Positions 1-64,000 of a stretch of DNA of 64,000 nt are shown here, one piece after another. Both the position numbers and the translations under genes were made by a program. The stretch is from Vairimorpha necatrix (taxonomy: Eukaryota): contig CP142728.1 in assembly GCA_036630325.1 (NCBI GenBank), positions 1 to 64,000 on the forward strand, given 5' to 3'. Under the pieces are notes generated by a model. It made no database searches. It saw only the letters and a program-made list of their open reading frames with translations, and was not told the DNA's origin. Each line of letters begins with the position of its first letter. The stretch's first letter is position 1.

Positions 1-1116
1 TACCTAACCTACCTAACCTACCTAACCTACCTACCTACCTAACCTACCTACCTAACCTACCTACTACCTACCTACCCTACCTAAACCACCTACCTACTAC
101 CTAAACCTAACCTAACCTACCTACCTAACCTACCTAACCTAACCTACCTAACCTACCTAACCTAACCTACTACCCTACCTAACCTACCTACCTACCTACC
201 TAACCTACCTACCTAACCTACCTAACCTACCTAACCTACCTACCTAACCTAACCTAACCACCTACCTAACCTACCTAACCTACCTAACCTACCTAACCTA
301 CCTAAACCACCTAACCTAACCACCTACCTATAACCTACCTAACCTACCACCACCTACCTACTACCTACACCACCTACCTAAACCTACCTAAACCTAAACA
401 CCTACTACCTAACCTACCTACCTAACCTAACCTAAACCTAACCTACCTAACCTAACCTACCTAACCTACCTACCTAACCTACCTAACCTACCTACCATAC
501 CTAAACCTACCTAACCTACCTACCTACCTACCTAACCTACCTACCTAAACAACCTAACCTAACCTACCTAACCTAACCTAACCTACCTAACCTACCTAAC
601 CTACCTACCTAACCTACCTAACCTACCTAACCTACCTACCTACCCTACCTACCTACCTACCTAACCTAACCTAACCTACTCTAACCTACCTACCTAACCT
701 AACCTACCTAACCACCTAACCTACCTACCTACCTAACCTAACCTACCTACCTACCTAACCTAACCTAAACCTACTAACCTACCTAACCTACCTAACCACC
801 TACCTAACCTACCTACCTAACCTAACCTACCTAACCTAACCTACCTAACCTACCTAACCTACCTAACCTACCTAACCTACCTACCTACCTAACCTACCTA
901 ACCTAACCTACCTACCTACCTAACCTACCTAACCACCTAACCAACCTACCTAACCTAACCTACCTACCTACCCTACCTACCTACCCTACCTACCTACCAC
1001 CTACCTACCTAACCTACCCTAACCTACCTACCACCACCCTACCCTACCTACCTACCTAACCTACCTACCTACCTACCTACCTACCTACCCTACCTACCTA
1101 CCTACCTAACCTAACT
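1..1116 (+). repeat. Telomeric array, C-rich strand, mixed (CCTAA)/(CCTA) units = TTAGG/TAGG on the minus strand
   Basis: About 1.1 kb made almost entirely of CCTAA and CCTA units at the window start, with the C-rich strand oriented as expected for a left chromosome end; it ends abruptly near 1116. Confidence 0.92.
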
Positions 1117-1281
1117 AACACGTAAGCTTTTAGCCCTCAAAACTTCATCAATCTTTTGTTTAAAAAATTTATCAGTTAAATCAATATGTAACTAAAATAA
1201 ATAAAAAAAGAAAATTTTTAATAAAAATTTATCTAACTATTTTTTTTATTCAATTATTTTTTTTTCAGATTAATGATTATA

Positions 1282-4200
1282 TGTTATACATTTATTTAAT
1301 AGGAAAGTTCAACCCTAACATTTCTCCTTCAAACGGGTAGTCTCACGTTACAAGCTTTTAATTTTCCATTTTTATAATCTTTTAGGTTATAATGTCGTTT
1401 CTTAATGTATCTTCCGCTATCAGTCCTTACAATATAAGAATCATTCTCACACTTTCCCATTATTTTACCAACACTTGTAAATCTTCTTTTCATACTTTTC
1501 ATCTATTTACCCAAGTTTTCTCTTCTTGTGATTCTCACAGCCTGATCTACTTTAAATTTTTCTCTATGCCTTTGTTTAAACTTACTTGCATACACACCTT
1601 TTTTATCGTTTTCAATAAAGACTTCTTTTCCTTGTTCTTTTCATGCTTTCATTGGTGTACATTTTATCGCTGTGTAGAGTGTTATTTAGGTTCTTACATG
1701 TTGTTCTAGTTTTTCCTCTGGGTTTCCTTCTTTTTGTTTAATCATCGATTCCCTTATTGTTTAAATGCATTCGTTTTATTCTTCAATTAACCCTATGAGC
1801 TTCTAAACATACTTTTCATTGCATAATTCCATTTTCTTTACACCAAGTTACAAACTTCTCACTGACAAATTCCTTACCGGAAACCGTAATATATTCATCT
1901 TGGCACCCATCTTCCTTTATTCATTTTTTAAAATTTTAGTAATAACATCACTTCCTTTATTTTCCATCTTTGCGCCTTATACTTTTCTTCTAAGTAGTCA
2001 ATCCCTAATAGCAGGTATTTTTTGTTTTCCTCGATAACAATTACGTGTAAAGCTACTTTTTCTAATTTCTTAAATATAGTTACAAAATTGCAACCTCCAG
2101 TCGTTTTTCTGTTATTAATGCACTATATTCCACAATTTTTTAGCGTTGTGGATATCTGGTCAAATAGCTGGTCAGTACAATCTTTGTTTTTCCTTATAAT
2201 AAGGTCTTTTTCACTTCACGATGATTTAATTCCTCATGAACTCTGCGAATTTCTGTTCTCATTTATTTTTTTGTGTTGTATTTAATAATTTCTATTGTTG
2301 AGAACTTCAAATAGTTTTTACCTTCTCTTTTAACCATGCGCTTTTTTCTTTCCCTTTCATCTGTTTTTGGATCCGTTTCTCTCTTTCGCCTTTTTCAATT
2401 ACTTCGTTATTTTCAAATTGTCTGATAAGAGCATCCAGATTCATCATAAATTTTCCTTTTACATATTCAATAGTAAAATCGAACTCTTGTATATATTCTA
2501 TACATCTCTTAATTTGTTATTATTGAAAAATGGTTTGTTTCTAATATCCATGTATTTTATGTTCTGTCATTTAATGAAATTTGCTTCCTCCAAATCTGAC
2601 TCGAATTTTTTTATTCCAAATAACGCTGCCAACATCTCTTTTTCACTAATCGTATACTTTTTATCTGTTGGTGTTAAATTTATGATGCCCTTTGTATCAG
2701 AATCCACATTCCTTGTCTTCTTGTAATAGTATACCTTCAATTCCCTTATCGCATGCACACGTTCTTACTCTAAATATTTTTTTTATCTATCTTCTATTTT
2801 TAATTTTTTCACATCCTTTAAATCCTCTTTGATATCCATAAAAGCTCTTCCATATCTTGGGACCATTTTCATTTACTATCTTTTTTTAGTGCTCTTGTAA
2901 GAAGCGCTGACCGATAAGCATAATGATGAATAAAATCTCTTAACCAGCCTGCCCGCTCCTCAACTCTTCTAAGATCTTTTATGTTGTTAGGCTTTCTGTA
3001 TTCTAATGTCTACTCCTATATATTTTTTCGGTTTAATGTCTTCTCAGTTAATTGTTACTCCAAGTAGTTTTTCTTCTCCTAATTTATATTGTATCTTTCT
3101 TGAGTTTACTTTTAATCCACATTCGTTTAATTTTCGAATCACTAGTTTTAAAAAATTTTCGTGTATATTACTATCTCTTGCATGAATAATAATATCATCC
3201 ATGTATACCTCAACACTCTTGCCTCTAAACTTATCTAAAACTTCGTTCAGCACTCTTTGCATAATATAGGGAGATTGTAAATCCCATTACCATGCTATTC
3301 CATTCAAAACTCTAACATTTATCTCAAAAGCTGTCTTATGCTTTTGAGTTCTCAAATTCTATATGATTGAATCCTTCCTTTAGGTCTATAACCATAAATA
3401 CTTTAGAACCTTGCTTTGCTCTAATAATGTCTCTAATCAATGGCAATTCATACGTATCTTTTTAAACCAGTTCGTTTAAAGCCATCATATTGAATACCGA
3501 TCTCACTTCACTATTTAATTTTTCTATGGGCTTTATTAGGCTTCTCCATTCACTCTTTGTCCTTCTGATAATACCTCTAATTTCTAATAATTAATATACT
3601 TTTCTAACTTTTCTCGAAGATTATAAGGAATATTTTGTTCTTTTTTAACTACTTTATCTCATTGTTTTGTTATGATAAAACATTATCCCCCTGTTAAGTA
3701 TTTTATTTTCCCTTCGTCTTTTCTTAATACCTATGGAAATTTTCCTTCCAATTCTTCATATTTATTAATATTTTTTCTTCTTTTATCTTGGTTTGTATTT
3801 TTTACATAAAAACTATTTCTTGAGTTCTCTCTTTCTACCTCCACTGGTAGTCGAAATTTAAAATCATTTCCTTTTAATATTTTCATTTTACTATTATCAT
3901 GAATGCCAAAATATTAACACTTCTATTTTCATTATTCTCTTCCTGTCTTTTTAGTTTGCTCCATACAACCTCTAGCTATATGTATAATTCTTCCACATAT
4001 AAAACAATGTTTTTCTTCTCGTCTTTGTTATTGAAAGTTTCTTCCTGGCACTGCTACAGCCCTGTCAATTATCCTTTAATCTTCTTTTTAATTTTTCTTT
4101 TATAACCTCTACCATATCTTCTAGTTCTCTACTCCTTATTTTTTCCTTGTTCTTATTCTTTTCCTCTTCAACAACTAATTTATCAATTTTATCAATAATA

Positions 4201-4449
4201 TCATTTCAATTAATCATACTGATTAAATTTTTATCAATAATAAAATCCTGAAGTATAAAACTTACTTGTTTTATCGATGCTTCGTTGTCACATCTTCTAC
4301 ATTTTTTCTGCATTCTGATGATTGCTTCGCCTCTCTGAGCTTCTTTTAGTAATTTTCTCTTCTCTTAAACACAGGTCTCACTTGTTACCCTTTCGTCTTT
4401 TGTGTTTGCCATGTTATAAATTTATTTAATAGGAGGTTCAACTTTAACA
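1282..4449 (-). mobile_element. Decayed Ty3/Gypsy LTR retrotransposon, related to the 12815-15890 element
   Basis: Diverged LTRs at 1282-1320 (39 bp) and 4412-4449 (38 bp) with TG..CA ends; TSD TTATA at 1277-1281 and 4450-4454; PBS-like TGGCAAACAC; degraded PPT at 1321-1330. ORF fragments VEVYMDDIIIH (RT) and YTISEKEMLAALFGIKKFE (RNase H), with many stops and frameshifts. Confidence 0.9.
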
Positions 4450-5107
4450 TTATAATTAAAACAAAAAGTATTTTTGGTCTAATTTTGCGAACAAATTTAT
4501 GTAATAATATATTTTAAAAATATGAAATTATGTCTTTATTTTGTAATATATATTATTGATAAAAATGTCAATTTTTGTGTTTTAACATATTATTTACTAG
4601 AAATATTCGTATTATACCAAAAAAAAATATTTTAAAGATATTATACAAATAACATAAATTTTGAATGCTGTACTAACGCATATATACAGACACAGGAGCT
4701 TATACTCTTCGGAAAGCCTATGATAAACTCTTTGAATAAAAAAATTGGATCATTATTTCAAGAAAGTAAAAGGACTTAATAATTTGAAAACATTAAGGAC
4801 TAGATTGCAGTGTTTGTTTGAAAATACAATACGAATAACTAATTACATTTGAATATTTCACTATAAAATTTTGTGATTTTAAAATAGATCAATAAAAGTA
4901 ATTATGATTTATCTAAAGTAATATGATTTAATTTATTTTAATAGAATAAAAAATTTTCGAAAAAAAATTTTTCTAGGAATTTTTTATTATATTTATATCT
5001 ACTTGGCTGCTGCATGTGGATGCGGCTTCTTCTTATGTACAATCTTATTTATCTATATATTTGCCCAACTGTTCAGGAAGTCTTTTATAATTACAAATGT
5101 TATTGTG

Positions 5108-5156
5108 TGTTATATATCCTTATTATTTTTACCCCTCATTATGGAAAATAAACACA
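5108..5156 (+). repeat. 5' LTR (49 bp) containing CCCC motif, start ATG (5141) and AATAAA (5147-5152)
   Basis: Exact direct repeat of 8242-8290. Confidence 0.95.
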
Positions 5157-8100
5157 TGGGGGCGATACCAGAAAATGGGTCTACAAAGGAGGACCGTGGC
5201 CAAGAGGCTAGAATATTATTAAAAGAGGTTAAAAGGATTGTTTATGAGTTGTTTTTAGAGAAAATTGATGAGTGTGGATTTAAATTAGAAATTTTTAGGA
5301 GAGGTTCTATTTTATTGAGAAATTTTATTGTTGAGAGGATCTCGCAAGAGGGTAGTTGGAAGGAAATTGAGGAAAAATTAGAGTTGCTAGCTATTCAGGA
5401 GGAAAAGGAACAAGTGAGAAAAAAAGAATTTGAAGAGTTGTCCCTAGCGTTATGGGCTAAATTTGAGGAGAAGAATAAGTTGTCTCGTGAGGAAAATAAA
5501 AAGAATATGCGTTGCTACAATTGTGGGAAGTTAGGCCATAGTGTTAGATTTTGTAGGGGAATGAGGCGAGATTCTGAAGACAGAAGAAATAAAAGTAGTT
5601 TTAATTATGTTGGTAAATGTAAAGTGCAATTAGACTTAGAGGGTAAATGTGATGACGATTCCAATTCGGACAAATGTGATTATTATAATGTTGATGGTGG
5701 GAAACGTAAGAAGAAAAATTTAGGGGATATACAAGATTATAGCAAAAAGGACAATAATAAGAGAGTTCTGTTGAGAAGGGATGTAAGAGGCATCGCGTAT
5801 TTAGAGGAGATTATTTCACGGGTAGGAGGAAGAGAGGATGAAGATATTAGTTTTTGTAAGGTTGAAAAATGTATTATCAAGACTCAAGAAGGCAAGAAAG
5901 TTGTTAAAAAAGGGCAGGCTATAGCTCAGGCTTTGTTGAAGAAGACGGAAGATTATATTAATAATTTGGAAAGAAGAAAGATAATTAGAAGGTCGACATC
6001 TGACTATAGAAATCCCATTAGAGCGATTGAGAAACCGAATTGTGATATAAGATTAGTAAGTAATTTAATTGCTCTTAATGACATTGTAGAGAAGGATCCT
6101 TATGAGTTAACTAGGATAAGAGATGTTATTAGAAGTACACAGGGATCTGAATTTTTTACCGTGATAGATCTAAAGGAGGGGTTTTATAGTATTGAGATTG
6201 AAGAGAAGGATAGGTTTAAGACGGCTTTTGAGTTTAATAAAAAGGTATACGAGTGGAATTCGATGGTCATGGGGTTTAAAAACTCACCGCAGATATTACA
6301 AAGAATAATGAATGGGATTTTTGAAAAATTTATTGGTAAGGGAATCGAAATTTATATGGACGATATTGTGATTCATAGTAAGACAAGAGAGGGTCACGAC
6401 AAATTGTTGAAAGAGGCTGTGGATATATTAGAGGAGAATAGTATGAAAATTAATTTGGCTAAGGTTCAATTATGTAAACGAGAGTGATGTTGTTAGGAGT
6501 AACAGTTAATGGCAAGGAGATACTGCCATCTGAAATAAAGCAAAATGAAGCGTTAGAATTTCCCAAACCGGAGTGTGTATCAGATGTTAGGAAGTTTCTT
6601 GGGCTGGCTGGATGGTTTAGAAATCATATTGATAATTATGCAAAACGTACATTGGCGTTGACGGATTCTCTTAAAGGACGAGGAAGTAATTGGAAATGGA
6701 CAGAAGAAATGGAAAAAGAATATATTAGTTTAAGGGAAGTGATTAGGGATTTAAAAGGTTTAGCAATTGTTAATTATAATAAGGAATTTTTGTTACGCAC
6801 GGATGCGAGTAATGTTGGAATGGGTGCTGTTTTAATGCAGGAAGATGATCAAGGTAATTGGGTACCAGTACAGTGGGCATCAAAAAAGTTTACGCCTACG
6901 GAAACGAGATATGGAATCAGTGAGAAGGAGATGTATGCAGTCTTTTGGGGAATTAAAAAGTTTGAATATGAACTACGCGGAAGAAGATTTAGGGTAGAAA
7001 CTGATCATAAGGCATTGATCGAGATTAGAAATAAACCAGCATTTAACAATAATAGAATTAACAGGTGGATTGAAAAGATTCAAGAGTTCGACTTTAGCAT
7101 TGAATATAGAGAGCCTAGTACCATGGTTGTAGCAGATGCACTGAGTAGGGTACATGAAAATGAGAAAACGCTAATGAATAAGGAGAGAAGTATTAAACAG
7201 GCACAGGGTAAATGGGACAAGCATGTTAAAGTTGTTGATGGGAAGGAAATTTGGGTATTTGACTCTGGTAGAGAAGCGGAGATTCCAAAGAAAGAATTGC
7301 GTGAAGGTTTAATTGTCAATGCTCATGAAAATTTGGGACATAGAAGTTTAGGATCAGTGTACTATGCAATGAAGTTTGAATTTTATTGGCCGGGTATGAA
7401 GAAGGATATCGAGGATGTTTTAAAGAAGTGTGAAGTTTGCCAAATATATAATAGGAAAAAGAGTGGTGGTTGTGATTTTGTTAGTTCAAGATTTTATTTG
7501 GAAAAGGTTGCTTTGGATTTGATTGAGTTTAGAGATTTAGGGAAATATGTGTTGGTCGTGATTGATTATTATACTAGGATCGTTTGGGGAAAAGTAATAG
7601 AGGACAAACGCGGAAGCTCGGTTGTAGGATTTTTAAAACAGTTGTGTGGATCAGGAATGAAACCGGTAGAAATAATTACTGACAACGGTAAAGAATTTAG
7701 TAATGAATATATGAGGAATTGGTGTTCAGAGGAAAATGTATTACATAGGAAAGTAAGCGTAGAAAGTCATAGAAGTAATGGAAGAGTGGAAAGGGTAATA
7801 GGAACCATAAGAGAAGGAATATTGAAAGATGATGCTGTGGATTTTGAAGCCAAGGTTAATAGATGTATATGGCGTTATAATAACAGCTATCATGAAGGGT
7901 TGAGATGTACACCGTTTGAGGCCTCAAGAGACGAAACGGGCCATGTTATGATCGAGAATGGACCTGAAGGATTTTATAGTAGGAGGTTTGTGGCTCGCAA
8001 AAGAGAGAAATTCTATAAAGGTCAGAGAGTTAGGGTAGCGAAGAAAGAGAACTTATCGGGTTGTAGTAAGTATGAGAAAGGAAGGTTTTTAGGATATGGT

Positions 8101-8214
8101 GTTATCAAGGAAGTTTGCGGAGGTGACTCGTACTTAGTTAGTTTGGAAAATGGTAGGATCGTGAAAAAGCGGCATTATGATTTAAAAGGTCTGCTTGGGA
8201 TTAATGAGTTCTAG
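5141..8214 (+). CDS. Gag-Pol polyprotein (Gag with CCHC knuckle, RT, RNase H, integrase); one frameshift at ~6483; no recognisable protease
   Basis: Motifs CYNCGKLGHSVRFC; IDLKEGF and YMDD; TDAS/EKEM/TDH/ADAL; HENLGH..CEVC; LDLIEF/TDNGKEF/NGRVERV. The true start is likely ATG 5141 (or 5156), not the track's TTG 5003, which lies outside the TSD. Confidence 0.93.
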
Positions 8215-8241
8215 TATGAGACTACCGTCTTGGAGGGGGGA

Positions 8242-8290
8242 TGTTATATATCCTTATTATTTTTACCCCTCATTATGGAAAATAAACACA
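8242..8290 (+). repeat. 3' LTR (49 bp)
   Basis: Identical to 5108-5156, preceded by the PPT and followed by the TSD. Confidence 0.95.
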
Positions 8291-11200
8291 TTGTGTCTAT
8301 TTTTTATGTTCTTGTCGTAACCTCGGGTGAGGTGTCCGAAACGAAGTTGTTGTTCTATGAATGAACAAATAAAGGGTTTTGTTTTAATTAAGTGTTTATT
8401 TTTATGATCTCTCTGTGGAGTCATGTTTACTTGTTGTCTCTCTGAGCTATTATATCTTTGCATCTTTTTTGTGTGCCCTTCTTTTCATATTTTTTATTTA
8501 TAGAAAATATTTTCTATAATTCACTTTTTCTAAAAATTGAAAAATATGAAAAATTTAAGAAATAATTGTGGTGGATACCACAGTTCTCTTTGGGATTCAA
8601 TTTTCTATGGTTGAAAATATAATATTTTAAAAATGAGAGGGTGTTAAAATATTGGATAATTGAAAAATACTTCCTATATAAAATATACTTGATATGTGAT
8701 CATAATGCCTTAGATATGTTTTGTTTATACTTATATTATATCTTTAATAACCGTTAGATTTACTTCTTGATTGATCTTCATATAAGTTCAATTATGAAGA
8801 GAATTAGTTTGATATATTTGATAACCAGTAAATATTGAAAAGTTTTGCGATTCAGATATGTGGTTTATTAAAATTATTGCGTAAAAAATTTCGGATAGTT
8901 TAAAAGTAACATAACATTCTCTATGAAAATGTTTTACTTAATGTGTTATGTTAAAATGTTATTTTTTATGATAAAACCAATTCATGGATTATTAAAAAAT
9001 TTTTATTTTTAATTAAATCATTAGATTGATTTTATTCTACGAAAATCAAAATGTTTATTCCAAAAAAATCATGAAGATTTTTTTGTTTTAATAATTGAAA
9101 TTTAATTTATCAATTTATTATTATTTTTTTTTATCATTTAATATTTAAATTAAATATAATTTAAAAAAATTAGAAATCGTCATCCGGATGTATGTTTAAT
9201 ATGTAATTGTGTTTATGCATAAAAATATTTTCTGTCATTATTAAAGATAAGATTTGTTTTTTTAATTTATACGCTCTTACATTATATTATCCTTAAATTT
9301 ATATAAATATCTATTAATTAGTTGCATTGGGTTTTGTTTATTTGTTTTATTTAACCTTCTTAGCTCTTATTGATTTATATTTTTAAATTCTTCGGTTAGT
9401 GTAAGATATTTTTCAAAAATTTACTTAAAATGTATTTATTTTGATTTTATTTTTATCATAATTATAGTATCATTAATAAATACGTGGACTATATTATATT
9501 TACTAGAAAAATTCACATGAAGAAATACGAAATTCATATCCAGCCTAGTTTTGTGTATAAATTTACAATTTGTATGAATACTGATAGTCTTATTTTTTTT
9601 TTTAATATTTTACTGACCATTATTAGATTTATTTCTTAGTATTTATCATTATTTCCATTGAAATAATTTTTTGTATTTTATTTTATAATTTTTTTACAGA
9701 TTATTACAAAAATTTCAAAATAATGTTGTAATAAAGGATAACAGAATGAAATGTCGTTCGTTGTGTTCCTCTATAGATGTTTATATTTTATTTTCGTCGT
9801 ATGTCTTTATGTTTCTTTAAGACTTTAAATTTTTATTTATAAATTTTCTTGATATTATTTGGTTTATATATGCTACATTTTTATAATAATTTTAAAAACT
9901 TAAGTTAAGCATAAAAAATGAGTTTTTAGATATGAAGAACTTTCCAATGTTTCCTTGCGATAAATAGTATTGAATATTTTACTATAAGAATGATTTAAAT
10001 CATTTATAAAACTTTTTCAAATATTGATAGTTTTTTGATAACTTTAATCTACAATTTTCTAAAACCCTCCATGATATGGTTTCTTTTGAAATACAAATAT
10101 ATGAAAATTTTTAATAGATTATTTTTAATATTTTTATAAATTTTTCGTTATTGAATCATATGTTTCTCGTGTAGGTTGTATATATCATCATGTTTAATAA
10201 TGTAGGTGTAATATATTGATTTAAATTTTGATTGATATATTTTTTTTAAAAAAAGATTAAGTTGTTATATGTTCTAAAACTATTACTTATTTTAATCAGT
10301 CGTATGTGTATTATTATGAGCGAAATTTGAAAATAAAAAATTCAATTTAATGATCAAAAAATATTATTTTCGTTTTAGTGGTTGAGATTTCTAGATTAAT
10401 TAGTCGTGAAAATTTAATTTTATGAAAATTTTCTTCTTTTTACTTATCTAAAATTATTTGAACGTTAAGTTTGAATGTTTTTATTAACTATTCTAAATGA
10501 AAATGTTTATTTTCAAAACGAGTTTAAGTCCAATACGTTTTTTTTAAAAAAAAGTTATCCTACTACTTTAAATATATTTTCTTTTAAAAATTATTTTTGT
10601 AATATTAACCTCAATTATCTTTATTGAAATTGTATTTCGAAATATATTAGTTTTTTCAAAGATTTTTATTGGCATTATGTTTATTTTACTTGTAGATAAA
10701 TCTTTATGTATTATAAAATTTGTATTGAAGTAAAAAATTTTCTTGACCTTTTCATACTTAGATTCAATCTAACGCATTTTATTGAACTATAGACAATATA
10801 TAATATCATAATTAAATTTCAATTTTTCTTCAAAAATATTGACTATAACAGTTATATAAAAATTTTGATATAAAAATTTTAAATATCTTATAATTATAAG
10901 ACAAAGAATGAAATTTTTTATTTTATAAGAGGAATTTTTAAGTTTAGTCTTTTAACTAATAATATTTCATTTTTTGCTAAATAAGAATAATTTTTATTTT
11001 TTTATTTAAATATGTGTAAATGAATTAATGTATATTCTAAAAATTTAAATTCTTAAGCATACTTTTAAATTATCGAGACTAACGATATATAAATATAATT
11101 TAAGTTTTTTTTATTTCCAAGATTTTTATTTGTTTTTCAGAAGTATTACCATTATGTTAATATTTAATATATGCAATTCAAACTTTTAGACTTTTCTTTT

Positions 11201-12814
11201 ATTTTTTTGTAAATAATCTTGAAAACGTCTTGGTAAAGATTATATAGTATTATAATTGAGAAATATTTGTCGTGTATTAACATATTTTTAGTGGGGTTTT
11301 TTTATTTAAAAAAAGCTAGTATTAATCATGTTTATTTTATGTTAATACTCTTTATATAAATTAAAATTATTTTCTTCTTAAATAAATAAATTTTGAAATA
11401 TATATTTTTTTTGCGTGTAACTATGGTATATAAGGTTTTTTAAATTTAGATTTCATACCTAATTCTATTATTGTTTTTAGCTGTATTGGATTTATATGCA
11501 TTTCTATTCCCCCCCCCCCCCGTTTTTTTGGTTTTATTTTTTTGGCTTATGCGACGCCTTTTTAAAAATCTCAAAAACGTTTTATTCACAACAACCTTGT
11601 ATTAAATTGTATGTGCTCTTTTTTTTATTTAATTATTCATAATTTAAAATTTACTAATTATTTCTTATTATATTATATTATAGAAAATATATTCAAGTAG
11701 GTTTTCCCTAGAATTTTTTAAAATCAATAACATAAATGTTGTTTCTAAGTAAAATTCTTTTTACCGTTACTGAACGATTTACAATTAATAGGTCATATTT
11801 TATATTGTTAATTTAATATAATTTTCTTAATTCTTCTAATTATACATTAAATAAATGTTTTTCTAATGAATATATAATTTTACGATAATTGATGTTTGAA
11901 TCTAGAAAATTTTTTTTTCGTAAATGAACTCTTTTTATAATATTTCGATCTTCATACTTAAATTTTAATCTAATTATTATATAAAAATATTATACTTAAC
12001 GGATTTAGAAAGTTTTATTTATAACAAAAGAGCGATTATCAAATATTTAACCGATAGATATTTATATTGTTTTATTATTTCATTAAAATTAATAATAAAA
12101 TAATATATTTTTATAAATATGATACTAGTATTAATGATTTTACTTTTTAGAATTTTTTGGTCATAATTTCTAATTTTGTGTGGTCAATATGATTGTAAAC
12201 AACAAAGTAATATTTGTGAAATTTGTTTTTTACTAACTTCGATTTCAAAAGTCTACTTTGTTTTATAACTGAAACTTCTTTAGAATTCTATAAACCAAAA
12301 AAATGTAATATACGAGGTTAATCGAAATTCGTTTAAAATTTTTATATAATATTTGTTTTCGTTTTTTTACCATTAGTAATTATTATACTTAATAACGTGT
12401 ACATATTAACCATGTTTGAATATATATATAGTTGATTTTTTAGTATATTTTATAGTTTTAAAATCGTCTGATAAGTTCTAGATAATAAAAAAAAATTGCT
12501 TGTGTTAATTGTACTTATATAATACTATATGCAATATTGGGATTTCTTTTTGTTTATCTTGGCGTAGATTTTAATATAAAAGAAAATTGTATTTCATCTA
12601 ATATCTTGATTGTATATCTTATTTTAAATTCTTATGTATTTATAGTGCAAAGCAATATGAATGAATCATATGTATATCTTTTCTTTATAATCCAATATTA
12701 TCTAGTCATCATCATCATATATATAAAAGAATTTTATTTAATTTTTTACCCCTCTTTTTTGTGATTTTGAAATTTCTAAACGATACATTTTGAGGCTTTT
12801 ATGTTATTATAATA

Positions 12815-15800
12815 TGTTAACCATTTATTTATTAAGGGTTCTAAACCCTACATCCCCCCTCCAGACGGGTAGTCTCTCCATCTTCTAAACAACTCTTCCT
12901 TATCTCTTTCAAATCATAATGCCTCTTTTTAACAATTTTACCATCCAGTAGTCTCACAATATATGAATCATTTTCACTTATAGCTACGATCCTTCCGCGA
13001 CCCGTGAATCTTCCCTTGTCTGTTTTCGCACGTGTACCTAAATTTTCTCTCCTAGCGATTCTTACCTCTTGGCCTACTGTAAATGTCTCTCTGTGTCTTC
13101 TCTTGAACCGACCAGCATATTTTCCATTTTCATCATTTTCAATTATAACTTCAGCAGTTTGATCTCTCCACGCTTCCATCGGCGTACATTTTATTGCTGT
13201 ATGTAGTTTATTATTATATCCTTTGATTGCTCTTTCTATCTTTTCAGAAATATTCTCATCATTTTGCTTTATCAATGTCTCTCTTATAGTTCTGATGCAT
13301 CTCTCGATTCTACCATTACTCCTATGAGCTTCTAAGCCCACTTTCCTATGTTTAATATCATTAATACTACACCATTCTTTAAATCTATTACTTACAAACT
13401 CTTTTCCGTTGTCTGTCACATATTCCTCTGGAAATCCATCTTCCCTTATCCACTTTTGTAATACCTCTATAACTTCACTACTCTCTTTACATCTCAAATT
13501 CGAACCCCACAACCTTCTAGTAAAGTAATCAATACCCAGTAACACATACCTATTCTCTCCACCTATGTCTATTAAATCCAACGCCACTTTCTCCAATTTC
13601 TTTCTAGTTACTGCGAAATCACATCCTCCTGTGTTTTCCTATTGTTAATCCCACATATTTCACAATTCTTAATTACCTTATTAATATGATCTTTCATACC
13701 AGTCCAATACCATCTTTGTTTAATGTTATAATAAGTGCCTTTGACACCTCTATGGTTTAACTCCTCATGTACTCTTGTTATTTCATGTTCTCTACTATCT
13801 AGGCTCAATATCTCTTTCACCTCACCTGTGGAAAATTCCCAATACTGTTTACCGTCCTTTTCTTTAATATGTTTCTGCTTTTTTCCCAAAATTTGTTTTT
13901 CGATCACTTCTTTTCTCTTGTTGTCCTTTTCTTTTTGTTCATCCGAAACTTCTACCTGATCATACTGCCTACTTAACGCATCTGCATCTGTCATCAACTC
14001 CCCTTTCACATATTCTATTGTAAAGTCAAACTCTTGTATCTGTTCTACCCATCTGTTTATTCTGTTATTATTGAAGTATGGCTTATTTCTGATCTCTGCT
14101 AATGCTTTATGATCCGTCATCAAATGAAATTTCCTTCCTCTCAAATCACTTTCAAACTTCTTTATTCCAAAAAAAACACCGCCAACATCTCCTTCTCACT
14201 TATCGTATATCTTCGCTCGGTAGGAGTCAACATTTTCGATGCCCATTGTATCGGAATCCACTCATCCTCTTTATTTTCTTGTAATAGAATTGCTCCGATC
14301 CCCGTATCACACGCATCAGTTCTTACTCTAAATAGCTTTTTTCCGTCCGGAATCTTCAACTTTTTCATATCTCTCAAGCCTTGCTTCATATCCTCAAAAG
14401 CTCTTTCCATATCCTCCGTCCAATTCCACTTAACATCTTTCTTTAAAGCCTCAGTAAGCCTTACTGTTCTATACGCATAGTTGGGAATAAAGTCTCTAAA
14501 CCAACCAGTTAGTCCTAAAAATCTTCTTAACTCTCTAACATTCTCAGGTTTTCTATATTCCAATGTCTCCTGCTTTTTAATCTCATTCGGTCCCATGACC
14601 TCCCCATTAATTGTTACTCCCAGCAACATCACCTCATCTTTTTTGTATTGTATCTTTGTTTGGTTTATTCTCAACCCACACTCTTTAAACTTTTTAATTA
14701 CCCTCTCTAGTAACTCGTCATGCACTCTTACGTCTTTACCATGAATAACTATATCATCCATATATACTTCCACGCCTTTACCTCTGAATTCATCTAAAAC
14801 TCTGTTCATTACTCTCTGCATTATATGAGGCGAATTCTTAAACCCCATAACCATACTATTCCATTCGTATACTCGACCATTCACTTCAAATGCTGTTTTG
14901 TGCTTATGGTGCTCCTCAATCTCAATATGATAAAACCCTTCTTTTAAGTCGATAACCGTAAATACTTTTGACCCCTGTGTGGCTCTCATAATATCCTTAA
15001 TTAACGGTAGTGAGTACGGGTCCTTGTCAACCAAATCGTTTAACGCCATCAAATTGCTTACCAATCTTACGTCCCCATTTGGTTTTTCAAGTGCTCTTAT
15101 TGGACTCCTCCACTCACTTTTGGAACGTCTTATAACCCCTCTATTTTCCAACTTATTCAAGTACTCCTCAAATTTCACCCTAAGGTAGTATGGCACATTC
15201 TGCCCTCTTTTCACAACCTTTTCACCTTGCTTAGTATTTATTGGACACTTCTCTCCTGTGAGATATTTTATCTTTTCTTCTGATTCTTTAAAAACTTCCG
15301 GATACTTTTCAATTAAATTTTCTAACTTATTTACTGTTTTACATCTTTTCCCTTCATTGTTGATAATTGGTTCTTTCTGTAAAACTTGTTCCTTTTTAAT
15401 TTTATATTTTTCCCTACCAGCTACACTTTCATGACATTCTATAGCGTAATGCCCTTCTTTCTTACATATAAAACATTTTGTAGTTTCTCTGATTTCTCTT
15501 CTTTTCCTATACATCCTAAGATTTTCTTTTCTTTCTTCCCTAAACTCTTTCAACACTTTATCCATAATCTCTTTAATCATTTCTTGTCTTTCTTCTGACT
15601 CTCTCTCAAATTCTGCTCCTTTTTGTAAGCCTTTATAAATTTCCTCCCAACTGCTCCTTCCGTCACAAAAATTTTCAAAAATATAATCCTGCAAGTTCGC
15701 AGATGCCAAATCCATAACATCTTTCCACTCAACTTTCTCAACTTTCAATATTAACTTTAGTCTCTTATCTATCCTAATTGCCTCTTTCTCTAATGTTCTA

Positions 15801-15890
15801 GCCTCTTGACTACGGGACTCTCTTGTTTCCCTGTTCATCCTTGTGTTCGCCATGTTAACCATTTATTTATTAAGGGTTCTAAACCCTACA
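12815..15890 (-). mobile_element. Young Ty3/Gypsy LTR retrotransposon, 3076 bp, 38-bp LTRs
   Basis: Identical LTRs at 15853-15890 and 12815-12852 (minus strand TGTAGGGTTTAGAACCCTTAATAAATAAATGGTTAACA); TSD TAATA at 12810-12814 and 15891-15895; PBS TGGCGAACAC; PPT GGAGGGGGGA at 12853-12862. Confidence 0.97.
12841..15862 (-). CDS. Gag-Pol polyprotein (CCHC, RT, RNase H, integrase); frameshifts in homopolymers at ~14170 and ~13635; no recognisable protease
   Basis: Motifs CFICKKEGHYAIEC; YMDD; TDAC/EKEM/TDH/ADAL; HEELNH..CEIC; LDLID/TDNGKEF/NGRIER. The start ATG lies in the 5' LTR and the stop TAG (12841-12843) lies in the 3' LTR. Confidence 0.93.
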
Positions 15891-16283
15891 TAATATTAAA
15901 AATAAATTCAATGTTTTAATTTGACTATTCCAAGTGTGTATACTATGTGTTAATACATTTTAATTATGATTGTTATTTTCGAAAAGCTTGGTCCCAAAAT
16001 ATCGTCAGAATCGTTTTTTAGAATTTATTTAACCCTTCTAGAAAAATTCACAAAAACATGTTAAAAAAAAAAAGTTGAATATAAGTGTCAAAACTTGAGC
16101 TTAGAAGTTCCAAAAATTATCTCATTATAATAATTAAATGTTTTTAGATCGACTTTGCTCTTTATATGTTACTAAAAAGTATTTTTAAAATCATATTTTC
16201 TCCTTTTTAAATTCATTCATCCCAAAATGGAAACTTAACAAGATTAAAAGGGGAAATACATATTTCCAAACAAAACATTTAGA

Positions 16284-16315
16284 TCCCGTTTTCAAAACGG
16301 GAAAGCATACGCTAG
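16284..16315 (+). mobile_element. Helitron-like 3' terminus (hairpin followed by CTAG)
   Basis: Palindrome TCCCGTTTTCAAAACGGGA (16284-16302), then CTAG at 16312-16315 followed by T, which matches the canonical Helitron 3' end. The 5' end was not identified. Confidence 0.6.
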
Positions 16316-18031
16316 TTATAATATATAAATATTATTTGTATCACTTCTAAAACAGTGGTATATTGATCGTAAAAGTAATTCCATTTATTTTCTTTCGTAC
16401 TTATACCAAGTGAAAAAGGGAAAGATCAAATTAAAATTATCTTGTTATTACCTACGTTGTAAATTTAGAAAGATTGTAGAGTTCGTTTTAAAAATATTGA
16501 TTCTTATAACCAATATGCTCCTTCTTATTTAACCTTATATTTCTCTGTTCTTCATAGATTAAACTTTGCTACTTTTAAGTTAGAAGGCTAAAAATATTTT
16601 GCCATTAATAATGTTATGATTGTGTACTTGCTTCATAGATATTCCTTGCCCTTCATATACAAACTTCTTTTTTTTATTTTTATTGTAATGATTTTTAGCC
16701 ACGTAAGTTAAAGTTTAATTATTTTGCATAGATAAACATATAAAAACATTTATTTTTTGTTGTATTATTCGTGTGTTGGAACGTTGCTGGTGAATATTTG
16801 ACAGAGTAAACTTTGACAACTGTCCTTATGATGTAATCGTTACTACACACTTCCATGAAGCCATGTATTTAGTTTATCAAGTTTTGGTTTTTAAAATTTA
16901 TTTAAATACTTTAATGCATATACCTTATTGTTTTAGATAGATTTATAATCTTATTTCTTGTATATAAATATTTCCTAATTCTTTCAACAAATATATTGTT
17001 AGACTAAATTATATGTCTTAAATGATTGATATATAGAGTATGGCATTTCTTGATATTAAATCACTCAATTATTGAGTTTTAATGTCTTTTTGAAAGAATC
17101 TAATTTACTTGTTTTGAAAAATATGTTTTTATCTTGCAAAAAGAAATAAATATATAGTTTAATAAACGTATTGTGTCCAAAGCCGATTAAATATGTTTAA
17201 CTTTACTTCAATTTTTTATTTTTATGTCGATTCTGCACATAATGCGTTTCATAATTATTTTAAATACTGCAAATTATATACTTATGTACTCATACGAAAA
17301 GACAAAGAAATCTAAATTTCTTAAAATATTAATTATACAGATATTTACGTTGGCAACCTCTAAAAAATGTACTAAATTGTGCAAGAAATAATTTTCGAAA
17401 TAACAATTATAATATTTATTAAGATGTATCAGGCTGCAGACCTGCACTGACGATACGGCTTCCAATTAAATAATGATTATTGGTGCTGTCAATATCTCAG
17501 AGCATTGTAAATAAACATTAGACATGTTTGACATTCACAAACTAAAAAGAAGAAAAGTGCATGTCACATGAAGTACTACGTATTTAGTAGAACTTCGGTT
17601 TCTTGTTTTTTTGTTTACATCTCAAAGAGTTTGATAGTTAATCTAATTGACTATTTAAACGATTTACTCCTGACCCACAATTCCGATGAGCGGGAAACAA
17701 GAAAATATTATAAATCAATATGTTAGTTTAGACTCACCCTCTTCTACTTCGGATCAGGTTACATGCTGGATCATAAGATGTGTAGATACTCCATAAAGAA
17801 AAAAAAATTATTAATTTGTCATATATTAATTTTTATGTTTAATTGTTTAATTCATATCTAAATATGAAAAATATAGTTTTTTTCATAAAATAAAATAATT
17901 AATTTCATTGTTATAATATATATAAACAATCTTTACAAACAAATACAACATACTTACTAATATTTTTCTAAATAAAAAATGAATCATTCGGGATATGCTA
18001 ATAGTGTTTCATATTTCTAGTATATTCTGAA

Positions 18032-18190
18032 TAGGTTCCGCGTTAGCATCTCCTGTTTGTGGGCAGCTTCTCGGCTCGTAGTCCTTTTCAAATCGGAACA
18101 TGTACATCTCTTCGGTAGTCTGTTGGAATGATTTCGTTTGCCTTCTCTGTTAATCATCTGTATGTACGCTTCTACTTTCTTAGAGTATTT
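18032..18190 (-). mobile_element. 3' fragment of probable RLE-type non-LTR retrotransposon
   Basis: Minus-strand translation KKVEAYIQMI; shares the terminal motif GTTAGC(A/G)TCTCCTG(T/C)TTGT with 27723 and 36170. Family assignment is from motif recall. Confidence 0.6.
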
Positions 18191-20299
18191 GATAGTTTAA
18201 CCTATTTTTTATTTTATATAAAACAACAATATTTATATTATATTATATTTTTATTCAAATGTATAGATATCTTCTTTATTATACTCTATAAACTATCTTA
18301 TTTAATTTTTTATATATCATTTTTGTTTAATCATAATATATTTAAAATATTTTTTTTAAAATATTTTCCTTAAATGAAGATAATTTCAGATCTCAAAATA
18401 TTAAATTAAATATTACAAAAAGATTAGTTTCATTAAATATAATGCACAAGATTAATATGAACCTTACATCGATAAAAAATATTAGAATTTTACAAGGCTT
18501 GATCTGATGATTTATCCTTCATTTAGTATTTATTGTAATATAATCCGTTGTTTTAATTATCTTTATCATTAAAAAAAAAGCAAAATTCATTACGGACTAC
18601 CAAATTACTACACACCTTCTTTTACATGGCCAACATGTTTTTTCTGAATATATTTTTATTTATACTAAATTCTAAATTTTACTGATATATATATATATAT
18701 ATATAAAATAATCATTCTTATTTATTTATAAAAATTTATATCATATACACGTTTTTATGATATTTTTATTTATTAAACTCATTAAAATTATTCATTATAA
18801 TAGAATGACAGTCTTTAATTTGGTATTTATATAATGTTCTAAATATTTATAACTTTACATTTGAAGCCTTTTGTTCTACTGATTCATCTTAATTATAACT
18901 GTAAACAGTTTATATGATAATTTGCTATCTATTTATTACTAATATATTATCTAAACTTGAATGTTAACTAATAAAGACTTTCAAAGCTGATATAGAAGCT
19001 TTGTCTGCATGCTATTACAATGTGGTTTTTCGAGAAAAATATACTATTATCATCATTTAGTGTATCCACAAACTTTTAAATTTTATTATATGCTAAAATT
19101 CTTATCTAATAATTTTGCTTTCGATTGTATTGAATTTTTCGTAAAGTTAATGATCTTTCATTAGATAATATTTCTAGACATTCTCTTCTTTTCTCATAAT
19201 ATTACTCTCTTCCTAACTTTTATTTTTTTCCATGTAAGAAAAGAGAGAACCATTACATAGAATTTTGTTAACAATGAATTTAACCTCATACGTTTAGTGT
19301 AGTAGTTTATTGATAAATACCAATTTGAATTCTCATACCCTTTACAGAAAGTATATATTGAATAATTTTTTCGTTTCAGAACATATGTTTTTATCTATCT
19401 TTAAATTACATCGTCAAGATTCAATGCTGATAAGAAACTAAGATTTAAATAAATTCTAAATTTCGAAAGCATGTACATAATTAACTTACACGAATGTCAC
19501 TTATCATTTCATGAACCTTTTACGGGACTTCTAACATTACTAAAATTCGATCCTGCTTTCTACGAACTGCTTTGACCACCAGTTATTAGAATTTCGGAAA
19601 ATGGAAATATAGAATCGTCAAAAGAAAAGAAGATGCTCCTAGATAAATTCTTCTAGTCGTTTTTTCACCATTAACAAATTTCATTAAACACTGCATCGAG
19701 ATTGTTTTTTAAAAAACTGGCCTCTTTTTGAAAACACGGTCATTTAAACATCATTTCATTTCTAGTTGTAAGTGAAGTTGTTCATTAATAGTAAAGTTCT
19801 ATTTTTGTATTTTTTGAAGCTCATTTTTACATAAAATTTTTTAATGATTTCCAAAATAAACTTCGTCGTACGGGGAACGAAAAAAATTTTTTCAAAAACC
19901 CCGAAATTAGAAAGTCATTGTTTTAAGGCTTAGTTACAATATTTTTTTTCTAGTGACGTTAATCTTAAAGATAAAGGACTGGATATTCATTTTATATCTC
20001 ATATTTATTTTCAAAATGTTCTATATATTCAGTGTCTACTACAAAAATTAAAAATTAAAAATAGTTATTAAAAGCTACTTTATACATAATTACTTTTTAT
20101 TTTTAATACAATAATCATCTCTAATTTATATAGAACATTCGCTTTCAGTTTATTAATACTCTATATGTAAATTTTCCTTATATTACACTCTTGATTATGT
20201 AATTGTATCGAAAAACGGTTTGTATTTTTGTTTTAAACTTAATATTTTTTTATCCACTCTATATATATTGCTGATGCAAGTTTAATTTCAATTTATTAA

Positions 20300-21650
20300 C
20301 TTAAAAATTTCTACATAGATAGTTTTATGTCTATAATGCAAGTTGTTTTTGATTTTTACGAGTGTGTTAGATTTGCATCATTTTGATCCTTGTATTATAT
20401 TTTTATTGTGGATACGTTTCTTGTCATTTTCAAATAATAATTAAAAATATAAATACTTGAATTATTAAATTTAACATAATGTATTTTTTAACTAAGAATT
20501 TATCTTATTTTTAATTTTACACAGATACATTGAATCATGCAGCTTAACATAATAATCTAAACTTATAACAAGTTGATTATATTAATTCGACATTAATTGT
20601 ACGTATTAAGCGTATTTCATCTAGGTTTTATAAGGTAATTTTCATATTTATTTCTTGTCTAGATTTTATCTACAACTGAGATTTATTAAAACAAAATATC
20701 TCTATTAAAGAAACAGATCCATTCCAATCTAAAAATATTTAAAGATTATCAAATGTTTAACCTTATGTTTTGTTATACGATAGAGGATTTGGTTCGGATT
20801 TACGGAACAAACAAATAATAATGACAGTATTTCTATTTTAATAATGATATATATGATCCTTGTCCTTTATACGAGGAATGAAAGCTATTGATTCATCTAA
20901 AATAAATGTTGGACTGTTTTTCAAAGAAAATGTTTCTTTTATTTTGTAAATATTAATTTCTCGCATATATATATTTTCGCCTTTAATATTATAAATGGCT
21001 TGAACATAACATCAAAATTTTTATTGTAAGAAATGACATTTCGATAATCTTTCATCTAGGGATTTGTTTTTCTGCCAAATTAAAATTGTGTACGGAATTT
21101 GGTTTTAGAAATTAGAAATAAGGATGAAACGAGTTAATTTGTTCTATGCATTGTTTATTTTGTGTCAAATATTTTAAAGTAACTTATAATGTGAATATAA
21201 TGTCTTTTTCCTTTTTTTATAGAACATAAATAAAATATGTGCATTTTTTATAAAAATTTAATTTACAACCAAATCAATCCCAGAAAGGTTCAGTCAAAAT
21301 TTATGTCTGCAATTATTAAATCCATGGTATAATATCTAATGTGAAGAATAATGATGATTTAGTGTACAGTTTTATAACTATTTTAAGATCTATAATCTTT
21401 TTATTTGTTTTCTTTTCTAAACAATATATCTTTCTCTTCTCTATTTGAATTGTGTATGATTTAGATAGTCTAATTATATGAAAACAAAAAGTATATCTAT
21501 TAGGGGGTGTAATTCAAAAATATATCAATTTAATTATTTTTTAGATATGTTATATTTAAATGATCATTCACTTCATCTTTGAAAAATATTTTCATCTGTG
21601 GAATATGTAAAAAATATAGTAATATAAAATATAAATTTTTCATCGTTAAG
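20300..21650 (-). pseudogene. Decayed member of a multicopy host gene family, paralog of ~49300-50500
   Basis: Colinear shared blocks, e.g. TTTAATATT(A/G)TAAATGGCTTGAAC at ~20982 and ~49838, TTTTTATAAAAATTTAATTTA at ~21245 and ~50089, TTAGATATGTT at ~21541 and ~50395; no long ORF; strand and boundaries are approximate. Confidence 0.45.
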
Positions 21651-23254
21651 ATTATATAATTTCACAATAAAGCGTTAACGTAATGAAATCTAAACATATC
21701 AAATATTAAATTGCGGATTTCTATTACTCTATTGTATATATGTTGTAAAAAAATGATTTTATTTTCAATCAAAATCACAAATAATTTTAATCTCGTTATT
21801 TCCAATATATATTTCCTTTATTTTTCAACTTTTGTTCATTTTACCCCTTAATAGAAATGATTATTTCTCTTCTATTATTTATTGTAGGTCAAAATCTCTA
21901 TAATCAGTCCTACAGAATATTAATAATAGTACATATACACTGACATTATATTTTTAAAACATAAAGATACGTAAATTTTCTTTTTTTAATTTGTCTTTTA
22001 TTTTATTTTTAGGTTTTTGGCTATTCCCTGACAAAAAGAACAATAGTTTGATTGTTTACAATACTTAATTTTCATCGATTGGGTTCTTTAATATAATTTG
22101 TTTACTCTTTTTACATATGAAATATTTTTTCTTTATTAATTAATCGAAATTATCATAACTCAGAAACTTAAAATTATCTTATGTTATATTATTAAAATAC
22201 GTTTTTGTTCATTATGTTAAGTCTGTACGAATAAAATATATGATGTAAATGATTCTGGGGTATTTTATTCTTTTATACATAGATACATATGATTGTTGCA
22301 ATAAATATAAACTTATTGATATGATTTTTATTTCTTAGTATATTTATGTATTTTTATATTAAGCACTTGCCATGTTTATTATATCTACACATAACTTAGT
22401 AAAAATTTATAAATTTTGTTGGCATTTTAAATTTCTAGTATCATATAATTTTTATTTTATATATAGACTTCGAGGTTGATTTACGCCCTAAAGAGGGAAT
22501 AAGTTGATTTATTTAATGTGTTCGTTTTTTCTGTGCTTTTCGATCCTTAATAAGTAATCTTTCCTAGTCTTTCCCTAAAAGTGTCTTGTTTAAGTAAAAT
22601 GCTAATGACTAATTGGAGATATTTGAAACTTAAGAAACATTTGTTATATAAATCTTTATATGTCAACATTACAGATATATACCTGCTCATTTTGCCATCA
22701 AAAGTCAATCATTATTATTGTCTTTTAATATACTTGGAAATAATAGCTATTCCTTTGGAAAGAACGTCTTAGTATGCAAATGACTCGTCACACATGATTA
22801 TTCAATTATGTAGTATTAATGGAAATCTGCTCGAAATACAAATTTCTTAAATCATCTAGTTCGGTTGTTTGGATAAATATCTCCAAAACAATGTATTTAA
22901 CAGTGTTTGTTGAATAAACGATCAAACTAATTATTTATGTTTCTCTATTATATATACTAACTTTACTTTGTTTGCAAGCGATAGATATAATTATAATTTT
23001 TCAATCGTAAAGAATATTAAGTCTGATTTTGAAGTTTTGTACTTACAATACTGTTTATTCTGAATTTAAAAAATAAATTATTTTCGTCTTGTCGATATTA
23101 TTTTCTCTTTTAAATATATATATATACATATACAAATACATTTCTTATTAATAATTAATTGGACGTTTAAAATGTCAAGAATAATTACTTTTAAGCCTTT
23201 TGATAAAGCTAAATTCTTTTGTAATGAATTAATTTGGGGTAATAATTTCCTCAG

Positions 23255-23690
23255 TTAATTATAATGATTTTCTTCTTCATCTTAATACATTGTATATTTA
23301 CTTGTTGTGTTTGAAAAATCTAAAATTTAAATTTCTAAAATTCAAAAATATGACATTTTAGACTAATTATTTTTTCATGAGTTTCTTTTCAGTCTTATTG
23401 TATATATATATGTATATAAAATTTTCCTCATTTTAAAAATGAAAATTTCAAAACTCTAAAATTAGAAATTATTGCAAGTTAGACAAATGTTTTTTCATGA
23501 TTTTATCAACTTCTTATTTTTTATAAATGTGTATATATACTTGTCATCAATGAAAAAAATCAATATTATGTCATTTTAGATAATTTATTTTTTCATGATT
23601 TTATTCTTATTCTTGGTGTTTAAATATATATACTTGTCATCCTTGAAAAATTAAAAATTTGGAAGTTCAAAAAACAAAATTTTGACTTAT
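23255..23690. repeat. Degenerate tandem repeat (~100-120-bp unit, 3-4 copies); dispersed copy at 53100-53260
   Basis: Recurrent TTTTTCATGA..ATATACTTGTCATC..GAAAAA blocks; the 27-bp CATTTTAGACTAATTATTTTTTCATGA is identical at 23354-23380 and 53104-53130. Confidence 0.7.
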
Positions 23691-24385
23691 AGCCTTTATT
23701 TACCTTAAAATTTCAAATTCTTATCGAGGAGAAGAGAAGATGAAATATTATACATGACTCAAAAGAAATTGAGTTAATATTCAATTAAAATAGGGTATTT
23801 CAACTCACTTAACTATTACCCAATACTTGCGCTGCACTATCTCCGACGTAACCATTGGGATTTGATAAGAATATTTTTATATACAAGCCTCTAATCGCAT
23901 CATTAAATCAATAAATATATTAAAACGAAAAATTTTAAAACCTCTGTATAGATTTATCGTATTAATATAATGTCTATATAAAAATAAATCATCTAGATCC
24001 CAGATGGCTCTTTCTCTTACACAGAACACTAAAAGCAAACTTATTAAAATTCTTTGTAACTAATGAAATAATTGAACAGATCTCCATCTTAAACTATATC
24101 TTGTTTGTATAATAACAAACTTTATAAATTTCTACATCAAGAGTGCCATAGTCGGCTTTTAGATCCCTATAGAATATACAGCTATGGTATTTTGAAACAC
24201 AGAAGGACAAATTATACGTGACAAAATTTTGAACTGTGAATATATTTTAGAAATTAATGATCAATTTATTACTAAAGATACTTTTATAATATTTGTTTAG
24301 TCTTTCAATTTGCCAATTTTATTTTATTGACTTCTATATGCCCAACAGCATCTATTTCTACACAGCGAATATAAATTTTAATTTA

Positions 24386-24456
24386 ATTCCCACTGGGAAT
24401 CGAACCTTGGACCTTCGATATCCCAAATCAAGGTGCAACAATTCTGCCAAGCACAC
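24386..24456 (-). pseudogene. tRNA-like relic or SINE head (possibly Pro-TGG derived)
   Basis: The minus strand has an A-box-like TGGCAGAATTG, a TTTGGGA loop and a perfect B box GGTTCGATTCC, but the acceptor and T stems pair poorly. Confidence 0.5.
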
Positions 24457-25289
24457 TTATTTATAATTTTGTTATCCTTTAAGAAAACCAATTATATTTT
24501 CAACTTCCTTTAATTTTTGTTTTCTTTCTATGCATAAAAAAACATTTCATATTAGTCATATTGAAAGATCATTAAATCGAATGAATCAAAAAATAGAACA
24601 ATTTACAATATTAGTTTTATGCTTTCTTATATAAAATAAAATTATATAAGATTTTCTTGATTCGAATTACCTTTCTAATATATATATACTTGTTATACTA
24701 AAAAATAATATACACTTTACACTGCAAAAACGAGTATATATCCGATATTATATACAAAATACTTTTATATGTGACCGCACATTTTAAGATTTACTGGCAT
24801 CGTATTTCAATTTCTCTATTATATCTGGCAATTTTGTTATTCTTATTTTCCATACTCTCTAAAGTAAATTTTTGGAAATAAATTTTGCAACAAGTTAAAA
24901 CTGTCATTTGTAAGAATATGATTGATATGTATTTGATCTTCTACAACTATATATGAACTACATTCTTTTAATAATTCAGACTACAAAATAATAAAAACAT
25001 ATTTATGTGATTTAACTAATATTCTTTATTGAGATTTTGTTTTTCTTAGATACTGTGATGTACATTACTACAACACATGGACAGATGTCAAAAATATGTC
25101 AACCTTTTCGGATGGCATGTCAAGTTGGGTCACACAATCAAACGAAAGTTGCATGGTCGTTACTACATTCGTAAGTACGCCAATGTTTATGTTTAGTGTT
25201 GACAACATATAAAAGATTTATTAGGTTAATTTATCATTAAAGTTAGATTAGCACAGTTTCCCTCGGTATCGCTCACTAGATTCGGCTCT

Positions 25290-25535
25290 TCATAGACTTT
25301 GGTTTCTGTGGAATTATTTATGTTTTTCAACTTCATATTTTGAGTTTCATTCTCCTATACCGACATCGCTTGTTCAACAGTCGCCATATTCGCTAGTGCG
25401 CTTAAAGCTCTAACACTTCTTCTTCTGCATAATCTTTATCGTATCTTGTTCGTCGTTCCAAAAAGACATACTCTGGAGTTTTCTTCATCACATTAGACTG
25501 AATGTATGCTTCCAGAAATGTTTAGATTTCTGCAG
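25290..25535 (-). mobile_element. 3' fragment of probable RLE-type non-LTR retrotransposon
   Basis: Minus-strand translation LEAYIQSNVMKKTPEYVFLERR within a locally GC-richer island. Confidence 0.6.
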
Positions 25536-26160
25536 AATGCAAATAAAATTTAAAATATTTATATATATGTACACAATAATAATATAGTTTAGAAATAATG
25601 AATTCCTAAACTTTTAAATTTTACAACTGTAACTATTATTTTGGAAAAAATATTTTAATTTGACATTACGATTGATTTTTAGTAAAAATTTAATTAAATT
25701 TTGAATTTCTTAAAAAATGTCAAGAGAATTTAAAAAATTTAAAGGCCGTATTAGATTTCAAAAAATATTATCTGGTCATTTTTTTAATTAAGTTGTTACT
25801 CTGTAGACAAAGAAAAATTAATAATAAATTTCAAATAAAGATCATTGAATAAAGAGTAATTAACATATTTGTTTAGTTTTTGATTGTATATTTTTTTAAT
25901 TAATTTATAACAAAAATTTGTTTTATTTTTGCTATTAAATCTTTTAAATTTAAAATCTACGCTCTTTTCTATATTTTGTTTATTTTAAATTTCCCTCCTA
26001 AAATATTAAATAAAATTTTTTTGTTTATGGGCAATGAGAAATCAAAAATTGGATTGGTGCAATAAAGAGATGAGTTAAGTTTGGAATGACAATGAAAATT
26101 GTGAAATTAATAGTACTGTAAAAATAGATTATTATTTAATATCTAATCCAGAACAGTCAA

Positions 26161-26450
26161 TTTTTTTTCTGCTAGTGTAATAATCTTTAAATTTTATGAT
26201 CATGATCTTTTTTTTAGCAAATGATTATTATACGAATTATATACTTCAGAAATTTGAGTACCGTTAGTTATACCAACTTCAATGGACAAGACCTTATAGC
26301 GCTTGCGCATCCCACGTGTCGCGAGAAGTTGAAAAGTTGGAATACAAATGTAAACTCAAATTTCCGAAGTATTAAATTGTATAATAATCATTAGCTGATA
26401 AATAAGATCATGAGCATAAAATAAAAAAAAAATACATTAACAGTGAAAAA
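26161..26450. mobile_element. Foldback/MITE-like element with ~120-bp imperfect inverted arms
   Basis: Left arm ..TCATGATCTT..AATGATTATTATACGAATTATATACTTCAGAAATTTGAGT matches the reverse complement of ACTCAAATTTCCGAAGTATTAAATTGTATAATAATCATT..AAGATCATGA; a ~45-bp GC-rich spacer separates the arms. Confidence 0.75.
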
Positions 26451-27722
26451 ACACGGGCTGTCACAAGAATTGTAATTGCAGCTTTTTACTATAATTATAT
26501 ATAGCTCTTCCGCTACATTTGCTTTGCCCAAATTTAGTTATATAATCTATTGATTGATAAACATAAGGATACCGGTCATATATTTCTAGTCCGTAGAAAA
26601 TAATGATTTTAATGATCGCATTTATACCTAATTATTGCTTAATCAAACATAAGTATGATTATTACATAATCATTGAGAAGAATGTATGCGAAAACTTCTA
26701 TAGATATAAGTTTACCATTATCTGAGCAAATGTATCAGGTATTAAAAGGGATATTAAATTAAGATCAAAATTATGAATATTAGATTATTTGGAAACAGTT
26801 TTACGTAGAATAAAGGTGCAATTTTTGACATTTCGAGTATTTAAATAAATTTACTTACTAATATTATTCATAGAACATCAGTCTGATGAATTATGTGATA
26901 TGTGTAAACAGGAATATTTTGATGATTATTCTAGTTTTTTTATTTATGATTATGAGATTTAAATAGATAATTTTTGAAAACTTTTAGAATGCTTAAGATT
27001 TTATGTGTTCCTTCCATATACTGATATAAATAAATGTGAAAATTCAAAACGTTATCATATTTAGTGTTATAACACTATACGATTAACAATGAATATTTTT
27101 AATTAAGAAGTATGCATAAATATCCCTAATTCTCAATTTGCTTTTAATTTAAAATAGATGTATAAGGATAAAATTTTAGAAATATCGAAAACAAAATATT
27201 AAACAAAAAAGTATTTTTTATAAATATTAGAAATTGTTATTAATGAGGTTCCTATATAAAAGATATACGAAAAATATTAGTTCAAAATGTTGAGTCCTTT
27301 TTACTTTTTTTGATCTAAAACTGAATTAACGAGTAAATATTATACGATCAGATATAAAATATTTTATCCAATAGAAAGATACTAACATAACAATCAGATA
27401 TATATATATATATAAATATATATATTTCGTTTTAATTGAAGGTGGTCTAATCATCTCCTGAACAGGTTTGCCAATATTATTATATATTAAATGTAAGTTT
27501 TTCAGAAACTATCCTTTATTAAAAGTAATTTTGATCTTGTGAAATCATGAGATATCTTAAGATCAAGATGTTATAACTAATTTTATATCCTATATTGGGT
27601 CGCGAAATTCTATGTTATGGCACAATAAGATATCGTTGAAATATAGTTATATTTCGACATAAAAACAAATGAATCTAATTAGGATATGCTTATTGTAACT
27701 TATATTTATAGTTTAACAAGGA

Positions 27723-27845
27723 TAGGTTCGCGTTAGCGTCTCCTGCTTGTAGGTTGCTTCTCATCTCCATAGTCCTACCCACATCTCCTTCACTAGTCTA
27801 AAAAAATGCTTTGTAGCGTGATCATCTGGATGTTATTTCGACATA
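27723..27845 (-). mobile_element. 3' fragment of probable RLE-type non-LTR retrotransposon
   Basis: AGGTTCGCGTTAGCGTCTCCTGCTTGTAGG is shared with 18032 and 36170; minus-strand translation NIQMITLQSIFLD. Confidence 0.55.
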
Positions 27846-30030
27846 ACATAATTTTTATAAATATGACAATTCTTATTCAAGCTTATTTTTTTAGAAATTC
27901 TCATAAAATTATGCAAAAAATTATATATAATTATATAATATAAGTATCTTGATTTTGTAAGATGTTATTTATTTGAAATATGTCAATTTCTTTAATCTTA
28001 TTTTCCATGCCCTCTCTTGGAAATTTTTTTTCTAAATACTTTTTGTAGCCAATTAAATCTGCCAATTTGTGAAAATATGATTAATCAGTATTTGATTGGC
28101 TACGATAATATCTACATTTTTGTATGAAAATTATAATTTTTAGATAATTTCAATGTTAAATTCATACATACGTACTTATGAGATTTTGCTATTATTCTTA
28201 ATAGAAATTGTGTTTATTCTCGATACATTTATATAATCGCTCTCTCGTATTAAATAAATAAGATATAAAATATTCATGATATTTAAATTTCGTTTTATAT
28301 TATATTAAAGTGTTGTATTTTTATACAGTATCTTTTTCAAATGGGGTATTGGTTGTTTTTAATCCACGATTATATTCTTTCTAATGTACTTCGATGTATT
28401 CCAATAATAAGAATTCATCTTTAAATTCATAAAATCTTTGTTATTGATTTGTACACAAATTATATTCTAATTTGTTTAATTCAAAATCTATTTATCTTAT
28501 GTGTTGATACTGGCAATAATTATATAATTGAATGTTTTAATTACATAAAAATACTTATATAATATTTGTTACCATATAGAAAGTTTTATTATTTCAATAC
28601 AATTATTTTTACTGCACTAATATTTATGTATATTTTTCTTGATTTTTTAGTTTTATATTTTGTACTTTTATATATATATATATATGCAGATAGATACCCT
28701 TTAAAAAAAATTAAATCATGTATGTAATAAAGGTTTTAATTAGAATAAAAAAAACTTTTTAATTTACTTACATATACTTCATATGTTATTTTTACTAGTT
28801 TTTATGAGATGTCAATTTCTCCTTTTTTCGTGTTCATTATCTCTTTTATAAACAAATATACACAGAGACCTTCCATTGGCCAAAAAAATTAGAAATATTG
28901 CTGATACTTAAAGACTTGTATATATATTTAGATGTAATTGTAAATAAAATATAGATTGTTTTCGAAAGTTTTTAAAATATTTAATCATTACACTAAAAAT
29001 TTTTACCAATTAGTATACATTTGTTAATTTTATTTTTATGTTAGAATGTTAAATCGTAAAACGCCCACGGTTACACTAGAAACTTTTAGAATCATTCTGT
29101 TTTAAAATCTTCATAATAATAACATACTTTGATTTACTTAAAGAAAAAATAAATCATATAAACTAATAAGTGCGCATGTATATAAACACATTCCTTGTTA
29201 TCACATAAGACCGTACAATTATATGCATTTTCAGCTGTTCTTAATTTTTTCATATTTTTCAAGATTTGTCTTCATATATATGTATACTAGAAGGAGATGG
29301 AAAATGGCAAATTTCATAAATACTTTAAAAACAAAAAAGACACACAAATTCACTTATATAACAATAATATGAATTTATATGTAGTCTTAGATATTCTAAA
29401 TTTAACTACATTGTTATTTCCTTCTTATATTTTTATAAAGTTATAGTTACTTATCTATAAAAATTATTTGAAATTATTTTTCTCTTAAAAATATCATCAA
29501 GAAAACCAATATTCTAACTTAACATACATATACTATAAATGATAATTTTTTTGTTTAGAAGTAAAGTTTTTTTCTTCTTCGTTTAAGTTCATTATCCTTC
29601 TTATATGTACATATACATCTTTACAATTGATTTTTTAAATAGAGTATAAGTTCTGTTTTTCTCAGTACCTCAATGATTTAAATATATTTAACCAATATAC
29701 CGATACAGTATGTTTCTGTTTGTTGTTAAAATACGTTATGTTTGGATTTTTTTATTAATTAAGCTTCTTAGTGTATATAGTATATTATTGTTTTAGAATT
29801 ACAATTTAAAGGTTGTATTTCTACATTTACACTATTAAAAATTATGGTTAATTCTTTGACACAACTTCTTCATACATCGGTCATTCAAAAACTTAAAGGG
29901 CCTAACAAACAATAAAAGATGATCTAAATATACAAAAATATAAATAAAAGAAAATACTTTGCATTGCTTTATTTTGCGGACTTTAATTGTCTCTTGAGTT
30001 ATGAATTGGTCTTTTTCTAGATAAAAAATA

Positions 30031-30070
30031 CTAACCTAACACCCACCCACCTACCCTACCTACCACTTAA
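30031..30070 (+). repeat. Short interstitial telomere-like tract
   Basis: CTAACCTAACACCCACCCACCTACCCTACCTACCAC, with the same units and orientation as 1-1116. Confidence 0.55.
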
Positions 30071-32227
30071 CATAATCTAAACTAAATTAGCCGTATCTTT
30101 TATTTAATGGCATTACGTTTGAGTTTAAAAAAATTCAAAATAAAGTTTGTGTTGAAATATAGACTTATATTATAAACAATTTATTATTTGAAGATTCGTC
30201 TATAATTCGATTAAAACTATAATTGATAACATTTCTAAAAGTAAGATTTAGTGTTTAATGCATAATAATAAAAAAAAACTTTATCATATGATTGTATTCA
30301 TTAATAATGATATATTATCATTCATTGCAATACAATTTTATGTTAGAAGTATTTATCATAGAGTTTTAATCTAATTCCTTTATAAAACTATTCGAATTAT
30401 AATAAAATAATGTATATTTTGAGTATATATGCAATAGACCCAAGCTAAACTTTGTACTAAGTCATCTATACAGGACAGAGTTATAAAAGAATCTTAAAAG
30501 TTCTACATTACTATCCTTCGATAATAAAACTTTAATAACTAATTCGGTAAGGCGAAGCGCAAATAAAATAGAATCTTTTTGAAGTCCATTGTAAGATTTG
30601 TTAGGAGCTCCCAGTATACGATTTAAGAGACAAGGAGATAAAACATATGTAAAATATTAAATCTATTAATAGATAAATGCAAATTATATCGACATATCAG
30701 ATTTAATTATTATATTTCATGAGTTTTATAGTCGTAACGTATTGTATTATTATATTTTTAAATAAATGTATAGTTTTATTTTTCCGTTAAACACAATGAT
30801 TTTTAATACATAATTTTTGTTAATTTCTGTAACCTGTATCTATCAAATCAATCGTCATTTTGATAATTCAAATTCTTAACAAATAAATTTCATTATAATA
30901 GATAGCAAAATTTGAGATTTTTAATATTTTGATTCTTTGTATATGCACGCAATGAAAAAAGAAGGTAAAATGTATATAAATGTAAATTGTATTGTCTCTT
31001 TGTTTTTTTTAGAAATTTTGTGGATAACAAAAATAATTAGTAAAATGAATTTTATGGTATTGATATTGCATTTTATTTTAAATTTTGCTGGATACATTAA
31101 ATTATCTAATAAAAAGTAGATATCTTAAATATTCTTCTATAGCAATAATTTACTTATCTAAACATTTAACCAACTCTCAAAACATTACCTACGTAGGATC
31201 TTTTTTGTTCTTGAATATCTTCTTAACAAATATTAACAATTTTAATAAAATGTATATTACACATACTAAAGATAAATTTAATGCACTTCCTTGTTCTCTA
31301 GATTACTCTATCTTTTAATCAGATATTGTATTTATCTATCTTTATATTAATCTTGAATTCATATATCTTTAATATAAGGTTTATGGTCACTATACAATAT
31401 TCATCAATAATTTAGTCCATTACAAATTTTCAATAAACATCTATATATAAATATCTAATATTTTATTAAAAGATTGCTACTTTTAGTTCTGTATTTTTTA
31501 ACTAAATATTTTCGTAAAAAATACCACTACATGTATGGCTTAAGCCTATTGTATTTGCGATTTTGGATTTTTTTGATTCATATTTGGATCTAGTATTTAC
31601 TGAACCTAAATCAGGGGGTCGTAAAGCCGTGAATACAGTTATATAATTGATAGGATTTTGGAAAGCCTAGGATGTGTCAGTCCTCATAGTACAAAAAAAT
31701 GTTTCGGTCATATAAGAGGGAGATAAATGTAGAGATTAGAATTTTAATTGAACTTTAGTATAAGGTTTGTTAAATATGATCGAATTGTTACAAAAATATA
31801 ATCCATTACATCTAATTAAATTTGTTGGATCTTTAAACTTACATTTCTAATATTTTTCTTGATATCATAATTAAGAAAATAAATTTCTTTTCTGAGTAAC
31901 AATTTATTTTTGTTTTGTGTTGATATTAAATTTATAAAAAATGAAATGTATTTTTTATTATAGATTTTCTTGTTTTATATATAATTTATAGAATTATAAT
32001 GGGTTTTATATAATATTTTATAAATTTGAATCAAATAAATTTAATATAATATATAAGAGGGGGTTTGTAATTTACATTTTTGTAGCAGATTCATTTTTTG
32101 GATAAAAAATATGCACAAGAAGGCGAATAAAGATTAATAGTGATAATAATTCAGAAATAGTTGTGTGTTAATGTGATATTTATAGAAAATTATTTAAACA
32201 AAAAAAATAACATAATTTAAGGCTTAT

Positions 32228-32955
32228 TGTTAAAGATAAAAGTATGTGAAGGGTTAATTTATAAAATATATATTCTCAACATCCCGCGCTGAATTTACAA
32301 CTAAGTATTTTATATATTTGTTCTCTTAACTCGCTCACTACTTGGCTCTCCTAATAATAGTGCAATTTTATGTTAACAGACCATGGGCTGTGCTTTATTC
32401 TTTTGCATTTTAATATCTTCTCTAGTTTTGGTCTTTACAGTTCTTTCTTTCCCTGTTTAAATAAATTTCCTCGATAAGCATGAAAATTTTTTTTAACATG
32501 TCTTCTTAACATTGTAACTATGATTTTATCTATCTATTTCATTATTCAACTATAACACTGTTTTTTTTTTGATTTTCTTCTCTTTTTAAATCTCTCTGGA
32601 TTTTGAACACTAGTTGTTCAGCTATCTTCCCACGATAGCTTTAATATTAATGGTGATTACCACTACACTCAATATCGACAACTTTTATGTCAGATATTAC
32701 AAGATCAAAACTGTTTCAAATAGCAATCCATAGCTACTCTAAGTCTTCACATATGCAAGACATCACCTTCTCTTCTGTTAGACATCCAACACCCCAATCT
32801 GTCATATACTGCATTTTTTTTACGTCTCATGCCTCGGCGGAACTTACAACCTTTTCTTTTGTTTATGTTTGGGTTCGATCATTTTTTTTATTGTCCACCA
32901 TGTTAAAGAAAATTGTAAGTTAAGGGTTAAATTTTTTAAATATATATTCTCAACA
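32228..32955 (-). mobile_element. Internally deleted or non-autonomous LTR element (728 bp, ~54-bp diverged LTRs)
   Basis: Direct repeats at 32228-32281 and 32901-32955 (TGTTAAAGA..AAGGGTTAA..ATATATATTCTCAACA); PBS-like TGGTGGACA abuts the right repeat on the minus strand; short purine tract GCGGGA next to the left repeat; TSD not preserved. Confidence 0.7.
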
Positions 32956-35900
32956 AAAAAAATGATAAAATTATTAATATTAGCAGTTCAAAAAAAAATA
33001 GTAATATCTATAAGCGATGTTAGTTATCACTAGATTAATAAAAGTACAAATTTGTATGTTTAAATGATTTCATTTATCGTATTATTATTGTATAAGTTTA
33101 TTTTTTAAATTCATTCTGCAGTCATAATGTCTTATCTTAAAAAACATTAAAATCATATATTTAAATGACAGATGTTCTGGACGAATTAGATTATCCTCTT
33201 GACATCTTTAGCATAATAATTCCAAAACAATGGGTTTGAATTAAATATGAATACATTTGAATTTACGAATATGTGCATTAATAAAAAGAAGACTTTAAAA
33301 ACGCATTTTTATATAAAGCAAACATATAAAATCAAGAAATGTAATATTAAAATAAACATTATTTGTTCTATATTATTATTAGATATGTATAATATATTTT
33401 TCTATTAATTTTCAAATTTGATCTCATATGATTTTTAGATTTCCTATAGTATTTAAGGCATTTACTTTATTATTTCTTTATGTTTTTAATTAAACTTTAA
33501 ATGTGTACAAGAACAGCTATTTCGATTTTACGCATGTTTTACTTATCATATATATGATGTAAAATTTTTCATCGTTGGTCTTGCTATTTTGGTTAAAAAC
33601 AATATAAGTAATATTTTTTAACGTCAAAACAATTGTACTCATTTTGATTTTACTTAATTAACTTATTTTTCATAGATAAATCTTTTTATCGTATATATAT
33701 TGTTTACATAACTCATATATATTTTAAACAAAAAAATTCTGTGCACTTTGCAGACTTTTGATCAGAAAAAAGAAAATACATACGGACCAACAAACACGAA
33801 AATACAAAAAAAAAAGGTTTCTCATAAAGATAAACTTTTTAAAGCCAATTTACAGAGGAAACAAAATTTCATTACAAAGTTCTAGTAAAATTATTATATA
33901 CTATTACTATTTTGATCGTGTATATTTGTTTTTTTTATAAAAAGTCTTTTTTGATAATCTTTATATACTTTTTTTCCGTAAATGAAGATAATATAAACCA
34001 CAATTTTTATTATTTAAATGTCTTTCAGTTTATACTTTTCTTTTCATGTTGCTTTAAGTTAAATACAAAAGTTTTAAATATTGTGAATTTGAAAAATATT
34101 AAACTGTCAATAATGGAGCTGGCAGTTTTTAAGCTACAACGACTATTTTAAGACAAGTTTTAGTAACAAAAGAAATAATTTGGAATATATTTTTTTTGTA
34201 ACTATATTAATTTCTATTTTATTTTTTTAACAATTCCTTTTGTATATAATATTTCGATTTTTTTAAATTTATTCTTCCCTTTTTTATTCAAAAAAAATTA
34301 ATTACTTTAATATAACTTGACGAAATCAAATATTTGAATGACTATATTGTAATCTTTAAACATCACAAATTACTTATTCGATACAACATCTTTATCTATT
34401 CTTTGTCTATACAAGAACTTTTGAATGCTTTATTGTCTATGAGGATTTATTTTCATTATTAAAAATTTTTTAGATTCAAAAAATTCATTTTCGTTTGAAT
34501 ATCATATTGTTTTGTTACTAATAAATTTTTTCTCTGTTTATAAATTCTTTTTTATTTGTGTTATTAAATTTATTCAATCTTACACCACTCGTAAAGGTAA
34601 TATAATCTAATACATTTAATTAGGTAATACCTAACTTTTAAACATATTGTACCATAATTTGAATATTTAAATCATAATTATACAGCGTAAATTTTTAATA
34701 TCTTTTATCAACTTTAATCAGAAAATTTGATTTTTATTCATGCATATTTATATTAATGTATTACATGACTTAATGAAGATATATTTGCCATATAATAAAT
34801 TGATTTACAAGATTTTAAAGAATTTCTAGCTTCTAGTAATTTGTTTATCTGAATATGAATTTAAGTTAAATAAATTTACCATAGATATTTGAAACAATAT
34901 ATCTTATGTTTTTTATGTACTGTAGTATGTGCATAATTTATACGAGTCGACTCGTATGCATATTCTTTTCGTTGATTTAGTATCTAATAATATTAAATCT
35001 TTTATTCGGTTAATATTTTAGCGTGATATCTATAACGACTATCTGATGTGTCCGAATTCTCTTTATCATTGTTGCTGAATATAAGTTATGTTTTATAATA
35101 CTTGATATTATTTTATTGCATAGGCTTCTTTTTAAAATCTAAAATAGTTCAGACTAATGTACTCAAGTTTACATTATGAATAGTCGATTCTAATAAGTAT
35201 AAACCAATTCGTATTGTGAATGTGCTCTTATATGTTTTAAAGTTTATATTTTAAAAATCACTCTATATTTAGAACTTTATATGATACTGCATACTATATT
35301 ATTCAAAAAAAACGGCTACTATCAACATTATACTTGGTTTTCTAATTGGTACTTATATAGATTTATTATTATAGTTAATTTACTATACTTTTAAAATCTA
35401 TTTTACATATTTATTTAATAATGCGACATATTTATTATTTATTTTTAAATTTTTATTTTTTTATTTTCAATGATAAAATTAGTATTTTAATTTATTAATT
35501 TTTTAGGTTTTCTGTCTTTTTTATATTGACAATACATATTGTAAATATTTGATTATAATTTTACTTCGAAGTGTATAAAATGTTCATTGTTTAGGGTATA
35601 AGTCATATGAGCATTGTTATTCTATTACTTTGTGTTTATATATATATGAGATAATCATATTTTATCATATGAAATATATAATTGAAATGAAAAAGAATTA
35701 GTAGTACCTTAAGTTGAGAAAAAAATAAATAATAAGTTTTTCAGTAAAACATGTGTTTTAAATCTGAAAATTTATAATAAACACCGTTTGTATGTAAAAT
35801 ATTTATTGACTTAGAAATTCTAAGTATTTGTTTTAAAAAAAATTAATATAACGAAAATTTTTTTTTTATATGAAATGTAGTAATCTATTCATTGTGTTTC

Positions 35901-36169
35901 TAAAGTTTCAACTTTTAAAATTTTATTTAATTTTTGATACATTTATTTCTTAAATAACGAAAGAAAGTAATTGAGAAGATTATTTTTATAAATTTTCCTG
36001 AATCAAAATAAAAAAATAACAACTTATAGGTTTTTCTAGAAAAGTCCCAACGTATTTCAAATTAATTTGTAAGAAAGTTTTTTTTTTATACAAAGAAAAT
36101 ATGCATAATAAAATTAATTTGTGTATGCTAGTGTTGTTTATACTTCTAATTAAACAAGAATATTATTTG

Positions 36170-36455
36170 AGTTGGCGTCTTCTGCTTGTAGGAAGCATCC
36201 GCTCTATGGTCCTTTCAACATCAACTTCGTCTCCTCGAATTAGTAATTTCAGAGATACGCATTCTTTCATCTTCTTTAGCTTGATCGTCTAGATATAAGC
36301 TTGTACTGTCTTAGGGATTCTAAGTCACTTGTAAAAGATTTGTAAAACTTAGACTATACCGTCGCAGGTGATTATGTAGGGAATTATTTCTGTTTTAAAA
36401 CCATACTAAGCACAGTTCGTTTGTAAAAACATCGTATTTCTATACTTATCGGTTT
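36170..36455 (-). mobile_element. 3' fragment of probable RLE-type non-LTR retrotransposon
   Basis: The minus strand encodes (frameshifted) KYDVFTNELC..YGFKTEIIPYIITCDGIV..VQAYI, homologous to the 53295 fragment; shares the terminal motif with 18032 and 27723. Confidence 0.65.
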
Positions 36456-38467
36456 AAAGGAGATATTAAATATATATATAAATTATATTTTTAAAACAAG
36501 AAAATATAATTAAGTATTTTTATAACCGCGATAATAAGAAAAATTATCTGATTTTTCCTTTTCTCGTTATAAATTTTTTTCATACAGTTAAAAAGCTGGA
36601 TGTTGTTTGTTTAATTATGCGTTGTGTCAATATATCATGTTTAAGCTAATTTAGATAGATAAAATATATAGTGTAGTGAAAAACTCAAAAATTTTCATGC
36701 AATATTTATAAAAAAGCTTTTACCTCAGTACTATTATTATAAATGAAGCACCAAATTTTCTAATATTCATTAGAAATACAGAAATTTATAAAACCATTTG
36801 TACAAGCGTGGTAGGTGTAATTTTAAAGTAACTAAAAAAAGCCTTAAGCAAGTCTTAAGACAATACAACAAAGTTATTCCGATGTAATGACAAGTTAAAT
36901 ATAGCAAAACAAACACGATATATATATTGATTCTATTTATCGTGGCATTTTTTTATAATTAAAAACACAATAAAATCTCTGTTTTCATTATTTAATTATT
37001 ATGAAAACGAGTTATGACATGGGCTGTTTTCGTTAGTGTCGAAATTAGAGTTAACAATACTTATAAAGTTAACGAAAACATAGTATATTAGATTTTACTA
37101 TATATATGACGTTCTTATTCACACTTTGATTTTTATAATATAAACATGTTTTGAAATAAAGTAGCTTTAATATCATTTTTTTGTAATTACATATTATACG
37201 GATTTATAATTCAATCTTTACTTTATATGTTTATGATTTGTTATATTAAATTTACCTGTGCATTACAATGGCTTTTTTGGTAGATTCGATATTGACCTAA
37301 ATTTAAGCATAATTTTTCTGTTTTGATACAAATACTAGGTCTTTTCTGTAAAAAATAACCTGCAAATAGTAATAGAGTCACAAAAGATTATGTACAATTT
37401 TTTATTTTAAAAATTATATACAATATTTGCTATCTCTGATATTTAAATAATTTAGCCTACACAAATATATAAATAGCCGTTTAAACCTATACTTCTTAAT
37501 TGTATCTATACAAAGAATCAAATTTCACATAGAAACATAATAGTAAAACAAATTTGGAGAAATACTTGTGCAATATTACTGATATAATTTAAAAAAATCA
37601 TTGTATTATTAACAAACTATTAAGTTAACATAATTTTAAAAATTCAATCTATATATTTTTTCATTCTAAGAGGATCCTGAACTAATTTTTAAATTACGGC
37701 TTTTTTATAATAAACTGTGGCTACTAAATGTTTGTTTTGTTGTATTAAAGGCAATTTACATTATCATCAGATACTGTAACAACCAGTCCTTTCAATATAA
37801 ACAGAGTTAGAATTTATACAATTAAAATTTTGTTTTCAAATTTGAATAGAGCTAAAAATAGTAAATACAGATTATATTATTAAAACTATGTTAATTATTA
37901 ATCAACTCACGTGCCAAGTCATTTTTTTTCATATCTGTGTCTAATACATTATATATTTTATTAATATTGTAATATAACACATGTATATTAATTCTTAAAG
38001 TTTTTTTTAATCTTACCCTTTATTTCTAGTTAAATATAAAAAGAGAAATACAAGGCTTTGTGAAAATTAAAAAGAAATATGTAAATTTATATGGTTTAGA
38101 GCGTTCGACTTTTTATAACAGTTAAAATTTGATTATATAAAAACTTTTATTTTCTTACAAATGAAAATTTTATTTTGACAGCACAATTGATATTTAGTAA
38201 ATATTTAATTAATATCATTTGCAGTAGTATATAATTAAAGTCCAAAGTGCTTGAAAAATTTCCATAATTTTAGAATGTTGATATGTAAGAAAATAAAACG
38301 TAATTTATATGCTAAAATTCATATAATATTTATAGGCATATAAAAATAAATATTTCTTTTCATCTTTAAATGATTTGTATTTTATAAAAAATTTTAGAGC
38401 TGAAATTTTTTCGTTTTAAATATAAAAACGATTAGACATAATTATTTATTTCATATTTGTTTATTTT

Positions 38468-41400
38468 TGTCGTATCCTTCTATAAATATTATATATTTTC
38501 ACCCCGATGCAATTCGTAAATAAAGGAACATTCGACATGGCGACAGCGATAAAAACTGTTGGCTGCTTCAGTGGAAAGAAGGAAGAGGATATAAATACAT
38601 GGTTGCGTGACACAACGTTCACGGCGAGGGTTATGGGACTGACAGAAGATCAGACCGCCAGACTTATCTGCCTGGGTCTACGGGGGCCAGCTCTCTCATG
38701 GATAGCAATGGCATTTGAACGGGTGTCCGAACTTGATCTGGCAGAGGTTACTAAGAGTCTAAAATTGAGATTTTACAGTTCACAGAAAACTCTGGCCACT
38801 CTAGACGAGTTTGTTAAACCGCAACAATTTGGCAACCTAGAGGCTTTCATAGACTTCTGCAGGAAAGGAAACTCCCTTATAGAGCAACAAACAATGGGGT
38901 ACAAAGCAGTCAGCCTCATAGTAATCAAGAAGTCTCCTTCAGTCCTCAAATCAATTCTTTATGATTTTGCTAGACAATGCCAAGATTGGAGTGAATTCCT
39001 GAGGCGCACAGAGGAAGTTTCTTGGATAGCATTCCCTATGAAAAGTAACACGACTAATACGGACGAGACACTAGATAACAGGACTTTGAAGGTCGCACCA
39101 TCGAAGAAGGGAAATATACCCTACACCATAGAAAACTACAAGATCAACAGCTGTTTCACTAATCCTTGCTACATAAACGTAGAATTCAATCGTAAACGAC
39201 ATCGAGCATTAATTGATACCGGAGCTGATGTCTCCCTGATACCCGCAAGAGTCCTCGAAGGGACAAATATCAGATTTACCAGATCTTCAACGATCATACG
39301 AGCAGCATCAGGGACACCATTGGAGATTATAGGAAGATGTCTAAATATCAATTTTAGGACGGAAAACACTTCAATTACTTTCAGCCCTTACGTCACAGAA
39401 CGGACACCGGACTACATAATCTTAGGAGTTGACGCTATACGAACGAACCCCATATTACTGGAACAACTGATCAGAAAATTCGCCAATACAGTCAAGAAAG
39501 GCTCACTGATTAACAAAGTCAATTACATCTCAATCGAAGAGAAATACCATGACATGTTCAAAACTGAAATTTCAGAGCTTACACTTTGTAACATGGGGAA
39601 ACATCAAATCGAGACAACAGTAGCGAAGGCAATTTACCAGAAAAATGGAAAGATACCTCTGCACTTTGAAGAGGAAATCACACAACAGATCAAGAAGAAC
39701 TTGCAGTTGGGCGTAATAAGAAATAGTAGGAGCCCCTGGAATAGTAGAGTTGTTCCGGTAACGAAACCTGATGGGTCGATCAGGCTCTGTATAGATTACA
39801 GAGAGCTCAACAAGATAACAGTCAAAGATAAATACCCCCTCCCACGAATTAATGAAATTCTCGACGATCTAGCTGACGCTACTATCTTTTCGACATTAGA
39901 TGCTACGTCGGGATATTATCAGATAGCCCTTGAAGAAGTAGACAAGGAGAAGACAGCATTCAGCTGGAGAGGAGGACATTATGAATTTAACAGGATGCCG
40001 TTTGGGCTATGTAATGCCCCTGCTACTTTTCAGAGAACTATGGATAAGATTTTTGTGAAAGAAAACAGAAAATTCGTCATACCATACTTGGATGACATTA
40101 TTATCTATTCTAAAAATCACCAGGAACACCGTGAACACTTGGAAATCGTATTGGGTAAGCTTAAGGCAGCAGGAATCGCACTTAACAGGAAGAAGTGCCA
40201 CTTCTTCAAAGAAGAAATTAAAATTCTAGGGAATATAGTAACAAACAAGACGATCAAACTGGACCCAGAGAAGGTCAAAGCCATAAACGAGTATAAGGAG
40301 CCGACGAATATTGCTCAACTACGGTCGTTTCTTGGGCTCATAAATTACTGTAGGGAGTTCATCCGTAACTTATCAGCGATAGCAGCCCTCTCTACGAACT
40401 GTTTAAAGGAGAGTCAAAGCGAAGTGTTAAGAGTATTTCTCTCAGCAAAAAGGAGAAACAGGCATTCGAAGATCTAAAGAGACTTCTCACAGAAGAGACA
40501 ATAAGATACAAGATTAATCTCAGGAAACCGTTTATACTGACTACGGATGCGTCAGAGCAGGGAATAGGCGCGATCCTCTCACAGATTGGAGATGATGGGA
40601 AGGAGCACTTCGTAAGTGCATTCAGCAAAAGTTTAGAGAAAGCCCATAAGAACTACTCTACAACAGACAAAGAACTCTTGGCCGTTGTAAAAGGCATCGA
40701 GAACTATAGACACTACCTCCTGGGTAGAGAGTTCATATTGAAGACGGACCACAAAGCGCTGACTTATCTATGGGAAGCTAAGAATCCTACCAGTAGATTG
40801 CTGAGGTGGGCAATGAAGTTGCAGGAGTATGCATTTCAATCAACCTACATAAAAGGAGAGGTTAATGGAGCAGACGGGTTAAGCAGACAAAACTCGACAG
40901 AAAAAGATATAAATATCATCGAAGCTACAGGACCAAGCGATGAAGACAGACAGAAGATCTTAGAATCCTACCATCTAGACGTTGGACATGCTAGCGCTAG
41001 TACGATGAGCTTCATGATTTCACAGAGGTACAAATGGGCAGGAATGCATAAGGACATCAAGGAACACGTAGAAAAGTGTAAAACGTGCTTGAAATCGGGA
41101 TACCCATTACGAAACACAAAAAACAAAGTTATACGATCAGAAAGGCCGAACCAAATATGGGTGATAGATCTCATAGGACGCATATGCGACACTTCGGGTC
41201 AAAACAGCTTCATATTCATTGCTATTGACCACTACTCTAAATGGGTCGAGACGGCTGTTATTAACTATAAAACAGGGTCGAAAATAATGGGATTAATCCA
41301 GCAATTGATTATCGAGAAACACGGCATTCCAGAAAGAATCTTGACTGACAACGGGCTAGAATTTATAAATTCTGACATCAAAGACCTGGCCGAAAAGAAC

Positions 41401-42011
41401 GGTATTGACTGGCAATACAATTCACCAGAACATCACGAAACTGTAGGCGCAGTAGAAAGAGCGAATCAGACGTTAATGAAGATACTAAATAAAATTACAG
41501 ATTTCGGAAGGGTAAGCTGGAAGAACAAGCTTCCAGAAGCCACGAGATGCCTCAACCTGTCTTATAATCGGAGCATAGGAACATCGCCGTTCATGTTAAG
41601 GGAGAATAAATTGCCGATGCTGTCTGTAGACAAAGCGCTAGACAAGGAAGAAGTGACATTCTCGGCGGAGGAAACGAAGAGTAAGCGCGATGAAAACTTC
41701 GAAAAGTACAAAAAAGCAATCGTGAAAGGGAAAGTAGAAGTGGCGAAAAAGCTAAACGTGGGCGATAAAGTTTTAATATATCGTGAGATCAAAAGCGGGA
41801 AGTTCAAGTGCAATTGGGAAGATGGATACGTGATCACAGAAATAATTTTACCCGATGCCTATGTGGTAAAAAAGAATGGAAAAGTATACAGGCTTAACAA
41901 AACACGAGTTAAAGCAGATACTTCAATTTAGGGGGGAGAGGTGTCGTATCCTTCTATAAATATTATATATTTTCACCCCGATGCAATTCGTAAATAAAGG
42001 AACATTCGACA
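38468..42011 (+). mobile_element. Young Ty3/Gypsy LTR retrotransposon of a second family, 3544 bp, 70-bp LTRs
   Basis: Identical LTRs at 38468-38537 and 41942-42011 (TGTCG..CGACA); TSD ATTTT at 38463-38467 and 42012-42016; PBS TGGCGACAGCGAT; PPT AGGGGGGAGAGG at 41930-41941. Confidence 0.97.
38507..41931 (+). CDS. Gag-Pol polyprotein (Gag/CA, aspartic protease, RT, RNase H, integrase); frameshift at ~40386
   Basis: Gag FSGKKEEDINTWL; protease ALIDTGADVS..ILGVD; RT RLCIDYRELN, MPFGLCNAPATF, YLDD; RNase H TDAS/TDH/ADGLSR; integrase HLDVGH..CKTC, IDLIG/TDNGLEF/GAVERAN. Adding one C at GCAGCCCTCTC restores AAPLYEL. Confidence 0.94.
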
Positions 42012-42664
42012 ATTTTTATTTTCCTCCTCAAGCAAAAATATATTTTTCTAGTTTGAATTTACCATAAATAATTATATATTGTTAGAATAAAATTTAAAAG
42101 TAATAGACAAGATGTTTTTTGATACTTTAACTACAAGATTATCAATTTGGTTAATAAATGGTTATTTTATATACGTTTTATACTGATGAAGGAATTTTTA
42201 TGCATTCCATATCTATAATTATTATAATAGTCTTAAATGTTTTTTACACATTTCAGGATTTATACGTGAATTTCCATTTGTTTATTTATGGCAATAAATA
42301 AGAGCCCTTATAATATCGTGAGATCACACATAGAAATAAGTTATAAAAATAGATTAATAATAGGAAAGTATATAATTCGTATTAAAATATTAAATAGGAT
42401 TTTTTTATAAATTTTAATATATAAAGACCTTTTTTGGCTTGTATGTGTGTTTAATGTCAAGCAATTAAGTTTTTCTAATATTTCGAAAGATTTTAACGTA
42501 AGACTAAGAATTTTACGTAATCAATTAGATAAATTTAGTAATGACCTATTAATTATAGAAATACTGAACTTACTCTGGTTAAGAATCTTGTATAGTTGTT
42601 TATAATAATATGCACAATTTTACAAATTTGTAATTTTATTAATCAAAAAATATATGGTAGAATA

Positions 42665-45600
42665 TGTTATAATCAGTAATAATATTAAACCCCAATTATG
42701 TTAAGCACTTATATGGGGGCGATACCTAAAGAAGAGTTCACAAGAGAGGACTGTGGCCAAGTGGTCAGAAAGATGTTACAGGAGTTAGAGCGTATATTGT
42801 ATGAATTGGATTTGAGAGATGTGGATAGAGAGAAATGGAAGAGTGAGCTGTTCAAGTTGGCTTCGATGGATTTAAAAGATTTTATTGTGAGAAATATCAA
42901 AAAGGAAGAAAATATTGAAGGAATAAGGAAGAAGCTATTGTTAAGGATTAAGGAAGTAGAGGAGGAAGAAAAGATATATGAGGAAATGAGAAAAATTATT
43001 TCTAGGACTATAAATGAAGAAATTAGTAGAGAACAACCAAGACAAAAATCGAAATTACCGAGATGCTTCTATTGTGATAGACAAGGGCATAGGGTGTTTG
43101 AATGCAGACTGAAGATTAATAGAGATAATTATTATAAAAAGAATAACAAGGATAACAGTTGCAAAATGGAAGTATGTAGTGAATCAGAGTCAAGTCAGGA
43201 GCGAGATTTTAGAAGATCAAAAAGAGGACTTAGAGTCAAATTTGAGAAAAATCAAAAAGAATATGCCGTTAAAGAGGAGAGTAAGAGAATCAGATTAAAT
43301 TTAGATAAGTATGCTAAGAGTTTTGGAGAGGTTTTTAAGTTAGGAAAAGAGGAGATAGAATATTGTAAACTGGAAAAATGTAAAATTAATACTGAAGCGG
43401 GTAAGAAGGTATTTAAAAAGGGACAAATGGTTCCGCAGGCGTTGATAAAAGATACAGAGCTACATCTAGAAGATTTATTAAAAAGGAAAGTGATAAGAGA
43501 GTCAAATTCAAGTTGGAGGAATCCTATAAGGTCAATCAGAAAGCCAAATGGTGAGATAAGACTGGTTAGTAATTTGATGGCATTGAACGATATTGTAAAA
43601 AGGACGAGTATAGATTGTCTAACATAAGAGATGTTGTAAGAGCTACACAAGGTGCAAAATACATGACGGTTTTCGACTTAAAAGAGGCCTTCTATAGTAT
43701 TGAGATAGAGGAGGAGGATAAACATAAGACGGCGTTTGATTTTAATGGCAAGGTTTATGAATGGAACTCTATGGTTATGGGATATAAGAATAGCCCGCAG
43801 ATATTGCAGAGAATTATGGATAGGATTTTTAGAGATATGAAAGGCAAAGGAGTAGAGGTGTATATGGACGATATTGTGTTGTACAGCCGAACGATAAGAG
43901 AACACGAGCAATTAGTGAAAAGGGTATTAAATAGACTGAAGGAAAACAATATGAAGCTGAATGCAAATAAAATTCAGTTTTGTCAACGTGAAGTTAAGTT
44001 ATTGGGAGTCACTTTAAATGGAGAAGATATAATACCGTCAGAGATAAAGAAAAATGAAGCCCTAGAGTTTCCGATACCAACATGCGTGTCAGATGTAAGA
44101 AGATTTTTAGGAATGACGGGTTGGTTCAGAGATTTTATTAAGAATTACGCTGGATTGACAGTTAGGTTGACAGATAGTTTAAAAGGGAAGAATGATAATT
44201 GGAAGTGGACGGATGATATGAAAAACGAGTTTAATAATTTAAAAGAAGTATTGAAAGGCCTAGGAAAGCTGCGAATAGCAGACTATGATAAAGAATTTTT
44301 GTTGAGGACTGACGCTAGTAATGTAGGCATGGGCGCAGTACTGTTACAGAAAAATAATCAAGGAGAATGGGTGCCAGTACAGTGGGCGTCTAAGAAGTTT
44401 ACCGTTACGGAAGTTAATTATGGTATATCAGAAAAAGAAATGTACGCAGTTTTTTGGGGCGTTAAAAAGTTTGAATATGAATTAAGAGGTAGGAAATTTA
44501 GAATAGAAACTGATCATAAAGCGTTGGGCGAAATAAGAAACAAGCCCGACTTTAAGAATGCTAGAATTAATAGATGGGTCGAGAAGATTCAGGAATTTGA
44601 TTTCGTGATAGAATATAGAACTCCAGAAAATATGGTCGTAGCCGATGCGCTAAGTAGGGTATATACAAAAGAAAAAGATGCAAAGAAAAAGAGAAATGAA
44701 ATACGCCGTGATAGACAAAAAGAAGGGAAAAGAAATAAGCATGTAAAAATTGTAGAAGGTAAAGAATACTGGGTATTTGATAGTGGTAGAGAAGGCGAGA
44801 TGCCTTTGGAACAAGACAGAGAGAGATTAATAATGGATTGTCATGTCAATTTGAGCCACAGAAGCAGAACAACGGTATATTATGAGTTGAGGAAACAGTA
44901 TTATTGGCCAGGAATTAAGGATCAGATCGAAAAGGTCCTTAAGAATTGCGAGACTTGTCAGATTTTTAATAGAAAAACGAGTGGCGGTACTGATTTAGTG
45001 AACACGACAAGATATTTAGAGAAGGTTGGCTTAGATTTAATAGAATTTAGGGATGAGAAAGCGTTTATTGTTTTGGCAGTTGATTACTTTACAAGGAGAT
45101 TATGGGGCAGAGTATTGAAGAGCAAGCACGCATCTGGAATTGCCGAATTTATCAAGGATTTGTGTAAACAGGGTAGAAAACCAGAGGAAATCATTACGGA
45201 TAATGGTAAAGAGTTTTGCAACGAAAAAGTTACCGAGCTATGTAGAAATTTGGATATTAGTCATAGAAAGGTCAGCGTTGAGTCGCACAGAAGTAATGGA
45301 AGAGTAGAAAGAGTTATTAGAACTGTAAGAGATAGTATTTTAAAGAGCCAAAAAGAGAAATTCGAGAACAAGGTTTATGAAGCTATTGAGAAATATAATT
45401 TAAGTTTTCATGCTGGTATTAAGTGCACGCCAGTAGAAGCTTTAACCGATAATACAGGAAATGTTAGTATGGAGAATAGTCCAGAGGGAAAGTATGCGCA
45501 ACAGTTCAAAAGTTGGTTTAGAGAAAAGTTCAAAAGGAACCAGATAGTTAGGGTTGCCAAGAATGAGAATTTAAAGGGATGTAGTAAGTATAGTAAGGGT

Positions 45601-45806
45601 CGATTTTTAGACATGGGAAGAGTGATTGAGCTATGTCCAGGGGATTCATATATAGTGAGATTAGAGAATGGAAGGTTGGTGAAAAAAAGGCATTATGATC
45701 TTAAAGGTGTAGGGGATTTAAAGTATGTTGAAGGAGACTAACCGTCTGGAGGGGGGATGTTATAATCAGTAATAATATTAAACCCCAATTATGTTAAGCA
45801 CTTATA
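42665..45806 (+). mobile_element. Young Ty3/Gypsy LTR retrotransposon, 3142 bp, 49-bp LTRs ending TG..TA
   Basis: Identical LTRs at 42665-42713 and 45758-45806; TSD GAATA at 42660-42664 and 45807-45811; PBS TGGGGGCGATACC; PPT GGAGGGGGGA at 45748-45757. Confidence 0.97.
42698..45741 (+). CDS. Gag-Pol polyprotein (CCHC, RT, RNase H, integrase); frameshift in an A-run at ~43600; no recognisable protease
   Basis: Motifs CFYCDRQGHRVFEC; YMDD; TDAS/EKEM/TDH/ADAL; HVNLSH..CETC; LDLIEF/TDNGKEF/NGRVERV; clear paralog of 5141-8214. Confidence 0.93.
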
Positions 45807-47418
45807 GAATATAAGAAAGAAATAATATATATTTCGGCATATTTGTATTGACGTTGAGCATTTTTAAGAAAGTGTTATGATATACAATATGAGCTTTTAT
45901 ATTTTGATTACGATTAAGTCCTGCTTAAATTAATCAATAGATAAATAATTATACACATACCAATATAAATTAGGGAGTATATTTATAAAAGACTACTCAT
46001 AATGTAAAATATGTACTGGCATAAAGGTTGGTATGTATGATTGCTAAATAAATTTTGATGATTAACAAAAGATATTTAAATTTGTTACAATACTATTTTT
46101 TCGAGACATTAGATCATTTATTTCTCAATATAGTAAATAATACTGTTAAAAGATTGTGCAATATGATATTTAAGCGTTTCATACTTTTGTAAGTATTGAC
46201 GATCATTAAGATGAATAATTTCCTCTATAATTCAGATGTGCTTTATTAAATTATTGAATTAGTTTAAAAAAAACATTTGTTTTGGTAATACAAATGCAAA
46301 AATAATGAACAGATTAAAAAATTTATTTACAGTGAAATTATAAATATAAAAAAGTTCGTAAATTTTTATTTAAAATCGAACAAAGTGTTGTTCGCTATTG
46401 TAAGGTTTAATTTGGTAATTTTTAATATTGTATGATTGATGAAAAAATTTGTCTTATCTTAACTACTTGAACTCTATGATTATCTACTAATACTTCAAAA
46501 TATATTAAAAGCGTATAGATTATCATCGTTAAATCTTTTATTCGCTTTGTATTATCTGCTTGGAAGATGGTACTCGAAATAGTATTTAGTGTATTGAATC
46601 CTCTTTTTATATGTAATAGTATGGTGTTCTCGTCATTAAATTATTTACAAAACACATAATTGTAAGTGCAATTTGTTAATTTTTTCTATTTAAGAATCGT
46701 TCTTATATATTATAACTTCTATCATTTACAATTGCTTTTTGCTTTTTAAAATCTTATAATTAAAAATTTTAACTTATAATATAGTTACACATTATATAAT
46801 ATAATTAAATGATTCTACAAACAATTTATACGCATGTTAAATATTAGATTTACAGCAAACTCAAGTGGTTAACAGCTTTATTGGTCGTATAGATGTTCAA
46901 TTAATTCATAAAATTACGAAAGCAATTCATCTTTCCATATTATGTAATTCTATAAATTTCTTTATGACTAATTATAATATACTCAGCTATATGTAATACG
47001 CTATTACTATTGATTAAAATTAAAATTATATATCTGGAAATTACGAATGTACTAGAACCTAGGCTTTTAAAAATATTGTATGTACTAAAATTATTTAATT
47101 TGTAAGAAAGAAATTTTCGATTTCTAATTAATTTGACTTCGAAAAGTTTTGCACTAAAATTCATTAAGTGTTTCTATAATATAAGTGCATCACAACAAAA
47201 AAAAATATATTCAATAAAAGTGAAGTCATATTTTGTTTAAGATACTTTTTGCTGATTAACTTTTTTTATTAGCATTAATTAAAGATTTTATAAGCATCGA
47301 TTAATAGCTATCATTTTTTATTACCATATTAATATATACCATTTTAAAATAAACTATATTGTTTTTCTTTCCTTATTATTTAATCAAAACAATATGATTA
47401 TTTGTAAATAATATCATA

Positions 47419-47622
47419 TTACTGATTACCTTCACAAAATTCACTCAAAATCTCTTCATCTGTTCCCGAGATGGTTTCTAAAATTCTCTTATTGGGCTTA
47501 AAACACGCTTTCTGCTCAGTATCTGCCCATGTCCGATTGACATAGTTAAATTTTTCGAAGTCGTTAAGGACTCTCATCTTTATATATGCTTTTGTCAAAT
47601 CAGAATATGTGGTAATTAGCAA
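47419..47622 (-). mobile_element. Possible 3' fragment of RLE-type non-LTR retrotransposon
   Basis: TKAYIKMRVL resembles the EAYIQ..VL motif of the other fragments; locally GC-richer island. Confidence 0.35.
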
Positions 47623-49299
47623 TTTTATTAAAAATTTAATAATACAAAAAAATTTTAAACTGATTGAATAATCATCCCTAAAAATTAAATTTTAAAAATC
47701 ACCGAAGAATCTTATTTCATTATTATTTTTTAAAAAATATTAAAATACTAACATTACATTCTGTTGATTTTATATAGACTTTAGTAAATTATAGCAGTTG
47801 TTTATGGTATTGTTTTTTAGAAGATTATTTATCAATGACGATACAATTTTTGCTCGTCATTATTAACATTGATTGTTTTTTTATACAGAATATCAAGGAC
47901 TTTTAATTTATTTTTATTTTGATCATGTACTGATAAATTTTTGTGATAATTAAAAAACCATTCAACTAATTTATCATAGGATTTATATTTAAAATAAAGT
48001 TTTGTAAACTTAGTTGTTAATTTATGTTAATATTTGATTTTTTTTACTACTATAAAATGACAGTACTACAATTAGTATTTTAGTGCGTTTTTTTAATTGA
48101 AATTTTACTTTTGAAATATTTATGTTCTATAATAATGTTTTTATTGTAAATTTTTGAATTTTAAACGTAATTCTTTTTTTTTATTACTTATTAATTATAT
48201 AAAATTATAGGTTATCTTATAAAAGACCTTTTACTTTGTTTAAAAATTTGTCACATGCTATGTCAGTGTAGTCTTAAACGACAAATATATCATTACCTCA
48301 TAGATTATTATATGCATATTTTACCAATTTCATATATAATATAATTTATTCATCTAATATAAATTTTTCTTTCAATTGTTAAAATTATACTGATATTTAT
48401 AAATAATACTTATTTAAAATTACATTAAGGATCAATTTTACTTAAAAATTTCTTTTTTAATTTTTGTATTTTCTCCCAAGGTAAATAAAAAGAATCACTA
48501 CTTAGAGTCGAGTAAATAATGACTTCTTTACTTTTATAATTAATTTGGGTAATTTGATGAGTTATATCCATTTTCATTAAATTAAACAGCAAAAGTACAT
48601 ATTATATATAGTTTTATGTACAAATAAAAATGTTTATCCATCCTTGTAAATTATTATTAACGATTAATGTATGATATTAAACTAAGATCAATAGATATAA
48701 TGAATTGCCCAAGCCAGGCACATCATGTTACACACACTTAAGTCTTTGCGATATTTACTTTAATATTTTACACACATAATACTATAACGATTCAATCTTA
48801 ATTTTTACAACTGTGTTGATCATTAGTTTTTTTTATTTGACAACAAAATATAGAATTGTATAATTGAGCTAAGAAGCTCTTTGATTAAATTATTTAATCT
48901 TTCAACTGCTCCAATAGATCTGTATTCCAGAGTGTAACAGTCATACCTTTTGTTGTTTTATTTGATATTTTTTGATAACACGGTCTAAGTAAATTTAGAT
49001 TCAATCTAGCCGTATGTTTTGTTGTTCATAGATGAATAATTCTATTTGTTGGAATAATCAAATGGGTTATTTTTAAATGACATTTTTAAAAAAATGTAAA
49101 TTCTAACATTATTGTTTAATTTTATTCATTGCCATCACTTTTAATGTAAACAAACAAAAGTATTTAAGAAGAGGTCTAAATACAATGCCAAATAAATCTG
49201 TTACTTCTAAAACCAAATCTTCATCTGCCCTAAGCTCTCTCGCTGGTAACAGTTAGATATTTAACTTGCTCTTGCGTGTAATTATTGATTATTGTAGAT

Positions 49300-50500
49300 A
49301 CTTGACGTTTATACTAATAATATAAATTTATAATTTATATAACATCATTAATATGCTTTGAAGTTGATGAACTTTTTTATAAATTTTTCTTTCTATTGTA
49401 TATATAAATACAATTTTCATAAAAATTATGATATTCTAAATTCAAGAGCAATTATGACATCTAAACTCGACAATATTGTACATAATAAGCATAATACATT
49501 TGGGTTTTATTAGATATATTATATTTATTTCTTATAAGGTTTTAATTTTTTTCTAATAGGAACGTGGAAACATCTCTTCTTAAGAAACAATTACAACTAT
49601 TAAAACCCAATGATACTAAATGAATTTAAAATACCAATTTTATAAAAACTGCTATTGTTTTGATTTATAAACGAAAAATACTCATGACAAGATTTCTATT
49701 TCTTTTATTACAGATTTGATATTGTCCATTATAATATTATACTTTCTAATTGTAAAAATCAGCATTATGCTTTTTTTTAGTGATACTTTTTTCTTTTATT
49801 ATGTATTATTAATTTTCTAACTAGAATATATGTCATCTTTAATATTGTAAATGGCTTGAACCCTCGAAATATGTTTTTTTTTTTGAAATTATGTTACGAT
49901 ATTTTTTCCCCTAGAAATTCATTTTCTTCCAAAAAAGATATTAGGGATTTTAGTCTTAAAAATTAGGGAATGAAACAGACAAGTATATTTATTATTTAGC
50001 ACAATTATAACGCTAGAAGAAATTTCACAACGTATTTATTTTTTATAATATTTTTTTTTGAAGAAACGAATTTTCTAAAAATTTGGATTTTTTATAAAAA
50101 TTTAATTTATGAAAAATTAGTCCCAGTACGAAATTAAGGCAAAAATAAGCTGTTTCATCATAAAATAAGGTAGAGTATTAATTAAAAAAAATTTGAGTTT
50201 ATTGCATTTTTAGCAAAGTTAATAAGACCTGTACTTTTTTCTTGTTTTCATTCATGATTTATCTTTTATATTATACATAATGTACCTCTCTTCAATACAA
50301 ATCATTAATGATATAAGTAAGATAATTGTGGGCCGTTATATTTAATACCTTTTGAGGTTTGTGATTCCAATGCATATTAATTTAATTGTTATATTAGATA
50401 TGTTTTACTTTTATATGATAATTTACTCATCTTATATATAATATGTGTCAAACGGAAAGTAATAAAAAATTATATATTTACAAATTGTGTCAATATCATC
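49300..50500 (-). pseudogene. Decayed paralog of the ~20300-21650 pseudogene
   Basis: Colinear shared nucleotide blocks (see the 20300 feature); no intact ORF; boundaries approximate. Confidence 0.45.
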
Positions 50501-50984
50501 ATGATTTAACATTTTACTTATTATTCATAAGTATTTAAGAAATAATTATATTATGATTTCTATAATTTTTATTATTCTATTGTCGATATGTATAGATACT
50601 TATTTTTAATATTAAGTAGATAATTTACCATTATTCTTTATTTCTCGTTTATATTACCTTTTACTCTTCAAAATACACTTATCATCTATAATAAATATTT
50701 GATTTTTAGTCTTCTATAAAATTATATATTCTTTTTGGCTTAAATTTATAAAATCAGGTCTATATACTATATATATTTTTGTCTTCTTATTGACATGTAA
50801 TTTTAAAAACTAAAAAGTCTTCAATTTTCTTTCTTTTTGAGTCGCATATTTTTATTACATTAAATTACATTGAAATTAAATAAAAACAAGGATAAGATCG
50901 TTGTGTCATTCAATGTTATTTATTTAACAATTTATATTTCTTTTTTAGAATTTTTTTTTTCTGTAATTAAAATTCCATACATTG

Positions 50985-51320
50985 AGCAACTTCCCCTTCT
51001 TATGTCTCTATTTCAGTCTTCTTATACATTTCTTTGTGAGTATAAATGATTTGACTCTTCTTCTCGCCCTTTCTTCTCCAATTCCGAAATCTCATAATCT
51101 TATATATTCTAAAGAGATACTTTTAAGAGTCTTCCTCAGAACATGCCTTTCTTTTATATGTATTAAAAATAATTTGTACTCAAAACCAAACTTATATTTC
51201 TTCTTAAATGCTATTATAAGACTTTTTTTTGATATTTTAATTCTACTCTCATAAATTATACGTTGCAGCGTAGTCTTGTATTGTACCCTTCTCTTATACG
51301 AGATACGACTCATTGTTCTT
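50985..51320 (-). mobile_element. Probable 3' fragment of RLE-type non-LTR retrotransposon
   Basis: Translation ..KKYKFGFEYK..HVLRKTLKSISLEY resembles the VMKKTPEYVFLE segment at ~25470. Confidence 0.45.
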
Positions 51321-52777
51321 TTTAAACATGTATTAATATTTTTATGAACGAGTCATAGTGCATTTATACATATTATACATATTCATTTGTCGTGTTCATT
51401 ATTCCGAAACTAATCTTTTTAAAATTCATAATTGCAATTTAAATTACAATTTTTTAGAATGTTTTTATTTATGTGTTATAGATATATGTGACTGGCATCG
51501 GCCCAACGAAGTAATATTGTCGTAAACTTAAAAAGTAATTTAGCTCTGTTTCTTTCAATACCTTATGTTTGATGCTCTTCATTTTGTCTCCAGATGTTTT
51601 TTTTATATAATTACTTTTATACATTGATTATATTTTAATTCGAGAAGAAATTACTAGATAAATTACTTTATAAGCCTCGATTATAAAGATTGACCTGCCC
51701 ATACCACTGTAAAAAGTCAATCGGTTTTTGTATAAATTGAGACTGTCCTTATTGCTTATCCTTGTGTTAGGACAAGTTCCAGTCTGCTAATGGCCTCAAC
51801 CGGCCCAGATCATAAATTCTTGTGTATTAATGAAAAATATAGTCCAAGTAATTCCTAGGATCATTTATCCTCGATTTTGACTGTGTATTTACAAAATAAT
51901 TTTGGATTATCTGTTTTAATTGATTTTGCTTTAATTATATACCTAATACCCTTTCCTTCGCATGATAGAAAAATTTAAAGCCTTTTTATACGAAGATTTC
52001 ACAAAAATCTATAATTATGTTTTCTACTTACAGTACTATTTATCTTCGAATTTAAAAAGTCTGTTATTTTTAGTTTTAAATATTTCCTCTTCTCATATGT
52101 AAATATATATACATTTCATGTTAAAACTTATCAGAAATTTGAAAATCTTTAAAATACATACGAATTGGAATGTTGAGATTAATAAAAATTTTTTTGACGT
52201 GATTCCAAGTTGTTACCCCTGGATAGATACAGTTCTCTTAAATTGAAATTGTTTAAGGTCCGAAAAAAGATTCTAGTGTCCGCCGAAGGTCTAATCTAAA
52301 CTAATAGCTCTTATTGGTCAAGTGTCCTAAAGAATAAATATAATAATTCATTTATCTGGTCATGGCTGGTATGGGCAATAAGAAATAATTGAAAAAAAAG
52401 TGAAATAGACCGATGAATCCGGTTCATTTCTAAACAGAAAATATTATGGATTAAAATTAATAATATATTTTTATCGTAATACCACAGTTTTATAATATTT
52501 TAATTTGACGTATTATCATTTTTTGTAGATTTTTATTTTCAAATACCTTCTTAGAATTATATATTTATCATCTTGAAAACTTGCAAATTGTAAATTTGAA
52601 AAATTAAAATTGTACCATTTTAAACTAATCATTTTCATATGATTTTCATCTGCAACTTCGTTTATAATAATATATCTTGTGGACTGTTGTTGGTCCAACA
52701 GTCTGTAAAGAAGGTTTACTATTAATTGTTTATTTATCTTTCTCATCTTCTTACCCTTCTGAAAATGAATTTCTTTT

Positions 52778-52823
52778 ATGTTTATGGGCGGGGAAATCTG
52801 GTACATTTCCCCGCCAAAAACAT
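52778..52823. other. GC-rich hairpin (11-bp perfect stem, extendable to ~20 bp)
   Basis: GGCGGGGAAAT (52787-52797), loop CTGGTAC, ATTTCCCCGCC (52805-52815), flanked by ATGTTT/AAACAT. Confidence 0.75.
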
Positions 52824-53099
52824 GAATAATACAAATTAAGAGAATATCTTCTTAATGGTATTCTCTAGTCTCCAGGGCCATATGAGGACCACCGGAGAGC
52901 TGTTCCTTGACATATATATTTACAATGTATCATAAAAAAATAAAGATATTGAATCTCAAAAAATAAAAATTACGCCTGTAGAGTTGATTATTATTATTTT
53001 CCATCCCCTCTTTTAAAAATGTTTTTAAATAGTTTTAGTTGCCAATAAAATACTTTAATTTGTCGAAAGATGGTTGGCTAGTTTTTGTAATTCAAGAAA

Positions 53100-53260
53100 A
53101 CGCCATTTTAGACTAATTATTTTTTCATGATTTCAACTCCTTCTTAACCTATGTATTTATATACATACTTGTCATCTTTGAAAAAAAAGAAAATTTCAAA
53201 TCTTTAAAAAATCAAAATTATGTAATTTTATACTAATTATTAAAATGATTTTGGTCTCTC
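53100..53260. repeat. Dispersed copy (~1.3 units) of the 23255-23690 repeat
   Basis: 27-bp exact match plus ATACTTGTCATC..TGAAAAA and AAAATTATG blocks. Confidence 0.7.
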
Positions 53261-53294
53261 CTTCTGTTGCATATATATATATATATATACATAT

Positions 53295-53560
53295 TTGATG
53301 TACAAGTGCAAATTTCAAATAATACCATACGTCATGACATGGGACGGAATCGTGACAAAGTGTTAAAGCAATTATGTTAATACCATTGGCCTATCGACTA
53401 GTACCGAAGCTTACATCAAGTTGAGTGCATTTATAAGACACTAGTGAGATCTCCTTTGAAAGCCTTCAAGAACTCGCAGAGTTTAAATCTTGAACCAAGA
53501 ACATAGTAAAGGTAGATGGGAGATGGTGTGACCAGATAGAATGCGCGGCAATGGATATAA
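53295..53560 (+). mobile_element. 3' fragment of probable RLE-type (R4/Dong-like) non-LTR retrotransposon
   Basis: Translation LMYKCKFQIIPYVMTWDGIVTKC*SNYVNTIGLSTSTEAYIK; I recognise this from recall as the C-terminal part of restriction-like-endonuclease retrotransposon ORFs. Confidence 0.65.
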
Positions 53561-55205
53561 ATTTTGAAGAAAATAAGCCCAAAGATAACTTTAATAAATA
53601 AATTATACATGAGATTTCTTTAAGATATTTTTTATTAAAAATTTTTATATTTGTTATCGCACAACGGGTTATTTTATACCATATATTTTGTTTCATACTT
53701 TAAATTTTTTCAAATCCTTAAAATATTTATATATATTTTCATTCTTTCCGATATTTTGATGCTGAAGATATGGTAATTTTTAACTTAAAATTTTATTAAA
53801 ACGATTTATATTCAGGTTGTAGTCCTTGCTAGCTTATTAATCGGGTTTGTTAGATTTTAATCTTTTGCATTCTTGTAATTTCTTCTTAAATATAGATACT
53901 TGTAGTGTTATAAAAAAATGTTTAAATTTATAAACAAAATAAATATGCTATTTTTGCTATTAGAATTTTATCATTTAGTTTTATCTTCATATTTTATATA
54001 TAGTTAAAAGCATTTTGAAAAAAATTTTATCTTGAATTCAAAAACCATTTTAAGTATTTAGATTTTTATTAATGTGCATACTAAGTGTACTGCATCTAGT
54101 TTTGAGTAGAATATTTTTTTTTTTCTTGAAAGATTTCTATCTTACTTTTATAAATGAGAGTACATATTTCTTCAAACTGTGAAAGTTTCGTTATTTAGAA
54201 AATTTTAGAAGATATTCAACCTGATTTATGGTTTTATTGAATATTACCGCTATTGGTCTTATTTACAAAACGAAAAAACCATAATACTTTTTTTTATGGT
54301 ATATTTGATTCTTTTTCTCTTATAAAAAATGTATATTTTGAATTTCTTTAACATATAGATAAATCTCATTTCTTTTGTTTTGTATTATCAATTTTCTTAC
54401 GCATATATATATATACACTTTGACAACGAGAAAGAAATTTTGAAGCGAAGATGTGAAAAAAACATCTAGTAATTATAAATATAGCAATTATATGACTAAT
54501 AACATTTTTTAATTCATTTTATTTGTTTGAATAAAAAGTATAAAGGTAAAAACCCATTTATAATGACTGTATAAATTTGCGAAAAAACTAAAAATCTTAG
54601 ACAATTATAAATAAAAAAATGTAGATGTGTAATCCAAGGATAAACTGAAAACTAGATAATTTAAGATGAAGCAGAAAGTATTGCCAAACTTTTGAAAAAA
54701 AAAATAAGAAATACTTTATGAATACCAATAGTCTAATTTTATATGTTATAAAATTAAAACAACCAAAATTATCAGATAAAATGCATGTGATCTTCTTAAA
54801 AACATAAAATAATGTAAAGCGATAGTAGAGTGAAACTAAATAATTAGAGATGTACTACAACCTTCGTAAATTAAGTAAATACAAGTAAAAAGACATATAG
54901 TGACTTGTTTATAATTTAAATGGCCATTTTTATATTAAGACATGATTTAAAGCTCCCGTTGTAATAGGCCAGGAAAAAAAACTGTAAACAAGAAACAAAC
55001 TGTATTTACATACTAAAAGGTCGTAAATTAAACGAAGTGCTTATATCTTCACTTTAGCGTATCTTTTGATTATAATTTTTTTGTAAAACATTTAAAAAAA
55101 GAGGTTTTGGTTCAATTGTGTTAATAGAAAAGTGCACAAAAAAGCTATTAAAAAATAATCACTTAATTTAAGATTATTAAAAACAATAGATAAAAAATAA
55201 CTTAG

Positions 55206-57395
55206 CTATTTATTTTTTTTTTGGTTTCCTAATATTTTTGATAAATCATTAAATAATTGTAAATTGTCATTTACAACATCGAAAATTATTTTCTCTCCCA
55301 AAAATTCTTTTAATTTCAAAATTATATCATTCCATTTTTGCTTTTCAAATTTGTCTTCAGAAAATTCATGTTTAAATAGTTCAATTAAGGCATGGTTGAA
55401 ATATTTTTTACATTTCGTTTGTATGTTTCCTGGTGTAATTTTTATAAAATTATATAAGAATTTATCTTTTAATTTGTCTTTATATTCGTTTATTGTTTTT
55501 TTATCTATATTCATCGAAATTAATTTCGATTCACAATTGCTATAGGATTTTTCAATCAAATCGATTCCTTCATTTAATAAATTGTTTTTCTCTGTTTCAT
55601 CATTATTATCATAAATATAATTATTTAGAATTTTATATCCAATATTATCCAAATCACTGTTACATAAATGTTTCGAATGTATTTCAATTAAACGATTTCT
55701 AGTTAATTCCTTTTCATCGTCGCTTTGCATATTTTCTTTTATTTTTTTAATTAAATTTTTATTGTCTTTTTCTATATTTATTGTATCTAGTTGCAAGCAT
55801 TTGATAACGCAATTCTTTTTAATATGGTAATTAGTAGAAAAAACATCGTTGTATATTTTCACATGTTGAGACACCGATAATAATGAAAAAGTATTACAAA
55901 TTTTTTTTTCAACCGCATTTTCATATTTATATTTATAGTTATTATGAACTTCTACTATTACGCTAAAAATTTTTACTAAATTATATTTTCGATTGTTACT
56001 ACTTATTTTTCCTTCTTTTTTATTGTTTTTTGTAGCAACAATATCACCAATATCTTTTATTATTTTAAATAGTGAATCATCGCTTACATCATTATCAATG
56101 ATATATTTCTCTGCTTCTAATATCAAGATTAATTTTAATAAATATAATTCAGTTTTATCTGAATTTTTAAACATTGCTGATAAATCTCTTATTACATGAA
56201 CCAAACTAATTTCACTGTCTTCTCTTTCACCGATCAAGAAAGATAGTGTATTTTTGTCTAATAATTTTTTATGTAACATTAGATGTAATAATATTAGATT
56301 TAAAGCCGATTTTTGTTTGTTAATAATTCTTCCAAGTAAGAATTCTATCTTATGGTTTATTTTCATCAATTTATAGAACAATTTAATTCCTGTCTTTATA
56401 TTTTTTTTATAACCAGTATCAAAGATTTTTTTGAATTCGGTAAAGCAACTAATGTTTATACGACTTTTATTATAATTATTCTTTATAGTATTATCTGTAT
56501 AGTAGAAACTTTCAGTGGCGTTAGATTTAAAGATTATTATTTTTTGAGTAATTCTAATTGAAAAATATTTACCCTTGTTGATTACTGCAATTTTATTAGC
56601 GGTCCAATTTATTTGTGTTGTACAATTAGTTATATAATATAAATTAAAATTTTTAGAAGATAAATTATACAAATCAATAAGTTTCTTAAATATTTGACAC
56701 TCATAATTATTTGGAATATTAACTTCTGCATTAACCAAATAATATAAATCATCAATGCAAAATGAGAAGAAAAAACAAATATTATCTATAACCATACGTA
56801 TACAAACATAATTCTTATTATCAAAGTAATCAATATAAAAGTAGATTGATGATAACGCCATTCTTCGTGACATTTCTTCGTTTTGATATTTTTTTCCATT
56901 AATGATTTTTTGTAAGAAATTATCTTGGTGACAAATATTAACATAGCAAATTTCAAAAGATTTTCTTTTGGTTCTTCGAAGAAGATTTTGTTTTTTAAGT
57001 TCTTCTATAATAATTTTAAATGTAGAAAAATTTATAAAATCATATCCGTCGTAAAAAAGTACAATTGAATGATTATAAACATCGTTTAAAATTTCTTCTA
57101 TGTTATATTCAATTTCTTTTATTATATCATTAGTATTTTTTTTTTCTAATTTAATATCAAAATTTCCTAAATTTGAATTATAATAAATATCATCATATAA
57201 ATCTGAAATTAGAAAATTAATCTTTTTATCACAATAAGAAGCATATATAATTATCTTTTTATTTTGTTTAGAAAAATCAAAGACTAAATAATCTCTATTT
57301 TTTATTTTCATCATAATTTTATTTTTAATTTTTTCATATAAAAACTGTTGGGATTGTATCAACACAATTATTGAAAATAATTTCATGATCTTCAT
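55206..57395 (-). CDS. Hypothetical protein, 729 aa, probably secreted (N-terminal signal-peptide-like segment)
   Basis: Uninterrupted 2.2-kb ORF in very AT-rich DNA; N-terminus MKIMKLFSIIVLIQSQ; CCC motif immediately upstream of the ATG; no recognised domain. Confidence 0.85.
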   Translation of the reverse strand: MKIMKLFSIIVLIQSQQFLYEKIKNKIMMKIKNRDYLVFDFSKQNKKIIIYASYCDKKINFLISDLYDDIYYNSNLGNFDIKLEKKNTNDIIKEIEYNIEEILNDVYNHSIVLFYDGYDFINFSTFKIIIEELKKQNLLRRTKRKSFEICYVNICHQDNFLQKIINGKKYQNEEMSRRMALSSIYFYIDYFDNKNYVCIRMVIDNICFFFSFCIDDLYYLVNAEVNIPNNYECQIFKKLIDLYNLSSKNFNLYYITNCTTQINWTANKIAVINKGKYFSIRITQKIIIFKSNATESFYYTDNTIKNNYNKSRINISCFTEFKKIFDTGYKKNIKTGIKLFYKLMKINHKIEFLLGRIINKQKSALNLILLHLMLHKKLLDKNTLSFLIGEREDSEISLVHVIRDLSAMFKNSDKTELYLLKLILILEAEKYIIDNDVSDDSLFKIIKDIGDIVATKNNKKEGKISSNNRKYNLVKIFSVIVEVHNNYKYKYENAVEKKICNTFSLLSVSQHVKIYNDVFSTNYHIKKNCVIKCLQLDTINIEKDNKNLIKKIKENMQSDDEKELTRNRLIEIHSKHLCNSDLDNIGYKILNNYIYDNNDETEKNNLLNEGIDLIEKSYSNCESKLISMNIDKKTINEYKDKLKDKFLYNFIKITPGNIQTKCKKYFNHALIELFKHEFSEDKFEKQKWNDIILKLKEFLGEKIIFDVVNDNLQLFNDLSKILGNQKKNK

Positions 57396-57425
57396 ATGGG
57401 TGGAGATTAATTTTTTTTTTATACA
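57396..57425 (-). promoter_or_regulatory. Microsporidian-type core promoter (A/T tract plus CCC motif next to ATG)
   Basis: Minus strand AAAAAAAAAATTAATCTCCACCCAT|ATG, the same layout as inside the mini-LTRs. Confidence 0.6.
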
Positions 57426-60400
57426 ATAATTAAATTAAATTAATGTAATAGATTCATCACTTATTTTTTAAAATTTTAAAACATATCATTTTATTTAAAT
57501 TTTTGTATTACTAAATTTTTTCCAAATTAAAATATATTTTATGAAAATATTTGACAGTTAACATAAAAATGCTAATAAATATACAAAAAATTTACATGTT
57601 ATCAAGAAAATGTCGAAAATGTATAGTTAATCAATTTTGACAAAAGAATTTAAAGCTTCAAATTAATTGTAATAAGTTAACTAAACTGTCAAAACACTCA
57701 TATCCCCAAAACGTCATGATGCGGTGTGTTAATTAAAAAATCTTTTTTTCTAATTTATAATTTTAATATTATATCTAAAAATACAAAGTATTTTTTACTT
57801 AAAAGTTTAAATATATGTAATCTATTGCTTAAAATGATGTCTTGCAAGACTTCATCTTTTAATTATAAATTAATTATTTTTTGGCTGAGATTATATTAGC
57901 AAAAAGTTTATAAGTACCAATTTTATATTTTTAACCTCTTGTTGCAAAATTAAAACAAAGAAAAAGAAATAAATTAAAGTCTGTTAAAATTTTCCCAATA
58001 ACAGTTTTTTTCGTTCTTCAAAAATAATAACAAACAAAAAAAAATCAATCATCTAATCCAAGAAAAAAATTACAGGTGAAGTGTTATTTTTAATTTTTTT
58101 GTATTTTCTTAAGAATCAATAATATTCAAATGCTATTTTTAAATGTTTAGAAACATTTTAAAAAATATAATCAGATTATGGGTCGAATATTTTTTTTGTT
58201 CATAATAAAGAAATTGAAATTTAAAAATTTTCTGTACATGGTTGAGGTATTATTTACCACATTATTTAATTTTATCTTGTTTATATCTCCAAGTAAATTT
58301 TCTAGAATAGATTTTGCTATAAATTTTTTCTCTTTATTTTACCACTACAAAAATAGACATAAACAGATGAATAAAAAGGAGAATCAGTCGAATAACTACG
58401 GGAGGTCGAGAAGAAACTTACCCCCTCTCAAGAGGATGGAGTATTACCCACACGGGAATACAAATAATTATAATTTAACTAAAACGAATTTAAAACCGGG
58501 AGAAGCATTCTTGAATGATATTTACAATATGGCCATCTCCTTATGGAAACACCACAATGGTATAAAAGGAACTAATAATAATACAATACATAGGTATTTA
58601 ATATATAACTCTACTTTTAAAGGATTTTTTTGTTTTATTTTTTATTTACCCCAACAACATTTCGTTTTGATCCTTCAAAAAAGTATGCTTATAAATTGTT
58701 ATTTATAAATTGTTTGAACCTAGTTACATAATCTTACATATAGCTTTAAGAAAATAAAATGGGAATTATTGGATAATAACAAGTTTACGTCTATATAAAT
58801 AAATTTAACACTTTTACTCACATTTCTTCGTAAGAATATTATTTTAATATTTACAAGCAGTTTCAGACAAGTATAAAGAAAAACATTATTATTTAAACAT
58901 TTTTTATTTATCATCTTTCTAATGTTTATAAACTTTAGTATTTAATCATATATATACATTTTGGGGTTAAAATATCAGATGTAGATTTCTTAACAGTAGT
59001 TTTTTTGATAAATTATATCAAAGACAAACTAAAAAATATCTATGTAAAACATTAAGTCAAAAAAAAAATGTACGCAAGAAATAATATATATTTTTCTGAG
59101 ACTTTAATTATAACAAATTAAAGATTTTTAAGTACAATTGAGAATTTTTCGACACAAATTTTATATTTAGAAAATACTTTGGCTCCCAATGCAAATAACA
59201 TCCTTTAATTGTTAAGTAGAGTCCTTTTTATATTATAAGTAGTTCATATTGTTTGATAGGTAGTTTTAGAATGTGGTAAAAGAATGATTGATTTAGATAG
59301 GCAAGCCGAATAATTTTAAAATTTATCTAAAGTACGTGTAAAAGTAAAAATGTTGGCAGAAAAACTGAAGTTGAAAAATTATTAATCGAAGAAATAAGTA
59401 CCATAGGAGAATAAATTTAAGGGGTTTTTGTTTTTATATGTTAAAATTGTCATAAAAATATGCGGGGAAGAAGAATATTTAGGATGTTTCTGTTTCTTTT
59501 GATTTATTCCTATTGAATGTGATTCTATTACCACTGCTCCTACTTGGCAGGCTTGTTTATATTAAAATAATATTCTAAAGAACACAAGATGATATTACAC
59601 AGAGCTTTCCGTTGTATAACAAAATAATTTTGTATATATAAATACTAAATCAGGCAGATGAGGGAATTCTAAAAAATTCCATAGTCAAAATATGTGGATC
59701 TCTATGCATTATTTAAATTTTTAACTTTTTTTATGATATAAAGATCTTATAATGTAATTTAACATTCCAAAAAAAGTCTGTTTTATATTATTTATTTTTT
59801 TATAACTGTGTTCTTCTTTGATTGTATAAAAGAGCATTTTATAAAATTTTGAATCGTATTTTTTTTACCATAGGTTTCTTCAAACTTTCTAAAAACAGAA
59901 TGTATTACATTTATTGACTTAAAAGTTTAAAATATATATAATTTCCTATGCTTATAAAATAATTTAAAAACCTAATTTGTAAGACATGAAAATTGAACTA
60001 TTTTAACAGATAATGGTATAAAACCCAAACAACTTTATTTTGAATATCACAATGTTGCCAGTTCTTTAATAAAAATATATTCATTTTTTAATCGTCTTTT
60101 GCTAATTAATAATTCAAGGCAGTATTGTCAGCAACTGATCATTGTAGTGGGTCTTCAGAAACAAATTATACTGTTTTATTTAAATAAAGAGCATCTTGTA
60201 GTTAATTGCTAATATACGATAATTAGTATCTATATTTAAATACTATCACTTTTAAATTGCCCCGTTCAGTTTTGTTCCAAAATCAAAATTAATCCTGAAA
60301 TAAAAAAAATTATAACAGATTTCTTTTGGATAAATTTCTTAAATTAAGTTTATCGTTAGTATTTTTTATATATAATGATATTTTTGCTTTAATTTTTAAG

Positions 60401-63400
60401 TCATCAAGCTATAAAGTAAAACCATTACCTGCTATTGAGTAAAAAATGAGAAACCTTGTACAAATTTTTAATCAACAAAATGCTTTCATTTATATTTGGC
60501 ACATTAAAATTAACAGTTATAAACTTATTCTTTTTTTTTCTATAATGTACTAAAGCTTAAATAATTATATTGGATTTCGTTAAATCATGTTTTTATTATT
60601 TGCGTTAACGTTTTACATTTACATATAACAAGGTAGAACATGAGATTTCTTAAGAAAATTAGCATTTTTATTATTAATATGCACTAAACTTTTTCAAATG
60701 AGTTTATCAGATTACTAATTCGTTTTTTTAGAACTTTTCTGCCAACACATAATCCAATATTTACTCTTTTTTGTACATATCTAAACACTAAAATTTTTTT
60801 TTGATTCTATGATTTTTATTTCTATTTGTTAAATTTGTCAGATATATATTATAGCTTTCAGCACATATAATTATATTTTTTGTTCCAGATAGTTTGATAT
60901 TACATTTAACTAAAATTTCAACGTAAAAAAATCAGTAATGACGTATTAAAAATTATACGATACAATCTTCTTTAGCTTTTTACGAATATACTTTATTTTT
61001 ATGGATTATTTTTATATAGTCGATCGATTTATACTGTGATGTTATAGAGAGTTTGTAATTATAGCAAGCAAAGACTTCGAATACTCATAATAATTTTATA
61101 CATTAATAAAAGTAACATTTATATATTTGCCACTTTTCAATATATACTTAATTTATAAAAAACTTAAAAATAGCAAATTTAAATAAATATAGTATACATA
61201 AAAATTTTTTCTTTTATTTATTTCATCAGTTTACGACATTATATATTTATCTAAATAATATGAACAATCTTCAATCATTTATTGTGTACAACCCAAGGTT
61301 GATTTCTTCGGTTTTGATATTTAGAACGAACTGATATCTATTGTAAACTTGCTTCTTATTAATTGTTATCATTTATCAACTAGATGTTTTATGTATCTTT
61401 TTAGATATTACATAATATAAAATTTTTTAAAAACCAAATTCCAATAAAATTTTAAATATTACAAAAACTGAGTACAAGAAATTCTTGATGTTTATAGTAC
61501 GTAGAACATTAAATTTGATCAAAATTCGATTTTTTTCTATTTTATGTGTTAAAAGCATAATATTGTGGCTGTAACTTAAGCTCAAACAGGGCCTAAATGA
61601 TGCTTAAATATTTCTAAATATGATAAATAATATTTACCCCGTCTTATATAAATAGAAAATGAAGAAAGTAAGAAAAGCAAATTGCAACAAATATATTTTG
61701 GAATTGTCTAATTTTCTTATAATATATTGGTAAAAATTCTTCATTTGTCATGTAAGATATACTTTATAGATATTATATTTCAAAATTCAAATACATATGA
61801 AATGGTGCTATTATATTAAGTGAAATTTAAGGATTTACTAATAATGCTAATAATTATAGTATGTATTTTTTGCATACATAGTTTAGCATATGTATTAATT
61901 CGAGAATATAATAGCTTTAAAATTACTTGTATTGTGTACATACTAACATAATGGCGACATGTAAAATTTTTTGCTTCAATAAAATTATGTAAGTAAAGAC
62001 TTTTTTCATATATACTGTGCAAAACTTATTCATAAAAATTTAATTTCATAGTTTCTATGACTAATTGGATGCATATTTAAGATTTTGGTAACCCTCTCTT
62101 TTTTCAGTAATCTATTTTTAAAGTTCAAATATTGATGAGAAAGTTGTGATGATAATATCAATTTCTACTAAAATCTCTTTTTAGCTTATAATTTTTTGAT
62201 AATAAACATCATATTATCTATATAAAAATTAGTCAATTCAAATTTAAAAAAGTATTGCGATAGAATATTTGGTAAATACATCTCAATAATAATAAATTCT
62301 TTAAAAAAACATTAGTCTACATTATATCAAATACGACTTTTAATCTTTTATAAAACGTGATAATTAAGTTTTGTCCTATTTTAATTACTATAAATAAATA
62401 TGAAATATTAGGAGTTATGTGTCTAGGAATATTATTATCCTAGAAATTGCATCTAAGTTCTGTTTAATATATATTGTAAGTTTATATTTTGATATTTGAT
62501 ATATTTATGCAAAATTCAATTTGTATGAATTAAATTTAGACTTTAAAACGTAAAAGGTATTTTACATAAAATAATTATAGATTTAAAACATCTGATTTAA
62601 ATTTTAAATATTAATCTGCTCTAATGCAATAATTACAATTTTAACTTACCATGTGCTGCTTTTTCTGCAAAATTTCATAGAAAAATCTTGATGTCTCATA
62701 GGACATTCAAAATGTAATGTTATAGCTAATTTACATTCTAAAAAATCTATTTTAAGTAAGATTAATGAAGCACGTAATACAAATTAATTATTTTACAATG
62801 CACATATATTTTAATGTCTAACTCCGCCGTGTTTACTAATTTTTAGATAAATAGTTTTTGTATAATCTTTTTATTTCGATTAAGTTTTTCAAGATCTTCT
62901 TTTTTAAAATATATCTATAAATAATATATCATACAAGATTAGGTTTTTGTTCTGTGTTTGGCTTAAAAATTGCTCTGTGAAATTATCCTTTGCTTTGAAC
63001 TATGGGCCATATTCAAGAAGATTCATAAAAAAAAATTTCTTTGACAACAATATGATTTGATATGTTTATGGTCAATACATTTAGACTTTGCATTCTTACA
63101 AAACATAAATGCCTTTTATTGTGAACCTGATGCATATTATTTTATTTTAATTAAATAAATTCTAAATATTGGTGTAGATCAATATTTTCTTTGCTCGATG
63201 TTTAAAATCAAACGAAAAATAAATGAACATTTACATAAAATATAAGATTATCTTACTTATTGATCTCAGATGTATTCTTACGTAATTTAATATAATGCTG
63301 CATAATAAATATCACTATCACAAGTAAATCTAAAATTTTATATTAAGCTATAAATCATTATCACTTAATGAATTAAAATACTATTTATAATTGTAAGAAT

Positions 63401-64000
63401 TGCATATGAATTTGTAATTATACTTATTTTATTGGTCAGAAATGCAATGTAAGTAATATAATTGAAAGCTTTTCACTTAAAACCTGAAAAGAGAAAAAAA
63501 ATATTTCCATTTTAAAATTAAGGTTATATTTTTATATAATTTACCAAAAATTTATACAATTAATATAATGATCATCAAACAATATCAGTAAAAAAAAATT
63601 ACGTTTATTCAATCTTAAGTTTTGTCAAGATATTCATAAGAATTTTCTTACATCTACCCATACATATAATGTTCTTAAAAAAATTATGTGCCAACTAATA
63701 AATTCCAAACGCTGATTGTTTGTTCATATTGTAGTATGTATATTTATATAGTTTATTTTAGTATAATTTTTGACTTACTAATCACATTTACAAGTTAAGT
63801 CACAATTTCTTCTGGCAGTTTCCGGAGTTCCTTCTAAAATCCTATATTGGGCTCTTGAATGCCCTTTCTAATCAGCCATGCTCATGTCTGATTGACATAG
63901 TATGACTTTTTTAAAGTCATTTAATCATTCTTGTTAAAATTAAAATGTAATATACCGAATTACTTTATATAGATAAAATTTAAATTTTACAAAAAATGTC

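Follow-up and report, generated by a model that had tools for sequence, protein, structure and literature searches.

Ty1 of Saccharomyces cerevisiae is a member of the copia superfamily; its LTR is several hundred bp in length, GAG and POL are separate, with a frameshift, and it encodes a protease. According to PMC4974528, the PBS of Ty1 is translated within the GAG ORF. In grasses, FRetro129 is non-coding and has an LTR of 85 bp; its putative autonomous partner FRetro64, which has LTRs of 76 and 90 bp, is a Ty1/copia-type element of 5,234 bp with an ordinary non-coding leader (PMC3281118). The LTRs of these SMART elements are the shortest that we found in print.

Among microsporidian elements, the Nbr elements of Nosema bombycis were reportedly treated by Xu et al. 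2006. The Ty3/gypsy elements of Parisot et al. 2014 (PMC4202319) have gag and pol in one polyprotein; the term 'LTR' gave 0 matches in the supplements of that work other than its.xls tables and PDFs. In Anncaliia algerae, GGG, a host-type motif, is found before the TE polyprotein start codon (PMC4072689). The LTR of A. algerae Consensus_retroA is ∼195 bp, as measured by eye in Supplementary File S1, and PMC2474625 describes N. bombycis elements with a protease. The literature searched, with Xu et al. 2006 and Repbase outside its scope, contained no autonomous element with LTRs below 76 bp; neither short LTRs nor protease loss was described for microsporidian elements in the literature searched.

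We analyzed one 64-kb telomere-adjacent stretch of a Vairimorpha necatrix chromosome (the window), which contains five Ty3/gypsy-type LTR retrotransposons, E0–E4, of 3.08–3.54 kb. Like FRetro64 and FRetro129, they have TGT..ACA ends and 5-bp TSDs (PMC3281118). Different from the two grass elements, they are Ty3/gypsy-type, 3.1–3.5 kb in size and of autonomous design; their LTRs are about half as long and overlap the ORF at both ends. Gag and pol form one polyprotein, as in the microsporidian elements of Parisot et al.; however, the LTRs are 38–70 bp compared to ∼195 bp in Consensus_retroA, and one lineage is protease-less, unlike the N. bombycis elements. As in Ty1, the PBS of E1–E4 is translated within the gag ORF. 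A Gag start upstream of the PBS, which the first-pass annotation had set against the normal start downstream of it, is therefore already known; against the literature searched, what appears to be new is LTRs this short in elements of autonomous design. The Ty1 start codon, unlike one conserved ATG of the window elements, is not built across the LTR/PBS junction.

Structure of the elements

The window begins at the chromosome end: positions 1..1119 are occupied by one telomere-like tandem array with unit TACC/TACCTAACC (Tandem Repeats Finder), over which the GC skew is strongly negative. The four LTR pairs of 49, 38, 70 and 49 bp reported previously are all present, each pair being 100% identical, and so are the perfect 5-bp TSDs at the flanks of E1–E4 (TTGTG, TAATA, ATTTT and GAATA). 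The total of four was too low, owing to one decayed fifth element, E0, located outside the reported range. Exact direct repeats of ≥25 nt at a distance of 2–6 kb occur nowhere in the 64-kb window except as the LTR pairs of E1–E4; 20 shuffles gave 0 LTR-like matches.

E1 (5108..8290, plus strand) is 3183 bp in size. Its 49-bp 5′ LTR (5108..5156, plus strand) has TG..CA ends, the 3′ copy is at 8242–8290, and the TSD TTGTG is at 5103–5107 and 8291–8295. The LTR contains the TATTTTTACCCC motif, one ATG at 5141 and AATAAA at LTR positions 40–45. The PBS-like sequence TGGGGGCGATACC (5157..5169, plus strand) is translated as (M)GAIP, and the polypurine tract GGAGGGGGGA (8232..8241, plus strand) adjoins the 3′ LTR. 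E1 encodes Gag(CCHC)-RT-RNaseH-IN without protease; one frameshift near 6480 splits the coding region into ORFs 5141–6487 and 6478–8214, and the break is spanned by P0007, an intact and near-identical protein of 1024 aa.

E2 (12815..15890, minus strand; 3076 bp) belongs to the protease-less lineage and carries two frameshifts. Its 38-bp LTRs are located at 15853–15890 (5′) and 12815–12852 (3′), with ACCCTT as the LTR motif, and the TSD TAATA is at 12810–12814 and 15891–15895. The PBS-like sequence (15839–15852; TGGCGAACACAAGG) encodes MANTR, the polypurine tract is at 12853–12862, and the final ORF piece has its stop at 12841–12843, within the 3′ LTR.

E3 (38468..42011, plus strand; 3544 bp) encodes Gag-PR-RT-RNaseH-IN with protease and has one frameshift near 40390. 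The 70-bp LTRs (38468–38537 and 41942–42011) contain TATAAAT, TTTTCACCCC, the ATG at 38507 and AATAAA; the PBS-like sequence (38538–38550; TGGCGACAGCGAT) encodes MATAI, the polypurine tract is at 41930–41941, and the TSD ATTTT is at 38463–38467 and 42012–42016. E4 (42665..45806, plus strand; 3142 bp), of the protease-less lineage, has 49-bp LTRs (42665–42713 and 45758–45806) with ATTAAACCCC and the ATG at 42698. Its LTR ends are TG..TA, not CA; the PBS-like sequence at 42714–42726 is the same as that of E1, the polypurine tract is at 45748–45757, the TSD GAATA is at 42660–42664 and 45807–45811, and one frameshift near 43600 lies inside an A-run. The decayed E0 (1282..4449, minus strand; 3168 bp) has diverged LTRs of 38 bp (5′, 4412–4449) and 39 bp (3′, 1282–1320), the TSD TTATA at 1277–1281 and 4450–4454, and TGGCAAACACAA as PBS-like sequence; its ORF is in many fragments.

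Related elements are present on two unrelated public contigs; their LTRs measure 39 bp (L003) and 58 bp (L010). L003 is a metagenome contig (52% identity) with one decayed element, which has a 39-bp LTR pair and the TSD TTATA. L010 has an identical 58-bp LTR pair and belongs to a protease-bearing lineage; its ORF starts at the junction ATG and stops within the 3′ LTR. Thus, seven elements from at least five families, in the window and on these two contigs, have LTRs of 38–70 bp. All seven have terminal direct repeats with TG...CA ends, except E4 (TG...TA). All 5 window elements and L003 have a perfect 5-bp TSD; L010, with the flanks AATAC and GTTTG, has none, possibly due to chimeric assembly of a multicopy element.

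PBS-like sequences of 12–14 nt, all beginning with TGG, adjoin every 5′ LTR. The polypurine tract is GGAGGGGGGA in E1, E2 and E4, AGGGGGGAGAGG in E3 and AAGGCGGGGA in L003; in L010, one purine run is located 24 nt upstream of the 3′ LTR. Within the window, the PBS-like sequence and the polypurine tract are present in 5 of 5 elements and directly abut the LTRs, with no spacer. No tRNA gene is present in the 64-kb window. The reverse complement of the L010 PBS has 2 exact matches in G001, one of which is the PBS itself, and ARAGORN, run on 4 of the 10 fetched G001 loci (L012, L014, L017 and L018), identified no tRNA. We also considered Tf1-like self-priming and rejected it weakly, as the 3′ parts of the LTRs, compared by eye, are complementary to the PBS over no more than ∼5 nt. 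E0–E4 are genuine LTR retrotransposons with LTRs of 38–70 bp.

Coding capacity and loss of the protease

About 97% of the length of the elements (∼3.1–3.5 kb) is coding. Unlike the TRIM/SMART elements, which are non-coding and mobilized in trans, E1–E4 encode a full Gag-RT-RNaseH-IN polyprotein, and Pfam recovered the Pol order RVT_1, RT_RNaseH, Integrase_H2C2 and rve in all elements. The zf-CCHC match of E1 is below the Pfam cut-off; zf-CCHC was also matched in 12 of 20 relatives, and the C-x2-C-x4-H-x4-C columns are invariant in alignment A1. No zinc knuckle was detected in E3.

Among E1–E4, Pfam identified a protease (gag-asp_proteas, RVP) in E3 only. E0, E1, E2, E4 and dozens of relatives form one deep lineage without protease. 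None of 20 relatives matched retropepsin families at E ≤ 1, and a protease Pfam family is listed in none of the best 93 hits. The linker between the zinc knuckle and RT is 56–134 aa in length, with D[TS]G in 1 of 20 relatives. Since no retropepsin was recovered, the protease-less lineage is an atypical Ty3/gypsy derivative by pol homology and not a textbook member. Its Gag-RT-RNaseH-IN fusion presumably functions unprocessed, or else a protease is supplied in trans, which raises the question of whether Gag-Pol processing is dispensable for the replication of a Ty3/gypsy-type element.

Predicted start codon and translated PBS

In each LTR of E1–E4, as previously noted, one A/T-rich stretch is followed by CCC(C) and by the ATG (5141, 15862, 38507 and 42698) that opens the long ORF; the ORF therefore does open inside the LTR, and the PBS is coding. 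A second in-frame ATG, in which the A is the final LTR base and the TG comes from the PBS, spans every LTR/PBS junction in E1–E4 (5156–5158 in E1). Across all elements, the polyprotein ORF opens at this junction ATG or within the final 10–31 nt of the 5′ LTR, and it then crosses the PBS; in E2, L010 and several relatives it also crosses the polypurine tract into the 3′ LTR.

The first-pass annotation had taken the LTR ATG as the gag-pol start. It does open the ORFs of E1–E4; however, the start conserved across relatives is the junction ATG. In 20 of 27 full-length relatives from many microsporidia, the Gag start coincides with the junction ATG or precedes it by a few codons: 14 start with M-x(2-5)-[H/Y/N/D]-M-[A/G] and 6 directly with M-[A/G], and 7 lack a clear junction-Met pattern. 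N-termini such as MANTR, MATA and MGAI match the PBS of E2, E3 and E1/E4, respectively. The 20 sequences of alignment A1 were chosen for the junction-Met pattern, and their invariant Met is therefore the result of selection. As a universal start, the upstream LTR ATG is ruled out: L003 has it out of frame, and both L010 and 6 of the 20 patterned relatives lack it. All window copies are interrupted by one or more frameshifts, and in their assembled form none can be shown to be autonomous, although an intact protein, P0007, is known.

Putative promoter and poly(A) signals within the LTR

The motifs TTTTTTTACCCC and ACCCTT are tied to host expression in Nosema (PMC11592040), and CCC is enriched at −10..−3 of host ATGs (PMC2685015). 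One host gene in the window (55209..57395, minus strand), encoding a 729-aa protein with 97% identity to an uncharacterized Vairimorpha necatrix protein, has the host-type CCC motif CCACCCAT before its ATG. Similar motifs are present in the LTRs: TATTTTTACCCC in E1, TTTTCACCCC in E3, TTAAACCCC in E4, and ACCCTT in E2, L003 and L010. The C-tract is located at −9..−2 of the LTR ATG in 3 of the 4 elements E1–E4; the CCC of E2, at −14..−12, is outside the host −10..−3 zone. Measured from the LTR end, the C-tract is at 16–21 nt in 5 of the 6 LTRs that retain one. The sequence A[AT]TAAA is found in 8 of 8 LTR sequences; as reported, AATAAA is present in three of the four intact LTR pairs (E1, E2 and E3), and E4 has ATTAAA. 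AATAAA lies 4–25 nt from the LTR end (4 nt in E1), and its position is not conserved.

The LTR may plausibly hold the whole core promoter together with compressed U3 and R. Of the proposed compression of U3, R and U5, the U5 part needs correction: because AATAAA is 4–25 nt from the LTR end, cleavage probably occurs at or beyond that end, leaving little or no U5. The tiny 5′ UTRs ascribed to microsporidia agree with Encephalitozoon cuniculi, in which 5′ UTRs are <7 nt according to PMC2803860, but they are not universal, as the mean is 180 nt in Edhazardia aedis (PMC2474625).

Insertion polymorphism

Insertion polymorphism, proposed earlier as a check, was found for E3 and E4 in contigs of two public runs, X1 and X2. 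For E3, both runs contain the empty-site joint 38462→42012. For E4, the joints are 42657→45805 in X1 and 42631→45805 in X2, where the flank is diverged. The skipped lengths are 3549 nt for E3 (3544 + 5) and 3147 nt for E4 (3142 + 5). As the contigs join exactly at the element plus one duplication, the boundaries are real and the movement was recent. One X1 contig joins 41941 to 38468 of E3; it is compatible with a one-LTR circle, with two copies in tandem or with a path through the de Bruijn graph and was not used as evidence.

The window contains no solo LTRs, which fits the published association of short LTRs with few solo LTRs (PMC3701649, PMC3281118); short LTRs may slow the removal of elements by recombination.

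Relatives beyond the window

The named database relatives are all microsporidian (Nosema granulosis, Vairimorpha necatrix, V. apis, Enteropsectra, Nematocida and Pseudoloma). The first-pass annotation had recognized two distinct families with a common design; there are several, with Pol identities of 27%, 40% and 64%. Among the matches listed for the E3 lineage, only one, the N-truncated P0122, is a close relative; the other 149 have ≤84% identity, and the longer ones ≤54%. In metagenome contigs, L003 was the only complete locus among 5 related ones. Genome contigs gave 4 loci with alignment A1, all incomplete, and L010 plus distant matches only with alignment A2; viral contigs gave no related loci. 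Logan matches of ∼1000 aa show only that the interior is almost wholly coding. Their non-ORF remainder of 25–163 nt was rejected as proof of short LTRs, since k = 31 unitigs stop ≤30 nt from any repeated LTR.

Replication model and alternative explanations

We consider that these are recently mobile, compacted Ty3/gypsy-type elements with an ordinary LTR cycle, a host-motif U3 and a short R, and we give this combined reading a probability of about 70%. The cycle would run from RNA to cDNA primed at the PBS, followed by insertion through the DDE integrase with a 5-bp duplication. U3 would correspond to the 5′ part of the LTR (14–38 nt), containing the integrase end TGT.., the A/T tract and CCC, and would take over the minimal start-proximal promoter motif of the host (T-rich/CCC). 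Transcription is predicted to start just past the C-tract; R would then comprise the remaining 16–21 nt, or 32 nt in E3, U5 would be minimal or absent, and minus-strand strong-stop DNA would be ∼15–30 nt in length. Cleavage of the transcript, specified by the A[AT]TAAA hexamer, is predicted at the end of the 3′ LTR or slightly past it, leaving strand transfer undisturbed. Translation would start at the LTR ATG where it is in frame and otherwise at the junction ATG.

The last step could be simpler. Translation might always start at the junction ATG, with transcription starting downstream of the LTR ATG and an R of only ∼5–15 nt; the upstream ATG would then be a by-product of A/T-rich sequence and of ORF extension by gene callers. 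The junction Met shared by the patterned relatives, 6 of 20 of which have no upstream Met, and the absent or out-of-frame LTR ATG of L010 and L003 favor this idea. We nevertheless hold it unlikely, as 14 of 27 relatives and all 5 window elements (E0 in the 3′ LTR only) have an in-frame ATG 3–10 codons upstream, a clustering that exceeds chance expectation; moreover, the host-like CCC spacing in E1, E3 and E4 belongs to the LTR ATG, not to the junction ATG. A promoter outside the LTR is less probable still. The whole LTR would then be R, transcription would come from flanking read-through, which is common in microsporidia, or from elements inside gag, the template switch could occur anywhere in the 38–70 nt of homology, and CCC would serve only translation or start-site context. 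In E. cuniculi, transcripts that overlap or read through and weak recognition of poly(A) signals are documented (PMC2803860), the putative U3 of 14–38 nt is extremely small, and the poly(A) hexamer is not fixed in position. However, the T-rich/CCC motif is near-fixed at 16–21 nt from the end in five unrelated LTRs of very different length, which would be difficult to account for if the LTR played no part in start-site choice, and elements reliant on neighboring promoters would not be expected to spread readily into gene-poor subtelomeric DNA.

It is scarcely credible that the short repeats arose as an artefact or by decay of longer LTRs in dead copies and are uninformative on functional elements. 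Such an origin would agree with the frameshifts in all window copies, and sequence identity over such short repeats dates insertions poorly. Against it, LTRs of 38–70 bp with TG..[CT]A ends recur in the seven elements from at least five families, and the empty-site contigs of both runs match the repeat ends to the base. E0 and E2, in addition, retain an LTR length of 38–39 bp despite long divergence, and there is no further homology outside the repeats.

Beyond our preferred reading of compacted, recently mobile elements, we tentatively propose, at slightly less than even odds, that they belong to a phylum-wide microsporidian radiation of minimal LTR elements in which every cis-signal overlaps the ORF or another signal, that is, integrase ends, CCC promoter, junction start codon, PBS, polypurine tract and poly(A) signal. 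As parts of this same proposal, U3 of ∼15–40 nt and R of ∼16–30 nt, with no U5, would be near the physical minimum for minus-strand transfer, and one lineage would replicate as an unprocessed fusion with no protease of its own. If true, these would be the smallest autonomous LTR retrotransposons, with the shortest functional LTRs known. Integration works with a repeat of 38 bp and, by inference, so do transcription start and strand transfer; this would set a new lower bound for LTR content and opens the minimum sizes of U3, R and U5 to direct testing.

Elements with LTRs of 38–70 bp are undetectable by LTR finders with a default minimum LTR length of ∼100 bp. At least one public annotation of V. 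necatrix lists relatives as ordinary proteins, 'endonuclease' and 'reverse transcriptase'. Owing to both the finder minimum and these labels, the transposon content and recent activity of microsporidia may be underestimated. As the insertions are polymorphic between samples, the elements could be used as strain markers.

Element ends and empty target sites

The window contains five Ty3/gypsy-type LTR retrotransposons (E0–E4), of which E1–E4 had been reported in the first-pass annotation. A repeat search of the window returned direct repeats at 5108/8242, 12814/15852, 38468/41942 and 42664/45757, all 100% identical; at such short LTR lengths, pair identity is a weak clock. LTR and TSD limits were set by reading the element ends. 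The LTRs of E1 (5108–5156 and 8242–8290) are 49 bp in length, those of E2 (12815–12852 and 15853–15890, minus strand) 38 bp, and those of E3 (38468–38537 and 41942–42011) 70 bp; all three pairs have TG..CA ends, with TSDs TTGTG, TAATA and ATTTT, respectively. E4 (42665–42713 and 45758–45806, 49 bp) has TG..TA ends and TSD GAATA. The four repeat pairs are thus real and exact, as had been claimed, with a TSD at each. No other exact direct repeats of at least 25 nt at 2–6 kb spacing occur anywhere in the window; a mismatch-tolerant scan of the window with the LTRs found no further copies, and found no LTR-like match in 20 shuffles. Directly 3′ of each 5′ LTR lies a PBS-like sequence starting with TGG, and directly 5′ of the 3′ LTR lies the PPT, which is GGAGGGGGGA in E1, E2 and E4 and AGGGGGGAGAGG in E3.

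E0 (1282–4449, minus strand), which lies outside the range given in the first-pass annotation, is an old, decayed fifth element. Its ORF is in many pieces and its LTRs (38 and 39 bp, E2 type) have diverged; it retains a perfect TSD, TTATA, and the PBS-like TGGCAAACACAA. Because LTRs of the E2 type and of this size occur in an old element, extreme LTR shortness is a lasting property of the family rather than an accident of recent origin.

The window region is present as contigs in two public sequencing runs, X1 and X2, neither of them recorded as RNA. Contigs of both join 38462 to 42012, giving the empty site of E3 (X1, depth 4.8, shorter side 66 nt; X2, depth 23, shorter side 18 nt); the joint skips 3549 nt, which equals the 3544-nt element plus 5. 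For E4, one X1 contig joins 42657 to 45805 (depth 9, shorter side 39 nt) and skips 3147 nt, the 3142-nt element plus 5; the same empty site is also found in X2, where the flank has diverged. The empty target sites hold a single copy of the duplicated pentamer. E3 and E4 are discrete, polymorphic insertions with the short repeats as their borders, so the proposed check for insertion polymorphism came out positive. X1 may be the source sample of the window assembly; as such it would give no independent evidence of the filled state, and the empty alleles are informative regardless. Taken together, the exact LTR pairs, TSDs, PBS-like sequences, PPT and empty sites support the structural interpretation of the first-pass annotation: the elements have the usual anatomy of LTR retrotransposons and integrated recently, duplicating 5 bp of target.

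One 1320-nt X1 contig joins 41799–41941 to 38468–39645 via a single 70-bp E3 LTR; a one-LTR circle, a tandem pair and an assembly path are all candidate explanations. At 42719 in the E4 PBS, ∼30% of X2 contig depth (399/1305) lacks 2 bases of the G-run, which would alter the PBS and reading frame in those copies.

LTR anatomy and a proposed transcription model

The LTR sequences are TGTTATATATCCTTATTATTTTTACCCCTCATTATGGAAAATAAACACA (E1), TGTTATAATCAGTAATAATATTAAACCCCAATTATGTTAAGCACTTATA (E4), TGTAGGGTTTAGAACCCTTAATAAATAAATGGTTAACA (E2), TGTTAAAGTTGAACCTCCTATTAAATAAATTTATAACA and TGTTAGGGTTGAACTTTCCTATTAAATAAATGTATAACA (5′ and 3′ copies of E0), TGTCGTATCCTTCTATAAATATTATATATTTTCACCCCGATGCAATTCGTAAATAAAGGAACATTCGACA (E3), and TGTTGTATGTGAATAAATAACCCTTAATATTATATGACA and TGTTGTGAAACCATTTAAAAAATTTTAAATAAATAACCCTTAACTTATATTCTTAACA for L003 and L010, two public contigs with related complete elements. 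Total length ranges from 38 to 70 bp among the LTRs compared for C-tract spacing; the distance from the C-tract to the LTR end is 21 bases in E1 and E2, 20 in E4, 16 in L003, 19 in L010 and 32 in E3. A[AT]TAAA is present in 8 of 8 LTR sequences, 4–25 nt before the LTR end. All elements possess a junction ATG, not mentioned in the first-pass annotation, in which the final LTR base, A, is completed by the TG that opens the PBS. It is the second ATG where an upstream one lies inside the LTR (E1, E2, E3, E4 and the 3′ LTR of E0), and the two are then in frame. Relative to this LTR ATG, the C-tract is located at −9 to −6 in E1, −8 to −5 in E4, −5 to −2 in E3 and −14 to −12 in E2.

Microsporidian genes carry similar motifs. 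In N. ceranae and E. cuniculi, host ATGs show CCC enrichment at −10 to −3 (PMC2685015); 5′ UTRs of E. cuniculi mRNAs are <7 nt, and a CCC-like motif lies directly before them (PMC2803860); and TTTTTTTACCCC and ACCCTT are expression-associated motifs of Nosema species (PMC11592040). In A. algerae, a host-type GGG motif precedes the start codon of a transposable-element polyprotein (PMC4072689). By sequence, the LTR C-tracts appear to match the host's start-proximal promoter motif, and the match and the spacing to the LTR ATG lead to our proposed U3 and transcription start. U3 would run from the TGT end through the C-tract (14–38 nt), transcription would start just 3′ of it, and R would be the remaining 16–32 nt, within which coding has already begun. 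A[AT]TAAA would direct cleavage to a point at or just beyond the 3′ LTR, so that U5 would be absent or almost so; any short 3′ tail of host sequence would be harmless to minus-strand transfer, and strong-stop DNA would be ∼15–30 nt. The ribosome would use the LTR ATG when there is one in frame and the junction ATG when there is not. This model is reasonable but unproven. There are two rival readings: the promoter may be external or downstream, making the entire LTR R, or the start may be at the junction ATG only, with an even shorter R.

Most full-length relatives share a junction-type start

Searching with the E4 RT-RNaseH-IN region (E ≤ 1e-20) gave 1023 matches. The closest 53 (P0001–P0053) share at least 40% identity across 97% or more of the query; those with taxon names are all microsporidian, except P0022, from a contig filed under a bacterial MAG. 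Below P0053, P0084 and P0089 bear bacterial-MAG names and P0090 that of a charophyte alga. N-termini were surveyed in 27 full-length relatives (996–1052 aa), shorter or partial ones being excluded. Fourteen of the 27 begin with M-x(2-5)-[H/Y/N/D]-M-[A/G] and six straight at M-[A/G]; M-V-E stands at the start of or within three (P0033, P0035 and P0036), as at the L010 junction, and four (P0019, P0052, P0056 and P0073) are without a junction-type pattern. The residue preceding the second Met always has a NAC/NAT-type codon, matching the expectation for an LTR ending in ..NACA, and the residues following it are the translated PBS: MANTR corresponds to TGGCGAACACAAGG (E2), MATA TGGCGACAGCG (E3) and MGAI TGGGGGCGATACC (E1 and E4). 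The polyprotein alignment A1 consists of precisely the 20 patterned sequences, so its invariant Met arises by selection; the unbiased figure for the junction pattern is 20/27. At the other end, ..RLEGG.. or ..GGDV.. at the C-terminus of several relatives is the PPT plus first LTR bases as protein, and the E2 stop codon lies within its 3′ LTR.

L003 and L010 were the only complete elements retrieved from relatives' DNA. L003, a metagenome contig (52% identity, ORF decayed), has 39-bp LTRs that differ at one position, TSD TTATA, PBS TGGCACCCAGTC and PPT AAGGCGGGGA. L010, mis-binned in a bacterial MAG, codes for P0084 of a protease-bearing lineage; its LTRs are 58 bp and identical, and its ORF starts at the junction ATG (MVENNG..) and ends with TAA at 3′ LTR positions 14–16. 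L010 lacks a TSD, perhaps because copies of a multicopy element were assembled into a chimera. LTRs of 38–70 bp are thus present in seven elements of at least five families.

A conserved GAGACT(A)CC(C)GTCT(T) block is located just 5′ of the PPT in E0, E1, E2, E4 and L003 (window 8214–8241, 12853–12885 on the minus strand and 45735–45757; L003 3640–3662), and distant relatives have it as ..ETTRLEGG.. or ..ETPS.GGDV.. in their C-terminal residues. Its AGAC and GTCT can pair as a small hairpin, so the block may act in cis in plus-strand priming.

One lineage has lost the protease

Pfam RVT_1, RT_RNaseH, Integrase_H2C2 and rve occur in Ty3/gypsy order in every element; retropepsin was matched in E3 only. 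E1, E3 and E4 carry one single-base frameshift each (near 6480, near 40390 and, in an A-run, near 43600) and E2 carries two; these may be true mutations or assembly errors. P0007 (1024 aa, another public source) is near-identical to E1 and stays open across the E1 break, so intact versions exist. Identity is 64% between E1-type and E4 pol, 40% between E1 and E2 Gag-RT, and 27% between E3 and E1 RNase H-IN, which separates four families in two deep lineages in the window; the view that distinct families share one design is borne out, with at least five once L003 and L010 are counted.

Retropepsin families matched 0/20 full-length relatives, even at E ≤ 1; a Peptidase_A17 match in 3/20 (E 0.047) was regarded as noise. 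From the invariant CCHC knuckle to the RT start there are 56–134 aa in 20 relatives, with D[TS]G within this stretch in 1/20. A protease Pfam family is listed for none of the best 93 of the 1023 matches, P0094 being the first with one. The E1/E2/E4/E0 lineage is without protease, a feature the first-pass annotation had not picked up; its Ty3/gypsy-type polyproteins are at 5141–8214, 12844–15862 and 42698–45741 in the window and, among relatives, P0001–P0093. In public annotation, some V. necatrix members are called 'endonuclease' or 'reverse transcriptase', and some members are filed under bacterial MAGs (Clostridium, Turicibacter, Bacteroidales).

Comparison with known elements

Microsporidian Ty3/gypsy elements whose polyprotein is a single fusion have been published (PMC4202319). 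A rule that places the Gag start downstream of the PBS without exception is too strong, since the Ty1 PBS lies inside the GAG ORF (PMC4974528), as in the window elements. The term 'very short' has been applied to an LTR of 194 bp (PMC3701649), and the LTR of A. algerae Consensus_retroA is ∼195 bp as read by eye. The shortest published LTRs found in the literature searched are those of the non-autonomous FRetro129 (85 bp) and the putatively autonomous copia-type FRetro64 (5,234 bp; LTRs 76/90 bp) (PMC3281118). The same literature, outside of which lie Xu et al. 2006, Repbase and the Parisot.xls tables, contains no description of autonomous elements with LTRs <76 bp, nor of microsporidian elements with short LTRs or protease loss. 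Against that literature, the distinguishing features are the extreme miniaturisation of Ty3/gypsy-type elements and protease loss in one lineage, which matter in practice for annotating microsporidian transposons.

Genomic context

Window positions 1–1119 form a telomere-like tandem array of TACC/TACCTAACC (4-mer, ∼255 copies, 80% matches); E0 starts ∼160 nt from it. The window is ∼22% G+C and nearly without genes. Its sole clear host gene (55209–57395, minus strand), with CCACCCAT upstream of the ATG, shows 97% identity to an uncharacterized Vairimorpha necatrix protein. The array and this match place the window at a subtelomeric chromosome end of a V. necatrix-like microsporidian. X2 contig depth peaks at 32002–33335 (3083–5121), 36004–36670 (590) and 47343–48009 (621), with 3–80 in neighbouring bins, which suggests other high-copy repeats without long ORF; there are also direct-repeat families at 23337–23650. 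An exact host-type TTTTTACCCC at 12743–12752, ∼60 nt from the E2 insertion site and followed by no ORF, may be a remnant or a promoter that has lost its gene; with ≤1 mismatch, this motif occurs 15 times in the window versus 5.8 expected.

Follow-up and report, generated by a model that had tools for sequence, protein, structure and literature searches.

Ty3/gypsy retrotransposons of a microsporidian subclade that apparently lack an aspartic protease

Four LTR retrotransposon copies (A, B, D and E) were delimited in a 64,000-nucleotide stretch of Vairimorpha necatrix DNA (contig CP142728.1, positions 1 to 64,000; hereafter the window). They very probably represent three to four families of one deep microsporidian Ty3/gypsy subclade, in which the retropepsin has been cleanly excised from between the CCHC knuckle and RT. 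Comparison of the sequences supports a loss that would be both old and single, with one protease-less clade as its outcome. In textbook accounts, the protease is obligatory in LTR retrotransposons and retroviruses, and maturation by cleavage makes RT and integrase competent. A full-text search of the literature found no published account of a protease-less Ty3/gypsy clade.

Organization and integrity of the elements

The window is a chromosome end, given the telomeric array at its start, and the features identified in it are listed in Table 1. The boundaries of A, B and D given in the earlier note held to within ±1 bp, and the identical LTRs and intact TSDs that it described were confirmed. 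The LTR ends were TG..CA in A and B and TG..TA in D, and the 5-bp TSDs were perfect in all three. A putative PBS beginning with TGG was located directly after the 5' LTR (the same 13 nt in A and D), and in all three elements the PPT GGAGGGGGGA adjoined the 3' LTR. Each of these elements is ~3.1 kb long and carries a single ORF, the ATG of which sits inside the 38-49-bp 5' LTR. The ORF overruns the PBS, ends at or inside the PPT or the 3' LTR, and occupies 96.6-98.2% of the element, so that no space is left for a second gene.

Table 1. Positions of the elements and their parts in the window (position 1 is its first letter).
Feature	Position	Strand	Remarks
Telomeric repeat array, noisy CCTAA/CCTA mix	1-1110	.	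Read directly; repeat families
Element E, decayed B-like protease-less copy	~1281-4450	-	tblastn pieces
Element A, 3183 bp	5108-8290	+	LTR pair 49/49 identical; TSD TTGTG
Element A LTRs	5108-5156 and 8242-8290	+	
Element A TSD TTGTG copies	5103-5107 and 8291-8295		
Element A putative PBS	5157-5169	+	
Element A ORF	5141-8214	+	
Element A CCHC knuckle	5513-5554	+	aa 125-138
Element A charged linker, 54 aa, up to RT N-terminal segment	5555-5716	+	Expected protease position
Element A PPT	8232-8241	+	
Element B, 3076 bp	12815-15890	-	LTR pair 38/38 identical; TSD TAATA (+ strand)
Element B LTRs	5' 15853-15890; 3' 12815-12852	-	
Element B TSD TAATA copies	12810-12814 and 15891-15895		
Element B putative PBS	15839-15852	-	
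Element B ORF	15862 down to 12841	-	Crosses PPT; stop codon within 3' LTR
Element B CCHC knuckle	15434-15475	-	aa 130-143
Element B linker, 26 aa	15356-15433	-	
Element B PPT	12853-12862	-	
Element C, 3544 bp, protease-bearing distant Ty3/gypsy relative	38468-42011	+	Identical 70-bp LTRs; TSD ATTTT
Element C protease (DTG)	39176-39442	+	gag-asp_proteas 2.1e-7, RVP 4.6e-6
Element D, 3142 bp	42665-45806	+	LTR pair 49/49 identical; TSD GAATA
Element D LTRs	42665-42713 and 45758-45806	+	
Element D TSD GAATA copies	42660-42664 and 45807-45811		
Element D putative PBS	42714-42726	+	
Element D ORF	42698-45741	+	One frameshift in A-run near 43597
Element D CCHC knuckle	43064-43105	+	aa 123-136
Element D linker, 47 aa	43106-43246	+	
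Element D PPT	45748-45757	+	

From its N-terminus onward, the polyprotein of A, B and D (~118 kDa in the protease-less elements) consists of a ~125-aa helical domain, a CCHC knuckle, a K/R/E-rich linker, RT, RNase H and integrase. The knuckle has the form C-x2-C-x4-H-x4-C in all three elements and was matched by Pfam zf-CCHC at 0.002-0.016. Pfam domains followed in the order RVT_1, RT_RNaseH plus RT_RNaseH_2, Integrase_H2C2 and rve in A and D, and RVT_1 and RNase H were matched in the scanned piece of B. The YMDD motif of RT is kept, as are RNase H and the integrase with its H2C2 zinc domain and DDE core.

Much of this organization is that of canonical Ty3/gypsy elements (Metaviridae, e.g. yeast Ty3), including LTR ends of the TG..CA type, 5-bp TSDs, a TGG PBS, a purine-rich PPT, a CCHC knuckle before Pol, and RT and RNase H followed by an H2C2 plus DDE integrase in last position. 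The N-terminus of RT had its best fold match, a weak one, in Ty3 RT. Unlike Ty3/gypsy elements, A, B and D are without an aspartic protease, have one ORF without a stop or frameshift between Gag and Pol and a Gag of ~125 aa without a recognizable capsid family, and reach only ~3.1 kb in total with LTRs of 38-49 bp that contain the start codon.

To the three copies reported in the earlier note are to be added the degenerate protease-less E and, inside the span that it gave, the protease-bearing C (38468-42011). In E, the LTRs agree at ~35/41 positions (about 85%), the ORF contains several frameshifts, and the 5' end reads MANTK.... Beyond the own LTR pair of each element, no solo LTRs or extra copies were found in the window.

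The window copies of A, B and D carry one to two frameshifts each, and C has a homopolymer frameshift too. The five frameshifts in the window sit within RT, RNase H and integrase, four of them in homopolymer runs. The frameshift of A at 6483/6484 was absent from run contig X1 (spanning 5108-8270), and those of B (~14169 and 13633) were absent from contigs X1-X3, the one at ~14169 also from X4. Since all three are missing from independent run contigs, the frameshifts of A and B were attributed to assembly errors. Two substitutions of A in the window revert, in the run contigs, to residues conserved among relatives. Programmed Gag/Pol frameshifting was rejected on the grounds that the frameshifts are located in RT, RNase H and integrase, mostly in homopolymers, and that none of the three in A and B recurs in the reads. 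An alternative genetic code was rejected as well, the ORFs being open in the standard code.

The identical and very short LTRs, the intact TSDs and the ORFs that are intact in run contigs make recent mobility of A, B and D plausible, as judged from sequence. Zero differences over 136 bp of LTR are compatible with a few per cent divergence, and dating is coarse at LTR lengths of 38-49 bp. The earlier description of the lineage as recently mobile is consistent with these features, but no insertion polymorphism was seen to go with it, as the run contigs contained neither an empty site nor a polymorphic insertion. A joint across B (12693 to 16312, with nine other letters between) was considered as an empty site and rejected, as it is not a clean excision footprint.

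It is very unlikely that A, B and D are no longer mobile and persist as relics or domesticated genes whose frames are kept for some other reason. Immobility would suit the missing polymorphic insertions, the plain decay of copy E and the apparently low copy number per family, which the summed contig depth suggests to be ~1-2. It is hard to reconcile with a complete LTR-PBS-ORF-PPT-LTR structure and perfect TSDs in three families, with LTR pairs that are identical vs about 85% in E, with many diverged families holding an intact 1000-codon ORF despite the AT-rich genome, and with the presence of the YMDD motif and the integrase domains.

Search for a protease and analysis of the N-terminal region

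RVP, RVP_2, gag-asp_proteas, Asp_protease and Asp_protease_2 were all unmatched in the scanned pieces of A, B and D (Pfam, E<=1), and the same pieces yielded zf-CCHC, RVT_1, RT_RNaseH, Integrase_H2C2 and rve at this threshold. Element C, the positive control, matched four protease families in the same scan. When a custom protease HMM was run with --max on 841 six-frame pieces of the window, the sole match was C (4e-31), and the runner-up scored 0.083. Comparison of 19 protease-less N-termini with a protease alignment by hhalign gave 0.04%, vs 99.0% (E 2.8e-18) for four protease-bearing N-termini used as control.

No D[TS]G was present upstream of RT in A, B or D. The motif is confined to positions well downstream, at aa 708 (A), 519 (B) and 695 (D), within RNase H or integrase sequence. 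The short Gag, the one CCHC knuckle (aa 123-143) and the missing D-[TS]-G before RT were thus found as they had been described. The AlphaFold model of B residues 1-300 contained helices up to residue 127 and then the knuckle, with residues 152-178 at pLDDT <50 and no beta domain, and a 147-aa model (pLDDT 89.7) consisted of helices and the knuckle only. The RT N-terminal segment ('..L..KYPEVF..C.I.T..G..V.K.GQ') begins 26 (B), 47 (D) and 54 (A) residues past the knuckle, so that a retropepsin of ~90 aa cannot fit in any of these elements. In element C, the protease ends ~10 residues upstream of the same segment. The linker had been characterized as charged and as leaving little room for a protease, which stands, but as 40-90 aa long, which does not, the measured length being 26-54 aa. 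A divergent protease fold in the linker was sought by HMM, hhalign and AlphaFold, and none was found.

That a protease exists but escaped detection, by being too diverged or encoded elsewhere within the element, is extremely improbable. Retropepsins are described in PMC3248453 as short and hard to find with profiles, which would allow for such an escape. A hidden protease is at odds with the knuckle-RT gap of just 26-54 residues, the models without a beta-rich fold, the missing D[TS]G upstream of RT, the hhalign result relative to its control, the negative six-frame scans and the single ORF that fills 97-98% of the element. A 2A-like motif (NPGP) was missing in all of the 22 clade proteins scanned (0/22), which argues, at the level of sequence, against a ribosome-skipping route.

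For the N-terminal domain, no Gag family was matched in the pieces of A, B and D by Pfam (E<=1), and Foldseek of the N-terminal models against pdb returned nothing at E<=0.001. VIA-align of these models gave generic helical matches only (best Z 6.3), among which the Arc C-lobe (Z 5.4, rmsd 3.1, 63 aligned) was level with unrelated rows. The protease-less Gag reached 1.6% in hhalign against a heterogeneous protease-bearing Gag alignment, and a predicted complex of two copies of Gag residues 1-150 scored 0.00 in a run without controls, a value that weighs on neither side as regards binding.

Relatives of the elements and the loss of the protease

The RT-RNase H tree comprised 45 rows, made up of database hits and the window elements only, without curated named-clade references. 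A split with support of 98/90 separated 17 rows demonstrably without protease and 11 N-terminally truncated rows from 16 rows with protease and one truncated row, and one change of protease state suffices for the 33 rows of known state. The old and stable protease-less lineage proposed in the earlier note is borne out by this phylogeny. The clade is nested among protease-bearing rows and has considerable depth, its longest paths reaching ~2 changes per site.

Its named members are from Vairimorpha necatrix, Nosema granulosis, Pancytospora epiphaga and Nematocida ausubeli, and an Enteropsectra breve protein has the N-terminal architecture common to protease-less elements. A neighboring gene in the window also matches microsporidian-named entries. 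Seven more uninterrupted full-length ORFs of 987-1090 aa were found on 3.0-3.4-kb contigs of other assemblies; in the comparisons made, they shared only 44-59% identity with A, B and D, and 0/7 had a protease. A metagenome scan yielded three loci with 49-53% protein identity to B, two of them 100% identical over 3101 nt, and none of the three had a protease match at E<=0.1.

The sister group (P0134, P0129, P0081 and P0149; tree support 99/98) bears a protease and is 37-41% identical to B in RT-RNase H. Like A, B and D, the sister group and element C are compact and encode a single polyprotein, but at 3.5-3.7 kb they retain a ~90-aa retropepsin between Gag and RT, as detected by Pfam or the custom HMM. 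Close full-length relatives with a protease were sought and none was found. Identity to the nearest relatives that bear a protease is no higher than about 37-41%, which means that A, B and D did not arise by recent deletion.

The Nbr elements of Nosema bombycis are reportedly the subject of work by Xu et al. in 2006. According to a statement in PMC2474625, 'nearly all' Nbr polyproteins have a protease, so that at least some microsporidian elements differ from A, B and D. With the three microsporidia-specific gypsy groups described by Parisot et al. (2014, PMC4202319), in the main text of which the word 'protease' occurs 0 times, A, B and D share a microsporidian host and a single Gag-Pol ORF.

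Possible modes of replication and their implications

Of the three mechanisms raised in the earlier note, the one that we favor, while giving it somewhat less than an even chance, is that of an autonomous element whose uncleaved polyprotein works as one polypeptide in cis. The ~118-kDa polyprotein would not be processed by any retroelement protease, and its helical domain and knuckle would bind and chaperone the RNA that encodes them. RT and RNase H would copy this RNA by means of a tRNA-type primer that sits on the PBS, strand transfers between the LTRs would take place as usual, and the tethered C-terminal integrase would insert the cDNA and thereby produce the 5-bp duplications. By analogy, such protein logic may be closer to single-ORF non-LTR elements than to a capsid-maturing retrovirus, the DNA mechanics being of the LTR type. 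R2, a single-ORF non-LTR element, has one cis-acting polypeptide with an N-terminal zinc finger, RT and endonuclease, the same protein logic as proposed here; R2-type elements have no LTRs, PBS or PPT and integrate by target-primed reverse transcription instead of a DDE integrase. Like A, B and D, DIRS/Ngaro retrotransposons and hepadnaviruses rely on reverse transcription and encode no protease of their own. These have separate Gag/core and Pol ORFs and are unrelated to the protease-less clade in RT phylogeny; DIRS/Ngaro use a tyrosine recombinase, and hepadnaviruses are without integrase.

To our knowledge, none of the LTR retrotransposons and retroviruses examined by experiment (Ty1, Ty3, Tf1, HIV) can do without its own protease, so that an uncleaved mode would be unprecedented. 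It also counts against this mode that the disordered basic linker is the type of segment cut by host proteases, and that the protease-bearing element C, 653 bp from D, is a trans source in the genome.

Cleavage of the linker, and perhaps of the RT/IN junctions, by a host protease (a Ddi1-type retropepsin or another cytosolic endopeptidase) is possible, though on the unlikely side. It would agree with the linker being predicted as disordered (pLDDT <50 at B residues 152-178) and with its retention throughout the clade as a K/R/E-rich segment of 26 to about 150 aa, and an ancient stable loss suits a dependable host supply better than that of another element. No conserved cleavage motif was found in the alignment of nine linker sequences, which contained one invariant K, and the RT/RNase H/IN junctions bear no sign of cleavability, both of which speak against a host enzyme.

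We regard it as distinctly unlikely that the protease is borrowed in trans from protease-bearing elements such as C, with A, B and D as protease-defective parasites. Element C, complete with its protease, identical 70-bp LTRs and TSD, does adjoin D, and non-autonomous LTR derivatives that use helpers are well known. TR-GAG, LARD and TRIM elements resemble A, B and D as LTR elements that miss part of the canonical genes and may use helper proteins; unlike these derivatives, which are without RT and integrase, A, B and D lack only the protease of Pol and belong to an old clade. Element C shares just 28-29% identity with the polyproteins that lack a protease, and its place in the RT-RNase H tree is elsewhere. 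The protease-less clade is monophyletic and deep, with many families that all have intact RT, RNase H and integrase, whereas derivatives that depend on helpers tend to arise time and again and to lose the bulk of their coding sequence. Cleavage sites would, moreover, need to follow a foreign enzyme across the whole radiation.

Annotation pipelines that require a protease domain will misclassify such elements as fragments; among their public names are 'endonuclease' and 'Pol polyprotein from transposon 17.6'. With a length of 3.1 kb, LTRs of 38 bp and a coding share of 98%, the clade represents a near-minimal LTR element and may help in considering how far the cycle can shrink. As an old clade without a protease in which copies from several genera are intact and look young, it makes the essentiality of processing testable. 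We tentatively suggest that LTR retrotransposition can proceed without Gag-Pol proteolysis, and perhaps without a closed capsid, by means of one tethered, cis-acting polypeptide (RNA chaperone, RT, RNase H and integrase) from a minimal 3.1-kb element that would have persisted, and diversified among microsporidia, since a single loss. If the uncleaved mode is true, protease-driven maturation would be a dispensable add-on and not the core of the LTR cycle.

Anatomy and chromosomal setting of the elements

Element borders were set by repeat finding and junction inspection, which yielded four complete LTR elements, namely the ~3.1-kb elements A, B and D and the protease-bearing Ty3/gypsy element C. 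The LTR pairs were 100% identical in all four, and the LTR of each complete element occurred only twice within the window. In the degenerate B-like copy E the LTRs share ~85% identity, an internal reference showing that ageing copies in this region do accumulate differences between their LTRs. A polypurine tract, GGAGGGGGGA, adjoining the 3′ LTR was common to A, B and D. In each of the three, the 5′ LTR was followed by a sequence starting with TGG, and A and D had 13 nt of it in common. The ORF started at an ATG within the 5′ LTR and made up 96.6-98.2% of each element; that of B (98.2% coding) crossed the polypurine tract and reached its stop codon inside the 3′ LTR (12841-12862). The LTRs measured only 38-70 bp, and we know of none as short. 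In each, a short C run (CCC or CCCC) preceded the in-LTR ATG by a few bases; we take this motif to resemble the microsporidian transcription-start signal. A second ATG arose at the LTR/PBS junction (..A/TGG..), which accounts for the M-x(2-5)-M-[AG] motif conserved at the start of relatives.

Features of the window; positions are in nt, and TSD denotes the target-site duplication.
Feature	Position	Strand	Details
Telomeric array	1-1110		1.1 kb; noisy repeats, CCTAA and CCTA units mixed; sequence inspection
Element E	~1281-4450	-	fifth copy, B-like; many broken frames; LTRs match at ~35/41 positions
Element A	5108-8290	+	LTR 49 bp (5108-5156); TSD TTGTG
Element B	12815-15890	-	LTR 38 bp (15853-15890); TSD TAATA (+ strand)
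Element C	38468-42011	+	LTR 70 bp (38468-38537); TSD ATTTT
Element D	42665-45806	+	LTR 49 bp (42665-42713); TSD GAATA
Sole sizeable non-element ORF	55206-57395	-	729 aa; match VNE69_04001

The start of the window is a chromosome end and the region is subtelomeric, with all five retroelements lying within 46 kb of the telomeric array. The GC content was 26% overall and ~22-23% outside the elements. The non-element ORF matched ‘uncharacterized protein VNE69_04001 [Vairimorpha necatrix]’ at 97% identity over the full 729 aa, the only relative among 7997 scored candidates, and a Pfam scan gave no family at E ≤ 0.1; it is a putative lineage-restricted subtelomeric gene. On this match the window belongs to V. 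necatrix or to a very close relative. The stretches 16000-38000 and 46000-55000 (~22% GC) contained no ATG-started ORF of at least 120 aa and are gene-poor to an unusual degree for a microsporidian.

Search for a protease in elements A, B and D

The Pfam scan of pieces of A, B and D (E ≤ 1) identified zf-CCHC, RVT_1, RT_RNaseH(_2), Integrase_H2C2 and rve but none of the retropepsin families; element C, scanned alongside, matched gag-asp_proteas (2.1e-7), RVP (4.6e-6), Asp_protease and Asp_protease_2. A custom protease HMM, built from seven Pfam-verified segments (C and six relatives), was run without filters over 841 six-frame pieces of the window of at least 30 aa, and C was the only match (4e-31; second-ranked piece, 0.083). 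Aligned against the protease profile, a profile of 19 protease-less N-termini scored 0.04% probability over 1 aligned column, and the positive control, four protease-bearing N-termini kept out of profile building, gave 99.0% (E 2.8e-18, 88 columns). D[TS]G motifs in A, B and D were confined to the RNase H or integrase region, and no second ORF was present within these elements.

The strongest argument against a protease in A, B and D is the space between the CCHC zinc knuckle of Gag and the reverse transcriptase (RT). The knuckle was separated from the conserved N-terminal RT segment by 54 residues in A, 26 in B and 47 in D; in C the protease ended ~10 residues ahead of the same segment. The AlphaFold model of B residues 1-300 (9-row alignment, mean pLDDT 59.9) showed helices at 14-127 followed by the knuckle, pLDDT below 50 at residues 152-178 and no beta domain ahead of RT. 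Residues 1-147 (21-row alignment) were modelled confidently (pLDDT 89.7), with helices at 8-38, 46-52, 55-65 and 72-127 before the knuckle. Fold searches with both models returned no protease: in the longer model the RT N-terminus weakly resembled RTs, that of Ty3 among them (top rows, E 0.12 upward), and in the shorter one the top rows paired the knuckle, again weakly, with nucleocapsid fingers of retroviruses (E 2.4 upward). The helical part gave generic helical matches only (top Z 6.3), its match to the Arc C-lobe (Z 5.4, rmsd 3.1, 63 aligned) being level with unrelated rows. The absence of a protease and the little room for its fold, both proposed in the earlier note from the sequence alone, were thus upheld by the profile searches and structure prediction of the knuckle-RT region that it had called for.

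Relatives, phylogeny and age of the protease-less clade

With B residues 1-300 as query, a word-indexed search picked out 8 of 2287 candidate proteins, including two from Nosema granulosis (58-61% identity, 99-100% of the query) and one from Enteropsectra breve (32%, 99% of the query). Relatives with complete N-termini shared one layout, in which the helical domain is followed by the knuckle (missing in P0007), a linker that is charged and variable, and then RT. Among 1301 longer candidates (992-2830 aa), five relatives were found, of which one was C-like. The other four, on contigs of 3.09-3.16 kb, were polyproteins of 996-1019 aa with an uninterrupted frame and 44-59% identity to A, B and D; they lacked a protease and had the knuckle at aa 124-143. 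An exhaustive representative search listed 150 matches; nine shorter ones of those listed were Pfam-scanned, and a protease was present in six and absent from three full-length proteins (P0020, P0072 and P0126; 987-1090 aa, contigs of 3.0-3.4 kb). Nine further clade members had no retropepsin match at E ≤ 1, their lone Peptidase_A17 match (0.056) falling within the RNase H region. The knuckle was missing too from the subclades of P0072 and P0126. In one JGI metagenome contig (locus L001, 50-2578), the ORF 5′ end of a protease-less relative was joined in frame to a piece of RNase H from another element. The fusion may reflect an insertion, nested or chimeric, or a join made in assembly; L001 was 100% identical over 3101 nt to L002, a locus from a second metagenome.

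The RT-RNase H phylogeny drew on 161 proteins with a match to this region. A quick tree of 54 rows, each matching 300 or more query positions (every row scoring at least 230, C and each sixth row of the remainder), also labelled 12 distant rows as protease-negative, all outside the clade of interest; these were long multi-RT predicted proteins (1.3-3.5 thousand aa), on which the small custom HMM is unreliable. They were removed together with one unknown, and four new full-length proteins were added, giving a careful tree of 45 rows and 394 columns. It separated 17 protease-negative and 11 truncated rows from 16 protease-positive rows and 1 truncated row (ultrafast bootstrap 98, SH-aLRT 90), and one change sufficed to explain the protease state of the 33 rows in which it was known. 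The sister group was protease-bearing (99/98), with more protease-bearing lineages outside. Because the protease of these outer lineages is homologous to that of C, the single change is a loss, unless the tree is rooted within the clade itself. The clade included named proteins from V. necatrix (P0013), N. granulosis (P0001, P0002), Pancytospora epiphaga (P0119, P0132) and Nematocida ausubeli (P0066), of which the P. epiphaga and N. ausubeli proteins are truncated rows outside the known-state count; a member labelled as a Clostridium MAG is presumably a binning error. The old protease-less lineage of the earlier note therefore emerged as one clade. In microsporidia, Parisot et al. 2014 (PMC4202319) reported Ty3/gypsy groups that are specific to these hosts and encode a single polyprotein; a protease is nowhere mentioned in the main text. 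A passage in PMC2474625 reports a protease in nearly all Nbr polyproteins of N. bombycis. No account of a Ty3/gypsy clade lacking the protease turned up in full-text literature searches.

The window contained five frameshifts (A 1, B 2, C 1, D 1), four of them in homopolymer runs. Contigs of four public sequencing runs (X1-X4) were compared with positions 4500-16500. The single X1 contig over A (5108-8270; 5 substitutions and 1 gap) had one extra base after 6483 (depth 59.3/59.3); B had one extra base after 13633 in X1, X2 and X3 and two bases fewer at 14169 in X1-X4, each at all depth. These are precisely the three frameshift sites of A and B, and the run versions restored a continuous frame. 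Since the breaks are absent from the run contigs, those in the window are either errors of the assembly or peculiar to the copy that was assembled, and by analogy the frameshifts in D and C are probably errors as well. In A, the X1 and X2 contigs read G at 5748, 5964, 6006, 6007 and 6041, besides the one G that the window lacks at 6483. Two substitutions fell in one codon (TAT to TGG) and another gave TGT to GGT, these three of the five restoring the W and G of all aligned relatives; none of the five created a stop when the adjacent two were read jointly. The window assembly thus appears to carry base errors besides homopolymer indels.

The data fit A, B and D being young and potentially active. 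Their LTR pairs had 0 differences in 136 bp in total (E, ~85% identity), although LTRs so short date insertions poorly; the TSDs were perfect, the ORFs were intact in the run contigs, and copies at least 99% identical were present in runs from other studies. The summed contig depth suggests only 1-2 copies per family. The recent mobility claimed in the earlier note is plausible on the LTRs, TSDs and ORFs, but the run contigs showed no polymorphic insertion or empty site. X2 contigs on B (12835-15285) had 1-4 differences per ~600 nt, and one on its flank (12023-12682) had 58 differences and 6 gaps over 660 nt, which would mean that the flank is a paralogous repeat or that B is far younger than the split of the two sources. 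Summed depth at 12520-12920 and 15728-16500 exceeded neighbouring bins 10- to several-hundred-fold in X1 and X2, with back-joints from ~16316 to 12706, and B seems to lie within or beside another high-copy repeat.

Proposed replication without an encoded protease

A, B and D are Ty3/gypsy elements by descent and remaining anatomy, and differ from canonical ones in that the protease is missing from the domain set. All parts for LTR-type replication were kept save the protease, and this architecture was maintained across a deep radiation with many intact ORFs. A ribosome-skipping 2A-like motif was found in 0 of 22 clade proteins scanned.

The earlier note had offered three mechanisms. Supply of a protease in trans by elements such as C, which lies only 653 bp from D, appears improbable, given that the clade is monophyletic and deep and has kept RT, RNase H and integrase; because these features argue against the use of another element's protease, we favour the view that the elements would be autonomous. 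The linker between knuckle and RT had no conserved site in the clade and varied freely in length (26 to ~150 aa). Cutting of this disordered linker by a host protease is rather unlikely in our estimate, and the data favour neither it nor an uncleaved polyprotein decisively. The N-terminal domain, as modelled, resembles a small module of helices for RNA binding or oligomerisation rather than a capsid protein with two lobes. Because of this domain and of the length variation and missing site in the linker, we give weight, tentatively and at somewhat under an even chance, to the reading that the uncleaved polyprotein would work in cis.
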